A DNA stretch of 64,000 nucleotides from Isurus oxyrinchus (lineage: Eukaryota), in assembly GCA_026770705.1 (NCBI GenBank), contig JANJGN010001130.1, forward strand, positions 1 to 64,000. The letters are read 5' to 3'. The notes beneath the pieces are model-generated. The model worked only from the letters and a program-made list of their open reading frames with translations. It had not been told where the DNA came from and did not search any database. Made by a program: the position numbers and the translations under genes. How positions within the stretch are numbered: position 1 is the first letter of the stretch; each line of letters starts with the position of its first letter. Below are positions 1 to 64,000 of the stretch, one piece after another.

Positions 1-1005
1 CCACCCACCACCACACCACCCCCACACCCCAACCCCACACCCACCCCCACCACCCTCCCCCACACCCAACCCACCCCCTCCCCCACACCCACACCCCACC
101 ACCACAGTCCCACACCCCCTACCACCCCCTACCCACTCCCCACCCCTACCCCCACCCACCCCCACCCCCACACCCACACCTCCCCCACCCACACCCCCAC
201 CTCCCTCCCCCACCCCGCACCACCCACCCTCCCCCAACCCACCCACCCCCCACACCCCCACCACCCCTCCCCCATCTCACCCCACCACCCACGACCCACA
301 CCCCCCACTCCCCACCCCCACCCCCACCACCCCCACCCCCACACCCCACCCCCTCCCCATCTCCACCCCCACCCCCACGCCACCCACCCACCCACCCCCA
401 CCCCCACCCCCACCACATCCCACACCCACCCCCACCCCCACATCCACCACCCCCACCCCACCACACCCCACCTCCCACCCCCACCCGCACACCCTCCCCC
501 TCCCCAACCCCACCCCCACCCACCACCCCACACCACCCCTCCCCAACCACCACCCCCACCCAACCACCCCACCCCAACCCCACACCCACCCCACCCACAT
601 CCCCACCTACCCACCCCACCCACCCACACACCCATCCCTCCCCAACTCCACCCCCACCCTCCACCCCCACCCCCACACACCCACACCCCCACCCCACCCC
701 CACCACCCACACCCACCAGCCCCCCACCCCCACCCCACCACATCCAGCACCCCCCACCCCAACCCACACCCCCACCTCCCACACCCGCAACACCCTCCCC
801 TCCCCACCCCAACCCCACCCCCACCACCACACCCAACACCCACCCCCACCCCCTCCCCCACTCCACTCCCAATCTCACTCCCACCCCCACCTCCTCCCCA
901 ACCCCCACCCCCACCACTCCTCCCAACCCCCACCCCCACCACCACCACCCCCACCCTCACCCCACCACCCACCACCATGACCAACCCACCCACACCCCCC
1001 GACCC
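1..1005. repeat. C/A-rich low-complexity tract (ccaccc/ccacac-like)
   Basis: Almost only C and A; the G/V/W-rich minus-strand ORFs are artefacts of it. Confidence 0.95.
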
Positions 1006-1463
1006 CTGGACCACACATCGGAATCTGGGACTGACATGTTTAGAGGTGGAGTTGGCGGAGCCGGGAATTCTGCGTCTCTGTGTCCCCCGACCCGGGAGTG
1101 AAAATCCGGCCTTAACTTCCACTTTCTAGTGTCTGAGACAAGAGGCAATGAGTGAGTGGGCTGACGGTCAGGATTAATGCTGTTAATCTGTGTTTGAGGG
1201 GCTGTGAATTCTCGGGGGACTAGTTACTCTCTGAGCTGCAGCTTCCAATTCCTTATTTGATGCCGTGCATGTGGGGTTGGAAGATTCTTTTTAAAACCAC
1301 AGGCAGTTCACAGAAACCCACAGGAAACCCACAGAGAGACAGTCACTGAGAAAGTCACTCACTCCTTGTGGTTTCAACCTTTTAACCACATCCTGTCTGT
1401 GTGGCTTAAATGTTAAACACACCCGGCCACACTCAGGGAAGTTTCACTCTGTGAAGCACTTGC

Positions 1464-1615
1464 NNNNNNNNNNNNNNNNNNNNNNNNNNNNNNNNNNNNN
1501 NNNNNNNNNNNNNNNNNNNNNNNNNNNNNNNNNNNNNNNNNNNNNNNNNNNNNNNNNNNNNNNNNNNNNNNNNNNNNNNNNNNNNNNNNNNNNNNNNNNN
1601 NNNNNNNNNNNNNNN
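1464..1615. other. Assembly gap (N run)
   Basis: Run of N, followed by a CA microsatellite. Confidence 1.
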
Positions 1616-1794
1616 ACACTCACACTTACACACACAGACATGCACACACACATACACAAACACACATACAAAACGCTCACACACTTACAGACACAAAGGA
1701 CACCCACATTCTCACACACACATTCACTCAAACACTCACTCACACACATGCACAATCACACAAAGACAATATCCCAATAACAGCAAACTATGAT

Positions 1795-2400
1795 TAAGAG
1801 CTTCCTACAACTTAACTAACAGACCAAAGACGTATTGTACTGTCTAAAAGTGACCTGTTTTTCAAAGAAATACGAGATTGTACACAGATCAAAAATGGCT
1901 GACACAAGTCATCTGATTGCTGTGACTGTGAAGTTGATCACTTCTCTGGAAAGGTTCAAATGAATTGCACTGCAGACCTGTTGCATGGAAGGTCACGCCT
2001 GGGGTGTGTCAGGGTTCACTTCAAACAGGGACACTCTTAAAAGGAAGGTATTAGATGCAAAGTGCTGGACTTTGATCAGCTGTCGTTCTATCAAAACAGT
2101 GGGAACTGCTCACCAAGCGGATAATCATCAGCCATTCAAAACCCCCTGTGGAGGATGCAATACCCCCCATCTCCTGTTGATTTATATTTTGAAATGCATC
2201 AAATGTTTTGAAGATGCAAAGATAAAAAATGGGAATACTTGGACTATAACAATGAATGTAAAACATGTTGATCGAATTCCCTTTCAGGAATATACAGACA
2301 GGAGATAACAAATGGTTCTGCCAAGCAGATATAAGAGAAAGGAGGAGGTAAAAGAAATATGACAGTCATCTAAAAACCCTGCTAGGAAAGAACAGAAATG
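1795..2400. repeat. Dispersed repeat (LTR-like), diverged copy of ~5481-6070
   Basis: Colinear similarity, e.g. gagcttcct..caacttaac, atcaaaaatggctg, aatgaattgcact, tccatctcctgttgatttata. Confidence 0.7.
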
Positions 2401-2477
2401 ATTTCTCCCTCTATCCCTGTCTCTCTCTCTCTCTCTCCCCCCCTTCTTTCTCTCTCTCTGTCTGAAGCCAACAGAGT

Positions 2478-3310
2478 GTCTTCAATGTGGTCTCCTCGAC
2501 ATTGGAGAGACCAAACGTAAACTGGGCGACCGCTTTGCAGAACACCTGCGGTCCTGTCCGCAAGAATGACCCAAACCTCCCTGTCGCTTGCCATTTTAAC
2601 ACTCCACCCTCGCTCTCTTGCCCACATGTCTGTCCTTGGCTTGCTGCATTGTTCCAGTGAAGCCCAACGCAAACTGGAGGAACAAACACCTCATCTTCCG
2701 ACTCAGGCACCTTACAGCCTTCCGGTCTGAATATTGAATTCAACAACTTTAGTCGTGAGCTCCCTCCCCCCATCCCCACCCCCCTTTCTGTTTCCCCCCT
2801 TTTTTCCTCTTTTTTTTCCCTATAAATTATATAGATTTTTCTTTTCCCCACCTATTTTCATTATTTTTAAATATTTTAAAATCTTTTTATGCTCCCCCCC
2901 ACCCCCACTAGAGCTGTACCTTGAGTGCCCTACCATCCATTCTTAATTAGCACATTCGTTTAGATAATATCACCAACTTTAACTTTAACACCTATGTGTT
3001 CTTTTGTACCATTGTCGCTGACATCTTTTGATGATCTGCTTCCATCACTGCTTGTTTGTCCCTACAACCACACCCCCCACTCCACCCCTCTCTCTCTCTC
3101 TATCTCTCCCGCCCCCCACACACACACCTTAAACCAGCTTATATTTCAACTCTTTCTTGGACTCGAAATCAAGTTCTGTCGAAGGGTCATGAGGACTCCG
3201 AAACGTCAACTCTTTTCTTCTCCGCCGATGCTGCCAGACCTGCTGAGTTTTTCCAGGTAATTCTGTTTTTGTTTTGGATTTCCAGCATCCGCAGTTTTTC
3301 TTTGTTTTTA
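2478..3310 (+). mobile_element. Penelope-like element 3' fragment (GIY-YIG endonuclease remnant plus terminal repeat)
   Basis: Frameshifted ...CGLLDIGETKRKLGDRFAEHLR...PVACHFN...KLEEQ; tail gatgctgccagacctgctgag; hammerhead-like motif at 3172-3211. Confidence 0.85.
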
Positions 3311-3477
3311 TCAGAGTGTCTTCAATAATGTGCAAGTCTGAGCCAGATGAAATACAGGATTCTACAGCAAACCAACTAATTTAAAACAGCTTCAAACTTC
3401 ACAAACTATGCTGCAGGATAAGCTAACAACTCTTTTAATTTTTTATTGGACTCCATAATTATTTTACCTCTGATATC

Positions 3478-3526
<49 letters not shown>

Positions 3527-3812
3527 CTTCCTGTGTGAGTGTGTGTGTGTGTCTATGACTGTCTGTGTGTGTGTGTCAGTGTGGTGTGTGTCTGTGCTTG
3601 TCTGTGTTTGTGTGCGTTTGTATGTGTATGCGTGTGCACCTGTGTGTCTGTGTGTGTGGGCCTGTGTGTGAGCGTGTGTATGTGTGCCTGTGTGTGAGTG
3701 TGTGTATGTGTGCCTGTGTGTGAGCGTGTGTATGTGTGCCTGTGTGTGAGTGTGTGTATGTGTGCCTGTGTGTGAGCGTGTGTATGTGTGCCTGTGTGTG
3801 AGCGTGTGTATG
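3478..3812. repeat. (GT)n-derived microsatellite/minisatellite
   Basis: Direct reading. Confidence 0.95.
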
Positions 3813-6382
3813 ACTTGTTATGGAAATTGCATTTGGGGGAAACTATATTTTAAACCCTTTTTGCAACCAACCATGGGGGTTGATTAGAAAGGAGCCAGTT
3901 CACTCCCCGTCACCCAGTTGTAACAACATTCACACACACATACACTCTCAAATACACACTCTCACACACACACACTCACACACACCCACATACCACACAC
4001 AAACACACACACACACACACACATTCACACACACACACCCACATACCCACACACAAACACACACAAACAAAGATAATGTCCCACTGACAGGAAACTGCGA
4101 CTGAGTGACAGCATGTCAGGAATATATAATAATCTCCATAATGTTCTCCGGAATTTATTGTAAAATAGAGTCCATGTGTCTGTGTCCACATGTGTCTGTG
4201 ATGTGTTTGTGTGAGACTTATTGGAATTAGAGGAAGCTGGTCTGGGTGTTTTGATGGGAGAAGAGAAGTTAGGTTTGAACTGTTTATTAGGTAAACATGG
4301 GGAAGTTTTAGAATGTGAAGTGTAAAGGGGGCAATTTGCATTTTAAGTTAAACCAAACGAGATTGTTTTTCAAAGAAGGAGAGAAATGTGTTACCGAGCA
4401 GGTGAAGATAAGAAACAGTGTGTTTTATTTTTGCCAAAGATTACTGGTAAAACTTAGGGCTATGAGAGATTTGTATTATTACAAAGATAAAGTCCAAAGA
4501 CATAGTGAAACAATGGGAATTTGCATTCAAAGGGGAAAATATGTATCAAGGAGTGAAGACTGTGTGTAAGGGTCGGTGTTTTTAAGATCTTACAATGATG
4601 AAAAGCCTTCAGCCTGCATGTACCAAGCTGCTGCCTCCAGGGACTGAAGTTAAGAGAATTCACTTTGAACTCAACTGTTCAGCGTATCGTTTACTGTTCC
4701 TGGGACATTTAAAATCTCTGTATTTTACTGTTGCCTTAACAGAGATAACAGAGCGTCTTCAACAAAATGCAAATCTGAATCAAATAACCACCAGGATGCC
4801 ACAGGTAACCAATTAACTTTGAACAGCTGCAAACTTCAGCAATCTACGCCTCAAAGACAAGCAAAGGTATTAATCATATATTCTTTCAAATTTTTGTCGG
4901 ACTCTAATTTTTTAATTCTGACGTGTGTAAATGGAAGTTAAATTAATTAAGGGATTTAGAAGTTATTATAGTAGTAATTTATAGACAGGTGTGTATGCTT
5001 AAAAATCATTTTTTCTTGTTAATCAATGTTTAATTTAGTTTTATAAAATCCTCTTACACTGAAAAAAAGGGTGAACTCTATTGTAAAGTGTTCTGGGACA
5101 TCCAGAGACCATGCTATACAGAAGAGATTTGACAGGAGCAGCAAGTGTTTTACTTACAGGAGAATGAGTCCCCAGGGTTGTAGAGTCAATCCTGTCAGAT
5201 GAATGACTAACTGGAGACACTTCAGGGAGCTGATCTAATTCTGGAAATGTTCAGTTTACCAGGATCGGAATAGAGATGATCTCCCTCTCCTGACTGTATC
5301 AGACAAGTGGTGAACCTGTTGAGGTGAACAGAATTACCTGTTAAACCTCTTAACCTCATTACTACTGAATTCAAAGCCCACATCTCAAATCATACAAGTT
5401 GGAAATTAGTTGTGACAGTTGTTTCAAGTTTCCCTCCAGGATTTGAACAGCTCAGCATTTACCATCTGTTATGTCATAACAGAGCTTCCTTCAACTTAAC
5501 CAACAAGCCAAAAATGTATTGAACTGTTTAAAGGAGACCTGTTTTTCAAAAGTACCAGATTAGGCTCTGATCAAAAATGGCTGTCACGAGTCACCTGATT
5601 GCTGATACTGCAAACGTGATCACTTCTCTGGAAAGCTTCAAATGAATTGCACTACAGACATGTTGCATGAAGGTTCTCACTGAGATGTGTCAGGGTCCAC
5701 TTGAAACTGGGACTCCCTTAAAAATGCAAAGTGCTGGGCTTTGATCACTGTAGGTCTATCAAGATAATGGGAACTGCTTACCATGCAGATATTCATCAAT
5801 CATTCAAAACCCCTTGTGGAGGATGAAATGTCTCCATCTCCTGTTGATTTATATCTTGAAATGCATCAAATGTTTCAGAGATGCAAAGATCAAAAAATGG
5901 GATTACTTGGCCTATAACAATGAATGCAAGACATGCTGATCGAATTTCCTTTGGGAATATACAGACAGGAGTTTAGCAACAGGTTCTGTCAAGCAGATAT
6001 AAGAGAAAGTAGGAGGAAAAGGAAAGATGGCAGTCACTCAAAAACACTGCTGGAAAAGAGCAGAAATTCTCTCTCTCTCTCTCTCTCTTTCTGAAGCTAA
6101 CAGAGCATCTTCAACAAGTCCAAATCTGAATCAAATCACCACCAGGATGCCACAGGAAACCAATCAACTTTGCAAACTTCAACAATCTACACCGCGAAGA
6201 CAAGCAAAGCTATCAATCATATATTCATTTAAATTTTTATTGGACTCTAACTTTTTATTTCTGACATGTGTGTGTGTGTGTGTGGCTGTCTCTCTGCCTG
6301 TCTGTGTGAGCATGAGTGTGTCTGCCTGCGCGAGCGTGTGTCAGTGTGAACATATGTGAGTGTGTGTGTGTGTCTGAGTGAG

Positions 6383-6554
6383 NNNNNNNNNNNNNNNNNN
6401 NNNNNNNNNNNNNNNNNNNNNNNNNNNNNNNNNNNNNNNNNNNNNNNNNNNNNNNNNNNNNNNNNNNNNNNNNNNNNNNNNNNNNNNNNNNNNNNNNNNN
6501 NNNNNNNNNNNNNNNNNNNNNNNNNNNNNNNNNNNNNNNNNNNNNNNNNNNNNN
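6383..6554. other. Assembly gap (N run)
   Basis: Run of N. Confidence 1.
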
Positions 6555-6764
6555 TATTGTTGCATCTTAATTATTAATGTTATTTAAAAATAGTGATCAC
6601 ACAAGCCTGGTTTCTAAGGAAATGAAACTGCCAACAATTTACAGTAAAGTGAAACGTACAGGAATAATCTATTTATTTTGAGCTGATGATATATAATTAT
6701 ACATGAGGCATGTTGTTAATTTCAAACTTCATCTGAAATATGGCAGGTCTGACAGAGCAGCTTT

Positions 6765-7045
6765 CCCTCAGCGCTCACTCTCCGACAGTGCAGCACTCCC
6801 TCAGCACTGACCCTCCGACAGTGCAGCACTCCCTCAGTACTGACCCTCTGACAGTGCAGCACTCCCTCAGTACTGACCCTCTGACAGTTCAGCACTGCCT
6901 CAGTACTGACCCTTTGATCGAGCAGGGTCTCCCTCAGTACTGACCTCCTGACAGTGCAGCACTCCCTCAGTACTCACCCTCTGACAGTGCAGCACTCCCT
7001 CAATATTGACCTTCCAACAGTGCAGCACTCCCTCAGCACTCCCTC
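6765..7045 (+). repeat. 33-bp minisatellite (acagtgcagcactccctcagtactgaccctc..)
   Basis: About 8 tandem units. Confidence 0.95.
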
Positions 7046-7114
7046 ACTGGGGAGAGTCCATCTGGTTTTGAGCTGAAACCTTGAGACGGTTTGAAAACCC
7101 CAACCTGCTGTCTT

Positions 7115-7625
7115 GGAGAGAGAGAGAGAGAGAGTGAGTGCGTGTGTGAGAAAGAGAGACAATGTGTGTGTGAGAGAGTGACAGTGCGTATGTGTGCGAG
7201 AGAGAAGGATAGAGAGAAAGAGAAAATGTGTGAGAGAGCAAAAGAGAGGTAGAGTGTGTGTGTGCATGAGAGAGAGAGGTAGCTGAATTGTGTGAGAGAG
7301 AGAGTGTGTGTGAGAGAAAGGGAATGTCTGTGTTAGAGAGAGAGCTTATGTGTGAGAGAGAAAGATAGAGAGAGAATCTGTGTGTGTTAGATAGTGTGTG
7401 TGTGAAAGAGAGAGTGTGTATGTGAGAGAGCGTGTGCATGAGAACGTGTGTGTGTGTGTTTGAGAGAGAGGGTGTATGTGTTTGAGAGAGGGAGTGTGCA
7501 AGAGAGGGTGTGCGTGTTTGAGAGGGAGTGTGTGTGTTTAAAAGAATGAACAAGAGAAAATGTGTGTATGTGTGTATGTGTGTGAGTGTGTGTGTGTGTT
7601 TGTGTGTGTGTGTGTATGTGTGTGC
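7115..7625. repeat. GA/GT microsatellite tract
   Basis: Direct reading. Confidence 0.95.
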
Positions 7626-8159
7626 ATTCTGACTGAGTTGAGTTCACAGTTTCACACGTTGCTAGGGACCACTTTTCCACCTCTCTGTCAGACTGTGTGT
7701 ATCTGACAGCAGGTCAGGCAGAAATAGTCCAGAATGCGCTGTGGTTTTGTAGCATTGAAACAACGACATGAACTAAATGAGTGCTGCACCAAATAAAGAC
7801 ATGGAGTGACCACACCAAGAAACCACGTGACTTCCCCAGTTTCACATCTCCCTCAAACACAGAAAAACTGGGTTAACACTGACCCTCCTCCCAGAGCCAG
7901 TTCACCTCGTGTCCGATGCAGTCAGGAGAGGAAGATCATCTCTCCTCCGATCCTGGTAAACTGAACATTTCCAGAATTAGATCAGCTCCCTGAAGTGTCT
8001 CCAGTTAGACATGCATCTGACAGGATTGACTCTACAACCCTGGGAACTCATTCTCCTGTAAGTAAAACACTTGCTGCTCCTGTCAAATCTCTTCTGTACA
8101 GCATGGTCTCTGGATGTCCCAGAACACTTTACAGTTGAGTTCACCCTTTTTTCGAAGTG

Positions 8160-8375
8160 TGGTTACTGTTGTAATGTAGGAAACGCAGCAGCCAATTAGC
8201 GCACAGCAATCTCCCACAAACAGCAATGTGATCATCTGTTTTTGGTGATGTTGGTTGAGGGATAAATATTGGTGCCAGGACACCGGGGAGAATTCCCCCT
8301 TGCTCTTCCTCCAAATAGTGGCTGTGGGATCTTTCACACCCGCCCGAGAGGGCAGACGGGGGACTCGGTTTAGTG
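8160..8375 (-). mobile_element. Shark SINE fragment (SacSINE/DeuSINE-like)
   Basis: tgttgtaatgtaggaaacgcagcagccaatt..gcacagcaa..cccacaaacagcaatgtgat motif; partial copies at ~34370-34520, 50220-50380, 54840-54940. Confidence 0.6.
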
Positions 8376-9539
8376 TCTAATATTGGACTAATCTCCAGGC
8401 GAGGTTGGCTGGATGGATTATTGACAAGGTCCATTCACCCTGTAAAGAGTTTCTCTGGTTTGAAATACCCGATCAAACATCGAGTTCTGTGTCTAAACCT
8501 TGTGTTGAAAAGACACCTTTCCAGCTCTTCACCTGCCATTAGATTGTTGAGTCTTCACACGCTCCGTCTGTCCGTGACCAACCCCTCTTAGCTCATCCTT
8601 TCCTTGTCGTACATCGAGCTGTTCATCCTGACGGGTTCCCTCCTTCCCAGTAACACTCCAACTCCGACATCAAAATAACTCCCAACACGTTGATGAATTG
8701 TATGGATTCCAGCGTCAGTTGGTTCTGTCTGAGGCTGTTTCTCTGATCGGGGACCGAGCTGTTCTGAACGGACATTGTGTTCAGCAGTTCTTATTGCAGA
8801 TCAGTCTGTTCAGCCAATGCTGCTGTTCACTGAGGTGACTCCGATTCTACATTCACACATTAATGATCTCATGTCCAGCAGCAAACATCTGAATGAAGCC
8901 AGGTTCAAGAAAAAACCCAGCTGCTTGATCCGACAGTTATCTGTTCAGGCATGGCCCCTTGTTCCAAATAACAAACATTATTTAAAAATAGTCATCACAT
9001 GAGCCTGGTTAACAAGGAAATGAAACCATGAACAATTTGCAGTGAAGTGAAACGTACAGGACAATCTATTTATATAGAGCTGATGATTTATTTTACATGA
9101 GACATGTTGCTAATTTCAAACATCATCCGAACTATGGCAGTTCTGACAGTGCAGCACTCCCTCAGTACTGACCCTTTGACAGTGCAGCACTCCCCCAGTA
9201 CTGACCCACTGACAGTGCAGCACTCCCTTGGGACTGAATCCAGAGATACAAGGAAGAGACTGAAGAGCTGACGATTCAGCTGAATTTAAAAACAGAGGCA
9301 GTTACAGAATCACAACAAGTTTACAGAGCAGAAGGAGGCCATTCAGCCCCTCGAGCCTGTTACACAGGAACTGGAGCGGCCATTCAGCCCCCTTGAGCCT
9401 GTTACACAGGAACAGGAGGAGGCCCATTCAGCCCCTCGAGACTGTTACACAGGAACAGGAAGAGGCAATTCAACCACATTCTTGACACCAAAGGGGTTAC
9501 CAGTTTGCTTACGGTGGAAGACAAAGAGTTGGTTTCTCA

Positions 9540-9692
9540 AATTCACACAAACCAACTCACATTTTGACTCACAGAGACACATTCACCCTTTCTAATTAAA
9601 CACACAGAGGGAGGAGCACAGGAAGAGGTCATTCAGCCCAAGCAGAGCGTGTGGGCAGTTCCTCCCCAGGCGAGCAGTCGGACAGGTCCTGA
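9540..9692 (+). promoter_or_regulatory. Gene A putative promoter and non-coding exon 1
   Basis: Block repeated six times in the window; ends at a conserved GTAAGT donor (9693); AP-1 site TGACTCA 9565-9571; no ATG. Role as exon 1 is inferred. Confidence 0.65.
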
Positions 9693-10125
9693 GTAAGTAA
9701 CGGAACGACTGGAATTCACTTCCACCACCAACACCGTCCTTTGTTGATGTTGTGACTTTATAAAGACAGATTCCAATGATTGATGCCTTTGAAAGATTTC
9801 TACTGTTTATTGAGATCTGGGTGTGAGGCTCAAGTCTGTTGTACAGAACATCTTTCTAGCTCAAGGGATGAGGAAAATGGGATGCCCTGAGCTGGTGAAA
9901 GGTGCTATAGAAATGCAAGCCCTTCATTGTTTTTCATTCTTAAAGCCTTTTAACTCTCTGCAGAACACCTATCATCCCACAGGAAATCAAATTAGTCTTT
10001 GAAGTCATTGTCTAAAAGGAGTTCTGATCTCTCGAGAGCTGTCGGACAAGAGGTGCGGTCTCATGAACTCCTTTCTCTTTCAGAGTTTGAGAGTGAGAAG
10101 TGGATGGAATATCTGGGAGTGGACA

Positions 10126-10165
10126 ATGATCAGGAAATCTTACTTCCTCCTGTCACTTCTCCAAG
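10126..10165 (+). CDS. Siglec-like gene A, signal-peptide exon (MIRKSYFLLSLLQ|V)
   Basis: Acceptor tttcag|10084, ATG 10126, phase-1 donor CAAG|gtaat; joins in frame to the V exon giving MIRKSYFLLSLLQVGLSQEW. Confidence 0.9.
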
Positions 10166-11339
10166 GTAATATCATCATCAGATTTAATGTTAATAGTCTC
10201 TGTCAAGGATCATTCTTATTGAGCTGTGATTGGGAACCGATTCAGCAGTGACCCTGTGCACAAACTCAGACCAAGTCCCATTCACCCATCACCCCTGTGC
10301 TCACTGATATACACTGACTCCCTGTCTGACAGCAGAATTGGAAGTGCTCAGAGATCTCAGAGAGTTGTAGGGACTGGAGGACGTTACAAAGTTCAGCAGA
10401 ATTGTAGCAGCGAGAGCAGGATCTTAAAATTCAGGTGCTGTCAGACGTTGGTCAGTGAGCGATGGGGAGTGATGGGTTGAGTAGAGAAGCAAAGATAAAA
10501 ACTGGGGGATGAAGACTATCCTGCTGCGAGGTCTCCGATAGCAATGGCCTGAAATTTGTGTCCTTTGCTGCCTTTATTCAAAATTTCCCATGAAGACAAC
10601 ACAGCAGCCCCTAGAATAGACAGGCTGTTCAATGTCACACTTCCTGTCCATTCTCACCTTGCTAGATACTTCAATAAGGGAGCAAGATAACTGAAAGAGA
10701 GAAGGAAGGTAAAGCTATCTGTGTGTAAAACTGTCAAATATTCTGAGTTATCATGATTGTCTCTGATCTGCTGCAGAGTTTAAATTTCACAGAATCTGAG
10801 CACTTTGCAGCTCAGAGAGAGACCATTGACTCACTGCCTGAAAGGCCGGTGGAAGCAGATTCAACAGGAACTTTCAGAAGGGGAACTGGATAAATACTTG
10901 AAGGGAAATTTGCAGGGATGTGCGAAAGGTGCTGGAGAGGAATTGGGAAAGAGCCAGCACATGCACGATGGGTCAAATGAGCTCCTCCTGTGTTGTATCA
11001 TTCAACAATCAGACAATTTAAGACCCTTGTCAGCAAAACTTCAGAATCCTGCTGAATCACAGATGTTTCAGAAGGACAGGGAACAAGAAGTTTCTGGTAT
11101 CAGCGTTTCATGTGGGGCCCAGTTCAGTTTGAACAAATAAACAACACCATCTTTGAAAGTCATGAACCCAACACAGCGGCACCTCCGACACATGCAGAGC
11201 TCAGGCTAGAGGCACTTTGTTAGTGTGTTTCACAGTGTCTGCTGGAGTAGGGTCAGTGCTGAGCTTGGGGACAAGTCAGTCTACAATGCTGCATCGGAAT
11301 CAACAATACAACAATATGGGGTTTAGATCAGAAATAATC

Positions 11340-11500
11340 CATTAGACAATGAGGATCCAAAGAGATTCCTTAGACAATGAGGATCCAAAGAGATTCCTTA
11401 GACAATGAGGATCCAAAGAGATTCCTCAGACAATGAGGATCCAAAGAGATTCCTTAGACAATGAGGGTCCAAAGTGATTCCTTAGACAATGAAGATACAA
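11340..11500 (+). repeat. 28-bp VNTR (cttagacaatgaggatccaaagagattc); also ~26925-27165 and ~63280-63340
   Basis: About 6, 9 and 2 units at the same intronic position in three gene copies. Confidence 0.9.
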
Positions 11501-11710
11501 AGTGCACCAATCAGATTGAACCAGATTAGCTAATCAGCTGTGTTGAAGAGCAAACAGGAATGTTAGGCTAATTAGTGATTCATGACGGTGATAATGGGGG
11601 GAGTTCTGAGGGCTCCTAATCCATTGTCCTGTCTTGTAAATCAGCACTGAATGGATCTCAATGGGTGGGTCTCGTAGACACTGTGTTGGGTGGAAGACTG
11701 GCTTCACTAA

Positions 11711-12002
11711 GGGGAAGCGGCAGTAGAGAGGCATTGTCACTGGGCTAGTATTCCAGAGGCCCAGGGTGATGCTCTGGGGCCCTGGGTGTAAATCCCATCA
11801 CAGCAGATGAATGGGATTAAAAAGCCTGGTTCACTGATCCCCTTCAGGGAAGGAAATCTCCACCCTTACCGAGTCTGGCCTACATGTCACTCCAAACCCA
11901 CAGCAATACAATTGATTCTTAAATGCCTCTGATGGACATGGGATGGGTAATAAATGCTGGGCACATCCCATGAACGGATAATTTGAAAAACACATGACTT
12001 GG
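11711..12002 (+). mobile_element. tRNA-type shark SINE with 35-bp target-site duplication
   Basis: Flanked by identical 11676-11710 and 12003-12037; similar SINE copy at ~29885-30195. Confidence 0.8.
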
Positions 12003-12254
12003 AGACACTGTGTTGGGTGGAAGACTGGCTTCACTAAACAGGGTCCTGAGGACCATGAGCCAATGTAGAATGAACTTGTCCACTCCTGTGTCCAGGATTC
12101 TCTTCCATCCATTGTGAAACCTTGGGGAGATCCCTGTGTGTCCTGTAGATGGTCCACACTGCAGCCACTGTGCCCCAGTGATGGACGGGGTGGATATCAA
12201 GTCTAGTGGATCTACAAACCATCCAGAGTTAAATATTGATATTTCTCTCCCCAG

Positions 12255-12623
12255 TTGGACTGTCACAAGAGTGGAAAGGTGACACTCCACGAGAGGTGAC
12301 AGCGCAGGAAAATTCGTGTGTACAGATTCCATGTCATTACAGTTATCCATCACATTTGGAAAGCCAACCACGAGTCGGAGTCTGGTTTAATAATGAGAAT
12401 CAGATGCCTGGATCTCCCATTGCCTTTCACTCCAAGGATCACAGTCACGAGTTACCACGGTTCCACCATCGGACCCGGCTGTCTGGAGACCTGAAAGATG
12501 GCGACTGTTCCCTGATTATAAACAACATCAGACGGGAAGATGCAGGACCTTATTTTTTCAGGATAGAATTTGACAGCAGTAATAGTTACAACTACTATCC
12601 TGTAACCCAGCTTCACGTTTCTG
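12255..12623 (+). CDS. Gene A Siglec V-set Ig domain exon
   Basis: ccag|..|gtaagt, 369 nt, phase 1-1; SCVQIPC, GDCSL, DAGPYFFRIE with the essential Arg codon at 12560-12562. Confidence 0.95.
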
Positions 12624-13023
12624 GTAAGTGCTGTGTTATAATTACTCAACAATTCACTTTCAACATTCAATGGGAATTAACACAAACTGTGACGTTTACA
12701 TATTAACACAAAACACAGCTTATTATAACACACTGTCTGATTCTCAATAACCTGCTGATAGCTTCCAGTTCAGTCCTAAAGCAACCTCTAATACTCACTT
12801 TAATATCAATGATTAAATGTATTGACTGTGTCCATCAAAGTTATCAGGTTATCCACTCTCATCGATCTCTCTAATCCTGTTTAAAATAATTTCCTGATCA
12901 TTGTAATCTCTCAGTTCTGATATCATCCTTGCAAAGGTGCTTTCTCTTGTGGGACTGTGATTTCTATTTGAACTGATGCTTCACGTTATATTTCTCTAAA
13001 AGGATCCATTCTCCGTCTGTTAG

Positions 13024-13320
13024 ATTTCACAGATAAACCCACGATATTCCCTGCTGAAATTATTGCAGGAAAGCCTGTGGATGTAAGCTGCACCTTCAAC
13101 ACAACGTGCAATGGAACAGCAGCACCTGTCTTAACCTGGGACACTCCCACTGACGTACCTGGATCAGTGTCAAACACTGTAACTCAGCATGATGTCACTC
13201 TGTCCTATACTTCTGTTCTGACCCTGATCCCATCACTCAAACACCACGGACACACTCTCAGCTGCAGAGTGAGATATCCATCTGTTTCATCGGAGCGGAC
13301 CCTCGTACTAACTGTACAAG
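13024..13320 (+). CDS. Gene A C2-set Ig domain 1 exon
   Basis: 297 nt, phase 1-1; DFTDKPTIFP..VSCTFNTTCNG..LTW..HHGHTLSCRV; extra Cys fits the Siglec V-C2 interdomain disulfide. Confidence 0.95.
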
Positions 13321-13534
13321 GTAAGTATGGACATCCTTCATTATACATTCGCTGGAACAGTCTATATTGTGCACAGCAGGATCCCATAGAAAGGTATTCT
13401 GATGAGAACCAGATCATCTGTAGTTTAGGGAAAAACACTAACCAGAAAACAGTTAATGACAGTTTCTGAACATTAACACTGGAGCTTTTTTTTCCAGCCA
13501 AGAAGCTGATAGAGCAGAGCATCATTCACAATAT

Positions 13535-14525
13535 ACTAACCCCCTGACAGTGCAGCACTCCCTCAGTACTGACCGCCTGACAGTGCAGCACTCCCTCAGT
13601 ACTGACCGCCTGACAGTGCAGCACTCCCTCAGTACTGATCCTCCAACAGTGCAGCAATCCCTCAGTACTGACCCTCCAACAGTGCAGAACTCCCTCAGCA
13701 CTGACCCTCTGACAGTGTAGCGCTCCCTCAGTACTGACCCTCTGACAGTGCAGCACTCCCTCAGTACTGACCTGCTGAAATTGCAGCTCTCCCTCAGTAC
13801 TGACCCTCTGACATTGCAGCACTCCCTCAGTACTGACCCTCTGACAGTGCAGCACTGCCTCAGTACTGACCCTCCAATAATGAAACAATCCCTCAGTACT
13901 GACTCTCCGACAGTGCAGCACTCCTTCACTGCTGACCCTCCAACTCTGCAGTGCTCCGTCAGGACTGAAAATCTAACATTTCATATCTCCCTCCTGACTG
14001 ACCATCTGAAAATACAACAGATCCTCGGTCGAGTCCTTCAAACAGTGCTGCACTTCCACAGTACAGAATCTCCCCCCCACCCACAGTGCAGCACTTCCAC
14101 AGTACTGAACCTCTGACAGTGCAGCACTCCCTCAGTACTGACCCTCCCACCTGCAGCACTCCCTCAGTACTGACCCTCCCACATGCAGCATTCCCTCAGT
14201 ACTGACCCTCCCACATGCAGCACTCACTCAGTACTGACCCTCCCACAGTGCAGCACTCTCTCAGTACTGACCCTCCCACATGCAGCACTCACTCAGTACT
14301 GACCCTCCCACAGTGCAGCACTCCCTCAGTACTGACCCTCCCACATGCAGCACTCCCTCAGTACTCACCCTCCCACAGTGCAGCACTCCCTCAGTACTGA
14401 CCCTCCCACATGCAGCACTCCCTCAGTACTGACCCTCCCACAGTGCAGCACTCCCTCAGTACTGACCCTCCCACATGCAGCACTCCCTCAGTACTGACCC
14501 TTTGACAGTGCTGCACTACCTCACT
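13535..14525 (+). repeat. 33-bp minisatellite array (intronic)
   Basis: Tandem units. Confidence 0.95.
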
Positions 14526-14529
14526 ATTG

Positions 14530-15414
14530 GCTTTAAACTAAATAGAGTGTGGGGCGAATGTTTCTGGAGAGGGTATATGTACAGTTACAAACCAAAAGGA
14601 TTTATTAGCATTGCAGGATAGCTGTTTTGGCAATGATACCCAGTGTGTGACAGGAAGGGACACAGTGTCCAAACATAAAAATACATCAGCAAATAGTGTC
14701 AGAGGGGGGGAAATGATAAAAAGACAAAATTAATGGCTCTTTACTTAAATGCACATAGTATTTGGAATGTTGGCCTTTATTTCAAAGGGAATGGAGTATA
14801 AAAATAGGGAAGCCTTGCTAAAACTATACAAGGCACTAGTTAGACCACACCTAGAATACTGTGAGCAGTTTTGGTTCCCTTATCTAAGGAAAGATGTACT
14901 GGCATTGGAGGCAGTCCAGAGAAGGTTCACTAGGTTGATCCCAATAATGGAGGGATTTTCATATGAGGAGAGATTGAGTAGGATGGACCTGTACTCATTG
15001 GAGTTTAGAAGAATGAGAGGCGACCTTATTGAAACATATAAGATTCTTAGGGTGCTTGACAGGGTAGATGCTGAGAGGTTGTTTCCCCTTGTGGGAGAGT
15101 CTAGGACCAGAGGGCATAATCTCAGAGTAAGGGGTCACCCATTTAAGACAGAGATGAGGAGTTTCTTCTCTCAGAGGGTAGTGAATGTGTGGAATTCTTT
15201 ACTGCAGAGAGCTGCAGAGGCTGGGTCATTAATTATATTCAAGGCTGAGATACACAGTTTTTTAATCAGTCAGGGAATCAAAGGCTATGGGGAAGAGGCA
15301 GGAAAGTGGAGTTGAGGATTGTCAGATCAGCCATGGTGTCATTGAATGGCGGAGCAGAGTTGATTGGCCGAATGGCCTCCTTCTGCTCTGACGTCTTGTG
15401 GTCTTATGGTCTTA
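14530..15414 (+). mobile_element. CR1 LINE, internally deleted, with RT C-terminus and 3' tail
   Basis: LYKALVRPHLEYC..QRRFTRLIP..RGDLIETYKIL..FFSQRVVNVWNSL (ORF 14749-15315); tail ggtcttatggtcttat. Confidence 0.9.
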
Positions 15415-18400
15415 TCACCCTCCAACAGTGCAGAGCTCCCTAATTACCGATCCTCCGACAATGCAGCACTCCCTCAGTACTGAACCTCTGACAGTGCAGA
15501 GCTCCCTAATTACTGACCCTCCGACAATGCAGCACTCTTCCAGTGCTGACCCTCCGACAGTGCAGTATTCCCTAAGTACTGATCCTCCAACAGTGCAGCA
15601 CTGCCTCAATACTGACCCTCCAACAGTGCAGCACTGCCTCAATACTGACCCTCCAACAGTGCAGCACTCCCTCAGTGCTGACCCTCCGACAGTGCAGCAC
15701 TCCCTCAGTACTGACCCTCCGATAGTGCAGCACTCCCTCACTACTGACCCTCCGTCAGAGCAGAGCTCCTAATTACTGACCCTCCAACAGTGCAGCACTC
15801 CCTCAGTACTGACCCTCCAACAGTGCAGAACTCCCTAATTACTGACCCTCTGATAGTGCAGAGCTCCCTCAGTACTGACCCTCCAACAGTGCAGCACTCC
15901 CTCAGTACTGACCCTCCAACAGTGCAGAGCTCCCTAATTACTGACCCACCGACAGTGCAGCACTCCCTCAGTACTGACCCTCTGACAGTGCAGTACTCTT
16001 TCAGTTCTGACCCTCCGACAGTGCAGCACTCCCTCAGTACTGACGCTCCGACAGTGCAGCACTCCCTCAATACTGACCCTCCAACAGTGCAGCACTCCCT
16101 CAGTGCTGACCCTCTGACAGTGCAGAGCTCCCTCAGTACTGACCCTCCGATAGTGCAGCACTCCCTCAGTACTGACCTTCCGACAGTGCAGCAGTCCCTC
16201 ACTACTGACCCTCTGACCGTGCAGCACTCCCTAAATACTGACACTCTGACAGTGCAGCACTCCCTCAGTACTGACCCTCTGACAGTGCAGTACTCTTTCA
16301 GTTCTGACCATCCAACAGTGCAGAGCTCCCTAATTACTGACCCTCCGACAGTGCAGCACTCCCTCAGTACTGACCCTCTGACAGTGCAGCACTCCCTCAG
16401 TACTGACCCTCCCACAGTGCAGCACTCCCTCAGTACTGACCCTCCAACAGTGCAGAGCTCCCTAATTACTGACCCTCCGACAGTGCAGCACCCTCTCAGT
16501 ACTGACCCTCCGACAGTGCAGCACACCCTCAGTACTGAACCTCCGACAGTGCAGAGCTCACTAAATACTGACCCTCCCACAGTGCAACACTCCCTCAGTA
16601 CTGATCCTCCGACAGTGCAACACTCCCTCAGTACTGTTCCACCGACACTGCAGCACTCCCTCAGTACTGATCCTCCGACAGTTCAACACTCCCTCAGTAC
16701 TGTCCCACCGACAGTGCAGCTCTCCCTCAATACTGACCCTCCGACAGTGCACCACTCCATCAGTACTGAACCTTCAACAGTGCAGCACTCCCTCAGTACT
16801 GACCTTCCGACAGTGCAGCAGTCCCTCACTACTGACCCTCTGACCGTGCAGCACTCCCTAAATACTGACACTCTGACAGTGCAGCACTCCCTCAGTACTG
16901 ACCCTCCGACAGTGCAGTACTCTTTCAGTTCTGACCATCCAACAGTGCAGAGCTCCCTAATTACTGACCCTCCGACAGTGCAGCACTCCCTCAGTACTGA
17001 CCCTCTGACAGTGCAGCACTCCCTCAGTACTGACCCTCCCACAGTGCAGCACTCCCTCAGTACTGACCCTCCAACAGTGCAGAGCTCCCTAATTACTGAC
17101 CCTCCGACAGTGCAGCACCCTCTCAGTACTGACCCTCCGACAGTGCAGCACACCCTCAGTACTGAACCTCCGACAGTGCAGAGCTCACTAAATACTGACC
17201 CTCCCACAGTGCAACACTCCCTCAGTACTGATCCTCCGACAGTGCAACACTCCCTCAGTACTGTTCCACCGACACTGCAGCACTCCCTCAGTACTGATCC
17301 TCCGACAGTTCAACACTCCCTCAGTACTGAACCTTCAACAGTGCAGCACTCCCTCAGTACTGATCCTCCAACAGTGCAGCACTCCATCAGTACTGATTCT
17401 CCGACAGTGAAGTACTCACTCAGTACTGACTATGCGGCAGTGAAGCTTTCACAGTACCCACCCACCATCAGTACGGCAGGTCCTCAGTACACACCCTCCA
17501 ACAGGGCAGCACTCCCTCACTACTGACCCTCCGTCAGAGCAGAGCTCCTAATTACTGACCCTCCAACAGTGCAGCACTCCCTCAGTACTGACCCTCCAAC
17601 AGTGCAGAACTCCCTAATTACTGACCCTCCAAAAGTGCAGCCCTCCCTCAGTACTGACCCTCCAACAGTGCAGCACTCACTCAGTACTGACCCTCTGACA
17701 GTGCAGCACTCCCTCAGTACTGACCCTCCCACAGTGCAGCACTCCATCAGTACTGACCCTCCGACAGTGCAGCACTCCCTCAGTACTGACCCTCCAACAG
17801 TGCAGCACTCCCTCACTACTGACCCTCTGACCGTGCAGCACTCCCTAAATACTGACACCCTGACAGTGCAGCACTCCCTCAGTATTGACCCTCCGACAGT
17901 GCAGAGCTCCCTAATTACTGACCCTCCGACAGTGCAGTACTCTTTCAGTTCTGACCCTCCGACAGTGCAACAATACCTCAGTTCTGACCATCCAACAGTG
18001 CAGAGCTCCCTAATTACTGACCCTCCAACAGTGCAGAGCTCCCTAATTACTGACCCTCCGACAGTGCAGCACTCCCTCAGTACTGACCCTCCGACAGTGC
18101 AGCACTCCCTCAGTACTAACCCTCCGACAGTGCAGCACACCCTCAGTACTGATCCTCCGACAGTGCAACACTCCCTCAGTACTGTCCCACCGACAATGCA
18201 GCACTCCCTCAGTACTGATCCTCCGACAGTGCAACACTCCCTCAGTACTGTCCCACCGACAGTGCAGCTCTCCCTCAATACTGACCCTCCGACAGTGCAG
18301 CACTCCATCAGTACTGAACCTTCAACAGTGCAGCACTCACTCAGTACTGATCCTCCAATAGTGCAACACTCCCTCAGCACTGTCCCACCGACAGTGCAGC

Positions 18401-18712
18401 TCTCCCTCAATACTGACCCTCCGACAGTGCAGCACTCCATCAGTACTGAACCTTCAACAGTGCAGCACTCCCTCAGTACTGATCCTCCAACAGTGCACCA
18501 CTCCCTCAGTCCTGATCCTCCAACAGTGCAGCACTCCATCAGTACTGATTCTCTGACAGTGAAGTACTCGCTCAGTACTGACTATGCGGCAGTGAAGCTT
18601 TCACAGTACCCACCCACCATCAGTACAGCAGGTCCTCAGTACTCACCCTCCAACAGGGCAGCACTCCCTCAGTACTGACCCTCCAACAGTGCAGCACTCC
18701 CTCAGTACTGAA
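15415..18712 (+). repeat. 33-bp minisatellite array (~100 units) with higher-order duplications
   Basis: Tandem units; source of the 578-aa and 369-aa repetitive ORFs. Confidence 0.97.
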
Positions 18713-18835
18713 CTGAAGAGTCTGCCTGAATGATGTGCTTTGTGGTGAAGGATTGATATCACACCTTTAACATTGTCAGGGTCTCTGAAAGTGCTTCACA
18801 GTCAATGTAAGTAACTGATCTTTATTTGTTTTTAG

Positions 18836-19117
18836 ATGCACCACAGAATCTCTCAATTACTTCTCTTGATATGATTAACGCTTCATCGATCAATATAATT
18901 GAGGGGAATTCTGCAGTGATAATCTGCTCTGTCGAGAGCTTCCCAGCTTCTAACCTGACGTGGCGACATCTTAATGTCCCAATGAACAGAACAAGTTCCA
19001 ACAATGAGCTGTGGTTGGTGATTCCTCACGTTACATCCAGGGACACTGGAGACTATCAGTGTGTGGCAGAGAATGAACATGGAGCAGTGGAGGGGTTCAT
19101 AACCATCACTGTGGAAC
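18836..19117 (+). CDS. Gene A C2-set Ig domain 2 exon
   Basis: tttag|..|gtgagt, 282 nt, phase 1-1; DAPQNLSI..EGNSAVIICSVESFPASNLTW..DTGDYQCVAENEHG. Confidence 0.95.
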
Positions 19118-19149
19118 GTGAGTTACACAGAATTGAACGTTCTCGTGTT

Positions 19150-20190
19150 ATTAGCTCAAGGGATGTGGGCATTGTTGACAAGACCAGAAATCATTGCCCA
19201 TCTGTAACTGCCCCTTGAGAAGGTGGTGGTGAGCTGCCTTCTTTAACCACTGCAGTCCATGTGGTGAAGGCGCACCCACAGTGCTGTTAGGGAGGGAGTT
19301 CCAGGATTTTGACCCAGCGACGGTGAAGGAACGGCCGATATAGTTCCAAGTCCCAGGGCAGACCACCACCTCAAGTTCACCTCCAAGTCAAAGCCCTCAC
19401 TGACTTGGAACTGTCTTGGTGGAAGAGGTTAAGTGTTTGGAAGGTGCTGTCGAAGGAGCCTTGGTGAGTTGCTGCAGCGCATCTTGTAGATGGTGCACAC
19501 ACTGCTGCCATTGTGTGCCAGTGGTGGAGGGTATGAATGTTTATGCTGGTGGATTGGCTGTCGATCAAACAAACAGCTCCTGGATGGTGTCGAGGTTCTT
19601 GAGTGTTGTTGGAGCTGCACTTATCCAGCCAAGTGGAGATTATTCCATCACACTCCTGACTTGTGCCTTGTCCGATGGTGGACAGGCTTTGGGGAGTCAG
19701 GAGGTGAGTTACTCACCGCAGAGTTCCCAGCCTCTGACCCGCATTTGTAGCCACATTATTTCCTGTTGCCGGGCTGTTGCCAGGGCCAATAGCCTTTGCT
19801 GTATCCAGTATCATCAGCTGATTCCTGATGTCACGTGGAGTCAATCGAATTGTCTGAAAGCTGACATCTGTGATGCTGGGACCCTCTGGAGGAGGCCGAG
19901 ATGGATCATCCACTCAGCACTTCTGGCTGAACATGGTTGCCAATGCTTCAGCCTTGTCATTTGCACTGATGTGCTGAGCTCCCCCATCATTAAGGATGGG
20001 GATATTTGTGGAACATCCTCCTCCTGTTAGATCTTTAATTGTCCACCACCATTCATGACTGGATGTGGCAGGACTGCAGAGCTTAGATCTGACCCGTTGG
20101 TTGTGGGATCGCTTTGCTCTGTCTATAGCATGTTGTTTCCGCTGTTTGGTGTGTATGTAGTCCTGTGTGTCACCTCAGCAGCTTGGCACC
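19150..20190 (-). mobile_element. Non-LTR retrotransposon (LINE) fragments, probably RTE-X-like; another copy at ~55560-55985
   Basis: Decayed RT-region peptides (IRLTPRDIRNQL..DTAKAIGP; SKSWNSLPNSTVG..KKAAHHHLLKG). Confidence 0.75.
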
Positions 20191-20384
20191 TCTGTTATAT
20201 GTGAATCCTCCTTATAGAAACCTGCATGTACATGGATATTATCAATAAATATTACATAGATAAATGTTATTTGTATAGACCTTTCATGCATAGACAATAT
20301 CACTTCACAAGTTCAGAATTACTACATGTACATAGGGAACCATTCTCAAACTGTACCGGAGTCATTCATTGGCTGATTTTACAG

Positions 20385-20481
20385 GGCGAGATTCCAATGA
20401 ATGGAAAGCAGGATTGCTTGGAGCTGGAATCTGTTTGAGTGTTGGACTGAGTGGATTCTTCATCTTCAAGTGTGTGAGAAA
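20385..20481 (+). CDS. Gene A transmembrane exon (RRDSNEWKAGLLGAGICLSVGLSGFFIFKCVRK)
   Basis: ttacag|..|gtaagt, 97 nt, phase 1-2; paralogous to 55317-55413; missed by the ORF track. Confidence 0.9.
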
Positions 20482-21179
20482 GTAAGTGTGAAGGTTTAAT
20501 TGGTTGTTTTCAAAAATGTTTTCTTCAAACTTCTCTCCTTATAGAAAGAACTTGCATTTCTATAACACCTTTCACAACCCAAAACCCTTCACAACCCCTG
20601 AAGAGCTTTGATGTTCACTCACTGTTTCACATCTCATCCAACACTCACTGTTTCACAACGCAGTCCTGTAACTGGCAGTGTTGACCTGGACCATAAAATA
20701 CCTTGTGACTTCCTGAGGATGTGAAAGGGGATATATAAATGAAGACATTTCTTTTGTTAGTGAATGCAATCTCTTTCCATTTTCAGTGTCTAATTCACTC
20801 TCTCTCTTACCTCCACTAATGCTCTCCTTCTCATTCTCTCTCTCTCTCATTCGCTCTCTCTCCAATCTCCACTAATGCTCTCCTTCTCATTCTCTCTCTC
20901 TCTCATTCACTCTCTCTTATCTCCACTAATGCTCTCCTTCTCATTCTTTCTCTCGTCCTCTTACACATTGTTCAGTATCTCACAATTTTAAGGAGCGCTG
21001 AGCAACGTCTGCTCCATCAGAAGATCCACCTCAACACCTGGAGCGAGCAGTGAATTGAAACTCGCTCAACGACTGTTCAGATTTACACAGGAATCACGAC
21101 ACAGAGTCAGGACACAAAGGGTTAACAGTTTGCTTACAACACAACACTAAGGCCTTACGTTTCAGTGAAAGGGTTTTCA

Positions 21180-21497
21180 CAATTGTTCCCCAATTCCTCA
21201 TTTTGTCTCACAGAGATACATCAACCCTTTCTCATTAAATACACAGAGGGAGCAGCACAGGAAGAGGTCATTCAGCCCAGTCAGAGCGTGTGGGCAGTTC
21301 CTCCCCAGGCGAGCAGTCGGACAGGTACTGGGTAAGTAACGGAACGATTGGTACTCACTTCCACCACCAACACCGTCCTTTGTTGATGTTGTGACTTTAT
21401 AAAGACAGATTCCCATGATTGATGCCTTTGAAAGATTTCTACTGATTATTGAGATCTGGGTGTGAGGCTCAGGTCTGTTGTACAGAACATCTTTCTG
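21180..21497 (+). promoter_or_regulatory. Orphan promoter/exon-1 copy inside gene A, with no leader exon after it
   Basis: Near-identical to 9560-9857; donor at 21332; homology stops at ~21497. Confidence 0.75.
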
Positions 21498-21842
21498 GGT
21501 AAATTATGCAGACAGGTTACACACAGTCTACGATTATATTCCCTCAGGTCTAGAAGATTAAGGAGTGATCTAATTGAGGGATTCAAAATGATTAAACACT
21601 CGAAAGGGTCGATAGAGAGAAGCTATTCCCTCGGGTGGGGGTGGGTGGTGGGGGTCGGGTGGAGTCCAGAACAAGGGGGCCGGAACTTCAGATTGGAGCC
21701 AGGCCATTCAGGGGTGATTTCAGGAAGCACTTCTTCACACAAAGGGGAGTGGAAATCTGGAACTCTCTCCTCAATAATCAAACCCAACACCGAATACACA
21801 TCATGTTGATTGTCACTCTGTCCATTTCCATCTCTATTACAG

Positions 21843-21947
21843 AAGAGAGGTGAGGGGAAAGCAGGAATCAAATCGAACCACCGTGTTGATGAATATCGAG
21901 ATCCTGTTTATGAAAACTGTGAGTGTGGTTGGGCTTTGAGGAATCAG
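21843..21947 (+). CDS. Gene A cytoplasmic exon (paralogue of the terminal exon; two candidate donors, after 21918 and after 21947)
   Basis: ctattacag| acceptor; the phase-0 frame reads KRGEGKAGIKSNHRVDEYRDPVYENCECGWALRNQ|gtgagt. Confidence 0.6.
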
Positions 21948-22079
21948 GTGAGTCACACACCACAGGATCCCCAGCCTCTCAGCTGCTCCAGTAGCCTGGT
22001 TATTGATGTGGCTGCTCCACTCCTGTATCTGCAATGTTTTATACAGTCACTCCCAAACCCAACCAAACTCACACCCAAC

Positions 22080-22578
22080 GCCGTTCAGAATCAATAATCA
22101 AACCCCGTTCAGTATCAATAATCAAACCCCGTTCAGAATCAATAATCAAACCCCGTTCAGAATCAATAATCAAACCCCGTTCAGTATCAATAATCAAACC
22201 CCGTTCAGTATCAATAATCAAACCCCGTTCAGAATCAATAATCAAAACCCATTCAGTTTCAATAATCAAACCCCGTTCAGTATCAATAATCAAACCCCTT
22301 TCAGAATCAATTATCAAACCCTGTTCAGTGTAAATAATCAAACCCCTTCCAGTATCAATAATCAAACCCCGTTCAGAATCAATTATCAAACCCCATTCAG
22401 AATCAATAATCAAACCCCGTTCAGAATCAATTATCAAAACCTGTTCAGAATCAATAATCAAACTCCGTTCAGAATCAATAATCAAACCCCATTCAGAATC
22501 AATAATCAAACTCCGTTCAGTATCAATAATCAAACCCCGTTCAGTATCAATAATCAAACCCTGTTCAGTATCAATAAT
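22080..22578 (+). repeat. 24-bp minisatellite (aatcaataatcaaaccccgttcag)
   Basis: About 21 tandem units, intronic. Confidence 0.97.
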
Positions 22579-22676
22579 TAATGTATCTATTGTGGGTGGA
22601 ATTTTCGATTTGGATCAATAATACTAAACACTGATCACTCTGATTGTCACTCTGATCATTTCTGTTTCTATTACAG

Positions 22677-22793
22677 AAGAAAGATGAGAAGGATCTGGAA
22701 ATGAAATCGAACCGCGGAGTCAATCCTGATACAGATGATGATCTTTACGCAAACTGTGAATTTGCTGAGGATTCTGTTTATGGGAATTTATAA
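22677..22793 (+). CDS. Gene A terminal cytoplasmic exon (KKDEKDLEMKSNRGVNPDTDDDLYANCEFAEDSVYGNL*)
   Basis: ttctattacag| acceptor, phase 0, two Tyr motifs, TAA 22791-22793; AATAAA 23567-23572. Confidence 0.8.
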   Translation, partial: KKDEKDLEMKSNRGVNPDTDDDLYANCEFAEDSVYGNL

Positions 22794-23910
22794 ACTGAGC
22801 AAGAATGAGACACACACAGTGTGGGGAGAATACAGAACGGGAGAATCATTCAAAACTCCAATTTACCTTCCTAATATCCACAGGAACTCACTCCCAGGAA
22901 ATAGATTTAAACCTCTTGTTACAATCTGATGGAATTTCTTCGGAATGATCTATCCAGGATGATTGTCTGTGGGCTTCAATTCGAACATCCTCCTTCAGAA
23001 TTGTCCCTCACTGTTGGAAAAATCCTTCTCTCCAATCTGATTGTAAATGTCTTTAGATATCGTTCGATGATGTACCAGGACAGAACGGACAAATTCAATC
23101 CCGTGTCCTTGATTATGAGTTAATTTTCATTCTGTTATTCACCTTCCTGTCTGTCAGTGTTTACAGAATATTCATCAGCCAGTGTAGACTTCAGGAAATG
23201 CAGGATCGGTGGATAATTGGAGCAGAGGAGATTGGTAAAATTTACTCACCATTTTGTAGTCAAATGTATTTTCAGAAATGTATTTTGATTTTACACTTCA
23301 TCGTTAAACAGTGAAACGAACAACAATCTGGGAAACAGGGAAACAATTTGTTTGGAGATTTGAGAAGTTCTCTGCAGCTCAGAGGATAACAGATGTGCTA
23401 CAGTGCCACCACTGGTGGGAGGACATCATTTCAGCGTGACATGTTTACATTGATGTTGCCAATGAACATTGGAAATTATGATGTCAAAAATTGGTTCCAG
23501 CTTTACCTTCTTCAATATGTCATGGATGGATGAGACAGCTTTGATAACAGAATGAAATAGAGCTGCAATAAACCACCATTTTAGTCTTTCACACTTGGAG
23601 AGTACAATTAGCATCCATTCTGAAGGCTGAGTGGATGGGTGGACTGTGCGATGTGTTTCAGATTACAGAGACCAACTTCCTTGATCCTGGTTCTGCTCTA
23701 TGTTTGATGACATTCTTGGATGAAAGATTGGGAAAATAAATAATCCTCCGGCCTTAACCTGTAACTGGTCTCTCCATCTGTCAATGTCCTGAGGACAGAA
23801 TTGGGTTTGAGGTCCAAAATCAGACGCATACTTTGACTGCCCATTGAATAGGAACAGGAGGAGGCCATTCAGCCCCCTCGAACCTGTTACACAGGAACAA
23901 GAGAGTACCT

Positions 23911-24125
23911 GAAATAAAAACAGAAAATGCTGGAGAAACTGAGTAGGTCTGGCAGCATCTGTGCAGAGATAAACAGAATTAACATTTCGAGTCCGTCTGA
24001 TCCTTCTTCAGAGTCTATAAGCAAGAACTCGGTTTATCTCTCCACAGCTGCTGCCAGACCTGTTGAGTTAAGGCAGCATTTTCTGTGTTTATTTAAGATT
24101 TACAACATCTGCGGTATTTATTTTT
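23911..24125. mobile_element. Fold-back element made of Penelope-type terminal sequence
   Basis: Inverted arms cagaaaatgctg..aggtctggcagc..gagataaac / gtttatctc..gctgccagacct..cagcattttctg. Confidence 0.65.
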
Positions 24126-24134
24126 AATGAGACG

Positions 24135-25440
24135 AGGACATTCAGCCCCTCGACCCTGTTACACAGGAACAGGAGGAGGCCCATTCAGTCACACAAGCCT
24201 CTTACACAAGAACAGGAGGAGGTCCATTCAGCCCCTCAAGCCTGCTACACAGGAACAGGAGGAGGCCCATTCAGCCCCCTCGAGCTTGTTACACAGGAAC
24301 AGGAGGAGGCCATTCAGCCCCCTTAAGCCTGTTACACAGGAACAGGAGGAGGCCATTCAGCCCCAAGAGACTGTTATACAGGAAAAGGAGGAGGCCATTC
24401 AGCCCCTCAAGCCTGTTACACAGGAACAAGAGGAAGCCCATTCAGCCCCTCGAGCCTGTTACACAGCAACAGCAGGAGGCCCATTCAACCCCTCGAGCCT
24501 GTTACAGAGGAACAGGAGGAGGCCCATTCAGCCCCTCGAGCCTGTTACATAGGACCAGGAGGAGGCCCATTCAGCCCCTCGAGCCTGTTACACAGCAACA
24601 GGAGGAGGCCCATTCAGATCTTCAAGCCTCTAACACCAGAACGGAAGGAGGTCATTTCAGCCCCATGAGCTTGATGAACAGGAACAGGAGGAGGTCCATT
24701 AAGCCCCTCAAGTCAGTTACAGAGGAACAGGAGAAGTCTCATTCAGCCACACGAGCATCTTATATAAGAACATGAGGGGGCCCAAACAGCCCCTCAAGGC
24801 TGTTACACAAGAAGCAAAGGAGGAGGTTCATTCAGTCCCTCGACGCTGTTATACAGGAACAGGAGGAGGTCCATTCAGCCCCTCAAGCCTGCTACACAGG
24901 AACAGGAGGAGGCCCATCAGCCCCCTCGAGCTTGTTACACAGGAAAAGGAGGAGGCCATTCAGCCCCTCAAGCCTGTTACACAGGAACAGGAGGAAGCCC
25001 ATTCAGCCCCTCGAGCCTGTTACACAGGAACAGGAGGAGGCCCATTCAGACCTTCAAGCCTTTAACACCAGAACGTAAGGACGTCATTTCAGCCCCATGA
25101 TCTTGATGAACAGGAACAGGAGGAGGTCCATTAAGCCCCTCAAGTCAGTTACATAGGAACAGGAGAAGTCTCATTCAGCCACACGAGCATCTTATATAAG
25201 AACATGAGGGGGCCCAAACAGCCCCTCAAGCATGTTACACAAGAAGCGGAGGAGGAGGTTCATTCAGCCTCGAAGCTGTTATACAGGAGCAGGAGGAGGC
25301 CCATTCAGCCACACAAGCCTCTTACACAATAACAGGAGGAGGTACATTCAGCCCCTCAAGCCTGTTACACAGGAACAGGAGGAGGCCCGTTCAACCCCCT
25401 CGAGCTTGTTGCATGTGAAAAGTCGATGGCCCTTCAGCCA
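24135..25440 (+). repeat. ~39-bp minisatellite (ccattcagcccctcgagcctgttacacaggaacaggagga); short copy at 9330-9470
   Basis: Tandem units with a ~430-bp higher-order duplication; lies directly upstream of exon-1 copies. Confidence 0.92.
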
Positions 25441-25509
25441 CATTCTTGGCACACAAAGGGTTAACAGTTTTCTAACTGTGCGAGGCAAAGAGATGCTTTC
25501 TAACTTGGT

Positions 25510-25656
25510 ACTAACCACTTCCTCATTTTGTCTCACAGTGACACATCAACCCTTTCTAATTAAACACACAGAGGGAGCAGCACAGGAAGAGGTCATTCAG
25601 CCCAAGCAGAGCGTGTGGGCAGTTCCTCCCCAGGCGAGCAGTCGGACAGGTCCTGG
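25510..25656 (+). promoter_or_regulatory. Extra promoter/exon-1 copy upstream of gene B
   Basis: PU.1-type site cacttcctcattt 25516-25528; donor gtaagt at 25657. Confidence 0.7.
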
Positions 25657-26099
25657 GTAAGTAACGGAACGATTGGAATTCACTTCCACCACCAACACCG
25701 TCCTTTGTTGATGTTGTGACTTTATAAAGACAGATTCCAATGATTGATGCCTTTGAAAGATTTCTACTGATTATTGAGATCTGGGTGTGGGGATCAAGTC
25801 TGTTGTACAGAACATCTTTCTAGCTCAAGGGATGAGGGAAGAGCAGGGACATGAGCTTTGGGGTGTCCTGAGCAGGTGAAAGGCGATATAGAAATGCAAG
25901 TCCTTTATTGTGTTACTTTCTTAAAGCCTTGTAACTCTCTGCAGAGCAACTATCATCCCACAGAGAATCAAATTAGTCTGTGAAGACATTGTCTAATAGT
26001 GGTTCTGATCTCTCGAGAGGTGTCGGACAAGAGGTGAGGTCTCGTTAACTCATTTCTCTTTCACAGCTTGAGAACGAATGAAATACCTGGGAGTGGACA

Positions 26100-26139
26100 A
26101 TGATCAGGAAATCTTACTTCCTCCTGTCACTTCTCCAAG
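26100..26139 (+). CDS. Extra signal-peptide exon (MIRKSYFLLSLLQ); orphan, or an alternative first coding exon of gene B
   Basis: Intact acceptor (cacag|26067), ATG and phase-1 donor; no V exon before the next promoter. Confidence 0.7.
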
Positions 26140-27719
26140 GTAATATCATTGTCAGCTCGGATAGATTTATGGCTAATCATCTTTGTAAAACATAATTCTT
26201 ATTGAGTGTGATTGGGAACAGATTCAGCAGTGAGCCAGTGTACAATCTCACACCAAGTCCCATTCACCCATCACCCCTGTGCTCACTGATATACACGGAC
26301 TCCCTGTCTGACAGCAGAATTGGAGGAGAGCAGAGGACTTTGAGGTTTGCATGGTTGGAGGAGAAAGTGATTGGAGAAGAGGAATGGAGGGAATGGAAAT
26401 TGAGGATGAGAGTCTTAAACCCGAGGCTCTGCTGGACTGGGAGCCAGTGCAGGTCAGCGAGTGGCAGAGGGTGTGAGGTGTTGAGTTGAGAAACAGTGAT
26501 AAATACTGTGGGATGAAGTCTATCCTGATGCTTGGACTCCGATAGCAAAGGAATGAAATTTGTATCTTTTGCTGATTTTAATCAGAATTTCCCATGAAGA
26601 CAACACAGCAGCTCCTAGAATAGACAGGCTGTTCAGTGTCACACTTCCTGTCCATTCTCACCTTGCTAGAAACTTCAATAAGGGAGCAAGATAACTGAAA
26701 GAGAGAAGGAAGGTAAAGCTGTCTGTGTGTAAAGGTGTCAATATTCAGTTTGCATATTTGTCTTTCTCTCGACACATGCAGAGCTCAGGCTAGAGGCACT
26801 TTGTTAGTGTGTTTCACAGTGTCTGCTGGAGTAGGGTCAGTGCTGAGCTTGGGGACAAGTCAGTCTACAATGCTGCATCGGAATCAACAATACAACAATA
26901 TGGGGTTTGGATCAGAAATAATCCCTTAGACAATGAGGATCCAAAGAGATTCCATAGACAATGAGGATCCAAAGAGATTCCTTAGACAATGAGGATCCAA
27001 AGAGATTCCTTAAACAATGAGGATCCAAAAATATTCCTTAGACAATGAGGATCCAAAGAGATTCCTCAGACAATGTGGATCCAAAGAGAATCCTTAGACA
27101 ATGAGGATCCAAAGAGATTCCTTAGACAATGAGGATCCAAAGAGATTCCTTAGACAATGAACATACAAAGTGCACCAATCAGATTGAATCAGATTAACCA
27201 ATCAGCTGTGTTGAGGAGCAGACAGGAATGTTAGGCTAATTAGTGATTCATGACGGTGATAATGGCGGGAGTTCTGAGGGCTCCTAATCCATTGTCCTGT
27301 CTTGTAAATCAGCACCTTAATACTGACCCTCCAACAGTGCAGCACTCCCTCAGTACTGATCCTCCAACATTGCAGCACTCCCTGATTAATGTCCCTCTGA
27401 CACTGCAGCACTCCCTCAGTACTGACCTTACAATAGTGCAACACTCGCTCAGTAATGACCATCCGACAGTGCAGCACTCCCTCAGTACTGACACTGGGGA
27501 GTTTCAGTCTACTCTGTGGGGCCGACGTCCCCTGAATCGAGTCTTGAACCCCACAACATTCTGACCCCCTGAATTTGGCTGTGAAACCCACTGACCCACA
27601 GGAGAAATTCCTGGTCAATGACTGTCCACCTGTGAGCAGAAATATCACCACAGGGTCAGGACACAAAGGGTTAACAGTTCACCAACATCTCAAAACATGA
27701 GCTGCTCTGTCACTTTGAT

Positions 27720-27862
27720 CCAACTTCCTCATTTTGACTCACAGAGACACATCCACCCTTTCTAATTAAACACACAGAGGGAGCAGCACAGGAAGAGGTC
27801 ATTCAGCCCAAGCAGAGCGTGTGGGCAGTTCCTCCCCAGGTGAGCAGTTGGACAGGTACTGG
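27720..27862 (+). promoter_or_regulatory. Gene B promoter and non-coding exon 1
   Basis: PU.1-type aacttcctcattt 27722-27734 abutting AP-1 TGACTCA 27735-27741; donor at 27863. Confidence 0.7.
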
Positions 27863-28312
27863 GTAAGTAACAGAACAATTGGAATTCACTTCCACCACCA
27901 ACACCATCCTTTGTTGATGTTGTGACTTTATAAAGACAGATTCCAATCATTGATGCCTTTGAAAGATTTCTACTGATTATTGAGATCAGGGTGTGAGGCT
28001 CAGGTCTGTTGTACAGAACATCTTTCTAGCTCAAAGGATGAGGGAAGTGCAGGGACATGAGCTTTGGGACATCCTGAGGTGGTGAAAGGTGCTATAGAAA
28101 TGCAAGTCCTTCATTGATTTATTTTTTTAAAGCCTTTTAACTCTCTGCGGAGCACCTATCATCCCACAGAGAACCAAATTAGTCTGTGAAGACATTGTCT
28201 AAAAGCAGTTCTGATCTCTTGAGAGCTGTCGGACAAGAGGTGAGGTCTCATTAACTCCTTTCTCTTTCACAGTTTAAGAGTCAGAAGCTAAAGGAATATC
28301 TGGGAGTGGACA

Positions 28313-28352
28313 ATGATCGGGAAATCTTACTTCCTCCTGTCACTTCTCCAAG
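28313..28352 (+). CDS. Gene B signal-peptide exon (MIGKSYFLLSLLQ)
   Basis: ATG 28313, CAAG|gtaat phase 1. Confidence 0.9.
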
Positions 28353-29399
28353 GTAATAACATCATCAGCTTGGACAGATTTATGGTGAATAGTCTTTGTA
28401 AAAGAACATTCTTATTGAGCTGTGATAGGGAACCGATTCAGCAGTGAGCCAGTGTACAAACTCACACCAAGTCCCATTCACCCATCACCCCTGTGCTCAC
28501 TGATATACACTGACTCCCTGTCTGACAGCAGAACTGCAGGACAGCAGAGACCTCAAAGGGTTTCAGGGCTGGAGGAGGTGACAGTGATAGGGAGTGGAGA
28601 GGGAGGATGGAGGGATAAGGAATCAATGAAGAGATTTTGAAAATTGAGTCATTGCTGGACTGGGAGCCAGTGTAGGTCAGCCAGTGACAGGGGAGCGATC
28701 GGCTGAATAGAGAATCAGGGATAAATCTGGGGGATGAAGTCTATCCTGATGCAAGCACTCCGATATCAATGCCCTGAAATTTTTCTCTCTTGCTGATTTT
28801 CATCAGAATTTCCCATGAAGACAACACAGCAGCTCCTAGAATAGACAGGCTGTTCAGTGTCACACTTCCTGTCCATTCTCACCTTGCTAGATACTTCAAT
28901 AAGGGAGCAAGATAACTGAAAGAGAGAAGGAAGGCAAAGCTGTCTGTGTGTAAAGGTGTCAAATATTCTGAGTTATCATGATTGTTTCTGATCTGCTGCA
29001 GAGTTTATATTTCATTGAAACTTATCACTTTGCAGCTCAGAGAGAGACCATTGACTCACTGCCTGAAAGGGCGGTGGAAGCAGATTCAACAGGAACTTTC
29101 AGAAGGGGAACTGGATAAATACTTGAAGGGGACATTTTGCAGGGTTGTGGAGGAGAGAGTAGAGGTTAGAGTGGGACTTATTGGACAGATCTATCAAAGG
29201 CCCAGCACAGGCTCGATGGGCCAAATGGCTTCCATCAGTTCCGGATCATTCTACAATCCGATAAATTAAGTCTCTTATCAGTAACTCTTCAGGCTCCTGC
29301 TGCAGGAATGGCTCTTTCAGAAGAGCAGGGAACAAGCGGTTTCTCATATCATGTTCATATTTATTGACAATTACATAAGTGTATGGAACTGTTGAATAT

Positions 29400-31500
29400 T
29401 TGAGTCTCTAAAGTGTGGATTTAACCTTCTGGTACACCCAGATCTTGTGCTGGTTACCTTGTCTGGAGGTGTCTTTAACTGCTCACAGTGATCTGTGGGA
29501 TTGTCACCCTTGAATGTTGTTCCTGATTTCATGTGGAATCTTCTCCTCGATGGAATAGGAGCGGGAATGGATCTGATTTATCCTCGGTTCCACCTCACCG
29601 CTGTGCCCTTGTGTGTTTGACTCCATAGGCCCTTGGTTCTGAACAAATCCTTGTCACCTCGGCTGGTGGTCATGAACCTTCTGTGGGATCCTGGATGTGA
29701 ACTTGTCCCAACTGTAAACTTGGCAACTCTGCACCTCCATTTTTATCATGAACATTCCTTATCTTCTCTTGTAGTTTTAAAAGTTGCCCTCTGGTTTCTG
29801 AGAGAGTAGAATGGGTAAGAGTAGCGAAATTGGTCACTACTGGCCCACCAAACATGATCTCTGTCAGTGATGGAATAAGGTGAGGTGATGGTGTAGTGGT
29901 ATTGTTGCTGGATGAGTAATTCAGAGACCCAGGGTAATGTCCTGAGAATATGGGTTCAAATCCTGTCATAATAGATGATGGAATTTGAATTTAATAAAAA
30001 TATGAAATTCAAAGTTTAGTGATGACCACAAAACCATTGTTGGAAATCCCACCTGGTTCACCAGTGCCCTTTAGGGAACAAAATTGTCTGGCCGCCATGT
30101 GACTCCAGACTCCACGTCAATGTGGTTAACTCTTACATTAGGGATGGGTAATAAATCCTGGCCTGGCCAGTGACTCCCACATCCCATGAATGAATTTAAC
30201 AAAGTTGCAGTTGTAGGTGTCGATCTCAGATGTAACATTGCAATGTGTGGATCTTGCTTGGTCTGTCTACATTTGAGAATTAGGGATTTCACTGTGTGAA
30301 TCATTCATTCAGCTAGGCTGTTAGATCTGGGGTAATGAGGAGAAGAAGTACTGTGATTGATATTCCAGATTATCTGTAATCATGTCCCTAGTTTCACCAC
30401 ATAAACTGAAAATAGTGCTTAGAGTGTGTGCACCAGTTGTGCTTAGTGTGTTGTGCTATTTTTGAATAACGGGATATCTGGTAAAGCTGTCGACGATGAC
30501 GATGATGTCAGTGACATGGACATGAAAGGATTCAGATGTGATTTTGGACTAAGAATGGGCAGGAATTTCCTGTGGAATCAGTGGTTCTTTGTGTTGTCTT
30601 GGCTCATCCTCTTGACAAGCCTCGTACTTCCCTACAACAACTTCAAGGTCATTGTTCATACCCGGCCAGTGACTGTATCTCTTGTGAGTCTCCTTGTCTG
30701 ATCTGTGCCCATGTGTGAGGGATGAAGTTGTTGAAGAATATAGGATCACAGATGCCCTGCCTGCCATTAAAAATGACTCCCTGGGAGATGCCTCGCTTAT
30801 CCCGATGAGGTCAAGTTGAATCAGGCCACCCTTTCAATGATATTTCCACAGTTCCTGTAGAATTTTTCACTGTTCCCTCTTGTAGCTGCTGTCATTTCTG
30901 TTGTGCTAAATATACTGGATCAATTGACAGACTTGCATTCTCCTGCAGCTGTAATGTTGCAGCTCCCTTGAAACTGCCAATACTGTTGAAACTTTCTGCA
31001 TATTTCAATGTTATGGCATGAACTGAGGTGATGGGGTAGTTTCTGAGGTTGACCCATGTGAGATCTGACAGATTCCTGGATTGTCACTAGTGTGAGGTCA
31101 CCGCATGCCGGTAGACTTGTAATTGCTCAGCCTTTAGCCTCCACAATGTAGAACATCGGTGACACCCAGGAGGATTGATTGTACTTGCACCCCAGGACTA
31201 TGGATTCTGCACATGGAGTTGGTGAAGTGTTGTACACAGCAGTAGGTTTCCCATTGCCTTCCATGTCCTTGGATACATGTCTTTGAAAATTTGCTGGTTT
31301 GGGATGGGGGAGGGGAATGTTGGCACTTGCCCCTGTGTCAATCTTGGCCAATAAAGGGGAGGTAGCAACTTTCTCAGGGCAGATAATTGGAATCTTGGCC
31401 AATAGTGCGGGTGATGTGACAGCATCTGTTCTCCGTGAGATTGATGGTGTAAAAGGTGTGAAATTGTTCTAAAATTGCAAAATACGTTGAGCACAAGTGC
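29400..31500 (-). mobile_element. Decayed Gypsy/Ty3 LTR retrotransposon pol (protease, integrase)
   Basis: AKIDTGASANI (aspartic protease); HWPGMNNDLEVVVGKYEACQ (integrase Zn region); interrupted by a SINE. Confidence 0.8.
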
Positions 31501-31699
31501 TGCACAAACTCTAGGCCGGGGTTTTGCGGCCCAGTCATGGTGGGACCTGCCGTGGGAGAATGGGACAGACATAAATCCATTGGCTTTCGGCCGGACCGGA
31601 CAATCCTGGCAGTGGGTGGGGCCAGAAAATCCCACCCCTATTGGACATTTTCAGTTTATTTGATGTGACCAGAGAGATCATTAAGGACAACAATCCCTG

Positions 31700-32085
31700 C
31701 CTCTGTAACCTGCCCCAGTCACTACAACCCTCCCGACCTCTGCAAACTCCTCCAGATTCTACACTCTCCCAATCTCTCTTAACTTTTCCAGCCTGTACAA
31801 CCCTCCCTATTTCTGTAACTTCCTCCTGCCCCTAAAAGCTTCCCTATCACTGTAGCCTGCTCCAGTCCCGACGACGTTCCCTACCTCTGTAACCTGCCCC
31901 AGTCACTACAACCTTCCTTCTCTCTGTAACCTCCTCCAGCCCCTCCAACCCTCTGAGGTCTCTGTGCTCATCCAATTCCAGCCTCTTGACCATCCCCCGG
32001 TCCCATCACTGCAATATCGGCGGCCGTGCCTTCAGCTGCCTGGGGCCCGAGCTCTGTAATACCCTCCCTCAACCACTGTCCGTCC

Positions 32086-32131
<46 letters not shown>

Positions 32132-32310
32132 ATCTCTCTCTCTCTCACTATCCATTTCATCCCTCTTTGAAGATTCTCCATAACACCGACCTCTTCTGGC
32201 CAGCTGTCGCTAATATCTCCACATGTGTCTGGGTGACATACTTTGTTTTATGACGCTCCTGTGTAGCACTTTGGGGTGATTTGTCATGTTAAAGTTGTTG
32301 TGTAAATATA
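31700..32310 (+). mobile_element. L2-type LINE 3' tail remnant
   Basis: GGRAFSCLGPELCNTLP; ctctgtaacctcctccagcccc units as in 48390-48690. Confidence 0.65.
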
Positions 32311-32864
32311 AGTTGTTGCCCTTTGACCCGCGACCCCAGCTCGAGTATTATTTTTGAGGGAATGTACAACCTCCTTAGATTTCTGACCAAAATGTCATTT
32401 GATTATTTTTATTGAGCGAATGCCAAGCCCCGATACCGAGCGAGAGCCTCCTCATTTGCTGAGTTTAAGGTGATGAGTCAGCCCCTTAGTCCGTAGAGGG
32501 GATTCTCCTCGGTAATGTGCAGCCTTGTTTGTGTCTCTCCACAAGCGCATGAGGGGTTTGTACAGAGGCTGCAGCGCTGGAGGGGGTCTGCACAGGGGTC
32601 CTGGCCTGTCCTGAGCCGGTTTTAGCAAGGACCACTCTGGCCATGGCAGCTGAAAGCCAGCCATTGGACAGACGGGGCCTGTCACAAGGAGCCTGTTAGT
32701 CACTCCCCCCCCCGTGTCTCCTGTGCTCGGATCCAGACCATGTTGGCTGGTGGATCTGGCTCAGGAAGGGTCCTCCCCATGGGACCCCCAGATGGAAGGT
32801 GGGTCGAGCAGGTCATTCACTTGCATGTTTATTCTGCAGCTTTAATATTTTAAGAAGGTAAGAA

Positions 32865-33600
32865 TGTAGGATCATAAGAAATAGGGACAGGAGCAGGCCA
32901 TTCGGCCCCTCCAGCCTGCTCTCACTGATCTGGTTGTGGCCTTAACTCCATTTTCCTGCCTGTCCCCCAAACCCTTGACTCCCTTGTCGATCAAAAACCT
33001 GCCTCACTCAGCCTTGAGCCTATTCAATGGCCCAACCTCCACTGCTCTCTGGGGAAGAGAATTCCACAGGCTAGCGCCCCTCTGAAAGAGGAAATTCCTC
33101 CTCATCTCAGTCTTAAATGGGGGAGCCCTCATTCCGAAACTGTGCTCCCTGGTTCTAGATTCCCCCACGAGGGGGAAACATCCTCCCAGCATCCACCCTG
33201 TCAAGCCCCCTCGGAATCGGATATGTTTCAATAAGGTCACCCCTCATTCTTCTAAACTCCAATGGATACAGGCCCAACCTGCTCAACATTTCCTCACAGG
33301 ACAAACCCTTTAATCCCAGGAATCAGCCCAGTGAAGCTTCTCTGAACTGCCTGTACACAATGTTCGTGTTACAATCTCACTAACGCCCTGTGCAGCTGTT
33401 GCAAGACTTCCCTCCTCTTAAACTCCATCTCTTCGCAATAAAGGCCAACATTCCACTTGCCTTCCTCATTCCGTGCTGTTCCTGAATGCTGACTTTCTGT
33501 GATTCATGTACAAGGACACCCAGATCCCTCTGTACTGCATTCTGCAGCCTGTCTCCAGTTAAATAATATTCTGTTTTTCTATTCTTCCTGCCAAAATAAT
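32865..33600 (-). mobile_element. CR1 LINE 3' fragment
   Basis: QRDLGVLVHESQKVS..KASGMLAFI; FPLVGESRTR..LWNSLPQRAVE. Confidence 0.9.
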
Positions 33601-33715
33601 TTGTTGCCATTCTCCTCAGTATTGACCATCCCCCCAATTCAGCCACATCTGCAAATATCGGGTTCAGTGGATCCATAAAACATCCAGAGTTAAATATTGA
33701 GATTTCTCTCCCCAG

Positions 33716-34081
33716 CTGAACCCTCACAAGAGTGGAAAGGTGACACTCCACGAGAGTTGACATCTCAGGAAGGTTCGTGTGTACAGATTCCATGTCATTA
33801 CAGTTATCCATTGTGTCTGGAAAACCAACCACGAGGTGGAGTCTGGTTTAATAATGAGGAATGGAGAACAACGTCTATAGCCTTTCACTCCAAGGATCAC
33901 AGTCACGAGTTACCACGGTTCCACCATCGGACCCGGCTGTCTGGAGACCTGAAAGATGGCGACTGTTCCCTGATTATAAACAACATCACATGGGAAGATG
34001 CAGGACCTTATTTTTTCAGAATAGAATTTGACAACAGTAATAGTTACAGCTACTATCCTGCAACCCAGCTTCACATTTCTG
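33716..34081 (+). CDS. Gene B Siglec V-set exon
   Basis: 366 nt, phase 1-1, open; YFFRIE with Arg at 34018-34020. Confidence 0.93.
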
Positions 34082-34809
34082 GTAAGTGCTGTGTTATAAT
34101 TACTCAACAATTCACATTCAACACTCAATGGGAAATAACGCAAACTGTGACGTTTACATATTAACACAAAACACAGCTTATTATAACACACTGTCTGATT
34201 CTCAATATCCTGGTGATAGCTTCCAGTTCACTCCTAAAGCAACCTCTAATAATCACTTTAATATCAATGATTAAATATATTGACTGTGTCCATCAATGTT
34301 ATCAGGTTATCCACTCGCGTCGATCTCTCTAATCCTGTCTCGAAGTCTGACATATCGACAAAAGAAAGATTCACATTTCTATGGAGCCTTTCACCACCTC
34401 AATATGTACCAAGTCACTTCACAGCCAATGAGCTGATTCCTGAATTGTAGTTACTGTTGTAATGTGAGAAACACAGCAGCCAATTTGCGCACAGCAATCT
34501 CCTTCCAATTGCAAAGTACTAAATGGCCCAGATCGCTGAGTGAATGATGAGGTAGTGCACTCCAAACTCTGGTCTGCTCCTCCACCCTCACCCACTATTA
34601 TCAGTTCAAGTGTCTCGGAGTGAACGTGTATTAAGCTGCGAGACAGAAACACCAAAGTCTCAAAGCAGGAAATTCTCTCCTGATCGTTGTAACCTCTCAG
34701 TTCTGATATCATCCTTGTAAAAGTGCTTTCTCTTGTGGGACTGTGGTTTCTATTTGAACTGATGCTTCACGTTATATTTCTCTAAAAGGATCCATTCTCT
34801 GTCTGTTAG

Positions 34810-35106
34810 AATTCACAGATAAACCCACGATATTCCCTGCTGAAATTATTGCAGGAAAGCGTGTGGATGTAAGCTGCCCCTTCAACACAACGTGCAATGG
34901 AACAGCAGCACCTGTCTTAACCTGGGACACTCCCACTGACGTACCTGGATCAGTCTCAAACACTGTAACTCAGCATGATGTCACTCTGTCCTATACTTCT
35001 GTTCTGACCCTGATCCCATCACTCAAACACCACGGACACACTCTCAGCTGCAGAGTGAGATATCCATCTGTTTCATCGGAGCAGACCCTCGTACTAACTG
35101 TGCAAG
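34810..35106 (+). CDS. Gene B C2-set domain 1 exon
   Basis: 297 nt, phase 1-1, nearly identical to 13024-13320. Confidence 0.93.
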
Positions 35107-35439
35107 GTAAGTTGAGATATCCTTCATTCTACATCAGCACTCCCTCAGCGCTGACCCTCTGACAGTGCAGCCCGTTCTCAGTGTCCACATTCTCAGACCT
35201 CTCAATTAGCTTCACAGTCCATAGAAGTTAATTGATCTTTATTTGATTGTTGCTGAATGAAGAGACAAGCTGTTTAAACTTTAAATCTCACACACATTAT
35301 TTTCCATGGCAACACATCCACCTATCAGAGACCACTTGCCAACCAATCAGCACTCTCTTCCCTTTAAATATAAATTGTTGTTCACTCTCTGTTGGTAAAC
35401 ATGCGATCTGTCTTGTTGAGTCCTGCCCTGATATCTGGA

Positions 35440-35582
35440 TATCACAATGAACAGAACAAGTTCCAACAATGAGCTGTGGTTGGTGATTCCTCACGTTACA
35501 TCCAGGGACACTGGAGACTATCAGTGTTTGGCAGAGAATGAACATGGAGCAGTGGAGGGATTCATAACCATCACTGTGGAAT
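35440..35582 (+). pseudogene. Gene B C2-set domain 2 remnant (acceptor and 5' half replaced by foreign sequence)
   Basis: MNRTSSNNELWLVIPHVTSRDTGDYQCLAENEHG..TVE|gtgagt; intronic homology to gene A stops at ~35245. Confidence 0.85.
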
Positions 35583-37265
35583 GTGAGTGTACACAGATTT
35601 CATCATCTGTCTCAGATTGAAACATGACACAAACACACACAAATATACAGACCTAAATAGACACCTGCAGATACACAATCCCTCGTATATGAGCACACAC
35701 AAAGACACAAACAAACACACTAGCACAATACTCCCCAGTGGGTTACCTGACCTCCCTCAGTGCTGCACTGGAGAGTTGACCTGGATTCTGAGATTTTTGT
35801 TCCCTTTCATGTTTATGGAAGAATATGGAAATTGCAAAGTCTATTACAGACACTCAGATGCATAGAGACACTCACAGATACTCTCTGTCTCTCCAACTCT
35901 CTATCCTCCTTTAAGAAGCTTCCTGAAACCTAACCCTTTGACCAGTCAATTGTCCCAACTCCTCCTTACATGAATCTGTGTGAAATTTTGTTTGAGTATC
36001 TGAGAGTAAGAGAGAGGTGGAGAGGTTTAGGAAGGGAATCCCTGTTGGTGAAAAGCTTACATCATGTTCTCACTTTTCCACTGCCCGTATTTCACCTGAT
36101 GTCCAATGTCCTTGTTTATAATAGGGATTGCCTATGTAAACGTCACGCTGTAGTTACACTGTACCACCAGTGGTGCACAGTAGAACTTAACCCTTGCATC
36201 TCTCAGCTTTTCAAGCAAATCCACTTCCCAGTTTGCCTCACAAGCTGTGAGTTCATCGGAATTAAATTATTTCTAAAACGGTAGATTTGATGTCATTTTA
36301 TTGAAAACTTCCTCAGTGCCTCCCTGAAGGGTTTACACTCTCTGGGAAGCAGGAATAGGCTGGATGTTGGGGAGTTCATCTTTTCCCAGAGAGCAGTGAT
36401 CCTCGGGAATGTGCTGTCTGTGGGTGTGGTGGTTGCTGTTGCTCTGTTGCCTTCAAGAGGGATCTGGAGTGGTTACTGACTGGGGGAGAGATCATGGAAG
36501 TGGAGAATGATACAGCACAGGAGGAAGCCATTCAGCCCATTGTGCCTGTGCCAGGTCTTTCAATGTTCTATCCCATCAGATCCACTAACCACCACTCCAC
36601 TTTGCCCCCATCTTCCTCCTTCAAGTGTTTATCCAATTCCCCTTTTGAAAGTTCCTATTGAATCTGCTTCCACCGCCCTTTCAGGCAGCACCTTCCAGAT
36701 CACAACAACTCGCTCTGTCAAAACAAATTCTCCTCATCTCCCCCTCCAGTTCGTCAATCTGTGTCCCTCTGGTTACTGACCCTCCTGCCCCGTAAATACA
36801 TCGATACTGTTCACCTCAACCACTCCCAGTGGGAGCGAGTTCCACATTCTCCCCTCTCTCTGGGTAAAGATTGGAACTGTTTATTAAGCGGGGGGTGTAA
36901 GTCCATGGGGGATTCCATCTCGATCCTGCCCGATTCGCACACACGTCCGAGATGGATTTCCATCCTTCACAAAACGTTTCCAGAATTTTCTACAGCACAA
37001 TCCTGTACACAGCGATGGAGAGAAACATTGGACAGGGAGTCCAACAGCACAATGATCCATTCTCACCAATGTTCCACGCTAAGGGGAAAGTTCCGATTGT
37101 CCACTCTTAGAGTGTTTACAGTGAAAACATTCATTCCACATTGAATCCCAGTGGATGGGTCAATATTACAGCAAATGTTGCAGTGATATGAAGCTTGATT
37201 GCTCAGCCAGAGTGAGAGATTGAAAGCGGAGAGTCAGTGATGATTTCTTTCTGTGTGTTCTCTAG

Positions 37266-37405
37266 ACAGTGGAGGAGAGATTCTGCACGTGATCCTGATC
37301 CTGGGAATACGAGTTGTGATATTCCTTGTGGCTGTGGCTATCACTATCGCTGGAGTCTGTGTCTGGGAGGAACAAACAGTGAAAGGAAGTCGACAGACTG
37401 TTTGA
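37266..37405 (+). CDS. Gene B terminal exon: TM with Arg and a short tail (SGGEILHVILILGIRVVIFLVAVAITIAGVCVWEEQTVKGSRQTV*)
   Basis: ttctttctgtgtgttctctag| acceptor; the phase-1 frame gives a ~25-aa hydrophobic segment with CGA (Arg) at 37310-37312; TGA 37403-37405; AATAAA 38389-38394. Confidence 0.85.
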
Positions 37406-37429
37406 AGAATTGTACAGCAACAATCTCAT

Positions 37430-38030
37430 CATGGAACAGAAGAACGGCATTTGGCCCATCGACTCCATGCCGTCTCTCTGTAGAGCAATCCAGTCAGTTC
37501 CATTCCCCCACTCTATCCCTGTATCTCTTCAAGTTTATTTCCCCTCAAGTGTCCATCCAATTTCCTTTTGAAATCGTTCATCGTCTCCGCTTCCACCATC
37601 CTCGTAGGCAGCGAGTTCCAGCTCATTACCACTTGCTGTGTAAAAAAGTTCCTCCTCACATCCCCCCTCTGCCCAAAACCTTCAATCTGTGTCCCCCAGT
37701 CCTTGTACCATCAGCTAATGGCAACAGCTTCTCTTTGTCTACCGTTATCTAAACCCATCATCATCTTGTACACCTCGATCAGATCCCCCCTCAATCTCCT
37801 TTGCTCCAAGGAGAACAACCCCAGCTTCTCCAACCCAACCTTGTAGCTAAAATCCCTCATCCCTGGACCCATTCTGCTCAATCTCCTCCCCACCCTCTCA
37901 AGGACCCTCACTTCCTTCCCAAAGTGAGGAGACCAGAACTGGACACAATACTCTAGTTGTGACCTAACCAGAGCTTTATAAATGTTCAGCATAACCTCCC
38001 TGTGTTTGTTCTCAATCCCTCGATTTATGA
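37430..38030 (-). mobile_element. CR1 LINE 3' fragment
   Basis: YKALVRSQLEYCVQFWSPH..LFSLEQRRLRGDLIEVYK. Confidence 0.9.
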
Positions 38031-38751
38031 AAATCTTATTCTTTCCATCAGCACAAACAGCAATTTCCAAGCGGACTCCCATCAGCAGACAGAGTGCAAT
38101 GAAACATCGGCATGCCTGCTTCTTAATGTACGGAGAGAAACCTGGAACGAGAGATTCTCCTTCTTCTCCTCAGCAAGCTGAAACTTTTCCTTATACCTGG
38201 TGCTCCCCAGTCCTGCTGTGTGGACACATCATAACCACGGCATTGTCTGGCTGTGTGCAGCCAACATGGTCGAATAGGAATGAACAGAAATGCGACATTG
38301 CTAAACTCTGTTCTCTGATTGGAATGTGCTTTCTGAATACTGCACCTTTTTAATGCTGCGATAGATTGTAGGAGGCATTTGGGTTATGAATAAAATTACA
38401 TTGATTAACTCAAGTGATTAAAATGCTCAGCCTGTTCTGTAGATATTTATAGATTAAAATTCTTATTTTGCAGCCAAATTCTTGGCTCAAAGACATTACT
38501 TCATGTTGTCACATTTTCTCCATCATATGAATTCCATTGCCCATCTTTATAATAGAAATTTCCAATGTAAACATGTCACATTGTAGTTGCACACTCCTGC
38601 CAGTGGTGGTGCCATTCCAAAGCTGTCTTGCTGCACTGACACAGTGAGAATTATTCTTGACTTGTACATGATGTTGTTGTTACACAGACATCAGGCGGAA
38701 TCTTGGGCAGTGCCTAGAATGCACTTAGGACATTGCGGACCACAATCAGAA

Positions 38752-39730
38752 CTGACAGTGCAGCGTTTCCTCAGTGCTGACCCTCCGTCAGTGCAGCGCT
38801 CCCTCATTACTGTCCCTCTGACAGTGCTGCACAACCTCATTATTGACCCTTTTCAAGTGCAGCACCCCGTCAGCACTAACCTTCTGACAGTGCAGCATTC
38901 CCTCATGGCTGACAATCTGACAGTGCAGCACTCCCTCAGTACTCACCCACCCACAGTACAGCACTCCCTCAGTACTGATTCTCTGACACTGTATCCCTCC
39001 CTCACTACTGACCTTCCGACAGTTCAGCACTCCCGTGGTACAGACTCTCTGACAGTGCAGCACTCCCTCAGTACTCAACCTCCCACAGTGCAGCACTCTA
39101 TCAGTACTCCCACTGTGCTGCGCAAGTTGTTTCAATCAAGATTGGTGCCCAAAGAGGGAGGTTTCATTGCTACATCATTGAAATCAGTGAAAATTATTTT
39201 TAGGCTTACGGGAACAAGACTTAGTTCCTCAAATCCTTTCTTTTGCAATAACACACAGTACAAGAATCTCTGTTTAAATAAATTCCAGTTAAACTTTGCC
39301 ATGAAAGGATATCTGCTCTTACTCCGCTCTACCTCAGTATTAACCATCCCACAGTCCGGCACCCCCTCAATACTGAGCCTCCGACTGTGTGGAACTCACT
39401 CAGTACAGACACACTGACTGTTCAGCACTCCCACATTACTGACCATCTGATAGTGCAGCACTCCCTCATTACTGACCCTCTGACAGTGCAGCACTCCCAC
39501 ATTACTGACCCTCTGACAGTGCAGCACTCCCTCACTACAGTCCCTCCTACATTGCAGCACTCCCTCATTACTGAACCTCTGACAATGCAGCACTCCCACA
39601 TTGCTCACCCTCTGATATTGCAGCACCCCCACATTACTGACCCTCTGCTAGTGCAGCACTCCCTCAGTACTGACCCTCCCACAGTGCAGCACTCCCACAG
39701 TACTGTCCCACTGACAGTGCAGCACTCTCT
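38752..39730 (+). repeat. Degenerate 33-bp minisatellite arrays
   Basis: Tandem units, interrupted at ~39120-39330. Confidence 0.9.
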
Positions 39731-39954
39731 CCGTAATGATAACAGGGATCGTTGAAATGAATCATAAGGCCAGAGACCTGTATTGGGAACTCTTATCGCC
39801 TGAGTTTCAGCCTCCGAGGTGAGGGGGAGGAGTCTAATCCCATGGAGCCAATGGAGAAGCTTCATGACTATTGATGCCCATATATGAGCTGACAGATCAT
39901 CAGATGGTAAACGTTTTGCTGAGAGCACAAAACATCCTCGATCTTCTCACTGGT

Positions 39955-40099
39955 TACCCACTTCCTCATTTTGTCTCACAGTGACACATCCACCCTTTCT
40001 AATTAAACACACAGAGGGAGCAGCACAGGAAGAGGTCATTCAGCTCAAGCAGAGCGGGTGGGCAGTTCCTCTCCAGACGAGCAGTCGGACGGGTCCTGG
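39955..40099 (+). promoter_or_regulatory. Gene C promoter and non-coding exon 1
   Basis: PU.1-type cacttcctcattt 39959-39971; donor at 40100. Confidence 0.7.
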
Positions 40100-40549
40100 G
40101 TAAGTAACGGAACGATTGGAATTCACTTCCATGACCAACACCGTCCTTTGTTGATGTTGTGACTTTATAAAGACAGATTCCAATGATTCATGCATTTGAA
40201 AGATTTCTACTGATTATTGAGATCAGGGTGTGAGGCTCAAGTCTGTTGTACAGAACATCTTTCTAGCTCAAGGGATGAGGGAATTGCAGAGACATGAGCT
40301 TTGGGACGTCTTGAGGTGGTGAAAGGTGCAATAGAAATGCAAATCCTTCAATGTTTTTCTTTCTTAAAGCCTTGTAACTCTCTGCAGAGTACCTATCATC
40401 CCACAGAGAATTAAATTAGTCTGTCAAGACATTGTCCAAAAGCAGTTCTGATCTCTTGAGAGCTGTCGGACAAGAGGTGAGGTCTCATTAACTCCTTTCT
40501 CTTTCAGAGTTTGAGAGTCAGAAGCTAATGAAATATCTGGGAGTGGACA

Positions 40550-40589
40550 ATGATCGGGAAATCTTACTTCCTCCTGTCACTTCTCCAAG
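40550..40589 (+). CDS. Gene C signal-peptide exon (MIGKSYFLLSLLQ)
   Basis: tttcag|40508, ATG 40550, phase-1 donor. Confidence 0.9.
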
Positions 40590-41649
40590 GTAATATCATC
40601 GTCAGCTTGGACAGATTTATGGTTAATAGTCTTTGTAAAAGATCATTCTTATTGAGCTGTGATTGGGAAACGATTCAGCAGTGAGCCAGTGTACAAACAC
40701 ACACCAAGTCCCATTCACCCATCACCCCTGTGCTCACTGATATACACTGACTCCCTGTCTGACAGCAGAATTGGAGGAGAGCAGAGATCTCAGAGGGTTT
40801 TAGGGTTGGAGGAGGTTACAGGGATCGGGAGTGTAGAGGGGGGATGGTGGGGTAAGAAATCGATGATGAGAATTTGAAATTTGAGTCATTGCTGTACTGG
40901 GAGTTAGTGTAGGTCAGTGAGTGACAGGGAAGCGATCGGCTGAATAGAGAATCAGGGATAAAAACTGGGGGTTGAGGTCTATCCCGATGCTAGGACTCGG
41001 ATAACAATGCCCTGAAATTTTGTGTCTTTTGCTGATCTAAGTCAGGACTTCCCATGAAGACAACACAGCAGCTCCTAGAATAGACAGGCTGTTCAGTGTC
41101 ACACTTCCTGTCCATTCTCGCCATGCTAGATACTTCAAAAAGGGAGCAAGATAACTGAAAGAGAGAAGGAAGGTAAAGCTGTCTGTGTGTAAAACTGTCA
41201 AATATTCTGAGTTATCATGATTGTCTCTGACCTGCTGCAGAGTTTAAATTTCACAGAATATTAGCACTTTGCAGCTCAGAGAGAGACCATTGACTCACTG
41301 CCTGAAAGGGCGGTGGAAGCAGATTCAACAGGAACTTTCAGAAGGGGAACTGGATAAATACTTGAAGGGGACATTTTGCAGGGCTGTGGGGGAGAGAGCA
41401 GAGGTGAGAGTGGGACTAATTGGACAGATCTTTCAAAGGCCCAGCGCAGGCTCGATGGGCCAAATGGCTTCCTTCTGTTCCAGATCATTCTACAATCTGA
41501 CAAATTAAGCCCCACATCAATAACTCTTCAGGATCCCGCTGCAGGGATGGATCTTTGACAAGGACAGGGAACAAGAGGTTTCTGGTATCATTTTCATAAT
41601 TCTTGACAATTACATAAATGTATAGATCTGTTGAATATTTAAGTCTCTA

Positions 41650-44600
41650 AAGCATAGAGGTAATCTGCTGTTACGCCCAGGTCTTGTGGTGGGAACTTTG
41701 TCTGGAGGTGTCTTTAATTGCTCACATTGATCTGTGGGATTGTCATTCTTCGATGTTGCCCCTTGTTTCAATTGGCATTTTACCCTTGATGCAACTGGGG
41801 AGGCTTTAAACTAACATGGCAGGGGATGGGATCCCAAGAAGAGGTTGACCAAAGGGAGATGCACAGCCAAAATTAGAAGAGAGAGCAAATGAACCTGGAA
41901 GGCAGAGAAATTATTGGCAGAAGATAGAATGGCAAAGTTGGATTGCAATTATTTTAATGCAAGGAGTCTGACAGACTTGCATTCTCCTGCTGGTGTGATG
42001 TTCCAGCTCCCTTGAAATTGCCAATATTGTTGAAACTTGCTGCATATTTCAATGTTATGTCATGAACTGAGGTGATGGAGTAGTTTCTGAGACTGGGACA
42101 GACATAAATCCTTTGGCTTTCGGCTGGTCCGGACAATCCTGGCAGTGGGTGGGGCCAGAAAATCCCACCCCTTGGGACATTTTCAGTTTATTTGATGTGC
42201 CCAGAGAGATCAATAAAGACCTCAATCCATAATTTATTGGCAAGCCACGTCAGGATATGTGTGAGAGGTAGAATATCGATCACCGCTCCTCGTCTCACCG
42301 TGCACATCATCGCCATTTCCTGGTTTGTCAGTCACCACATGTATATGTTCCTGATGGGATAGTGGATGGTCATTCTTATTGCTTGAAGGTTCCCCGTTGT
42401 GTCGGGTTAGTTTGGATCAGCACACGGCTCTCTGTAGCGGCATCAGCCTTTGCTCTAGTGCCCTGCCGCTGTCAATGGCCCTTTCTGCCACAAGCCTTGC
42501 AGGATTGGTGGAAAGCTGGGCATTTCCTTGGTGCTTGCAGAAGGCCACACCTTCCACACGTCTCACTAGGTCTGGATGTTCTAGTGAGTGTGTCAACAAT
42601 TGATGTTGTACTGAGGACCTGTAAGCTTCGTTGACCTGCGAGGATCACTTCGTATTTATGTCCATCCTTGAGTAGCTCTTCAATGCTGTAGGTTTTGGTC
42701 TTATCTAGCAGATCTTTCTGGAAGGCTTCCATGGGAGTGGATGCGATCACCAACTCAACAACTCTGTCTGCAGGCTCTGTGTTTGAAATCACAGTGCGTA
42801 CCCTTTTCTCTACATCGGCTGATGAAGTGGTCTATGGATTGTGTAAGCTGATGAAATGACATAAACTCTAGTTGATGAATATGAAGTTTAACCTGATTCT
42901 GAACCTGTCTTCCAATGTCGTCCATATCTATTGGGGATCCTTTCGCTCTTCTGCTGTTAATCCTGACGTGTTCAGCCTGTGTAGACCTTCATTCCCAATC
43001 GCGAGGTGAATTTTTATGGGTGGCTCGTCTGGTTCAGTCACAGCTGAATCAGGAAACCAGAGCTCTGTACGCTGTTTAAACATTCTGAATTCAGATAGTC
43101 GGTCAGCTACATCCCAGTTCGGGAATTTCGTGGACATTCTGACAATATTCCTTTGACCTTCCTTCTCCTACAGGATCTGGGATGAGTGTCGCTTTAGCCC
43201 CTTTCGTGCGCTTTTCCGAAGCTCCGCCCACGGAGACGGGTTGTGGCAGGAACACACCACAGAGTAAAGGAGTCTTTGTTTTTTATTCAATTTGCTGTTC
43301 AGCAATCTCGAAGCCGCCCGTTATAATCACTAACTTCTCTGGGCTGATTTTTATAACGGTTTTTGTGTGTTTGACTCTCCCTCGCTCACTATCGATCCAG
43401 CCCACACCCTGGTCACTTGCCTTCCCTGACTGAGCTAACCCGCTGCTGGTCCTGGCGATACACACTGTCCCACTCACTGACCTACAGGCCGTGTGCTGTA
43501 ATCTCACCACGAGGGATCCGTCTGCTCCCCAGCTCTTTACTTGTGCTCTGTCCCATCACTGTGTCTTCAAAGGTTTCCTGAGCAGTCAGTACACTGCGAT
43601 TTCAACCCTCTCTGATGCTGTGTCTCTGTTCTGGTCTGACCGAAGCGTCGAGGGTCGTCTCATGTCATGTAGCTCGATCTAAGGCTGTTCACCACATCAT
43701 ACCTGTACTGAATCTTGCTGCCAGAATGTTTGGCCACCGCTGATCACCATGTTGTGTTTTTATAATGATATAAAGGCACCAGCCACTGATACGGAATTGG
43801 GTAAATGCATTGTGGGTTCATTTATTTAGAACAGGGACATGAGAACAAGGATAGAAAGCTGGGAGACACCTGCGGCCAAACTGTGTGAGCTGTGTTCTGC
43901 TCACAGGCCAAAGTGAAACTTGGACTGGATGGTGTTATCATCCCAGCTGATGTTACTACTGGGCAAGTCAGATCCCAGGGTGGAGCTCAGCTTGATAGGT
44001 CCTAACTTTTATTTTTTATTTAGGAATGTGGAGTGCGGCTACTGAACAGAGTCACAGGAATCATCTGATGACCTTCTAACAAAAGAATAAAACATTTATT
44101 AAACTAGGAAAGACTGATTATATTACATTACTCCTTCACCCAGACCTATACATTTACAGATTCATAAGTAGAATACAAGTTACAATAACTATCTTATACT
44201 CTCATGTTCACACTAAGTACACAGTTCATGCAAACCAATAGACGACCTGTGGTCAGGGACACCACATTCTGTAACCAAGTGATAGACCCCAATTGGAACA
44301 AATGCTATGGGTTTCAGCTCAACTGACTCCAGACACTTGTTACACCATGAGGCAACTGGTCTTACAAAACTGTATCTTTCACATGAGAGTTTCCAATCTC
44401 TACTCGTCAAGTGCTCTCTTTGGAATCTTCTCTAACATGACACTTTCACTCAGAGACCTTCCACAAGGGTCCACTTCCATGATTTCAAACTCTCCTTCCC
44501 ATGTTCCTGCCCCCTGGATCGCCACATGCATTCAGCCTTCCTTCTACGCGTTGTCTTTCCAATGCTCAGTCATGCCAATGGAACACCATGGCTTCACATG

Positions 44601-45251
44601 GTCATAGTAAGAAGACATCAACATTTAGCTGTCTCCTATGATCTTCTGGCTTCTAATCAGCCTTTTTTGCTTTAGGTCTGTGTCCTTTTGCTTTTTCTCT
44701 TTTAGCTTGGATCCCTCCTCTTCTCCTCAATCTTATCTCGACTTAACAGGACCTTTTTCAGATTCCTGATCTTCTTTGTAGTAGAAGGTCTTCTTGGCTC
44801 TTTCTCCTGTTCCACTCGATGGTTTTGGCTTCTTCTTTACTTTGGGACTGACTATCTGTCCCGCTCCTTTGCTGCTTCTCCTGGCAACTCCTTTCAACCA
44901 AACTGAAAGCACATTTCTGTTTTTCTCTGTCTCTATGGGTCCGTCCCTATGGATCACTGTTGCTTAGCAACAGCACAGTTTCTTACACCTTGTGTTTGTT
45001 TTGACTTTCCTTCAAGAGACATCAAACCCCATTAGATTGCTAAATGAAAATGAAACCAAAACTGAAGTTTCCCCCTTTCTTAACACACAAATACAGAAAT
45101 CAAACTAAACTTGAACTTAAACATATACCTTATCCCTAACACACACAAATACACATAGAACTTACTTAAGCTATCCCCAGTTCTAAAATCACATGACACA
45201 CTTCCCCTCGAGTGATGTCATGCTGCTGTCCCTGAAAGGCATATTACAACA
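41650..45251 (-). mobile_element. Decayed Gypsy element: gag, PBS and 5' LTR carrying a nested LTR-like insert
   Basis: Gag (FRMFKQRTELWF..LAIGNEG; CPAFHQSCKACGRKGH Zn knuckle); PBS-like TGGTGATCAGCGGTG at 43735-43749 (-); LTR termini TGTTGT(43750)..ACAACA(45251); insert ~43951-45193. Confidence 0.75.
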
Positions 45252-45317
45252 GTGTTATCACTTGGCAGGTGATGTGTGCCAGGCAGACCAAGTCCATGAG
45301 AGAAAGGTGGTCACACT

Positions 45318-46340
45318 ATCGTAATGATTTTGCAATTTGTATTTATTATGAGATGCGTGCACTGAATTCAGAAGCAATAATTACACCAAGACCTTTAGAG
45401 ATTTGAAAATTAAATTAAAATTCTTGCTCTCAAAATAAAAGATTTCAAGCACATACATAACTCTACAATTACCACCATAATAATTCTTAAAATTCCAAAT
45501 TTGTATTTATTATGAGATGTGTGCACTGAATTCAGAAGCAATAATTACACCAAGACCTTTAGAGATTTGAAAATTAAATTAAAATTCTTGCTCTCAAAAT
45601 AAAAGCTTTCAAGCACATACATAACTCTACAATTACCACTATAATAATTCTTAAAATTCCAAATTAACCTGACTCCCAGTTACACTCCCTTTAAGGCAAC
45701 AGACTAAAAATAGATGTTAGATTTAAAACAACTCAGCAAGTTAACACAATACAATAGCAATACCCTGCACAGAGGAATTCCAAGTGGCTTTTCCCCAACT
45801 TCAGTTCTGTTGGATAGCAGGCTTGTGCACAAATGTTTGAGGTTTCATTAAGACTATATCACACACTCGTGTTAGATCTTACATGGCATTCTGACACATA
45901 GCCTTTCATTCTCCCTGATAGATATATATTTCTCTCTTTGTAACATGAAAATTCTATTGTTCCAAATGTTTTTCAAACTGTCTCTTCCTCATAACAAATT
46001 CTTTTGTGGTGCCCATATTGCCAGGAGCCTTTGAGAAAAATAAGCACATTCCTTAGTCTTGCTTATCTGGCTAGTTGTAAACAAGCTAAGATTCCTTTGA
46101 AATCCAACAACCCCTTCATTGAAATAAAAATGCAAATTCTCTTCATACCTTCCATGCTAAGCAGCATCCATGTTTCCTCAATAGCATGTCAAGCACCTAG
46201 TTCCTTTTGATCATTTTAAACTTCCAATCTAATTAACTCCAAATGTATTTAAATCACATGCAGACCCATCATGCGTACCCCCATAAACCTACTTCACAAT
46301 ATACTATAAAATATTATGAAAATTATTATACTTACATCAC
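45318..46340 (-). mobile_element. Solo-LTR-like repeat with an internal ~164-bp tandem duplication
   Basis: AT-rich, ends ..catcaca; 45335-45498 repeated at 45499-45662. Confidence 0.5.
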
Positions 46341-46744
46341 AATAGGAACCACTGCCTTAGACACTGAGGATCTAGGACAGCTAGGCCAATTACTGATTCA
46401 TGATGGTGATAATGGGGGAATTCTGAAGGCTCCAAATCCATTGTCCTACATTGTAAATCAGCAGTGAACTCACTTCAATCAGTGCGTCTTGTAGACACTG
46501 TGTTGGGTGGCAGACTGACTTCACTAAATAGGTTCCTGAGGGCCATGAGCCAATGTAGAATGAACTTGTCCACTCCTGTGTCCAGAATTCTCTTCGATCT
46601 GTGGTAAAACCTTGGGGCATTCATTGTGTGACCTGTGGATTATCCAGACTGCAGCCACTGTGCCCCAGTGATGGAGGGGGTGGATATTGAGTATAGTGGA
46701 TTGAGAAAACATTCAGAGTTAAATATTGATATTTCTCTCCGTAG

Positions 46745-47119
46745 TTGGACTATCACAAGTGTGGAAAGTCAACACTCCACGAGAGGTGACAGCGCAGGAA
46801 GGTTCGTGTGTACAGATTCCATGTAATTACAGTTATCCATCATATTTAGTAGCGAGATCAGCAGTCGGAATCTGGTATATGAGAAGGAATTTGGAAACAT
46901 GGAATGAACGGTCTATAGCCTTTCACTCCAAGAATCACAATCACAAGTTAACACGGTTCCACCATCGGACCCGGCTGTCTGGAGACCTGAAAGATGGTGA
47001 CTGTTCCCTGATTATAAACAATGTCAGACGGGAAGATGCAGGATATTATTTATTCAGAACAGAATTTGACAGCAGGAATAGATACAACGACCGTCCTGAA
47101 ACCCAGCTTCACGTTTCTG
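46745..47119 (+). CDS. Gene C V-set exon 1 (intact, most divergent V)
   Basis: gtag|..|gtaagt, 375 nt, phase 1-1; YYLFRTE with Arg at 47056-47058. Confidence 0.9.
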
Positions 47120-47384
47120 GTAAGTGCTGTGTTATAATTACTCAACAATTCACATCCAACACTCAATGGGAAATAATAGTGTTTGATTTGCTTGTTTTTT
47201 GGCCGTGTTAACCAGCGTCACTATTTTTAATGATTTGTCTATTTCTGCTCCCAGATCCATGAGCTTATTGTGTGTGATTGAATCCACATCATAGCTGTAA
47301 CGTAAACCGAGCTGAGGGGTGATGACACCTCCCCCCTGAGTGAAGTGTCTCCTCCCCACTACACCTTCCACCCCTCACACTGTC

Positions 47385-48690
47385 CGTGTAAACCCCCGTC
47401 CCATCTCCAGCCTCTCTATCCCCTCCAAAGTCCTTGAACGTGTTTCCATCTCCCAAATCCTTTCCCATCTTTCCCGGAACTCCATGTTTGAATCCCTCCA
47501 ATCAGGTTCCCACCCCAGCCACTGTGCTGAAACAGCTCTTATCAAGGTCACAAATGGCATCCTGTGTGACTGTGACAAAGGTCAACTTTCCCTCCTCGTC
47601 CTTCTCGATCTGTCTGCAGCCTTTGACACGCTCGACCACACCATCCTCCTCCAACACCTCTCCACTGTCGTCCAGCTGGGTGGGACTGCTCTCCCCTGGC
47701 TCCATTCTTATCCATCTCATCGTAGCCAGAGAATCACTTGCAATGGCTTTGCAGCATCATTTGAACAGTGTTAGTTTTCACCTGTCCACTGAGGATCCCC
47801 AGCTCTACCTCACCACCACCTCTCTCGACTCCTCCACTGCTGCTAAATTATCAGGCTGCTTATCCAACATCCAGTACTGGATGGGCAGAAATTCCCTCCA
47901 ATGAAATATTGGAAAGACTGAAGCCATTGTCTTCATTCCCCGCTCCAAACTCTGTTCCCTCGCTACCAACTCCATTCCTCTCCCTGGCAGCTCTCTGAGA
48001 TTGAAGCCAATCTGTTCACAGCTTTGTTGTCCCATTTGATCCTGAGATGAGCTTCCGGCCTCATATCTGCGCCCTCACTAACACCGTCTATTTCCACCTC
48101 CGTAACATCGCACGACTTCAACCTGTCTCAGCTCATCTGCTGCTGAAACCCTCATCCACGCCTTCATTACCTCCAGACTCGACTGTTCCAACACACGCTC
48201 TACACTCCATAAACTTGAGGCTATCCAAAACTGCTGACCACGTCCTTACTCAAACCAAGTCCCGTTCCCTTATCACCCGCTCTGCTCGATGACCGAGACT
48301 GGCTCCTGGTCAAGCAAAGTCTCAATGTCACAATTATTGAATATTTTTCCTCCCCATTACAGTAATCCTCACCTCTTGCTTCAGCCATGGCAACCCTCCC
48401 TATCTCAGGAGCCTCCTCCAGCCCCTACAACCCTCCCTATCTCTGTAACCTCCTCCAGCCCCTACAATCCTCTGAGATCTCTGCACTCCTCTGATTCCGG
48501 TCTCTTGAGCTACCCCCGATTCCCATCGTTGTGCCATTGGAAGCCATGCCTTCTGCTGCCTGGGGCCCCGAGCTCTGGAATTTTATCTCTAAACCTCTCC
48601 CCACCTCTCCCTCTCTCTCAATCTCTCTCTCTCTCACTCTCTCTTTCTCACTCTCTCCCTCTCTCTCTCTCGCTATCCCTTTTATCCCTA
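47385..48690 (+). mobile_element. L2-clade LINE RT remnant
   Basis: PISSLSIPSKVLERV..QSG..ETALIKVTN..LLVLLDLSAAFDTLDH. Confidence 0.85.
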
Positions 48691-48714
48691 TTTTAATATT
48701 CTTCATAACACAAC

Positions 48715-49450
48715 AACATAAGAACATTAGAAATAGGAACAGGAGCAGGCCATTCGGCCCCTCGAGCCTGCTCTCGCTGATCTGGTTGTGGCCTTAACTC
48801 CATTTTCCTGCCTGTCCCACAAACCCTTGACTCCCTTGTCGATCAAAAACCTGCCTCACTCAGCCTTGAGTCTAATCAATGGCCCAGCCTCCACTGCTCT
48901 CTGGGGAAGAGAATTCCACAGGCTAGCGCCCCTCTGAGAGAGGAAATTCCTCCTCATCTCAGTCTTAAATGGGAGAGCCCTCATTCCGAAACTGTGCTCC
49001 CTGGTTCTAGATTCCCCCACGAGGGGGAAACATCCTCCCAGCATCCACCCTGTCAAGCCCCCTCGGAATCGGATATGTTTCAATAAGGTCACCCCTCATT
49101 CTTCTAAACTCCAATGGATACAGGCCCAACCTGCTCAACATTTCCTCACAGGACAAACCCTTTAATCCCAGGAATCAGCCCAGTGAAGCTTCTCTGAACT
49201 GCCTGTACACAATGATCCTGTTACAATCTCACTAACGCCCTGTGCAGCTGTTGCAAGACTTCCCTCCTTTTATACTCCATCCCTTTGCAATAAAGGCCAA
49301 CATTCCACTTGCCTTCCTCATTCCGTGCTGTTCCTGAATGCTGACTTTCTGTGATTCATGTACAAGGACACCCAGATCCCTCTGTACTGCATTCTGCAGC
49401 CTGTCTCCAGTTAAATAATATCCTGTTTTTCTATTCTTCCTGCCAAAATA
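48715..49450 (-). mobile_element. CR1 fragment (same insertion as 32865-33600, duplicated)
   Basis: Near-identical sequence and the same junction upstream of a V exon. Confidence 0.9.
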
Positions 49451-49567
49451 ATTTGTTGCCATTCTCCTCAGTATTAACCATCCTCCAAATTCAGCCTCAT
49501 CTGTAAATATCGGGTTCAGTGGATCCACAAACCATTCAGAGATAAATATTGAGATTTCTCTCCCCAG

Positions 49568-49935
49568 TTGGACTGTCACAAGAGTGGAAAGGTGACACTC
49601 CACGAGAGGTGACAGCGCAGGAAGGTTCGTGTGTACAGATTCCATGTCATTACAGTTATCCATCGTGTCTGGAAAACCAACCGCGAGGTGGAGTCTGGTT
49701 TAATAATGAGAAACAGATTCCCTGGGCTCCCATTGCCTTTCACTCCAAGGATCACAGTCACCAGTTACCACGGTTCCGCCATCGGACCCGGCTGTCTGGA
49801 GACCTGAAAGATGGCGACTGTTCCCTGATTATAAACAACATCTGACGGGAAATGCAGGACCTTATTTTTTCAGAATAGAATTTGACAATGGTCCGAGCCA
49901 TAACTATTACCCTGTAACCCAGCTTCACGTTTCTG
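49568..49935 (+). pseudogene. Gene C V-set exon 2, disabled
   Basis: AGA>TGA at 49843-49845 plus a 1-nt deletion a few bases later (368 nt versus 369); splice sites intact. Confidence 0.9.
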
Positions 49936-50748
49936 GTAAGTGCTGTGTTATAATTACTCAACAATTCACATTCAACACTCAATGGGAAATAACACAATCT
50001 GTGATGTTTACATATTAACACAAAACACAGCTTATTATAACACACTGTCTGATTTTCAATAACCTGGTGATAGCTTCCAGTTCATTCCTAAAGCAACCTC
50101 TAATACTCACTTTAATATCAATGATTAAATGTATTGACTGTGTCCATCAATGTTTTCGGGATATCCACTCCCACTGATCTCCCTAACCCTGTTTGACAGT
50201 CTTACATATCGACAAAAGAATGATTCACATTTCTTTAGCACCTTTCACCACCTCTGTCGGTCGCAAATGGATTCACAACCAATGAAATAATTCCTGAAAT
50301 GTAGCCCTTGTTGTAATATGGGAAACACAGCAGCCAATTTGTGCACAGGAAGCTCCCAGAAACAGCAATGTGATCAATAACCTTATCACCTGCTTTAAAT
50401 GCCGGTTCAGTGATTGGTTCAAATGGATTCTCTCCTGCTGGCGACAGGATAGAATTTAAATCTGGCAGATTTCGGAGAAAGTAACAAGCCAGTGTGTCAG
50501 GAACTGTGAGCTGCTCCCCCACCCTCACCTGGGATTGTCAATTCAATTGTCTCAAAGTGGAAGTGAATTCATCTGAGTGACAGAAACTCCACTAAGTCTG
50601 AAAATAGGAAATTCTCTCCTGATCATTGTAATCTCTCAGTTCTGATATCATCCTTGTAAAAGTGCTTTCTCTTGTGGGACTGTGGTTTCTATTTGAACTG
50701 ATGCTTCACGTTATATTTCTCTAAAAGGATCCATTCTCTGTCTGTTAG

Positions 50749-51045
50749 ATTTCACAGATAAACCCACGATATTCCCTGCTGAAATTATTGCAGGAAAGCG
50801 TGTGGATGTAAGCTGCACCTTCAACACAACGTGCAATGGAACAGCAGCACCTGTCTTAACCTGGGACACTCCCACTGACGTACCTGGATCAGTCTCAAAC
50901 ACTGTAACTCAGCATGATGTCACTCTGACCTATACTTCTGTTCTGACCCTGATCCCATCACTCAAACACCACGGACAGACTCTCAGCTGCAGAGTGAGAT
51001 ATCCATCTGTTTCATCGGAGCGGACCCTCGTACTAACTGTGCAAG
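50749..51045 (+). CDS. Gene C C2-set domain 1 exon
   Basis: 297 nt, phase 1-1, open. Confidence 0.93.
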
Positions 51046-51242
51046 GTAAGTATGGACACCCTTCATTCTATACTAGCTGTAATAGGATACATTGTGCAGA
51101 GCAAAATCCCACAAACTTCACTGGGTTGAAGACAAAACTGGTCCTTTTTTAATGAGTGATATTGACCAGGGAGAGCTCTTCCTTGTATTGACCCTTGGGA
51201 TTGTTTATCCCAACCTGATAGGGCAGAGGGAGCCCAGGTTGT

Positions 51243-51309
51243 GACTATCAGTGTGTGGCAGAGAATGAACATGGAGCAGTGGAGGGGTTCATAACCATCA
51301 CTGTGGAAT
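51243..51309 (+). pseudogene. Gene C C2-set domain 2 remnant (3' 67 nt only)
   Basis: DYQCVAENEHGAVEGFITITVE|gtgagt; 5' part and native acceptor deleted. Confidence 0.85.
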
Positions 51310-51631
51310 GTGAGTGTGGAGATACATTTGTTTGTTTGTTGTCTCCGTGGTCTCCGTGGAGCCATTGGGATCGTGTTGTTTTTAATCCAGTTTTCTTCAA
51401 TCCTCGCTCAGTCCACGTTATCCACACACCCAATTTTTCCTCTCCCTTTCTGTTTTTGCTCTCAGTTTCTCCTTCAATGGTTGTCAGGACAAGGCTGTCA
51501 GGTCTTCGTTTCCAATCTCCGTACTTGATGAACTTTCTCTCTCTAACTGTCCTGAACAACCCTTTTAATTGCTGAACATCTCCTCTTGATCTAAGTCACT
51601 CATTGGTCTTTCTGTCCATCCAGCTGATTCT

Positions 51632-52700
51632 GAGCATCTGGCAGCATCTGTGGAGAGAAAGACAGGGTTAGCGTTTGGAGTCTGTATGACTCCTCTTCAG
51701 AGCTAAAGGGAAGTAGACATGTGGTGAAATATATCGTCTAAGGGGGGGGCGATGGGACAGGTGGAGCTGGATAGAAAACCAGCGATAGGTGGAGGCAATG
51801 GAGAGATTGTGGAAGATGTCATAAACAAAAGGTCAAAGGGTTGTTAACAGTGGTGGTATTGGATAAAGGAGGTGCTAATGGTGACATTAAGCAGAGTGTG
51901 ATAATGGGCGGACCAGGTTAAGCACTCTGGAAAGAGACAGATGGCCCTCGTGGGGGTGTGGCAGGGGAGGGGACGGTGGAGGGAATAAAGATCGAAAACA
52001 GACTAAAACCTGCGGATAAAACAATCAATAAAAATGGAAATGAATTTCAAATAATAATAATAAAAATAAGTGGAAAACAGTTAACAAATAAAACAAATAA
52101 AATGAATACATAAAAAAAGGGTTCAAAAAGCAGTGAAGATCGAGGAGAGAGTTCATGACCAGAAATTGTTGAATTCAATATTCAGTCGGGAAGGCTGTAA
52201 AGTGCCAGGTCGGAAGATGAGGTGTTGTTCCTCCAGTTTGTGTTGGGCTTCACTGGAACAATGCAGCAGGCCAAGGACGGACATGTGGGCATGAGAGCAG
52301 GGTGGGGTGTTAAAATGGCAAACGACAGGGAGGTCTGGGTCATGCTTGTGGACAGACCGAAGGTGTTCATCAGAGCGATCACCCAGTCTGTGTTTGGTCT
52401 GTCCCATGTAGAGGAGACCACATTGGGAGCAGTGAATGCAGTAGATTAAATTGAAGGAAGTGTACATGAAGCGCTGCTTCACCTGGAAGGAGTGTTTGGG
52501 TCATTGGACAGTGAGGGGGGAGGAAGTAAAGGGGCAGGTGTTGCACTTTCTGTAAATGCATGGGAAGATGTCATCGGAGAGGGTTGAGGTGCTAGGGGTG
52601 ATGGAGGAGGGGACCAGGGTGTCCTGGAGGGAATGATCCCTGTGGAATGCCAAAGGGGTGGGGGTGAAGGGAAGATGCTTTTGATGGTGGTCAGATTTTG
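51632..52700 (-). mobile_element. Penelope-like element (GIY-YIG endonuclease)
   Basis: ORF 52153-52482: IYCIHCSQCGLLYMGQTKHRLGDR..EHLRSV..PVVCHFN. Confidence 0.88.
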
Positions 52701-53480
52701 TCCGAAGGAGGTGAGAAATGAGGGAGGGAATTCCAGAGGTTAGGATCCAGGCAGCTGTAGGCACGGCCGCCAATGGTGGAGCGATAGGAATCGGGAGAAG
52801 GTCAAGAGGCTGGAATTGGAGGTGCACAGAGATCTCGGAGGGTTGTAGAGGCTGGAGGAGTTTACAGAGATAAGGAAGGTTGTAGGGGCTGGAGGAGGTT
52901 ACAGAGATAGGGAGGGTTGTAGGGGCTGGAGGAGGTTACTGAGATAGGGAGGTTGTAGGGGCTGGAGGAGGTTACAGAGATAGGGAGGGTTGTAGGGGCT
53001 GGAGGAGGTTACAGAGACAGGGACGGTTGTAGGGGCTGGATGAGGTTACAGAGATCGGAAGGGTTGAAGAGGCTGGAGGAGGTTACAGCGATAGGGAGAG
53101 TTATAGGGTCTGGAGGAGGTTACAGAGATAGGGAGGGTTGTAGGGGCTGGAGGACGTTACAGAGATAGGGAGGGTTGTAGGGGCTGGAGGATGTTACAGA
53201 GATAGGGAGGGTTGTAGGGGCTGGAGGAGGTATCAGAGATAGGGAGGGAGTAAGGAGGGATTTGAAACGATGTAAATTTTAAAATTGTGGCATTGCTGGA
53301 CCGGGAGCCAGTGTAGCTCAGTGACCAACAGGGAGTGATGTGTGAACGGGATTTGGTGTGAGTTTGGACATGGGGACAGCAGAGTTTGGGATGAGCTGAT
53401 GTTTCCGGAGAGTGGAAGATGGGAGGTCGGGCAGGAGAGTGTTGAGATAATTGAGTGCGGAGGTAACAAAGGCAGGAATG
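52700..53480 (-). mobile_element. L2-type LINE 3' fragment with an expanded ~37-bp tandem repeat (52840-53245)
   Basis: LHWLPVQQ motif; ggagggttgtaggggctggaggaggttacagagata units. Confidence 0.75.
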
Positions 53481-53558
53481 AGTGTTTCAGTGTGAAGATT
53501 CTATCTTACGCTCTAACTTTGCTATGACGTTGTCTCATTGTTGTCCTTCCCTCCTCAG

Positions 53559-53852
53559 ATAAGCCGGAGATTTCCCAGCAGTCGGAGTGCACTTGGAGGT
53601 CAGAGGGGGTCACCTGCGTCTGTGTGGCCAACTCCAACCCACCCGGAGACCTCACCTGGCACCTGCCCAGTGCCAACATCAGTGGTAACCAAACACACGG
53701 AGGTTTTGTGTCGTGGCAGGTCAGAGATGGGCATCTGGTGACTGGTTCCCTCACCCTGATGAGACCCCAGGATGAGGGGGGAGTGATTGCATCCTGCTCG
53801 GTTCAAAACCCACACGGGGAAGACATGTTCAAGGAGTATCTGTGGGTCAAAG
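53559..53852 (+). CDS. Gene C membrane-proximal C2-set exon (MAG-Ig5/Siglec-5-like)
   Basis: ctcctcag|..|gtgaga, 294 nt, phase 1-1; KPEISQQSECTWRSEGVTCVCVANSNPP..ASCSVQNPHG. Confidence 0.92.
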
Positions 53853-54199
53853 GTGAGAACTCGCTCAGGATCGATCTCCACTCAGCTGGATTGATCCCTA
53901 AACTCGAGAATTCCCTCCCTCAACCTCTCCACCTCTCTCTCTACCTCCTCTAAGATGCTCTTTACAACTGACCCCTTTGACCAAGCTTTGAATCACCTGA
54001 CCTCATGTGACAATGGCAACACTTGGTCAAATTGGAGCCAGGCCGTTCAGGGGGTGATGTCAGGAAGCACTTCTTCACACAAAGGGGAGTGGAAATCTGG
54101 AACCCTCTCCCCCAGATAAGCTGCTTGATTGGGTGCAAGACAGAAAGCTTTGACAAAATGTCCTTTCTCAGCAATACTCAGGTTCTCCTCCCAAACGAT

Positions 54200-54785
54200 G
54201 AAATATTATATATAAATATTACATAGATTACATCGAGAAAAATTATATATAAATGTTACATAGATTACGTTGATAAATATTATATATAAATGTTACATGG
54301 ATTACATTGATAAATATTATATATAAATGTTACATCGATTGCATCGAGAAACATTTTATATAAATGTTACATAGATTACATTGATAAATATATATAAATG
54401 TTACATATATTACATTGATAAATATTATATATAAATGTTACATGGATTAAATCAAGAAATATTATATATAAATATTACAGAGATTAAATGGATAAAAATT
54501 ATATATAAATGTTACATAGATTAAATTGATAAATATATATAAATGTTACATATATTACATTGATAAATATTATATATAAATGTTACATATATTACATTGA
54601 TAAATATTATATATAAATGTTACATGGATTAAATCGAGAAACATTATATATAAATATTACAGAGATTAAATGGATAAAAATTATATAGAAATGTTACATA
54701 GATTATATTGATAAATATTATAAATTTATGCTATAGGGATCACATTGATAAATATTATATATAAATGTTACATGGATTAAATCGA
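54200..54785. repeat. AT-rich ~35-37-bp minisatellite
   Basis: ataaatgttacatagattacattgataaatattatat units. Confidence 0.92.
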
Positions 54786-55316
54786 AAAATAAGACTTGCG
54801 TTGATAAAATACTTAGGAATTCCCAAAACGCTCGATAACCAGTGAAGCAGTTTCAAAGTGAGCTCACTGTCATCATGTAGGAAACGCAACAGCTGATTTG
54901 TGCACAGCAAGATCCCACAAACAACAGCGTGAAATTGAGGTGATAATTGATTATTTTAGGGAGATTAGTTGATACATATATATAGAAATTACATATATAA
55001 TATGGGTCACTAATTATCTTAAGGGAGGGAAACCTGTCCATTTTAACAGGTCTGGGTGTATATGTGACTCCAGTCTCAAACACCAACATGGTTAACTCTT
55101 ACCTGCCCTCTGAACTGGTCTCCCAATTTGGGACAAACCAGTGGTTCAGGAGGAAGACCCCCCACCACCATCTCAAGGGGAAACTAGGGATGGACAATAA
55201 ATGTCAGCATTGCCCGAGAATGAGTATTTAAACACTGAGTGAGTGTATCGCTTCTCGAGATACATCGGAGCATCATTGTAAACCTGTAGTGCAGTAATTA
55301 ATGGCTGTTTTTACAG

Positions 55317-55413
55317 GTAGAGACTCCAGTAAATGGACAGTAGAATTGTTCACGGCTGGGATCATGTTGAGTGTTTCCCTGGCTGGAATCTTCATCTTCA
55401 TCTGTGTGAGAAA
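55317..55413 (+). CDS. Gene C transmembrane exon (GRDSSKWTVELFTAGIMLSVSLAGIFIFICVRK)
   Basis: ttacag|..|gtaagt, 97 nt, phase 1-2. Confidence 0.92.
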
Positions 55414-56100
55414 GTAAGTTTGAAGACTTAACTTGATTTTAATATAAACATTTGTTTAGGACTAATTGGACAGTTTTTACAAAGGGCCAGCACAGGCACG
55501 ATGGGCTGAGTGGCTTCCTCCTGAGCTGTGAGATTTTAAATTCTTTCAACGAATGTAACTGTCACTGGTGAGGCCGTTATTAAATTGCCCATCTCTAATT
55601 GCCCCTTGAGAAGATGGTGGTGAGCTGCCTTCTTGACCCGCTGCAGTCCATGTGGTGTAGGTACACCCACAGTGCTGTTAGAGAGGGAGTTCCAGGATTT
55701 TAACCCAGCGACAGTGAAGGAACGGTGATATATTTCCAAGTCAGGATGGTGAGTGACTTGGAGGGGAACTTCCAGGTGGTGGTGTTCCCATGTGTCTGCT
55801 GCCCTTGTCCTTCTAGATGGTAGAGGTCGTGGGTTTGGAAGGAGCTGTCAAAGGAGCCTTGCTGATTTGCTGCAGTGCATCTTGTAGATGGTACACACAC
55901 TGCTGCCACTGTGTGTTCGTGGTGGAGGGAGTGAATGTTTAATGTGGTGGATGGGGTGTCGATCAATCGGGCTGCTTTGTGCAGAACTGATTTAAAGAGA
56001 CAGTCCCAGTTGTTGGTGTAAGGTTACAGTGGGCTCTGTGTCTGTGCTGCACTGACTCTCTGCTATGTGATAACCACAGTGTGATATTGTGTTATTGCAG

Positions 56101-56182
56101 GAGAAAGACAGCGACGGAGGAGAGAGTTTCAGGGACCAGTGACATTGCATTGACCCCCAGTTCACTCTCTGTGAAGCACCAG
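56101..56182 (+). CDS. Gene C cytoplasmic exon 1 (KRKTATEERVSGTSDIALTPSSLSVKHQ)
   Basis: ttgcag|..|gtacag, 82 nt, phase 2-0; bridges the TM and the last exon in frame. Confidence 0.85.
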
Positions 56183-56321
56183 GTACAGGAACTGTTTACA
56201 CTCACTCCAAAGCTTCAATCTCAGTGTGTAGACAACATGTGTCCCAGATTCCCTGCCCAGTTACCCACTGATTTGTACCTGTGGAGTCAGCAATGGTTCA
56301 GTATCATGCTGTCTCTCTGTT

Positions 56322-57030
56322 AGGACACAGCAACTGGTAAAGGCTGTTGTTTAAAATCCCAGAGGGAAACTTTAAACAACTGTCATAACCTATATTTCCC
56401 AGTGGAACGTTTGAGATGCAGCTCTAAATTCAGGAATAAGACCACCAGTTCTCGAGATGGTTTTATATCAATCTACATGAGACATTTATTAATTTACACA
56501 AGTTAAACATATGCACATGGCTAAAAACTAGTATTATCATAACTTTTTAACAAATTCCCAAACTAATCTCCTCTAAGACAACACATAGACTTTAAGCAGA
56601 TTCCAGCAAAGCATTTTCACCTCACAAATTCCAAATGAGGTTCCTTTCACTTTGGTTCCTTTGCAGACAGGTGTAGGCTTACAGCTGCTTTGATGTTACA
56701 AGCCTCTGCTCTGCACACACAAAACTGCTCAAGTTATACCCAGCTCTTCTCTTTGAATGTAAATTCTCATTGAATCATCAGGACCTTTGAACTCCACCCT
56801 TCATCGTATCAATTTTATTCGTAATATAAACATTGATTCGTTTAAGATTTCACTTTCAGACATTGAATGCTCTGTTTAAAAATGCAAATTACCCCTTTAC
56901 CTCTTTGTTTACATCTCAAAACTACTTGACATCAAAGTACCCAGACTGGCTGGCTTTAATCCAATTAAAACACACACACACACCCACAGACTAAATCCCT
57001 GTTTAAAAAGACAATTTCCACTTACATTAC
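56322..57030. mobile_element. Solo-LTR-like repeat, same family as 60135-60963
   Basis: Shared gacacagc..ggtaaaggctg..aaatcccagagggaaa..aacaactgtc and gctggctttaatccaattaa. Confidence 0.6.
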
Positions 57031-57396
57031 ATACATTAATAGATTAATAACACCCTATCTCTATCCCTTTCTCTCTTTCTCTTCCCTCTCATCCTCTCTC
57101 TGATTACAAGGTTCTTGTTAATGAGCCTCACGTCAGGCACCTGAGTGCAGAATCCAAGCCGGCACTCACCAGAGCCATTACCGAGGGAGTGCGAGACTGA
57201 CAGAGGGTCAGTCCTGAGGGAGTGCTGCGCTGTCGGGGATCAGTACTGAGGGAGTAGTTGGTTTCTTTTATATGATATGAGAGAGACAGTAAAAGCAACT
57301 GAGACACGACTGACAGTAACGAGGCTGCACAATAATTTAACTCTATCAGCGCCAGTAAATGATGTGAGGATGTCTTCTGTTTCCATTTCTCTGTAG

Positions 57397-57645
57397 GGTA
57401 AACAGAACGTGCTGATTACTGAGCCCCGGAACACAACCAGAGACACAACTAGCGAGGGGGAGACCCCAGTTCCCCGGGGTCTCTCTGAAGGTGCAGTGGG
57501 AGGTGATGCTGGACATGGGAACCCTGACAATCCCGCCGAGCTTCTCTACGCCAATCCCCAAGTCTTCAGGGTGCCCAGTGGTGATGGGTCTGTCCACAGG
57601 GAAGAGGAGACGGAATACGCACAGATCAGATTCAAGCGAAACTGA
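57397..57645 (+). CDS. Gene C terminal exon with degenerate ITIM (ELLYANP) and ITSM (TEYAQI)
   Basis: ctgtag| phase 0; TEYAQIRFKRN*; AATAAA 58227-58232. Confidence 0.92.
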   Translation, partial: GKQNVLITEPRNTTRDTTSEGETPVPRGLSEGAVGGDAGHGNPDNPAELLYANPQVFRVPSGDGSVHREEETEYAQIRFKRN

Positions 57646-59419
57646 GTGTGAAACGGGGAGAGGGGGTGAGGAGGTTTGTGGATGGGGGCAGGGATTGTGA
57701 TTCCTTGAAACATGAGACAACCCACTGGGGGAGAGGGGGAGAGAGGGAGGAAGGGACTGAATGGGTCTGTGGTTGGTGTGGTTTGGAATGAAACGTTTCC
57801 CCAGAGACGACTTGATGCTGAGTCATTGGGGACAGAGATTCAGTGTCTCTCTCTCTCCCAGTCTGTCTCTCTATCTCTCTCTCCTTCTCTGTCTGTCTCT
57901 CTCTCTCTCTCTGTCTCTCTCTCCTTCTTTGTCTCTCTCTCTCTGTCTCTCTCCCTCTGCATCTCTGTCTATCTCTCTCCTCCTTTAACATGGTCCTTAT
58001 TAACTGGCTTTGTTAACTCAGCTTTTTGTCACCTGTCCCTTATATCTCATTATTTGTCTCAGAGATGGATTTATATGTGGTTAACAATCCCCTGAAGAGC
58101 TTTGGGACAGTTTGCTACTTTAAGTGTGCTATATAAATGCAAGTTGTTTTAGTAACGTTGATCTGCCTCGATTCAGAATGGAAACACGGAGAATCCTTCG
58201 ACAGGGCATGTGTGCAACAGGCTCACAATAAATGCATTGCACGGCAACAACTAAGCATGTCCTTTGATGCTGATGCATCCCAGTCCTGCTGTGTGGACAC
58301 ATCACAACCGAGGGACTGCCTGACTGCATGCAGCCAACATGGCCGAATAGTAATTAGCAGAAATGTGACATCACTGAACCTTGTTAACATTTCAGAATGT
58401 GCTTTCTGAATTCTGCATCTTGTTTATTCTGTGATAGATTACAAGAAGCTTTTGCATTTTCTATAATATTACATTTATTGTCACAAGGGATTGAAATGCC
58501 CAGACAACTCTGTACAGATATATTTTTATTAAACATCTTACTCTAGGACAACCTTCCTGCTCCAATCTGTTAATTCATGTCATTGCATTTCCCCACCAAA
58601 TTATGAAAAATTCCTGTGTCCACATTTATCATGAAAATTTCCCATGTAAACATGTCACACTGTACTTACACTCTCTTGCCAGTGGTGGTGCTGTAAGCAC
58701 ACCAAGTACTTTCTCAGCGATTGCAGCACATCTCCCATTTGTCTTTACAATATTATTAAGATACAGGGAATGGGGACAATCTTCACCCTGTGGTTACGAT
58801 GTTGTTAAGACAGAGAGCTGGTGAAACCTCCCCCCCCCTCCTGAGGCAGCATCTGTTCTGGCTGTGAGACCCCCACACTTATCCCACGCCCCCTGTTCAT
58901 TTCTCCATCCCTGCTCTAACTTAGCGCTTTTGGACATGAAGGGCGGGGCCCACAGGAAAGTGTGGAAGGGCTGCCCATCGCAGCTGGAACAAGGAACCTG
59001 GCAGGTCTCCCAGGATAGAATGGCGGAGTGGGGGAGGGGGAGCAGTGGGGTCAATATCCACACCCTCCAGGAGGGCAGCATCACTCATCAGGGAAACGCA
59101 GGGCCGAATGCCCCTCCACCCGAAACGCTGTCCACCATGATTTCAACGTCCTTCACCGGAAGCCTTTTGAAGGTTGCCGTGGCCAGATTTCAATCGGCCC
59201 CTGGGTCACCATTGGTCCAAGCAGTCACTAAGCACCCACCTCTGCCCGCCCCTTTGCACTCATTCTGCAGCCACATCTTATGCTGGCAGGCCTTAATTAG
59301 CCCGGCCGCGTAAAATCGCAGCGCAGAGCTGATCGCAGGCGATAGTCGGATTCCTCACCGCCCCCAGCCCTGTGCACCCCTGCCGAGGGCAAAAATCTGA
59401 CCTGAAGGATCCCAGCAGA

Positions 59420-61420
59420 ATAATAAAGAGGCAGAAATGATAATATGAGAGTAAACTAGCAAGAACCATAAACAATGACAGTGAGATGTTGTACATTAAA
59501 ATAAGAGAGAAGCTACAGTAATAATGGGACACATAGAAAATCAGACTGGGGAATTAATAATGGGAAACAAGGAAATGATAGAGACTGTCAACAAGAATTT
59601 TGTGTCTGTCTTCACAGTAAAAATCTCTAAAACCATCCCAATAGCAGGAGAAAGTCACGGTGCAACAAGGAGGGAGGAACATAAAACAATCACTATCACC
59701 AGAGAAAAAGTATTAAGAAAACTAATGAGACAAATGCTGACAAGTCCCATGGAGCAGACGGCCTGAATGTGAGGGTCTGAAAGGAAATGGCTGCAGAGAC
59801 GGTGGATGCATTGGATGTAATCTTCCAGAATTCCTTAGATTATGGGAAGGTCCCAGCGGATTGGAAAAACATAAATGAAACACTTCTGTTCAATAAAGGG
59901 AGGAGGCAGAAAGCAAGAAACTACAGGTCAGTTAGTCTAATATCTGTCATTGGGAAAATACCAGAATTCATTATGAAGGAGGGAGCAGCAGGACATTTAG
60001 AAAACCATAATTCAATCAGAGTCAACATGAGCTTGTGAAAGGGATATCATGTTTGAAAAAATTATTAGATTTCCTCGAGGATGTAACAAGTGGATTGGAT
60101 AAAGGGGAACCTGTAGATGTGGTGTATTAGGGACTATGACACAGCCAAGGGTAAAGGCTGAGTTGTTCAAATCCCAGAGGGAAAATTGAAACAACTGTCG
60201 TAACCCAATTTTGCTGTTTGTAATTTCGAGATGAAGACTTTGAATTCCGTAGGATTAAGACCACGGAGGATTGTGGGTTTTTTTTATATAAAACTAAATG
60301 AACCATTTATTAATTTAACAACAAAATTAACACATACACATTGGCTACAAATAACTACTATAATAACTTTTTAACAAATCCCCAAATTAATCAACCCCAC
60401 GTAAATCTCTACTAAGACAACAATGAACCATTGACATAATATAGACACCAGGCAAAGCACATTTGACATTACGAATTCCGAATGAGGTTCCTTTGCAAGT
60501 TGGTTGGAGGCTACAGGCTGGTTCGGTCTGAAATGCTCCTGCCTCACACACACAAACTCCTTCCTTTATATAGCTAGCTTTCCCTTTGAATGTAAATTTT
60601 CCATTGTATCGCTCGGACTTCTGAACTCCAGCTCTTCGAACAATAAAACCCCCTTTCATAGCACCAATTTCATTAGTAAGTTCAAGAAAAAACACATCTT
60701 TTGGCTCCTTCTAACTAGGTGCAAGATTTTACCCCCTGTCTGGAATGGTTTATTCAACAATTGCAAATGAACACTTTACTGTTCTCCTCACAATTCACCC
60801 AATTAACATCTCAAAACTACTAAACATCAAAGCACACAGACCAGCTGGCTTTAATCCAATTAAGACACACACAGACACACACCTATACATGGACCACCAC
60901 TAGAATTCTATTTGAAGATATTATTTCCAAGCACATGTTACACACAAATATATCTTCATGACATTGCATTTCCAAAAGGCATTCGATAAGTTGCCACATC
61001 AAAGGATACTGCACAGGGTGAAATTGGATGGTGTTGGGGGTATATATTAATACGGATAGAGGACTGGCTAACTGACAGGAAACAGAGAGCCAGGATAAAT
61101 GGGTGATTTTCAGCTTGGTAAACTGTAACTAGTGGAGAGCTGCAGGGATCAGTGCTGAGGACTCAACTATTCACAATCGACATTAGTGACTTTGATGAAG
61201 AGACTGACTTTACTGTCGGCAGATTTTCTGACTGTGTGGTGAAGGTAGGTAGGAAATATATAAGCTGGGCAGGAAAGCTAGTTCTGAGGAGGACACAAAG
61301 AGGCTGCAGAGGGAGATAAATAGTTTCCATGAGTGGATAGAAAGTGAGCGGATGGAATATAAGGAATGAAAATGTCAGGGTGTCCAGCTGATCCTACTCA
61401 TTCTGTTCTTATATTCTTAT
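59420..61420 (+). mobile_element. Decayed CR1 LINE interrupted by an LTR-like insert (~60135-60963)
   Basis: IFQNSLDYGKVPADWK..NYRSVSLISVIGK; the gtggtgtatt/ttccaaaaggcattcgataag halves flank the insert. Confidence 0.85.
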
Positions 61421-61474
61421 ACAGACACAGGGTTTGCTAACAGTGCACAGCAAAGTGCTGTTCTGTCACTTTGT

Positions 61475-61618
61475 TCCAACTTCCTCATTTTGACTCACAG
61501 AGACACATCAACCCTTTCTAATTAACTACACAGAGGGAGCAGCACAGGAAGAGGTCATTCAGCCCAAGCAGAGCGTGTGGGCAGTTCCTCCCCAGGCGAG
61601 CAGTCGGACAGGTCCTGG
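61475..61618 (+). promoter_or_regulatory. Gene D promoter and non-coding exon 1
   Basis: PU.1-type 61478-61490 plus AP-1 61491-61497; donor at 61619. Confidence 0.7.
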
Positions 61619-62051
61619 GTAAGTAACGGAACGATTGGAATTCACTTCCACCACCAACACCGTCCTTTGTTGATGTTGTGACTTTATAAAGACAGATTCC
61701 AATGATCGATGCCTTTGAAAGATTTCTACTGATTATTGAGATCTGGGTGTGAGGCTCAAGTCTGTTGTACAGAACATCGTTCTAGCTCAAGAGATATGAG
61801 CTTGGGGACATCCTGAGGTGGTGAAAGGTGCTATAGAAATGCAAGACCTTCATTGTTTTTCTTTCTGAAAGCATTGTAACTCTCTGCAGAGCACCTATCA
61901 TCCCACAAAGAATCAAATTATTCTGTGAAGATATTGTCTAAAAGCAGTTCTGATCTCTCGAGAGCATTCGGACAAGAGGTGAGGTCTCATTAACTCCTTT
62001 CTCTTTCAGAACTTCAGAGTTAGAAGCTGAGGAAATATCTGGGAGTGGACG

Positions 62052-62091
62052 ATGATCGGGAAATCTTACTTCCTCCTGTCACTTCTCCAAG
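62052..62091 (+). CDS. Gene D signal-peptide exon (MIGKSYFLLSLLQ); any remaining exons lie beyond the window
   Basis: tttcag|62010, ATG 62052, phase-1 donor. Confidence 0.85.
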
Positions 62092-64000
62092 GTAATATCA
62101 TCATCAGCTCGGACAGACTTTTGGTTAATAGTCTTTGTAAAAGATCATTCTTATTGAACTCTAATTGGGAACCGATTTAGGAGTGACCCAGTGTACAAAC
62201 TCACACCATTTCCCATTCACCCATCACCCCTGTGCTCACTGATATACACTGAATCCCTGTCTGAGAGCAGAATTGGAGGAGAGCAGAGGCCTTGGAGGGT
62301 TGTAGGGGCTGGAGGAGTGTACAGGGATAGGCAGGTTTGTAGCAGCGAGAGCAGAAACTTAAAATTCAGGTGCTTTCAGACGTTGGTAAGTGAGCGATGG
62401 GGATTGATGACTTGAGTAGAGAAGCAGGGATAAAAACTGGGGGGTGAAGCCTATCCTGCTGCGAGGTCTCCGATAGCAATGGTCTGAAATTTGTGTCCTT
62501 TGCTGCCTTTATTCAAAATTTCCCATGAAGACAGCACAGCAGCTCCTAGAATAGACAGGCTGTTCAGTGTCACACTTCCTGTCCATTCTCACCTTGCTAG
62601 ATACTTCAATAAGGGAGCAAGATAACTGAAAGAGAGAAGGAAGGTAAAGCTGTCCGTGTGTAAAGGTGTCAAATATTCTGAGTTATCATGAGTGTCTCTG
62701 ATCTGCTGCAGAGTTCAAATTTCACAGAATATTAGCACTTTGCAGCTCAGAGAGAGACCATTGACTCACTGCCTGAAAGGGCGGTGGAAGCAGATTCAAC
62801 AGGAACTTTCAGAAGGGGAACTGGATAAATACTTGAAGGGAAATTTGCAGGGATGTGCGAAAGGTGCTGGAGAGGAATTGGGAAAGAGTCAGCACATGCA
62901 CAATGGATCAAACAAGCTCCTCCTGTGTTGTATCATTCAACAATCAGACAATTTAAGACCCTTGTCAGCAAATCTTCAGAATCCTGCTGAATCACAGATG
63001 TTTCAGAAGGACAGGGAACAAGAAGTTTCTGGTATCAGCATTTCATGTGGGGCCCAGTTCAGTTTGAACAAAAAAAATGACAACAGCATCTTTGAAAGTC
63101 ATGAACCCACCACAGCGGCACCTCCGACACATGCAGAGCTCAGGCTAGAGGCACTATGTTAGTGTGTTTCACAGTGTCTGCTGGAGTAGGGTCAGTGCTG
63201 AGCTTGGGGACAAGTCAGTCTACAATGCTGCATCGGAATCAACAATACAACAACATGGGGTTTGGATCAGAAATAATCCCTTAGACAATGAGGATCCAAA
63301 GAGATTCCTGAGACAATGAGATTCCAAAGAGATTCCTTATTCCATTGGTTGTCTAACTGGGGTCCATGATTTTCCAAGGGGTCCTTGGCAGAATCAAATT
63401 ATTGAGCAATAGTGTGTAAAATACCGGAGAGAACGGGAAAGGTGGGATCAATGGAAAACTGTTCACTCTGTTTACACTAATGGGAGTTAGTCTCAGTAAT
63501 GGAGACCATGAAACTATCATCGATTGTCATACACACCCATCTGGTTCACTAATGGCCTTTAGGGAAGGAAATCTGCCGTCTATATCTGGTCTGGCCTACA
63601 TGTGACTCCAGACTCATAGCAACGTGGTTCCTCTGAAATGTCCGAGCAAACCATCCAGTTCTCACCATGCTAGAAACTTCAATAAGGGAGTAAGATAACT
63701 GAAAGAGAGAAGGAAGGTAAAGCTGCTCATGTGGATAGATGTCAAATATCCTGAGTGATCATGATTGTCTCTACTCTGCTACAGAGATTATGTCACGGGA
63801 CATTAGAGATGGGCAGCAAATGCTGGCCTTGGCAGCGATGCCCACATCCCATGAATGAATACATTTACAAAATCTTATTACTTGGAAGGTGCAAGTGCAG
63901 GTTGTTATGATCCTTGAGCAGACCCTCTCAGCACTGACCCTACTCCAGCAGACCCTGTGAAACACACTAACAAAGCGCCTCTCGCCTGAGCTCTGCATGT

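What the first reader, a model, noticed from the sequence alone, without database searches (positions are those of the whole stretch)
10126..57645. Paired activating/inhibitory Siglec receptor cluster in a shark
Seen: three tandem genes share near-identical leader and C2-1 exons and Arg-intact V domains but end in three different signalling modules. B has a TM Arg and a tyrosine-free 12-aa tail (predicted 280 aa). C has a TM with no basic residue and an LLYANP/TEYAQI tail (predicted 477 aa). A has a neutral TM and a DLYANC/SVYGNL tail (~425 aa by one splice route). Established: this is the design of the mammalian SIGLEC5/14 and SIGLEC11/16 pairs, where activating members recruit ITAM adaptors to counter pathogen sialic-acid mimicry. 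Inference: sharks built their own paired Siglec system. I know of no characterised case in cartilaginous fish but cannot search to confirm.
Basis: partly seen in the sequence, partly recalled or inferred. Interest (0 to 1): 0.9.

Follow-up and report, generated by a model that had tools for sequence, protein, structure and literature searches.

The report
Shark Siglec-like receptor genes, three tails
Three neighbouring shark immune-receptor genes of the sialic-acid-sensor (Siglec) type share almost the same front end but end in an 'activate' or one of two 'hold back' signalling modules, a design known from mammals but apparently built independently and not yet described in print for sharks.

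Summary
Three head-to-tail genes on the + strand share a 40-nt leader exon and a 96-97% identical C2-1 exon. Each has a Siglec-type V exon with the key Arg. My exon tables give 428 aa for A, 280 aa for B and 477 aa for C.

B ends in a transmembrane exon with a buried Arg and a 12-residue tyrosine-free tail. Its C2-1-to-TM splice (GT..AG, 35106>37266) appears in contigs of all four runs laid. A ends in DLYANC/SVYGNL; C ends in LLYANP/TEYAQI.

The V domain matches Siglecs best by sequence and by predicted fold. It falls in an elasmobranch clade apart from tetrapod CD33-related Siglecs.

Caveats:
- The V domains are only 66-84% identical, so these are not strict pairs like SIGLEC5/14.
- C carries a second V exon with an in-frame TGA and a 1-bp deletion but intact splice sites.
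- C's proximal motif is not a canonical ITIM.
- B's V is a 'second-position' type standing alone.
- Adaptor and ligand are unknown.

NCBI already auto-names homologues in other sharks as Siglec or CD33-like. This scan found the same family on other pieces of this genome. I found no paper on it. This is a new variant of a known kind, of moderate interest.

The parts
10126..10165 (+). Gene A exon 1: leader (MIRKSYFLLSLLQ + 1 nt)
   Evidence: ATG start and GT donor; five near-identical copies in the window.
12255..12623 (+). Gene A exon 2: Siglec-type V-set domain with Arg (YFFRIE)
13024..13320 (+). Gene A exon 3: C2-1 domain (C-x5-C plus F-strand Cys)
   Evidence: The acceptor type is confirmed on the B copy by loose ends.
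18836..19117 (+). Gene A exon 4: second C2/I-set domain, intact only in A
20385..20481 (+). Gene A exon 5: uncharged TM (AGLLGAGICLSVGLSGFFIF) + KCVRK
   Evidence: 96.7% identical to Carcharodon XP_041037180.
21247..21331 (+). Gene A exon 6: cytoplasmic exon, inside a block repeated upstream of every leader
22677..22793 (+). Gene A exon 7: tail with DLYANC and terminal SVYGNL (ITIM consensus), then stop
26100..26139 (+). Orphan leader exon in a duplicated 5' block, with no V exon behind it
28313..28352 (+). Gene B exon 1: leader
   Evidence: The splice to V_B was not tested.
33716..34081 (+). Gene B exon 2: V-set domain with Arg; starts AEPSQEW and carries the extra Cys33 (second-position type)
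34810..35106 (+). Gene B exon 3: C2-1 domain
   Evidence: (loose ends at 34812; joint leaving 35106)
35430..35597 (+). Gene B: truncated relic of the C2-2 exon (3' part only), skipped by the observed splice
37266..37405 (+). Gene B exon 4: TM with Arg (ILHVILILGIRVVIFLVAVAITIAGVCVW), 12-aa Tyr-free tail EEQTVKGSRQTV, stop
   Evidence: (GT..AG joint 35106>37266 in 4 runs)
40550..40589 (+). Gene C exon 1: leader
46745..47119 (+). Gene C V1 exon: intact, Arg present (YLFRTE)
   Evidence: pairs with the first V of Cetorhinus XP_078389734
49568..49935 (+). Gene C V2 exon: broken (in-frame TGA plus 1-bp deletion), AG/GT splice sites intact
50749..51045 (+). Gene C C2-1 exon
51243..51315 (+). Gene C: 73-nt relic of the C2-2 exon
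53559..53852 (+). Gene C membrane-proximal C2 exon; best PDB match is MAG domain 5
   Evidence: end corrected
55317..55413 (+). Gene C TM exon (VELFTAGIMLSVSLAGIFIFICVRK): no basic residue inside, one Glu at its outer edge
56101..56182 (+). Gene C cytoplasmic exon (RKTATEERVSG...SVKHQ)
57397..57645 (+). Gene C last exon: LLYANP and TEYAQI motifs, stop
62052..62091 (+). Leader exon of a fourth gene that runs off the window

Best explanation
This is a stretch of a large, recently duplicated, elasmobranch-specific family of Siglec-type (I-type lectin) immune receptor genes. The genes lie head to tail. Segmental duplication copied a common front end: promoter-side block, leader, V exon and C2-1 exon. 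Exon loss and exchange then joined that front end to one of three older 3' cassettes.

- **Gene B** carries the activating cassette, a transmembrane helix with a buried Arg and almost no tail. By analogy with mammalian receptors it would need an ITAM-bearing adaptor chain to reach the surface and signal. This step is inferred.
- **Gene A** carries a neutral TM and a tail with two YxN tyrosines, the last inside an ITIM consensus (SVYGNL).
- **Gene C** carries a CD33-related-type tail with a degenerate proximal motif and a distal TEYAQI. After phosphorylation, A and C would recruit SH2 phosphatases or Grb2-type adaptors (inferred).

The V exon is the fastest-changing part of the unit. The members therefore probably see related but not identical sialylated ligands. 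The system looks like a birth-and-death family of activating and inhibitory receptors, as in KIR, LILR or CD33-related Siglecs, and not like one tightly matched pair.

Gene C in this assembly is damaged or depends on skipping its dead second V exon.
For: **Shown**
- The exon tables have AG/GT sites and fitting phases.
- Leader and 5' blocks are 86-92% identical in five copies.
- C2-1 exons are 98% identical in DNA, the V exons 89-92%, and the intron between them 94-95%.
- The V domain is a Siglec by sequence, by Pfam Ig_CD22 above its cut-off, and by predicted fold: pLDDT 91, and the top 45 PDB matches are all Siglecs.
- Arg101 and the three V cysteines are invariant or nearly so across 30 homologues.
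- A GT..AG joint at exactly 35106>37266 is seen in contigs of four runs from two studies.
- The TM-Arg cassette with invariant VILILGIR occurs in two proteins that NCBI names as from Scyliorhinus and Chiloscyllium, one more Scyliorhinus protein named pIgR-like, and one protein I did not name.
- A-type and C-type tails recur in many elasmobranch homologues.
- The elasmobranch V clade is split from the tetrapod CD33-related clade with SH-aLRT 99.
- C's two V exons pair with the first and second V of one basking-shark protein.
Against: - No RNA evidence was obtained for A or C, or for the leader-to-V splice of B.
- The joint has short sides (21-30 letters). The runs are only guessed to be RNA, and the contigs could come from a near-identical paralogue elsewhere.
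- The V domains are too different for a strict pair.
- C has a dead V exon with live splice sites, a Glu at the TM edge, and LLYANP in place of an ITIM.
- B's V has the extra Cys found only in V domains that sit behind another V (0 of 25 first V, 6 of 9 later V), yet no upstream V exon exists in B.
- FcR-gamma was reported absent from cartilaginous fish (PMC4016189), so the adaptor is unknown.
- No ligand data exist.
Confidence: 0.62

Rival explanations
1. The genes are real Siglec-like receptors, but each has its own ligand and they are not functional partners. The shared front end only reflects recent duplication. The different tails reflect random cassette exchange in a birth-and-death family, with no balancing of one signal against the other.
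For: - V domains are 66-84% identical in protein. The V exon diverges more than the adjacent intron in two of three comparisons (P = 0.04 and 0.004; the third is 0.27), with dN/dS of 0.7-1.3.
- Introns are 94-95% identical, so the duplications are recent.
- Relics of exons and an orphan leader show ongoing gain and loss.
Against: - Families of this kind in mammals (KIR, LILR, CD33-related Siglecs) are still regarded as activating/inhibitory systems.
- All three tail types are conserved across shark orders, which argues for selection on having each type.
Confidence: 0.22
2. Part or all of this particular cluster is dead or dying. C is a pseudogene, B is a remnant that lost its first V exon, and the spliced contigs come from intact paralogues elsewhere in the genome.
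For: - C's V2 exon has a TGA and a frameshift with intact splice sites.
- B and C hold exon relics, and there is an orphan leader.
- V_B is of the second-position type but stands alone.
- Reads were accepted from 95% identity, and many loose ends clearly come from paralogues.
Against: - All coding exons of A and B, and all of C except V2, are open with intact splice sites.
- C2-1 exons are more conserved than the introns.
- The joint lies exactly on B's exon borders in four runs.
Confidence: 0.1
3. The receptors have a Siglec fold but do not bind sialic acid. They recognise another ligand, so 'Siglec' would be a structural label only.
For: - No binding data exist.
- The family is not nested in any mammalian Siglec clade.
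- From my knowledge, some mammalian Siglec-like genes that keep the fold have lost sialic-acid binding.
Against: - The F-strand Arg is kept in 90% or more of 30 homologues and in all intact V exons here.
- The Cys pattern and the predicted fold match sialic-acid-binding Siglecs.
Confidence: 0.06

Closest known systems
Human SIGLEC5/SIGLEC14 and SIGLEC11/SIGLEC16 paired receptors
   Same: - Neighbouring genes with a Siglec V-set domain that keeps the Arg, followed by C2 domains.
- One member has tyrosine motifs in its tail.
- The other has a basic residue in the TM and a short tail without motifs.
   Different: - The V domains here are 66-84% identical. The human pairs are nearly identical there through gene conversion (from my knowledge).
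- The shark genes sit in a separate clade.
- There are three tail types, not two.
- Stacked V exons occur.
- The adaptor is unknown.
CD33-related Siglecs of tetrapods
   Same: - Short receptors: one V plus one to three C2 domains.
- The C-type tail has a proximal L-x-Y-A-x-(I/L) motif in most shark homologues and a distal TEYAQI. Tetrapod hits have TEYSEI.
- The V domain evolves fast.
- The genes lie in tandem clusters.
   Different: - The V domains are not nested in the tetrapod clade (SH-aLRT 99 split), so orthology is not shown.
- Published work states that fish genomes lack CD33-related Siglecs (PMC7226832; teleosts only).
Myelin-associated glycoprotein (Siglec-4)
   Same: - The V domain matches MAG as well as it matches CD33-related Siglecs.
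- C2-1 matches MAG domain 2.
- C's membrane-proximal C2 matches MAG domain 5 at 4e-11.
- NCBI names the sawfish homologue 'MAG-like'.
   Different: - MAG is a single conserved five-domain gene. This is a multigene family with 2-3 domains and immune-type tails.
- Of the Siglecs in this search only MAG matched with such a domain, so the domain-5 match may partly reflect what has been solved.
Primate Siglec-12 (two V-set domains)
   Same: Gene C and many shark homologues have two or more V exons in a row. The monkey Siglec-12 hit also has two V domains.
   Different: - The tandem V arose independently, since the shark and primate V domains lie in different clades.
- The shark later-position V carries an extra Cys.
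Other paired Ig-superfamily families (KIR, LILR, CD300, teleost NITR)
   Same: Multigene clusters in which similar ectodomains are joined to ITIM tails or to charged TM segments. They evolve by duplication and exon shuffling.
   Different: Their V or C2 domains are not of the Siglec type. This comparison rests on my knowledge and was not tested here.

Membership tests
Siglec (I-type lectin) family | N-terminal V-set Ig domain with the conserved F-strand Arg | tested here: met
   YFFRIE/YLFRTE aligns with the YFFRVE of Siglec-5. R101 is kept in 90% or more of 30 homologues.
Siglec (I-type lectin) family | Three-Cys pattern in V (two near strand B, one in strand E), plus an extra Cys early in C2-1 for the inter-domain bond | tested here: met
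   C21, C26 and C83/84 are invariant or nearly so. C2-1 has SC-x5-C and an F-strand Cys. The bonds themselves are inferred.
Siglec (I-type lectin) family | V domain closest to known Siglecs by sequence and by fold | tested here: met
   - PDB phmmer: 17 Siglec sequences at 5e-15 to 1.5e-12; the next match is pIgR at 6e-8.
- Pfam Ig_CD22 scores 38-41 bits against a cut-off of 27.
- Foldseek ranks 1-45 are all Siglecs, TM-score 0.78-0.90.
Siglec (I-type lectin) family | Sialic-acid binding that depends on the Arg | not testable with these tools
   Needs V-Fc proteins, glycan arrays and Arg-to-Ala mutants.
CD33-related Siglec subfamily (orthology) | V domain nested within the tetrapod CD33-related clade | tested here: not met
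   The quick ML tree of 122 V domains splits the tetrapod clade (bat Siglec-8, monkey Siglec-12, frog and turtle genes) from the clade holding the shark family, SH-aLRT 99. The tree has no MAG, sialoadhesin or Siglec-15 anchors and no outgroup.
CD33-related Siglec subfamily (orthology) | Tail with a proximal ITIM and a distal ITIM-like TEYSEI-type motif | tested here: inconclusive
   Gene C has TEYAQI but LLYANP (Pro at +3). Other shark homologues have LLYASI or ILYANI with TEYAQI.
Paired activating/inhibitory receptors | Activating member: basic residue inside the TM, short tail without motifs | tested here: met
   B has ILHVILILGIRVVIF... followed by EEQTVKGSRQTV. The Arg is invariant in the four database proteins that carry the cassette.
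Paired activating/inhibitory receptors | The activating form is really spliced and expressed | tested here: met
   The GT..AG joint 35106>37266 is seen in four runs. Caveats: the sides are 21-30 letters, the RNA status of the runs is a guess, and a near-identical paralogue cannot be excluded.
Paired activating/inhibitory receptors | Inhibitory member with an ITIM ([ILVS]xYxx[ILV]) | tested here: met
   A has SVYGNL at its C-terminus. C has only the ITSM-like TEYAQI. These are motifs only; no binding was tested.
Paired activating/inhibitory receptors | Partners share a nearly identical ligand-binding domain | tested here: not met
   V domains are 83.5% (A-B), 71% (A-C1) and 66% (B-C1) identical in protein. 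Only leader and C2-1 are near-identical.
Paired activating/inhibitory receptors | Activating member associates with an ITAM adaptor (DAP12, FcR-gamma or CD3-zeta type) | not testable with these tools
   No shark adaptor sequence was at hand. FcR-gamma was reported absent from cartilaginous fish in 2014 (PMC4016189).

The most novel reading that the evidence does not exclude
Cartilaginous fish independently built a large CD33-related-like Siglec system. Fast-evolving, sometimes stacked V domains are combined with three conserved signalling cassettes: TM-Arg, a YxN/ITIM tail, and an ITIM/TEYAQI tail. On this reading, balanced activating and inhibitory sensing of sialic acid is either as old as jawed vertebrates or arose by convergence. 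That would go against the published view that fish lack this kind of Siglec.
Probability: 0.45. Interest if true: 0.7.

Novelty: new variant of a known kind. Interest (0 to 1): 0.58.

Why it matters
Published work on fish Siglecs lists only Siglec-1, CD22, MAG and Siglec-15, and states that fish genomes lack inhibitory CD33-related Siglecs (PMC7226832). That work looked at bony fish.

A shark family with the CD33-related design would change that picture. It has short V+C2 receptors, ITIM-type tails, activating TM-Arg members and a fast-evolving V domain. It would give a second, independent example for testing why such systems arise, for instance through pressure from pathogens that mimic host sialic acids. 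It would also raise the question of which adaptor chain serves TM-Arg receptors in sharks.

The value is tempered in three ways. Homologues already carry automatic Siglec names in NCBI. The scan has met the family elsewhere in this genome. Everything about function is still inferred.

Tried and rejected
- **Spliced models not searched.** Exons were searched one by one, and junction codons and lengths were checked in a script without building the joined proteins.
- **The look-up of encoding contigs was closed.** I could not check whether the white-shark locus with XP_041037177-80 keeps the same A-B-C order.
- **TM-Arg cassette search.** The search for homologous proteins on the cassette region of P0006 gave only 2 hits from 7 candidates. 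This is too few to map its spread, so local phmmer on the proteins already fetched was used.
- **Hidden first V exon in gene B.** tblastn over 28353-33715 found nothing below E = 2.
- **Shark adaptor papers.** Searches with DAP12 and TYROBP gave nothing useful beyond PMC4016189.
- **Careful tree.** It did not finish in the time allowed, so only the quick tree is reported.
- **Read depth.** Depths were not used as evidence of expression level, because all the runs are contigs.
- **Other family assignments.** CD22 orthology was rejected because white-shark 'CD22-like' falls outside the family clade. A pIgR/CD300-type V domain was rejected because pIgR matches only a 39-residue stretch, at 6e-8.
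- **Assembly gaps.** The N runs at 1464-1615 and 6383-6554 were left untouched.

Full report
**What is in the window**

The window is vertebrate genomic DNA, rich in satellites and retroelement pieces. On the + strand, a 40-nt leader exon occurs five times, at 10126, 26100, 28313, 40550 and 62052. It has an ATG, encodes MIR/GKSYFLLSLLQ, ends in phase 1 and has a GTAAT donor. Each copy sits in a 1-2 kb block that is 86-92% identical between copies.

Behind three of the leaders lie V-set exons: A at 12255-12623, B at 33716-34081 and C at 46745-47119. Gene C has a second V exon at 49568-49935. Each V exon is followed by a 297-nt C2-1 exon at 13024, 34810 or 50749.

Downstream, the three genes differ.
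- **Gene A** has an I-set-like C2-2 exon (18836-19117), a neutral TM exon (20385-20481), a small cytoplasmic exon (21247-21331) and a last exon that ends ...DLYANCEFAEDSVYGNL* (22677-22793).
- **Gene B** goes from C2-1 straight to a final exon (37266-37405). It encodes DSGGEILHVILILGIRVVIFLVAVAITIAGVCVWEEQTVKGSRQTV*.
- **Gene C** has a further C2 exon (53559-53852), a TM exon (55317-55413), a cytoplasmic exon (56101-56182) and a last exon that ends ...LLYANPQVFRVPSGDGSVHREEETEYAQIRFKRN* (57397-57645).

All junctions are AG/GT and all phases fit. This gives 428 aa for A, 280 aa for B and 477 aa for C when its second V exon is left out (the end of C's exon 4 was corrected by hand to 53852). The joined models were not searched or folded. 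All searches were made exon by exon.

**Details the finding does not state**

- C's second V exon carries an AGA-to-TGA change and, 8 nt further on, a 1-bp deletion. Its acceptor and donor are intact.
- B and C hold truncated relics of A's C2-2 exon, at 35430-35597 and 51243-51315. Both therefore descend from an A-like gene.
- The leader at 26100 is an orphan in a duplicated 5' block, and no V-like sequence follows it.
- The leader at 62052 starts a fourth gene that runs off the window.

**Are they Siglecs?**

- *Sequence.* The V exon of A matches 17 Siglec sequences in the PDB at 5e-15 to 1.5e-12: Siglec-5, -8, -10, MAG, CD33, sialoadhesin and Siglec-7. The next protein, pIgR, matches only a 39-residue stretch at 6e-8. 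Siglec-15 and CD22 score much lower.
- *Key residue.* The alignment puts GPYFFRIE on GSYFFRVE of Siglec-5, so the shark Arg falls on the Arg of that motif. By my knowledge this is the Arg that binds sialic acid.
- *Pfam.* The hits are V-set and, above its cut-off, Ig_CD22.
- *Conservation.* In an alignment of 30 homologues, the Arg and the three cysteines of the V domain are invariant or nearly so. C2-1 has the early C-x5-C pair that Siglecs use for the inter-domain bond (the use is from my knowledge).
- *Fold.* An AlphaFold2 model of V_B has a mean pLDDT of 91. Its first 45 Foldseek matches in the PDB are all Siglecs, with TM-scores of 0.78-0.90.
- *Other domains.* C2-1 matches nectin-4, MAG domain 2 and the CD33 C2 domain. 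C's last C2 matches MAG domain 5 at 4e-11.

Membership in the Siglec family is therefore met on every feature that sequence can test. Ligand binding cannot be tested here.

**Which Siglecs?**

A HMMER scan of 1.8 billion representative proteins found 1258 relatives. The closest are all from sharks and rays. NCBI names them automatically as Siglec-8, -11, -12, -13, -14, CD33-like or MAG-like. The species named are Carcharodon, Cetorhinus, Scyliorhinus, Mustelus, Hemiscyllium, Chiloscyllium, Stegostoma, Pristis and Hypanus.

I built a quick maximum-likelihood tree of 122 V domains.
- The elasmobranch sequences, including all four window V exons, fall into one group (support 82).
- That group lies on the other side of a 99-supported split from a tetrapod clade. 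The tetrapod clade holds bat Siglec-8, monkey Siglec-12 and frog and turtle genes.
- White-shark 'CD22-like' falls outside the family.
- C's two V exons pair with the first and second V of one basking-shark protein. Gene C is therefore an old two-V gene whose second V died in this lineage or in this individual.

The tree has no curated MAG, sialoadhesin or Siglec-15 anchors and no outgroup. It shows an independent expansion but does not show where that expansion attaches.

**Is the activating form real?**

I laid the contigs of four public runs on 33000-38400. Three runs come from one sample and one from another study, and their RNA status is a guess.
- All four show one joint that leaves 35106 and enters 37266, with GT..AG ends. 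This is exactly the C2-1 donor and the TM-exon acceptor.
- Loose ends at 34812 also fix the C2-1 acceptor at the upstream AG (TTAG|A.TTCACAG).

Weak points remain. The shorter side of the joint is only 21-30 letters. Reads were accepted from 95% identity. Other loose ends clearly come from paralogues, for example full C2-2 exons and V-to-V junctions. The result therefore shows that a B-type message exists, from this gene or from a near-identical copy.

Independent support comes from conservation. The cassette, with an invariant VILILGIR, ends four database proteins. Two carry Siglec names from Scyliorhinus torazame and Chiloscyllium punctatum, one is a Scyliorhinus protein named pIgR-like, and one I did not name.

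**Are the others inhibitory?**

- A's last six residues, SVYGNL, fit the ITIM consensus. DLYANC does not. Both tyrosines are YxN.
- C's TEYAQI fits the ITSM-like distal motif (tetrapod hits have TEYSEI). LLYANP has Pro at +3. Most other shark homologues have LLYASI or ILYANI there, while the white-shark orthologue also has LLYANP.
- Both tail types recur across elasmobranchs.

This is motif evidence only.

**Is it a pair?**

Leader and C2-1 are nearly identical, but the V domains are not. In protein, A-B are 83.5% identical, A-C1 71% and B-C1 66%.

In DNA the V exon is 89-92% identical, the intron next to it 94-95% and the C2-1 exon 98%. The V exon is significantly more diverged than the intron in two of three comparisons, and more diverged than C2-1 in all three. 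dN/dS for V is 0.7-1.3.

The ligand-binding domain is thus the fastest-changing part. This resembles what I recall of CD33-related Siglecs in general, but it is unlike SIGLEC5/14, where conversion keeps the binding domains the same (my knowledge). 'Same design' holds at the level of the family, not at the level of a matched pair.

**Further doubts**

- V_B starts AEPSQEW and has an extra Cys33. Among shark homologues this Cys is found in 0 of 25 first-position V domains and in 6 of 9 later-position ones. Yet B has no V exon upstream. B may have lost its first V.
- C needs to skip a dead exon that still has good splice sites. C also has a Glu at the outer edge of its TM where orthologues have Gly.
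- FcR-gamma was reported as absent from cartilaginous fish (PMC4016189), so the adaptor for the TM-Arg cassette is open.

**What is known**

The held literature gave no paper on shark or ray Siglecs. The whale-shark genome paper only lists Siglecs among Ig families. The main paper on fish Siglecs states that fish lack CD33-related Siglecs, but it covers teleosts only.

Earlier notes of this scan describe the same family on other pieces of this genome, with the same reading. I checked their claims on the TM-Arg cassette, the dead V exon and the extra Cys myself.

**Verdict**

This is another stretch of a large elasmobranch-specific Siglec-like family that combines a shared front end with activating or tyrosine-motif tails. 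It is a new variant of a known kind, of moderate interest.

Noticed in passing
window 9582-9689, 25576-25656, 27782-27862, 40013-40099, 61538-61618 (and A's own exon 21247-21331): About 440-540 bp upstream of every leader lies a copy of gene A's small cytoplasmic exon (…STGRGHSAQAERVGSSSPGEQSDRS). Most copies are more like the white-shark A-type protein (72-81%) than A's own exon is (64.5%). The duplication unit seems to run from the 3' part of an A-type gene into the next gene's leader.
   Followed up: partly
window 33716-34081 and 49568-49935: V_B and the dead V2 of gene C both carry an extra Cys at position 33 (YPLC/YPSC). In shark homologues this Cys occurs only in V domains that sit behind another V (0 of 25 against 6 of 9). 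In gene B the domain stands alone, so the Cys would be unpaired.
   Followed up: yes
window 33715 (loose ends): Contigs in run X1 join the 3' end of a V exon (…TTCACGTTTCTG) directly to a V_B-like exon start. V-to-V splicing therefore occurs in transcripts of some family member. No such upstream V exists in gene B here.
   Followed up: partly
window 13530-14523 and 15417-18711: About 4.3 kb of a 33-bp satellite (ACAGTGCAGCACTCCCTCAGTACTGACCCTCC-type) fills gene A's intron between C2-1 and C2-2. It gives long false ORFs on both strands. Shorter arrays lie at 6751-7040, 27321-27492 and 38752-39727.
   Followed up: no
window 24139-25410 and 22077-22578: A 43-bp satellite (period 43, higher order 432) lies between gene A and the orphan leader. 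A 24-bp satellite lies in A's last intron.
   Followed up: no
window 47340-47771 (+) and 52156-52482 (-): Two retroelement pieces lie inside gene C's introns. One is a reverse-transcriptase fragment (Pfam RVT_1, 5e-8) just behind V1. The other is a weak GIY-YIG-like ORF (E = 0.025).
   Followed up: partly
window 55328-55333: Gene C's TM exon reads WTVELFTAG where the white-shark and basking-shark orthologues read WTVGLLTAG or WTLGLLTAG. This places a Glu at the outer edge of the helix and may be another sign of relaxed constraint on C.
   Followed up: no
window 1-1000: The window starts with about 1 kb of C-rich CCCACC-type simple repeat (GC skew -0.68). Two N runs follow at 1464-1615 and 6383-6554; they were left untouched.
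   Followed up: no

What the first reader, a model, noticed from the sequence alone, without database searches (positions are those of the whole stretch)
37266..37405. Unannotated Arg-containing TM exon defines an activating receptor
The ORF track does not show this frame. Read in phase 1 after a strong pyrimidine-rich acceptor, it gives ILHVILILGI-R-VVIFLVAVAITIAGVCVW, then EEQTVKGSRQTV*. It is unrelated to the TM exons of A and C. Established: a basic TM residue with a short tail marks receptors coupled to DAP12 or FcRg (Siglec-14 Arg; Siglec-15/16 Lys; LILRA Arg).
Basis: partly seen in the sequence, partly recalled or inferred. Interest (0 to 1): 0.82.

Follow-up and report, generated by a model that had tools for sequence, protein, structure and literature searches.

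The report
Shark Siglec-like receptor's arginine membrane exon
This 140-base stretch is a real, spliced last exon that gives a shark Siglec-type immune receptor a membrane anchor with a buried arginine and almost no tail, the usual mark of an activating receptor that signals through a separate adaptor chain; public annotation of other sharks already holds the same design, and its function is untested.

Summary

Contigs of two public runs join 35106 to 37266 exactly (GT..AG), skipping a truncated Ig pseudo-exon. Those contigs differ from the window at a few bases. They therefore show this splice form in a very close ortholog or paralog, not strictly at this locus.

A search of 1.84 billion proteins found the same membrane-plus-tail module at the C-terminal end of shark receptors only. 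Together with two word searches, 15 such models were read. They come from great white, two catsharks, bamboo, epaulette and whale shark. The ILGIR motif is invariant in all 11 that were aligned with the window's exon. Carriers include Siglec-like, multi-Ig "CD22/CEACAM-like" and a two-domain Ig protein.

Gene B shares its leader, V-set and C2-set exons with neighbours A and C, which have uncharged membrane exons; A also ends in an ITIM-like motif.

Best reading: B is the activating, adaptor-coupled member of a paired Siglec-like cluster. The adaptor cannot be read from sequence.

It is not new as a gene model. RefSeq annotates 270-273 aa equivalents in other sharks, and this scan described the cassette earlier on other DNA of this genome (s1-300793).

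The parts
28313..28352 (+). Probable leader (signal peptide) exon of gene B: ATG plus 13 codons and 1 base, phase-1 donor GT at 28353
   Evidence: Sequence. The identical exon occurs upstream of each gene copy (5 copies, 0 expected by chance). It matches the N-terminus of S. canicula RefSeq model P0010. Its splice to the V exon was not seen directly. A second candidate leader lies at 26100.
33716..34081 (+). V-set (Siglec-type) Ig exon, 366 nt, phase 1-1, with the YFFR arginine
   Evidence: Pfam V-set 2.9e-11 and Ig_CD22 6.7e-10. Best solved relatives are Siglec-5 (1.4e-13), sialoadhesin, MAG and CD33, with YFFR and the three Cys aligned. Splice sites read.
34810..35106 (+). C2-set Ig exon, 297 nt, phase 1-1
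   Evidence: Pfam C2-set_2 4.7e-7. About 97% identical in protein to genes A and C. A transcript contig covers 34812-35104 and then jumps to 37264.
35447..35575 (+). Truncated second half of a further Ig exon (pseudo-exon), skipped
   Evidence: Only the C-terminal half of the domain is present (full version seen in P0002/P0003). The nearest AG would give the wrong phase. The contigs skip it.
35107..37265 (+). Intron removed in transcripts (2159 nt, GT..AG)
   Evidence: Joint 35104->37264 'cut +2' in runs X1 (side 163) and X2 (side 21).
37266..37405 (+). The finding: coding part of the terminal exon, with short stalk, transmembrane helix with Arg, 12-residue tail and TGA stop
37310..37312 (+). 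CGA codon of the intramembrane arginine (motif ILGIR)
   Evidence: Invariant in the window's exon and the 11 homologs aligned with it.
37406..37426 (+). Start of the 3' untranslated part of the terminal exon
   Evidence: Contig record 3 of X1 runs 37264-37426 without a break.
37427..38050 (.). 624-nt transposon-derived insert in the 3' UTR of this genome, absent from the transcript contigs
   Evidence: The joint 37426->38051 has CA..CA ends, so it is not an intron. The insert has repeat copies elsewhere in the window and a retroelement-like ORF on the minus strand.
38051..38399 (+). Rest of the 3' UTR (runs on to at least about 38441). Candidate poly(A) signals are AATAAA at 38389-94 and ATTAAA at 38417-22
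   Evidence: X1 contig record 3 covers 38051-38399 with 6 differences and 42 further letters. Sequence.

Best explanation
Gene B is a four-exon gene encoding a 280-residue type I membrane protein of the Siglec family. The exons are the leader (28313-28352), V-set (33716-34081), C2-set (34810-35106) and terminal exon (37266 onward). The last exon supplies a transmembrane helix with one buried arginine, about 7-10 residues below the outer face and 18 above the inner face. It also supplies a 12-residue cytoplasmic tail with no tyrosine. A receptor of this shape cannot signal by itself. Inferred: the arginine pairs with the membrane aspartate of a dimeric ITAM or YxxM adaptor (FcRgamma, DAP12, DAP10 or CD3zeta type), which is needed for stable surface expression and passes on an activating signal when the V-set domain binds a sialylated ligand. 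B is the activating partner of its tandem neighbours A and C. They have nearly the same ectodomain but uncharged membrane exons, and A has an ITIM-like tail. The membrane exon is a conserved cassette that sharks use on several Ig-superfamily receptor families. Shown here: the exon, its frame, its splicing in a very close homolog, conservation of the Arg, reuse of the cassette, and the paired arrangement. Inferred: adaptor coupling, the activating sign of the signal, and sialic acid binding.
For: Exon anatomy and frame. Exact GT..AG junction 35106^37266 in contigs of two runs; one 850-nt contig covers the C2 exon, the TM exon and the 3' UTR. Homologs with the same module at the C-terminal end: 7 by phmmer against 1.84 billion proteins (E down to 7.5e-12), with more from word searches. 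They include C. carcharias P0020 (270 aa; 84/92/87% identical over V, C2 and TM) and S. canicula P0010/P0011 (272/273 aa). NCBI names some of these 'Siglec-14' or 'CD33-like'. The ILGIR Arg is invariant in the window's exon and all 11 aligned homologs, while the tail varies in length (6-13 residues after the conserved Trp/Cys that ends the hydrophobic stretch) and never has Tyr. The V exon is a Siglec V-set with the sialic-acid Arg and Cys pattern aligned to Siglec-5. Paired arrangement: C2 exons of A, B and C differ at 8 of 297 bases; A and C have uncharged TM exons and A ends in SVYGNL. General rule that a basic TM residue plus no ITIM marks adaptor-coupled activating receptors: PMC4701786; for Siglec-14/15/16: PMC7226832.
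Against: No adaptor was examined here. Two papers state that the FcRgamma chain is lacking in cartilaginous fish (PMC4016189, PMC5742104); only an unchecked note of this scan (s1-863553) says otherwise. The transcript contigs carry consensus bases, not B's own, at 34878, 34978 and 34989, and they lack the 624-nt insert. Expression of this very locus is therefore not shown. The runs are only guessed to be RNA, although exact intron removal argues for RNA. The tail starts with two Glu and has zero net charge, which is unusual for the inner side of a membrane anchor. The splice from leader to V exon was not seen.
Confidence: 0.7

Rival explanations
1. Tailless decoy: B is made and reaches the membrane but does not signal. 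It only competes with the inhibitory neighbours A and C for ligand or for pathogens, and the arginine is tolerated or serves only for retention and turnover.
For: The tail has no motif at all and varies in length between species. No adaptor was shown here, and the literature denies FcRgamma in cartilaginous fish (PMC4016189).
Against: ILGIR and several other membrane positions are invariant across three shark orders and several receptor families. That is hard to explain for a passive anchor. A lone buried Arg normally destabilises a single-pass anchor unless paired (established knowledge; PMC4701786).
Confidence: 0.12
2. The B locus itself is silent or decaying, and the observed transcripts come from a paralog or from the ortholog of a sister species. 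The exon here would then be a good copy of a functional cassette, but not an expressed gene.
For: The contigs differ from the window at 4, 6 and 6 bases in the three pieces. They carry the family-consensus bases where B is unique. A transposon sits in B's 3' UTR and is absent from the contigs. The scan notes other 140-letter copies elsewhere in this genome.
Against: All four B exons are open, with canonical splice sites. X2 holds about 99% identical contigs of nearby unique non-coding DNA (records 7, 8 and 14), so a close relative or the same species was sampled. An insertion in a 3' UTR does not silence a gene by itself.
Confidence: 0.1
3. The arginine pairs with a partner that is not an ITAM adaptor, for example a DAP10-like YxxM chain or another receptor chain with an acidic membrane residue. 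The output would then be co-stimulatory or something else rather than classical ITAM activation.
For: Arg in the membrane is also used by NKG2D with DAP10 (established knowledge, from memory). The adaptor repertoire of sharks is poorly described. The sequence gives no means to choose.
Against: None specific. It is a variant of the main reading.
Confidence: 0.08

Closest known systems
Human Siglec-14 (paired with Siglec-5) and Siglec-16 (paired with Siglec-11)
   Same: Siglec V-set plus C2-set ectodomain that is nearly identical to a neighbouring inhibitory gene. One basic residue in the membrane helix (Arg in Siglec-14), a short tail without ITIM, and a tandem gene cluster. NCBI even names the S. 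canicula equivalent 'Siglec-14 isoform X2'.
   Different: The membrane exon has no detectable similarity to any non-shark protein. The pairing arose independently in sharks. B has two Ig domains, not three. The adaptor is unknown, and DAP12 coupling is not shown.
RefSeq models of other sharks: C. carcharias XP 'CD33-like' P0020 (270 aa) and 'Siglec-12' P0018/P0019; S. canicula P0010/P0011; S. torazame XP_072325011.1 (P0001)
   Same: Same exon order and the same ...VQ-D-SGGE junction. The membrane cassette is 74-91% identical, with the Arg in place.
   Different: None is identical to B: V is at most 87%, C2 at most 96% and TM at most 91% identical. They are computer models without published study.
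FcRgamma-coupled receptors of the leukocyte receptor complex (LILRA, OSCAR, GPVI, FcalphaRI, NKp46)
   Same: Arg in the outer third of the helix, followed by about 18-20 hydrophobic residues and then acidic residues plus Trp at the inner face (from memory). Short tail.
   Different: Different Ig domain families and no sequence homology of the membrane part. Coupling is untested.
Siglec-15
   Same: An activating Siglec with a basic membrane residue, conserved from fish to mammals (PMC7226832).
   Different: Siglec-15 uses Lys. Its V domain is a much weaker match (2.7e-7 against 1.4e-13 for Siglec-5). It is a single conserved gene, not a member of a tandem paired cluster.

Membership tests
Siglec family (sialic acid-binding Ig-like lectins) | N-terminal V-set Ig domain of the Siglec type | tested here: met
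   Pfam V-set 2.9e-11 and Ig_CD22 6.7e-10. The top 18 solved relatives are all Siglecs, led by Siglec-5 at 1.4e-13.
Siglec family (sialic acid-binding Ig-like lectins) | Conserved arginine on strand F that binds the sialic acid carboxylate | tested here: met
   GPYFFRIE aligns with GSYFFRVE of Siglec-5. Shown by alignment only.
Siglec family (sialic acid-binding Ig-like lectins) | Three-cysteine pattern of the V-set (intrasheet pair plus interdomain Cys) and the matching extra Cys in domain 2 | tested here: met
   SCVQIPC...DCS aligns with LCVLVPC...NCS of Siglec-5. The C2 exon has SC..TC..SC.
Siglec family (sialic acid-binding Ig-like lectins) | Binding of sialylated glycans | not testable with these tools
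   Needs a glycan array with recombinant ectodomain.
CD33-related Siglec subgroup | Closer to CD33-related Siglecs than to Siglec-1, CD22, MAG or Siglec-15 | tested here: inconclusive
   Siglec-5, sialoadhesin, MAG and CD33 all score within 1e-13 to 1e-11. No tree with tetrapod Siglecs could be built. The literature says fish lack this subgroup (PMC7226832, on teleosts).
Adaptor-coupled activating immunoreceptors (DAP12 / FcRgamma / DAP10 / CD3zeta partners) | Single basic residue inside the transmembrane helix | tested here: met
   Arg at 37310-12 within a 29-residue hydrophobic stretch. Invariant in homologs.
Adaptor-coupled activating immunoreceptors (DAP12 / FcRgamma / DAP10 / CD3zeta partners) | Short cytoplasmic tail without ITIM, ITSM or ITAM | tested here: met
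   12 residues and no Tyr. Homologs have 6-13 residues after the end of the hydrophobic stretch and no Tyr.
Adaptor-coupled activating immunoreceptors (DAP12 / FcRgamma / DAP10 / CD3zeta partners) | An adaptor with a membrane Asp exists in the same organism | not tested
   Only an unchecked scan note (s1-863553) reports an FcRgamma gene in this genome. Papers PMC4016189 and PMC5742104 say it is lacking in cartilaginous fish.
Adaptor-coupled activating immunoreceptors (DAP12 / FcRgamma / DAP10 / CD3zeta partners) | Physical association, and adaptor- and Arg-dependent surface expression or signalling | not testable with these tools
   Needs co-expression and mutant experiments.
Paired activating/inhibitory receptor cluster | Near-identical ectodomain in a neighbouring gene with an uncharged membrane helix and an inhibitory tail | tested here: met
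   C2 exons of A, B and C are about 97% identical in protein, and the V domain is 84% identical in protein. A and C have uncharged TM exons. A's last exon ends SVYGNL, which fits the ITIM consensus. C's tail was not checked in detail.

The most novel reading that the evidence does not exclude
The ILGIR exon is a mobile 'activating cassette' specific to elasmobranchs. It has been moved by exon shuffling onto at least three unrelated Ig-superfamily ectodomain families: Siglec-like, multi-Ig CD22/CEACAM-like and a two-domain V-C2 protein. In each case it converts an inhibitory gene unit into an activating one, and all carriers feed one dedicated adaptor. In gene B it appears to have replaced the uncharged TM exon, because a relic of the inhibitory tail exon still lies downstream at 40013-40099. 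This would be an independent invention of the paired-receptor principle in a lineage where published work denies both CD33-like Siglecs and the FcRgamma chain.
Probability: 0.4. Interest if true: 0.6.

Novelty: new member of a known kind. Interest (0 to 1): 0.42.

Why it matters
It shows that the paired activating/inhibitory design known from primate Siglec-5/14 and Siglec-11/16 also exists in a shark Siglec-like gene cluster. It is built there with a membrane exon that has no detectable relative outside sharks and is shared by several receptor families. Published surveys say that fish lack CD33-type Siglecs (PMC7226832) and that cartilaginous fish lack the FcRgamma chain (PMC4016189). A conserved Arg cassette in sharks therefore points to an adaptor system that has still to be defined, and it gives a direct handle (Arg mutant, co-expression) to find it. 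For annotation, it shows that a 46-codon terminal exon decides the sign of the receptor and is easily missed by ORF length thresholds.

Tried and rejected
1. Chance ORF or wrong frame: rejected by the splice junction and the homologs. The longer overlapping 171-aa ORF 37237-37752 is in a frame that phase-1 splicing cannot reach.

2. The exon is part of a transposon: rejected. The repeat starts only at 37427, after the stop. The exon has no other copy in the window.

3. The 37426^38051 joint is a second intron: rejected, because its ends are CA..CA on either strand.

4. The half Ig exon at 35447-35575 is part of the mRNA: rejected. It has the wrong phase and the contigs skip it.

5. A relic of the A/C-type TM exon in B: none found.

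6. Pfam, NCBIfam and PDB sequence searches with the TM exon gave nothing.

7. Papers on shark Siglecs, shark DAP12 or shark FcRgamma: none found that describes this.

8. A ray protein (P0091, Hypanus sabinus) has an Arg-containing TM that aligns weakly with the Arg in register (E 0.031 for the single comparison). This is too weak to claim homology.

No DNA of the homologous loci could be fetched, and dN/dS or exon-against-intron conservation of the cassette across species could not be computed.

All searches were exon by exon or used natural database proteins.

Full report
**1. The observation**

Window 37266-37405 was read directly. A polypyrimidine tract (tttctttctgtgtgttctctag) ends in AG at 37264-65. 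From 37266 the frame that begins with the last two bases of a codon (phase 1) gives:
- a short stalk (D-SGGE);
- a hydrophobic stretch of 29 residues with one Arg (CGA, 37310-12);
- the tail EEQTVKGSRQTV;
- TGA at 37403-05.

The ORF listing shows this frame as a 50-aa ORF (37253-37405). A Kyte-Doolittle scan picks the segment as one of only two TM-grade windows between 35.1 and 39 kb. The exon has no second copy in the window.

**2. Gene context**

The window holds tandem Siglec-like genes.
- Gene A: V at about 12.2 kb, C2 at 13.0 kb.
- Gene B: V 33716-34081, C2 34810-35106.
- Gene C: two V exons at 46.7 and 49.5 kb, C2 at 50.8 kb.

B's V exon hits Pfam V-set and Ig_CD22, and its C2 exon hits C2-set_2. 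Against solved structures the V exon matches Siglec-5 best (1.4e-13), then sialoadhesin, MAG, CD33 and Siglec-8, -10 and -7. The sialic-acid arginine (YFFR) and the Siglec cysteine pattern are aligned.

All B exons are phase 1-1 with canonical sites.

A 40-nt leader exon (ATG at 28313, donor at 28353) is conserved upstream of every gene copy. It equals the N-terminus of the S. canicula model P0010.

The four exons add up to 840 coding bases, or 280 residues. Every search was by single exon reference or with natural database proteins.

**3. Splicing**

The look-up of sequencing runs found only small-share holders, coded organisms A to C. Laid on 32400-38399, two runs of organism A (X1, X2) show the joint 35104->37264, 'cut +2', ends GT..AG.

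One 850-nt contig of X1 covers three pieces:
- 34812-35104 (4 differences);
- 37264-37426 (6 differences);
- 38051-38399 (6 differences).

The half Ig exon at 35447-35575 is skipped. Only the second half of that domain survives there, and the nearest acceptor would break the frame.

The second joint, 37426^38051, has CA..CA ends. It marks a 624-nt repeat insert in this genome's 3' UTR, not an intron.

Caveat: at 34878, 34978 and 34989 the contig carries the family-consensus base, not B's own. The transcript is therefore from a very close ortholog or paralog. The splice form is shown. Expression of this very locus is not.

**4. Relatives of the exon**

phmmer of the 45-residue exon product against 1.84 billion representatives gave 8 hits. 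Seven were real, all at the extreme C-terminus of shark Ig-superfamily proteins. The eighth was a spurious repeat protein.

Names:
- S. torazame: CD33-like (XP_072325011.1), 'Siglec-12', and one hypothetical protein;
- Chiloscyllium punctatum: 'Siglec-13' and CD22-like;
- Hemiscyllium ocellatum: CD22-like;
- Rhincodon typus: sialoadhesin-like.

Word searches added further carriers:
- S. canicula P0010/P0011 (272/273 aa; one is named 'Siglec-14 isoform X2');
- C. punctatum 'CEACAM5-like' and 'sialoadhesin-like';
- great white shark P0018/P0019/P0020.

P0020 (270 aa) has the same V-C2-TM build and the same ...VQ-D-SGGE junction. It is 84, 92 and 87% identical to B over the three exons.

In an alignment of B's exon with 11 of these carriers, ILGIR and several further membrane positions are invariant. 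The tail varies in length, from 6 to 13 residues after the end of the hydrophobic stretch, and has no tyrosine.

Pfam shows that the carriers have at least three ectodomain builds:
- Siglec V plus C2;
- 8-9 Ig_2/Ig_3 domains without a Siglec V;
- a small V-plus-Ig_3 protein.

No protein outside sharks was found.

**5. Pairing with A and C**

A and C have uncharged TM exons, 64% alike to each other and ending in CVRK. A's last exon ends in SVYGNL, an ITIM-type motif.

The C2 exons of A, B and C differ at only 8 of 297 bases.

The V exon is much more diverged:
- B against A: dS 0.135, dN/dS 0.7;
- B against the first V of C: dN/dS 1.27;
- flanking introns: 4.7-6.4% divergence.

This is the fast, relaxed or diversifying pattern usual for ligand-binding domains of immune receptors.

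In a tree of the C2 domain (93 rows, poorly resolved) the cassette carriers do not form a clade. They sit among inhibitory forms of their own shark order, and B is next to A with SH-aLRT 90. This fits either repeated cassette swaps or gene conversion of ectodomains, as in primate Siglec pairs. The data cannot tell which.

The repeated segment upstream of each gene begins with a copy of the inhibitory tail's first exon (27782, 40013 and others). A relic of an inhibitory tail thus still lies 2.6 kb downstream of B's stop, while no A/C-type TM exon is left in B. This suggests that the cassette replaced the neutral TM exon in an inhibitory-type unit. This step is inference.

**6. Mechanism**

By the established rule, a receptor with no ITIM and a basic residue in the membrane helix associates with DAP10, DAP12 or an Fc-receptor gamma chain (PMC4701786). 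Siglec-14/15/16 follow it (PMC7226832).

On that rule B is most likely an adaptor-coupled activating receptor. The Arg would pair with the adaptor's membrane Asp, and the adaptor's ITAM would carry the signal.

The Arg lies in the outer third of the helix, with 18 hydrophobic residues below it. From memory this resembles FcRgamma/zeta-coupled receptors more than DAP12-coupled ones, but that is a lead, not a test.

Two papers state that the gamma chain is lacking in cartilaginous fish (PMC4016189, PMC5742104). An unchecked note of this scan (s1-863553) reports an FcRgamma gene in this same genome with a 99% identical great white protein.

**7. Novelty**

The kind is known, and the gene model exists in public annotation of sister species. 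This scan already described the cassette on other DNA of this genome (s1-300793).

No paper in the searched library describes shark activating Siglecs or this cassette. Reviews on fish say CD33-type Siglecs are absent (PMC7226832).

Hence this is a new member of a known kind, of moderate interest. The open question is which adaptor the cassette uses.

Noticed in passing
window 37427-38050: A 624-nt transposon-derived insert sits in the 3' UTR of gene B. It is absent from the transcript contigs of organism A (joint with CA..CA ends), while the DNA-like run X6 (organism B) holds its 3' part. It is a lineage-specific or polymorphic insertion.
   Followed up: partly
window 35135-35175; 13534-18711; 38751-39740; also 6748-7049, 9142-9237, 27315-27495: A 33-bp satellite (unit about ACAGTGCAGCACTCCCTCAGTACTGACCCTCTG). 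One unit lies right after B's C2 exon. At the same place in gene A it has grown to a 5.2-kb array inside the intron. The depth of this unit in run X6 is enormous.
   Followed up: partly
window 35447-35575 and 18982-19143: Genes A and B both keep only the second half of a third Ig exon, and homology starts at the same point in both. The truncation therefore predates the A/B duplication. Full copies of this domain are repeated several times in related shark proteins (P0002, P0003).
   Followed up: partly
window 9560-11102, 25498-26763, 27720-29555, 39957-41794, 61476-63037: A repeated 1.3-1.8-kb segment ahead of each gene carries a copy of the inhibitory tail's first cytoplasmic exon and then the leader exon. 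The duplication unit therefore cuts through the tail of the preceding gene. The copy at 25498-26763 has a leader (26100) with no gene body of its own before the next copy.
   Followed up: partly
window 33716-34081 vs 12255-12623 and 46745-47119: The V exons diverge faster than the neighbouring introns and the C2 exon (dN/dS 0.7-1.3). The second V exon of gene C (49549-50018) is read in two frames, which indicates a frameshift.
   Followed up: partly
P0098 (Chiloscyllium plagiosum, 'Siglec-11'): This RefSeq model has the Arg cassette in the middle of the protein, followed by another C2 exon. It looks like a read-through that joins two neighbouring genes.
   Followed up: no
P0091 (Hypanus sabinus); P0049, P0056, P0059, P0065 (skates): Ray and skate Siglec-like proteins also have short-tailed forms. 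One has a different Arg-containing helix that aligns weakly with the shark cassette. The others have a Lys at the outer edge (WKC...) and 6-8-residue tails. These may be batoid counterparts of the activating form.
   Followed up: partly
literature vs scan note s1-863553: Published surveys (2014, 2017) say the FcRgamma chain is lacking in cartilaginous fish. A note of this scan reports an FcRgamma gene in this genome and in great white shark annotation. This is worth settling.
   Followed up: no

Follow-up and report, generated by a model that had tools for sequence, protein, structure and literature searches.

In Siglecs, a spare cysteine of the V-set domain is bonded to a cysteine of the C2-set domain that comes next, as in the C37-C165 bridge of MAG (PMC5150538). 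Fifteen Siglecs are counted in human (PMC7226832). Mammalian Siglec-12 contains two V-set domains and has common null alleles in humans, and human SIGLEC11 has been converted by a non-functional allele of SIGLEC16 (PMC6288428). As for fish, PMC7226832 describes their genomes as being without CD33-related Siglecs; it covers teleosts and never mentions sharks. The literature that we searched, mostly outside subscription journals and without supplements, and including PMC8455134 and PMC13358205, holds no description of a Siglec expansion in sharks or of a disulfide between two V domains, PMC8455134 mentioning Siglecs once, in passing.

We analyzed the first 64,000 nucleotides of a contig (C1130, accession JANJGN010001130.1) from the 4.98 Gb assembly of the shark Isurus oxyrinchus (G000). 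This stretch is called the window, and positions are those of the window unless a contig is named. Gene C, on its forward strand, is organized as leader-V1-V2-C-C-TM-tail (Table 1). The original prediction had described one leader followed by two phase 1-1 V exons, and its coordinates and frame logic are correct: no leader was found between V1 and V2 of gene C, and all V exons are phase 1-1. All exons of gene C other than V2 are intact, and the 73-nt remnant of a further C2 exon is likely skipped in splicing. We consider it probable that gene C is a copy of a shark Siglec-like receptor gene that lost its function recently, the two V-set exons being predicted to be spliced into one chain.

Table 1. 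Features of gene C in the window.
Feature	Position	Strand	Remarks
Leader exon	40509-40589	+	ATG at 40550; phase-1 donor after 40589
V1, first-position V-set exon, intact	46745-47119	+	Frame open over 375 nt; AG/GT borders
Tract closest to the lesion-bearing fragment without leader	48700-49935	+	6 differences in 1236 nt from G000:C52:4141611
V2, later-position V-set exon, broken	49568-49935	+	368 nt, against 369 in paralogs; AG/GT
Two V2 lesions	49843-49851	+	TGA at 49843-49845; one G missing after 49851
First C2-set exon (C1), intact	50749-51045	+	Includes the C2-side cysteine of the Siglec V-C2 disulfide
73-nt remnant of a further C2 exon	51243-51315	+	Common to all same-layout siblings; absent from the white-shark model P0014
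Membrane-proximal Ig exon, intact	53559-53852	+	
Transmembrane exon, intact	55317-55413	+	One private Gly-to-Glu change at its start
First cytoplasmic exon, intact	56101-56182	+	
Last cytoplasmic exon	57397-57645	+	Tyrosine motifs LLYANP and TEYAQI, and the stop

The V-set exons are followed by C2-set ones, Pfam V-set/Ig_CD22 being assigned to V1 and V2 and C2-set_2 to C1, and the best PDB matches are sialoadhesin, MAG, Siglec-10, Siglec-5 and CD33. A homologue search found the best protein relatives in lamniform sharks. In a tree of 85 elasmobranch V domains built by a quick method, where 46 of the 82 branches are open and a few rows are mislabelled as first V, V1 groups with the first V domains of white and basking sharks (support 98). 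The AlphaFold model of a white-shark relative (P0013) displays three Ig domains (pLDDT 73, pTM 0.52) with a V1-V2 linker of low confidence, and a fold search with P0013 returned CD33 and MAG as top matches. Judged by the usual ITIM and ITSM consensus, the tail behind the TM exon contains an ITSM-like motif, TEYAQI, while the ITIM position is occupied by LLYANP, which is not canonical, many relatives having LLYANI there. The essential F-strand arginine of Siglecs is kept in V1, whose YLFRTEF aligns to YNFRFEI of sialoadhesin; its counterpart in V2 lies behind the stop. V1 has also kept the inter-domain cysteine (GSC). This residue and the TTC cysteine of C1 align to positions 20 and 148 of the MAG chain, which, with an offset of 17 set by hand, correspond to the C37 and C165 of the MAG inter-domain disulfide (PMC5150538). 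Gene C is therefore Siglec-like in its sequence features, except for a canonical ITIM, and its sialic acid binding is putative.

We then compared gene C with its paralogs, using the first 20 of the 150 V1 relatives listed, those of the window set aside. Each of the 20 has one to three later V exons, counted up to C1 or to where the stretch ends. No leader stands in between, and all 31 later V exons are intact. More generally, the next exon after a V of the V1 class is another V in 24 of 26 cases, the remaining two lying outside the sequence covered. The whole layout of gene C is intact in three siblings, and the white-shark model P0014 has the same V-V-C-C-TM-tail layout. A twin on G000:C52, colinear with positions 31796-53023 of the window and 98.4% identical over 21 kb, may be a paralog or an allele, and its V2 is intact. 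The private changes of gene C amount to eight non-synonymous for one synonymous, against 17:8, 15:8 and 12:2 in the siblings, which is no clear excess.

The V2 exon of gene C had been predicted to carry a stop and a frameshift between intact splice sites, and the TGA at 49843, the one-nucleotide deletion and the AG/GT borders are all confirmed. In most paralogs the position of the TGA reads AGA. As both lesions fall within 9 nt, one could wonder whether a local assembly or sequencing error has disfigured an ordinary intact double-V gene. The deletion after 49851 was indeed found in no contig of eight public runs (DNA runs X1, X2, X3 and X5, probable RNA runs X11, X17, X18 and X19), and the contigs spanning this position in X1, X2, X18 and X19 all have the G. 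However, this does not show the deletion to be absent, because rare variants are lost from contigs and the position collects sequence from hundreds of paralogs. An exact motif search located the stop together with the deletion at two places in the assembly, the window and C52:4141877, and the stop alone at six more, giving eight TGA copies in three V contexts. The second double-lesion copy is without leader or V1, has different TM and downstream exons and is 98.5% alike over 2.7 kb; it also has in common with the window other rare variants around the lesions. An identical pair of lesions at a clearly different locus makes the error very improbable, and the V2 lesions look real. As eight copies have the stop and two the pair, the stop is likely older than the deletion.

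The comparison with this second, leaderless copy also bears on how V2 was broken. Gene C differs from it by 6 positions in the 1236 nt of the V2 tract and by 27 in the 1110 nt downstream (p = 6e-5), and from the twin by 16 and 20 positions in the same two tracts. Such a mosaic, near the fragment over V2 and not downstream of it, fits gene conversion or unequal crossover, one of which likely produced the tract. We propose that the dead V2 tract was probably moved in this way, by exchange with a leaderless fragment. It had been suggested that V2 could act as a conversion donor. The part of this suggestion that stands is the probable involvement of conversion; the direction does not follow from it, V2 being equally a candidate recipient of a dead tract.

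What becomes of the transcript depends on whether V2 is still spliced in. Its splice contexts (25 nt at the acceptor and 12 nt at the donor) are identical to those of the intact twin, which is unremarkable for a lesion younger than about 2% divergence. Because these sites are unchanged, the dead V2 would still be included by default. The first stop would then be codon 231, which precedes the V2 donor by 90 nt and is followed by five introns, and a premature stop more than 50-55 nt upstream of a later junction is a signal for NMD. A V2-including transcript would accordingly be expected to disappear by NMD or to yield a stub of 230 residues. Skipping V2 restores a single open frame of 477 aa. 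Both the NMD geometry and the in-frame skip are as originally predicted.

The further proposal that V2 is a poison exon, regulated so as to tune the expression of gene C via NMD, could draw on this geometry and on the recurrence of the same TGA in eight copies and three V contexts. We find it hardly credible, as the stop is not conserved: the twin V2 and the 31 later V exons of the closest paralogs (best 20 of 150) are intact, and the eight TGA copies stand against at least 255 V exons of the cysteine-bearing type. Furthermore, five of the six stop-only copies belong to genes whose C1 is also frameshifted, and the other double-lesion copy has neither leader nor V1. Nor does breakage affect later V exons more often than first ones, with 3 of 66 (seven motif-bearing exons set aside) against 2 of 50 (p = 1) in a sample of 1.09 Mb, whose 64 blocks were selected for their resemblance to V1, for V positions listed on C52 or for the lesion motif and are thus not random. 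The cluster has many broken V or C1 exons and, in one that evolves so fast, the broken V2 is in itself ordinary turnover. Among genes with at least three V exons, both broken exons seen are second ones, numbers too small to mean much.

On the other hand, gene C could still work as a single-V receptor if V2 were skipped, without regulation, in some transcripts, which would encode the V1-C-C-TM-tail protein of 477 aa, and if NMD disposed of the V2-including ones. Such skipping preserves the frame, all other exons are intact without clear decay, and V1 has kept the arginine, replaced by Gly at the same position of the twin V1. At C1130:109028 and C1130:161933, a first-class V stands directly before C1, and the joining of such a V straight to C1 in two genes of the same contig makes the V2-skipped protein structurally plausible. 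In three other genes (C385:534916, C52:2296258 and C52:1578695, one of them chosen via the lesion motif), the second V is dead and the C1 that comes next is intact. We nevertheless judge this rescue unlikely. With splice sites the same as in the intact twin, nothing visible favours the skip; in the V1 class, every next exon observed is another V; and later V exons show no excess of breakage. The RNA joints point the same way in that the skip, 47119^50749, is not among the 15 listed out of 240 from the four probable RNA runs. The V1-V2 junction is not among these 15 either, the only relevant one being V2-to-C1 (49935^50749; X11, X18 and X19), which could come from any paralog in runs taken as RNA by guess. 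When short transcript-derived proteins that span a V-V junction were looked for, three models were obtained, all with a single V.

Our preferred reading, in which the mRNA of intact siblings would run leader-V1-V2-C-C-TM-tail, comes from a cysteine whose presence depends on the position of the V domain. An extra cysteine in the BC loop, present in V2 of gene C (YPSC) and absent from V1, is carried by 70 of 72 later V exons. In multi-V genes it occurs in 1 of 49 first V exons, and among single V exons that follow a leader it occurs in 3 of 26. These counts come from related copies in a non-random sample, so that p-values calculated on them overstate independence. The pattern spans sharks and a ray: in models from other species, 26 of the 33 later V domains have the residue, as against 1 of 59 first ones, 12 domains of unclear position being set aside. 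It lies seven residues after the B-strand cysteine in later V domains and six after it in C1. If one V simply followed another, the inter-domain cysteine would be left free; later V exons supply a partner for it. We thus propose that the extra BC-loop cysteine of V2 bonds the spare B-strand cysteine of V1, copying the ordinary V-C2 disulfide of Siglecs, and that such V-V bonding would build a stiff stack of sialic-acid-binding domains. Compared with MAG and sialoadhesin, to which the shark V-C2 module is alike in its aligned cysteines and arginine motif, the shark family builds the partner cysteine into a V-set domain too, which would extend the link to V-V pairs.

The predicted presence of V1 and V2 in one chain argues against another idea put forward for this locus, namely that the tandem V exons are alternatively used cassettes, mutually exclusive as in Dscam, so that a dead one merely removes an option. 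All V exons are phase 1-1, they form arrays of up to ten, and the V-V junction was not seen directly among the RNA joints listed, all of which such cassettes would accommodate. Yet a cysteine tied to later positions is meaningful only if the same chain has a V in front of it, and NCBI models from eight genera join two to seven V domains in series. In addition, the gene with ten V exons has several identical or near-identical later ones, which would add valency and not choice. We therefore give exclusive cassettes very little chance.

That ten-V gene (G000:C52:2271665-2301019, minus strand; L138-L141) has the same downstream layout as gene C. Its second V is frameshifted and its first V is without the intra-sheet cysteine, the other eight V exons and all downstream exons being intact.

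Tandem V exons are frequent in this family. The 87 V runs of the sample, those cut by a stretch edge being possibly longer than counted, comprise 37 single, 40 double, 3 triple, 6 quadruple and one of ten, so that genes carry from one to ten V exons and two V exons behind one leader are common here. Exact 20-mers match at least 534 V-exon donors and at least 480 leader donors in the assembly, and a tail motif is found 101 times; these are lower bounds on matches and may count both haplotypes. Siglec families are listed in supplementary file 9 of a whale-shark paper, which might bear on copy number. Among 72 longer homologues from NCBI or UniRef, models with two to seven tandem V domains occur in eight genera of sharks and rays (Carcharodon, Cetorhinus, Scyliorhinus, Mustelus, Hemiscyllium, Rhincodon, Pristiophorus and Mobula), their V-V joins being those of automatic NCBI models. 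Labelled 'Siglec-12-like', 'CD33-like' or 'pIgR-like', these models belong to the same family and have the same extra cysteine; they are known by database labels only, no paper describing them having been found in the literature searched. The suggestion of an ancestral double-V layout comparable to Siglec-12 is supported by the recurrence of this layout across the cluster and in the models of the eight genera.

A parallel can be drawn with the CD33-related Siglec cluster, and the gene C family appears to work like it, with Siglec-12-type tandem V domains and null copies. Both are tandem clusters with birth and death of genes, tracts in common with dead copies and tails bearing tyrosine motifs, although the shark copies exceed the human fifteen (PMC7226832) by at least an order of magnitude. 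The likeness to Siglec-12 lies in the two V-set domains before the C2 part, in the null copies made by stop and frameshift, and in the loss of the essential arginine from the first V, which is frequent in the shark family too (20 of 48). It is a likeness by layout, the NCBI names being automatic, and the shark family differs by its one to ten V domains, its hundreds of copies and its position-specific cysteine.

The arginine follows position as well: it is kept in 69 of 70 later V exons and 20 of 21 single ones, against 28 of 48 first V exons of multi-V genes. Since the outermost V is hypervariable and often devoid of the arginine that binds sialic acid, it may have moved to non-sialic or pathogen ligands. 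We find it rather probable that sharks and rays possess an undescribed and very large family of inhibitory-type Siglec-like receptors, with hundreds of copies here, in which valency and reach are tuned by stacking one to ten V domains, each added V bringing a BC-loop cysteine for a V-V disulfide, and in which the outermost V has perhaps turned to other ligands while the inner domains still read self. This multi-V family with its position-specific cysteine is a larger result than the broken exon. It would place in cartilaginous fish a CD33-like explosion of Siglec-type receptors, none being described in the literature searched. From it would also follow a simple structural rule, by which multivalent lectin stacks are built when a V domain imitates a C2 partner, and a testable division of labour between the outer variable V and the inner arginine-bearing V domains.

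The other genes of the window illustrate further sources of variation. Genes A (10085-22790), B (26066-37402) and D (62011 onward) have three different TM/tail modules (a YxxV-type tail, a short tail-less TM and a TEYAQI-type tail), so that shuffling combines ectodomains with several kinds of signalling end. Gene B, which has two leader exons, contains only one V; this V bears the later-position cysteine and lies 5.4 kb behind the leader, and the gene may have lost a first V. Gene D contains seven intact tandem C2 exons (G000:C1130:68015-74464; L077, L127), so that exon duplication makes the length of the stalk vary too. Among single V exons, a class defined by a WLKG loop (L087, L091, L096, L101, L106 and L115) is broken in every copy seen and is a dead lineage still being duplicated. 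5'-truncated C2 remnants of fixed length, 168 nt at 35430-35597 and 73 nt in gene C, mark whole subfamilies across the cluster. Finally, repeat arrays with units of about 33 bp lie at 13500-18700, 27300-27500 and 38750-39740, in introns and intergenic sequence, where they give rise to long spurious ORFs.
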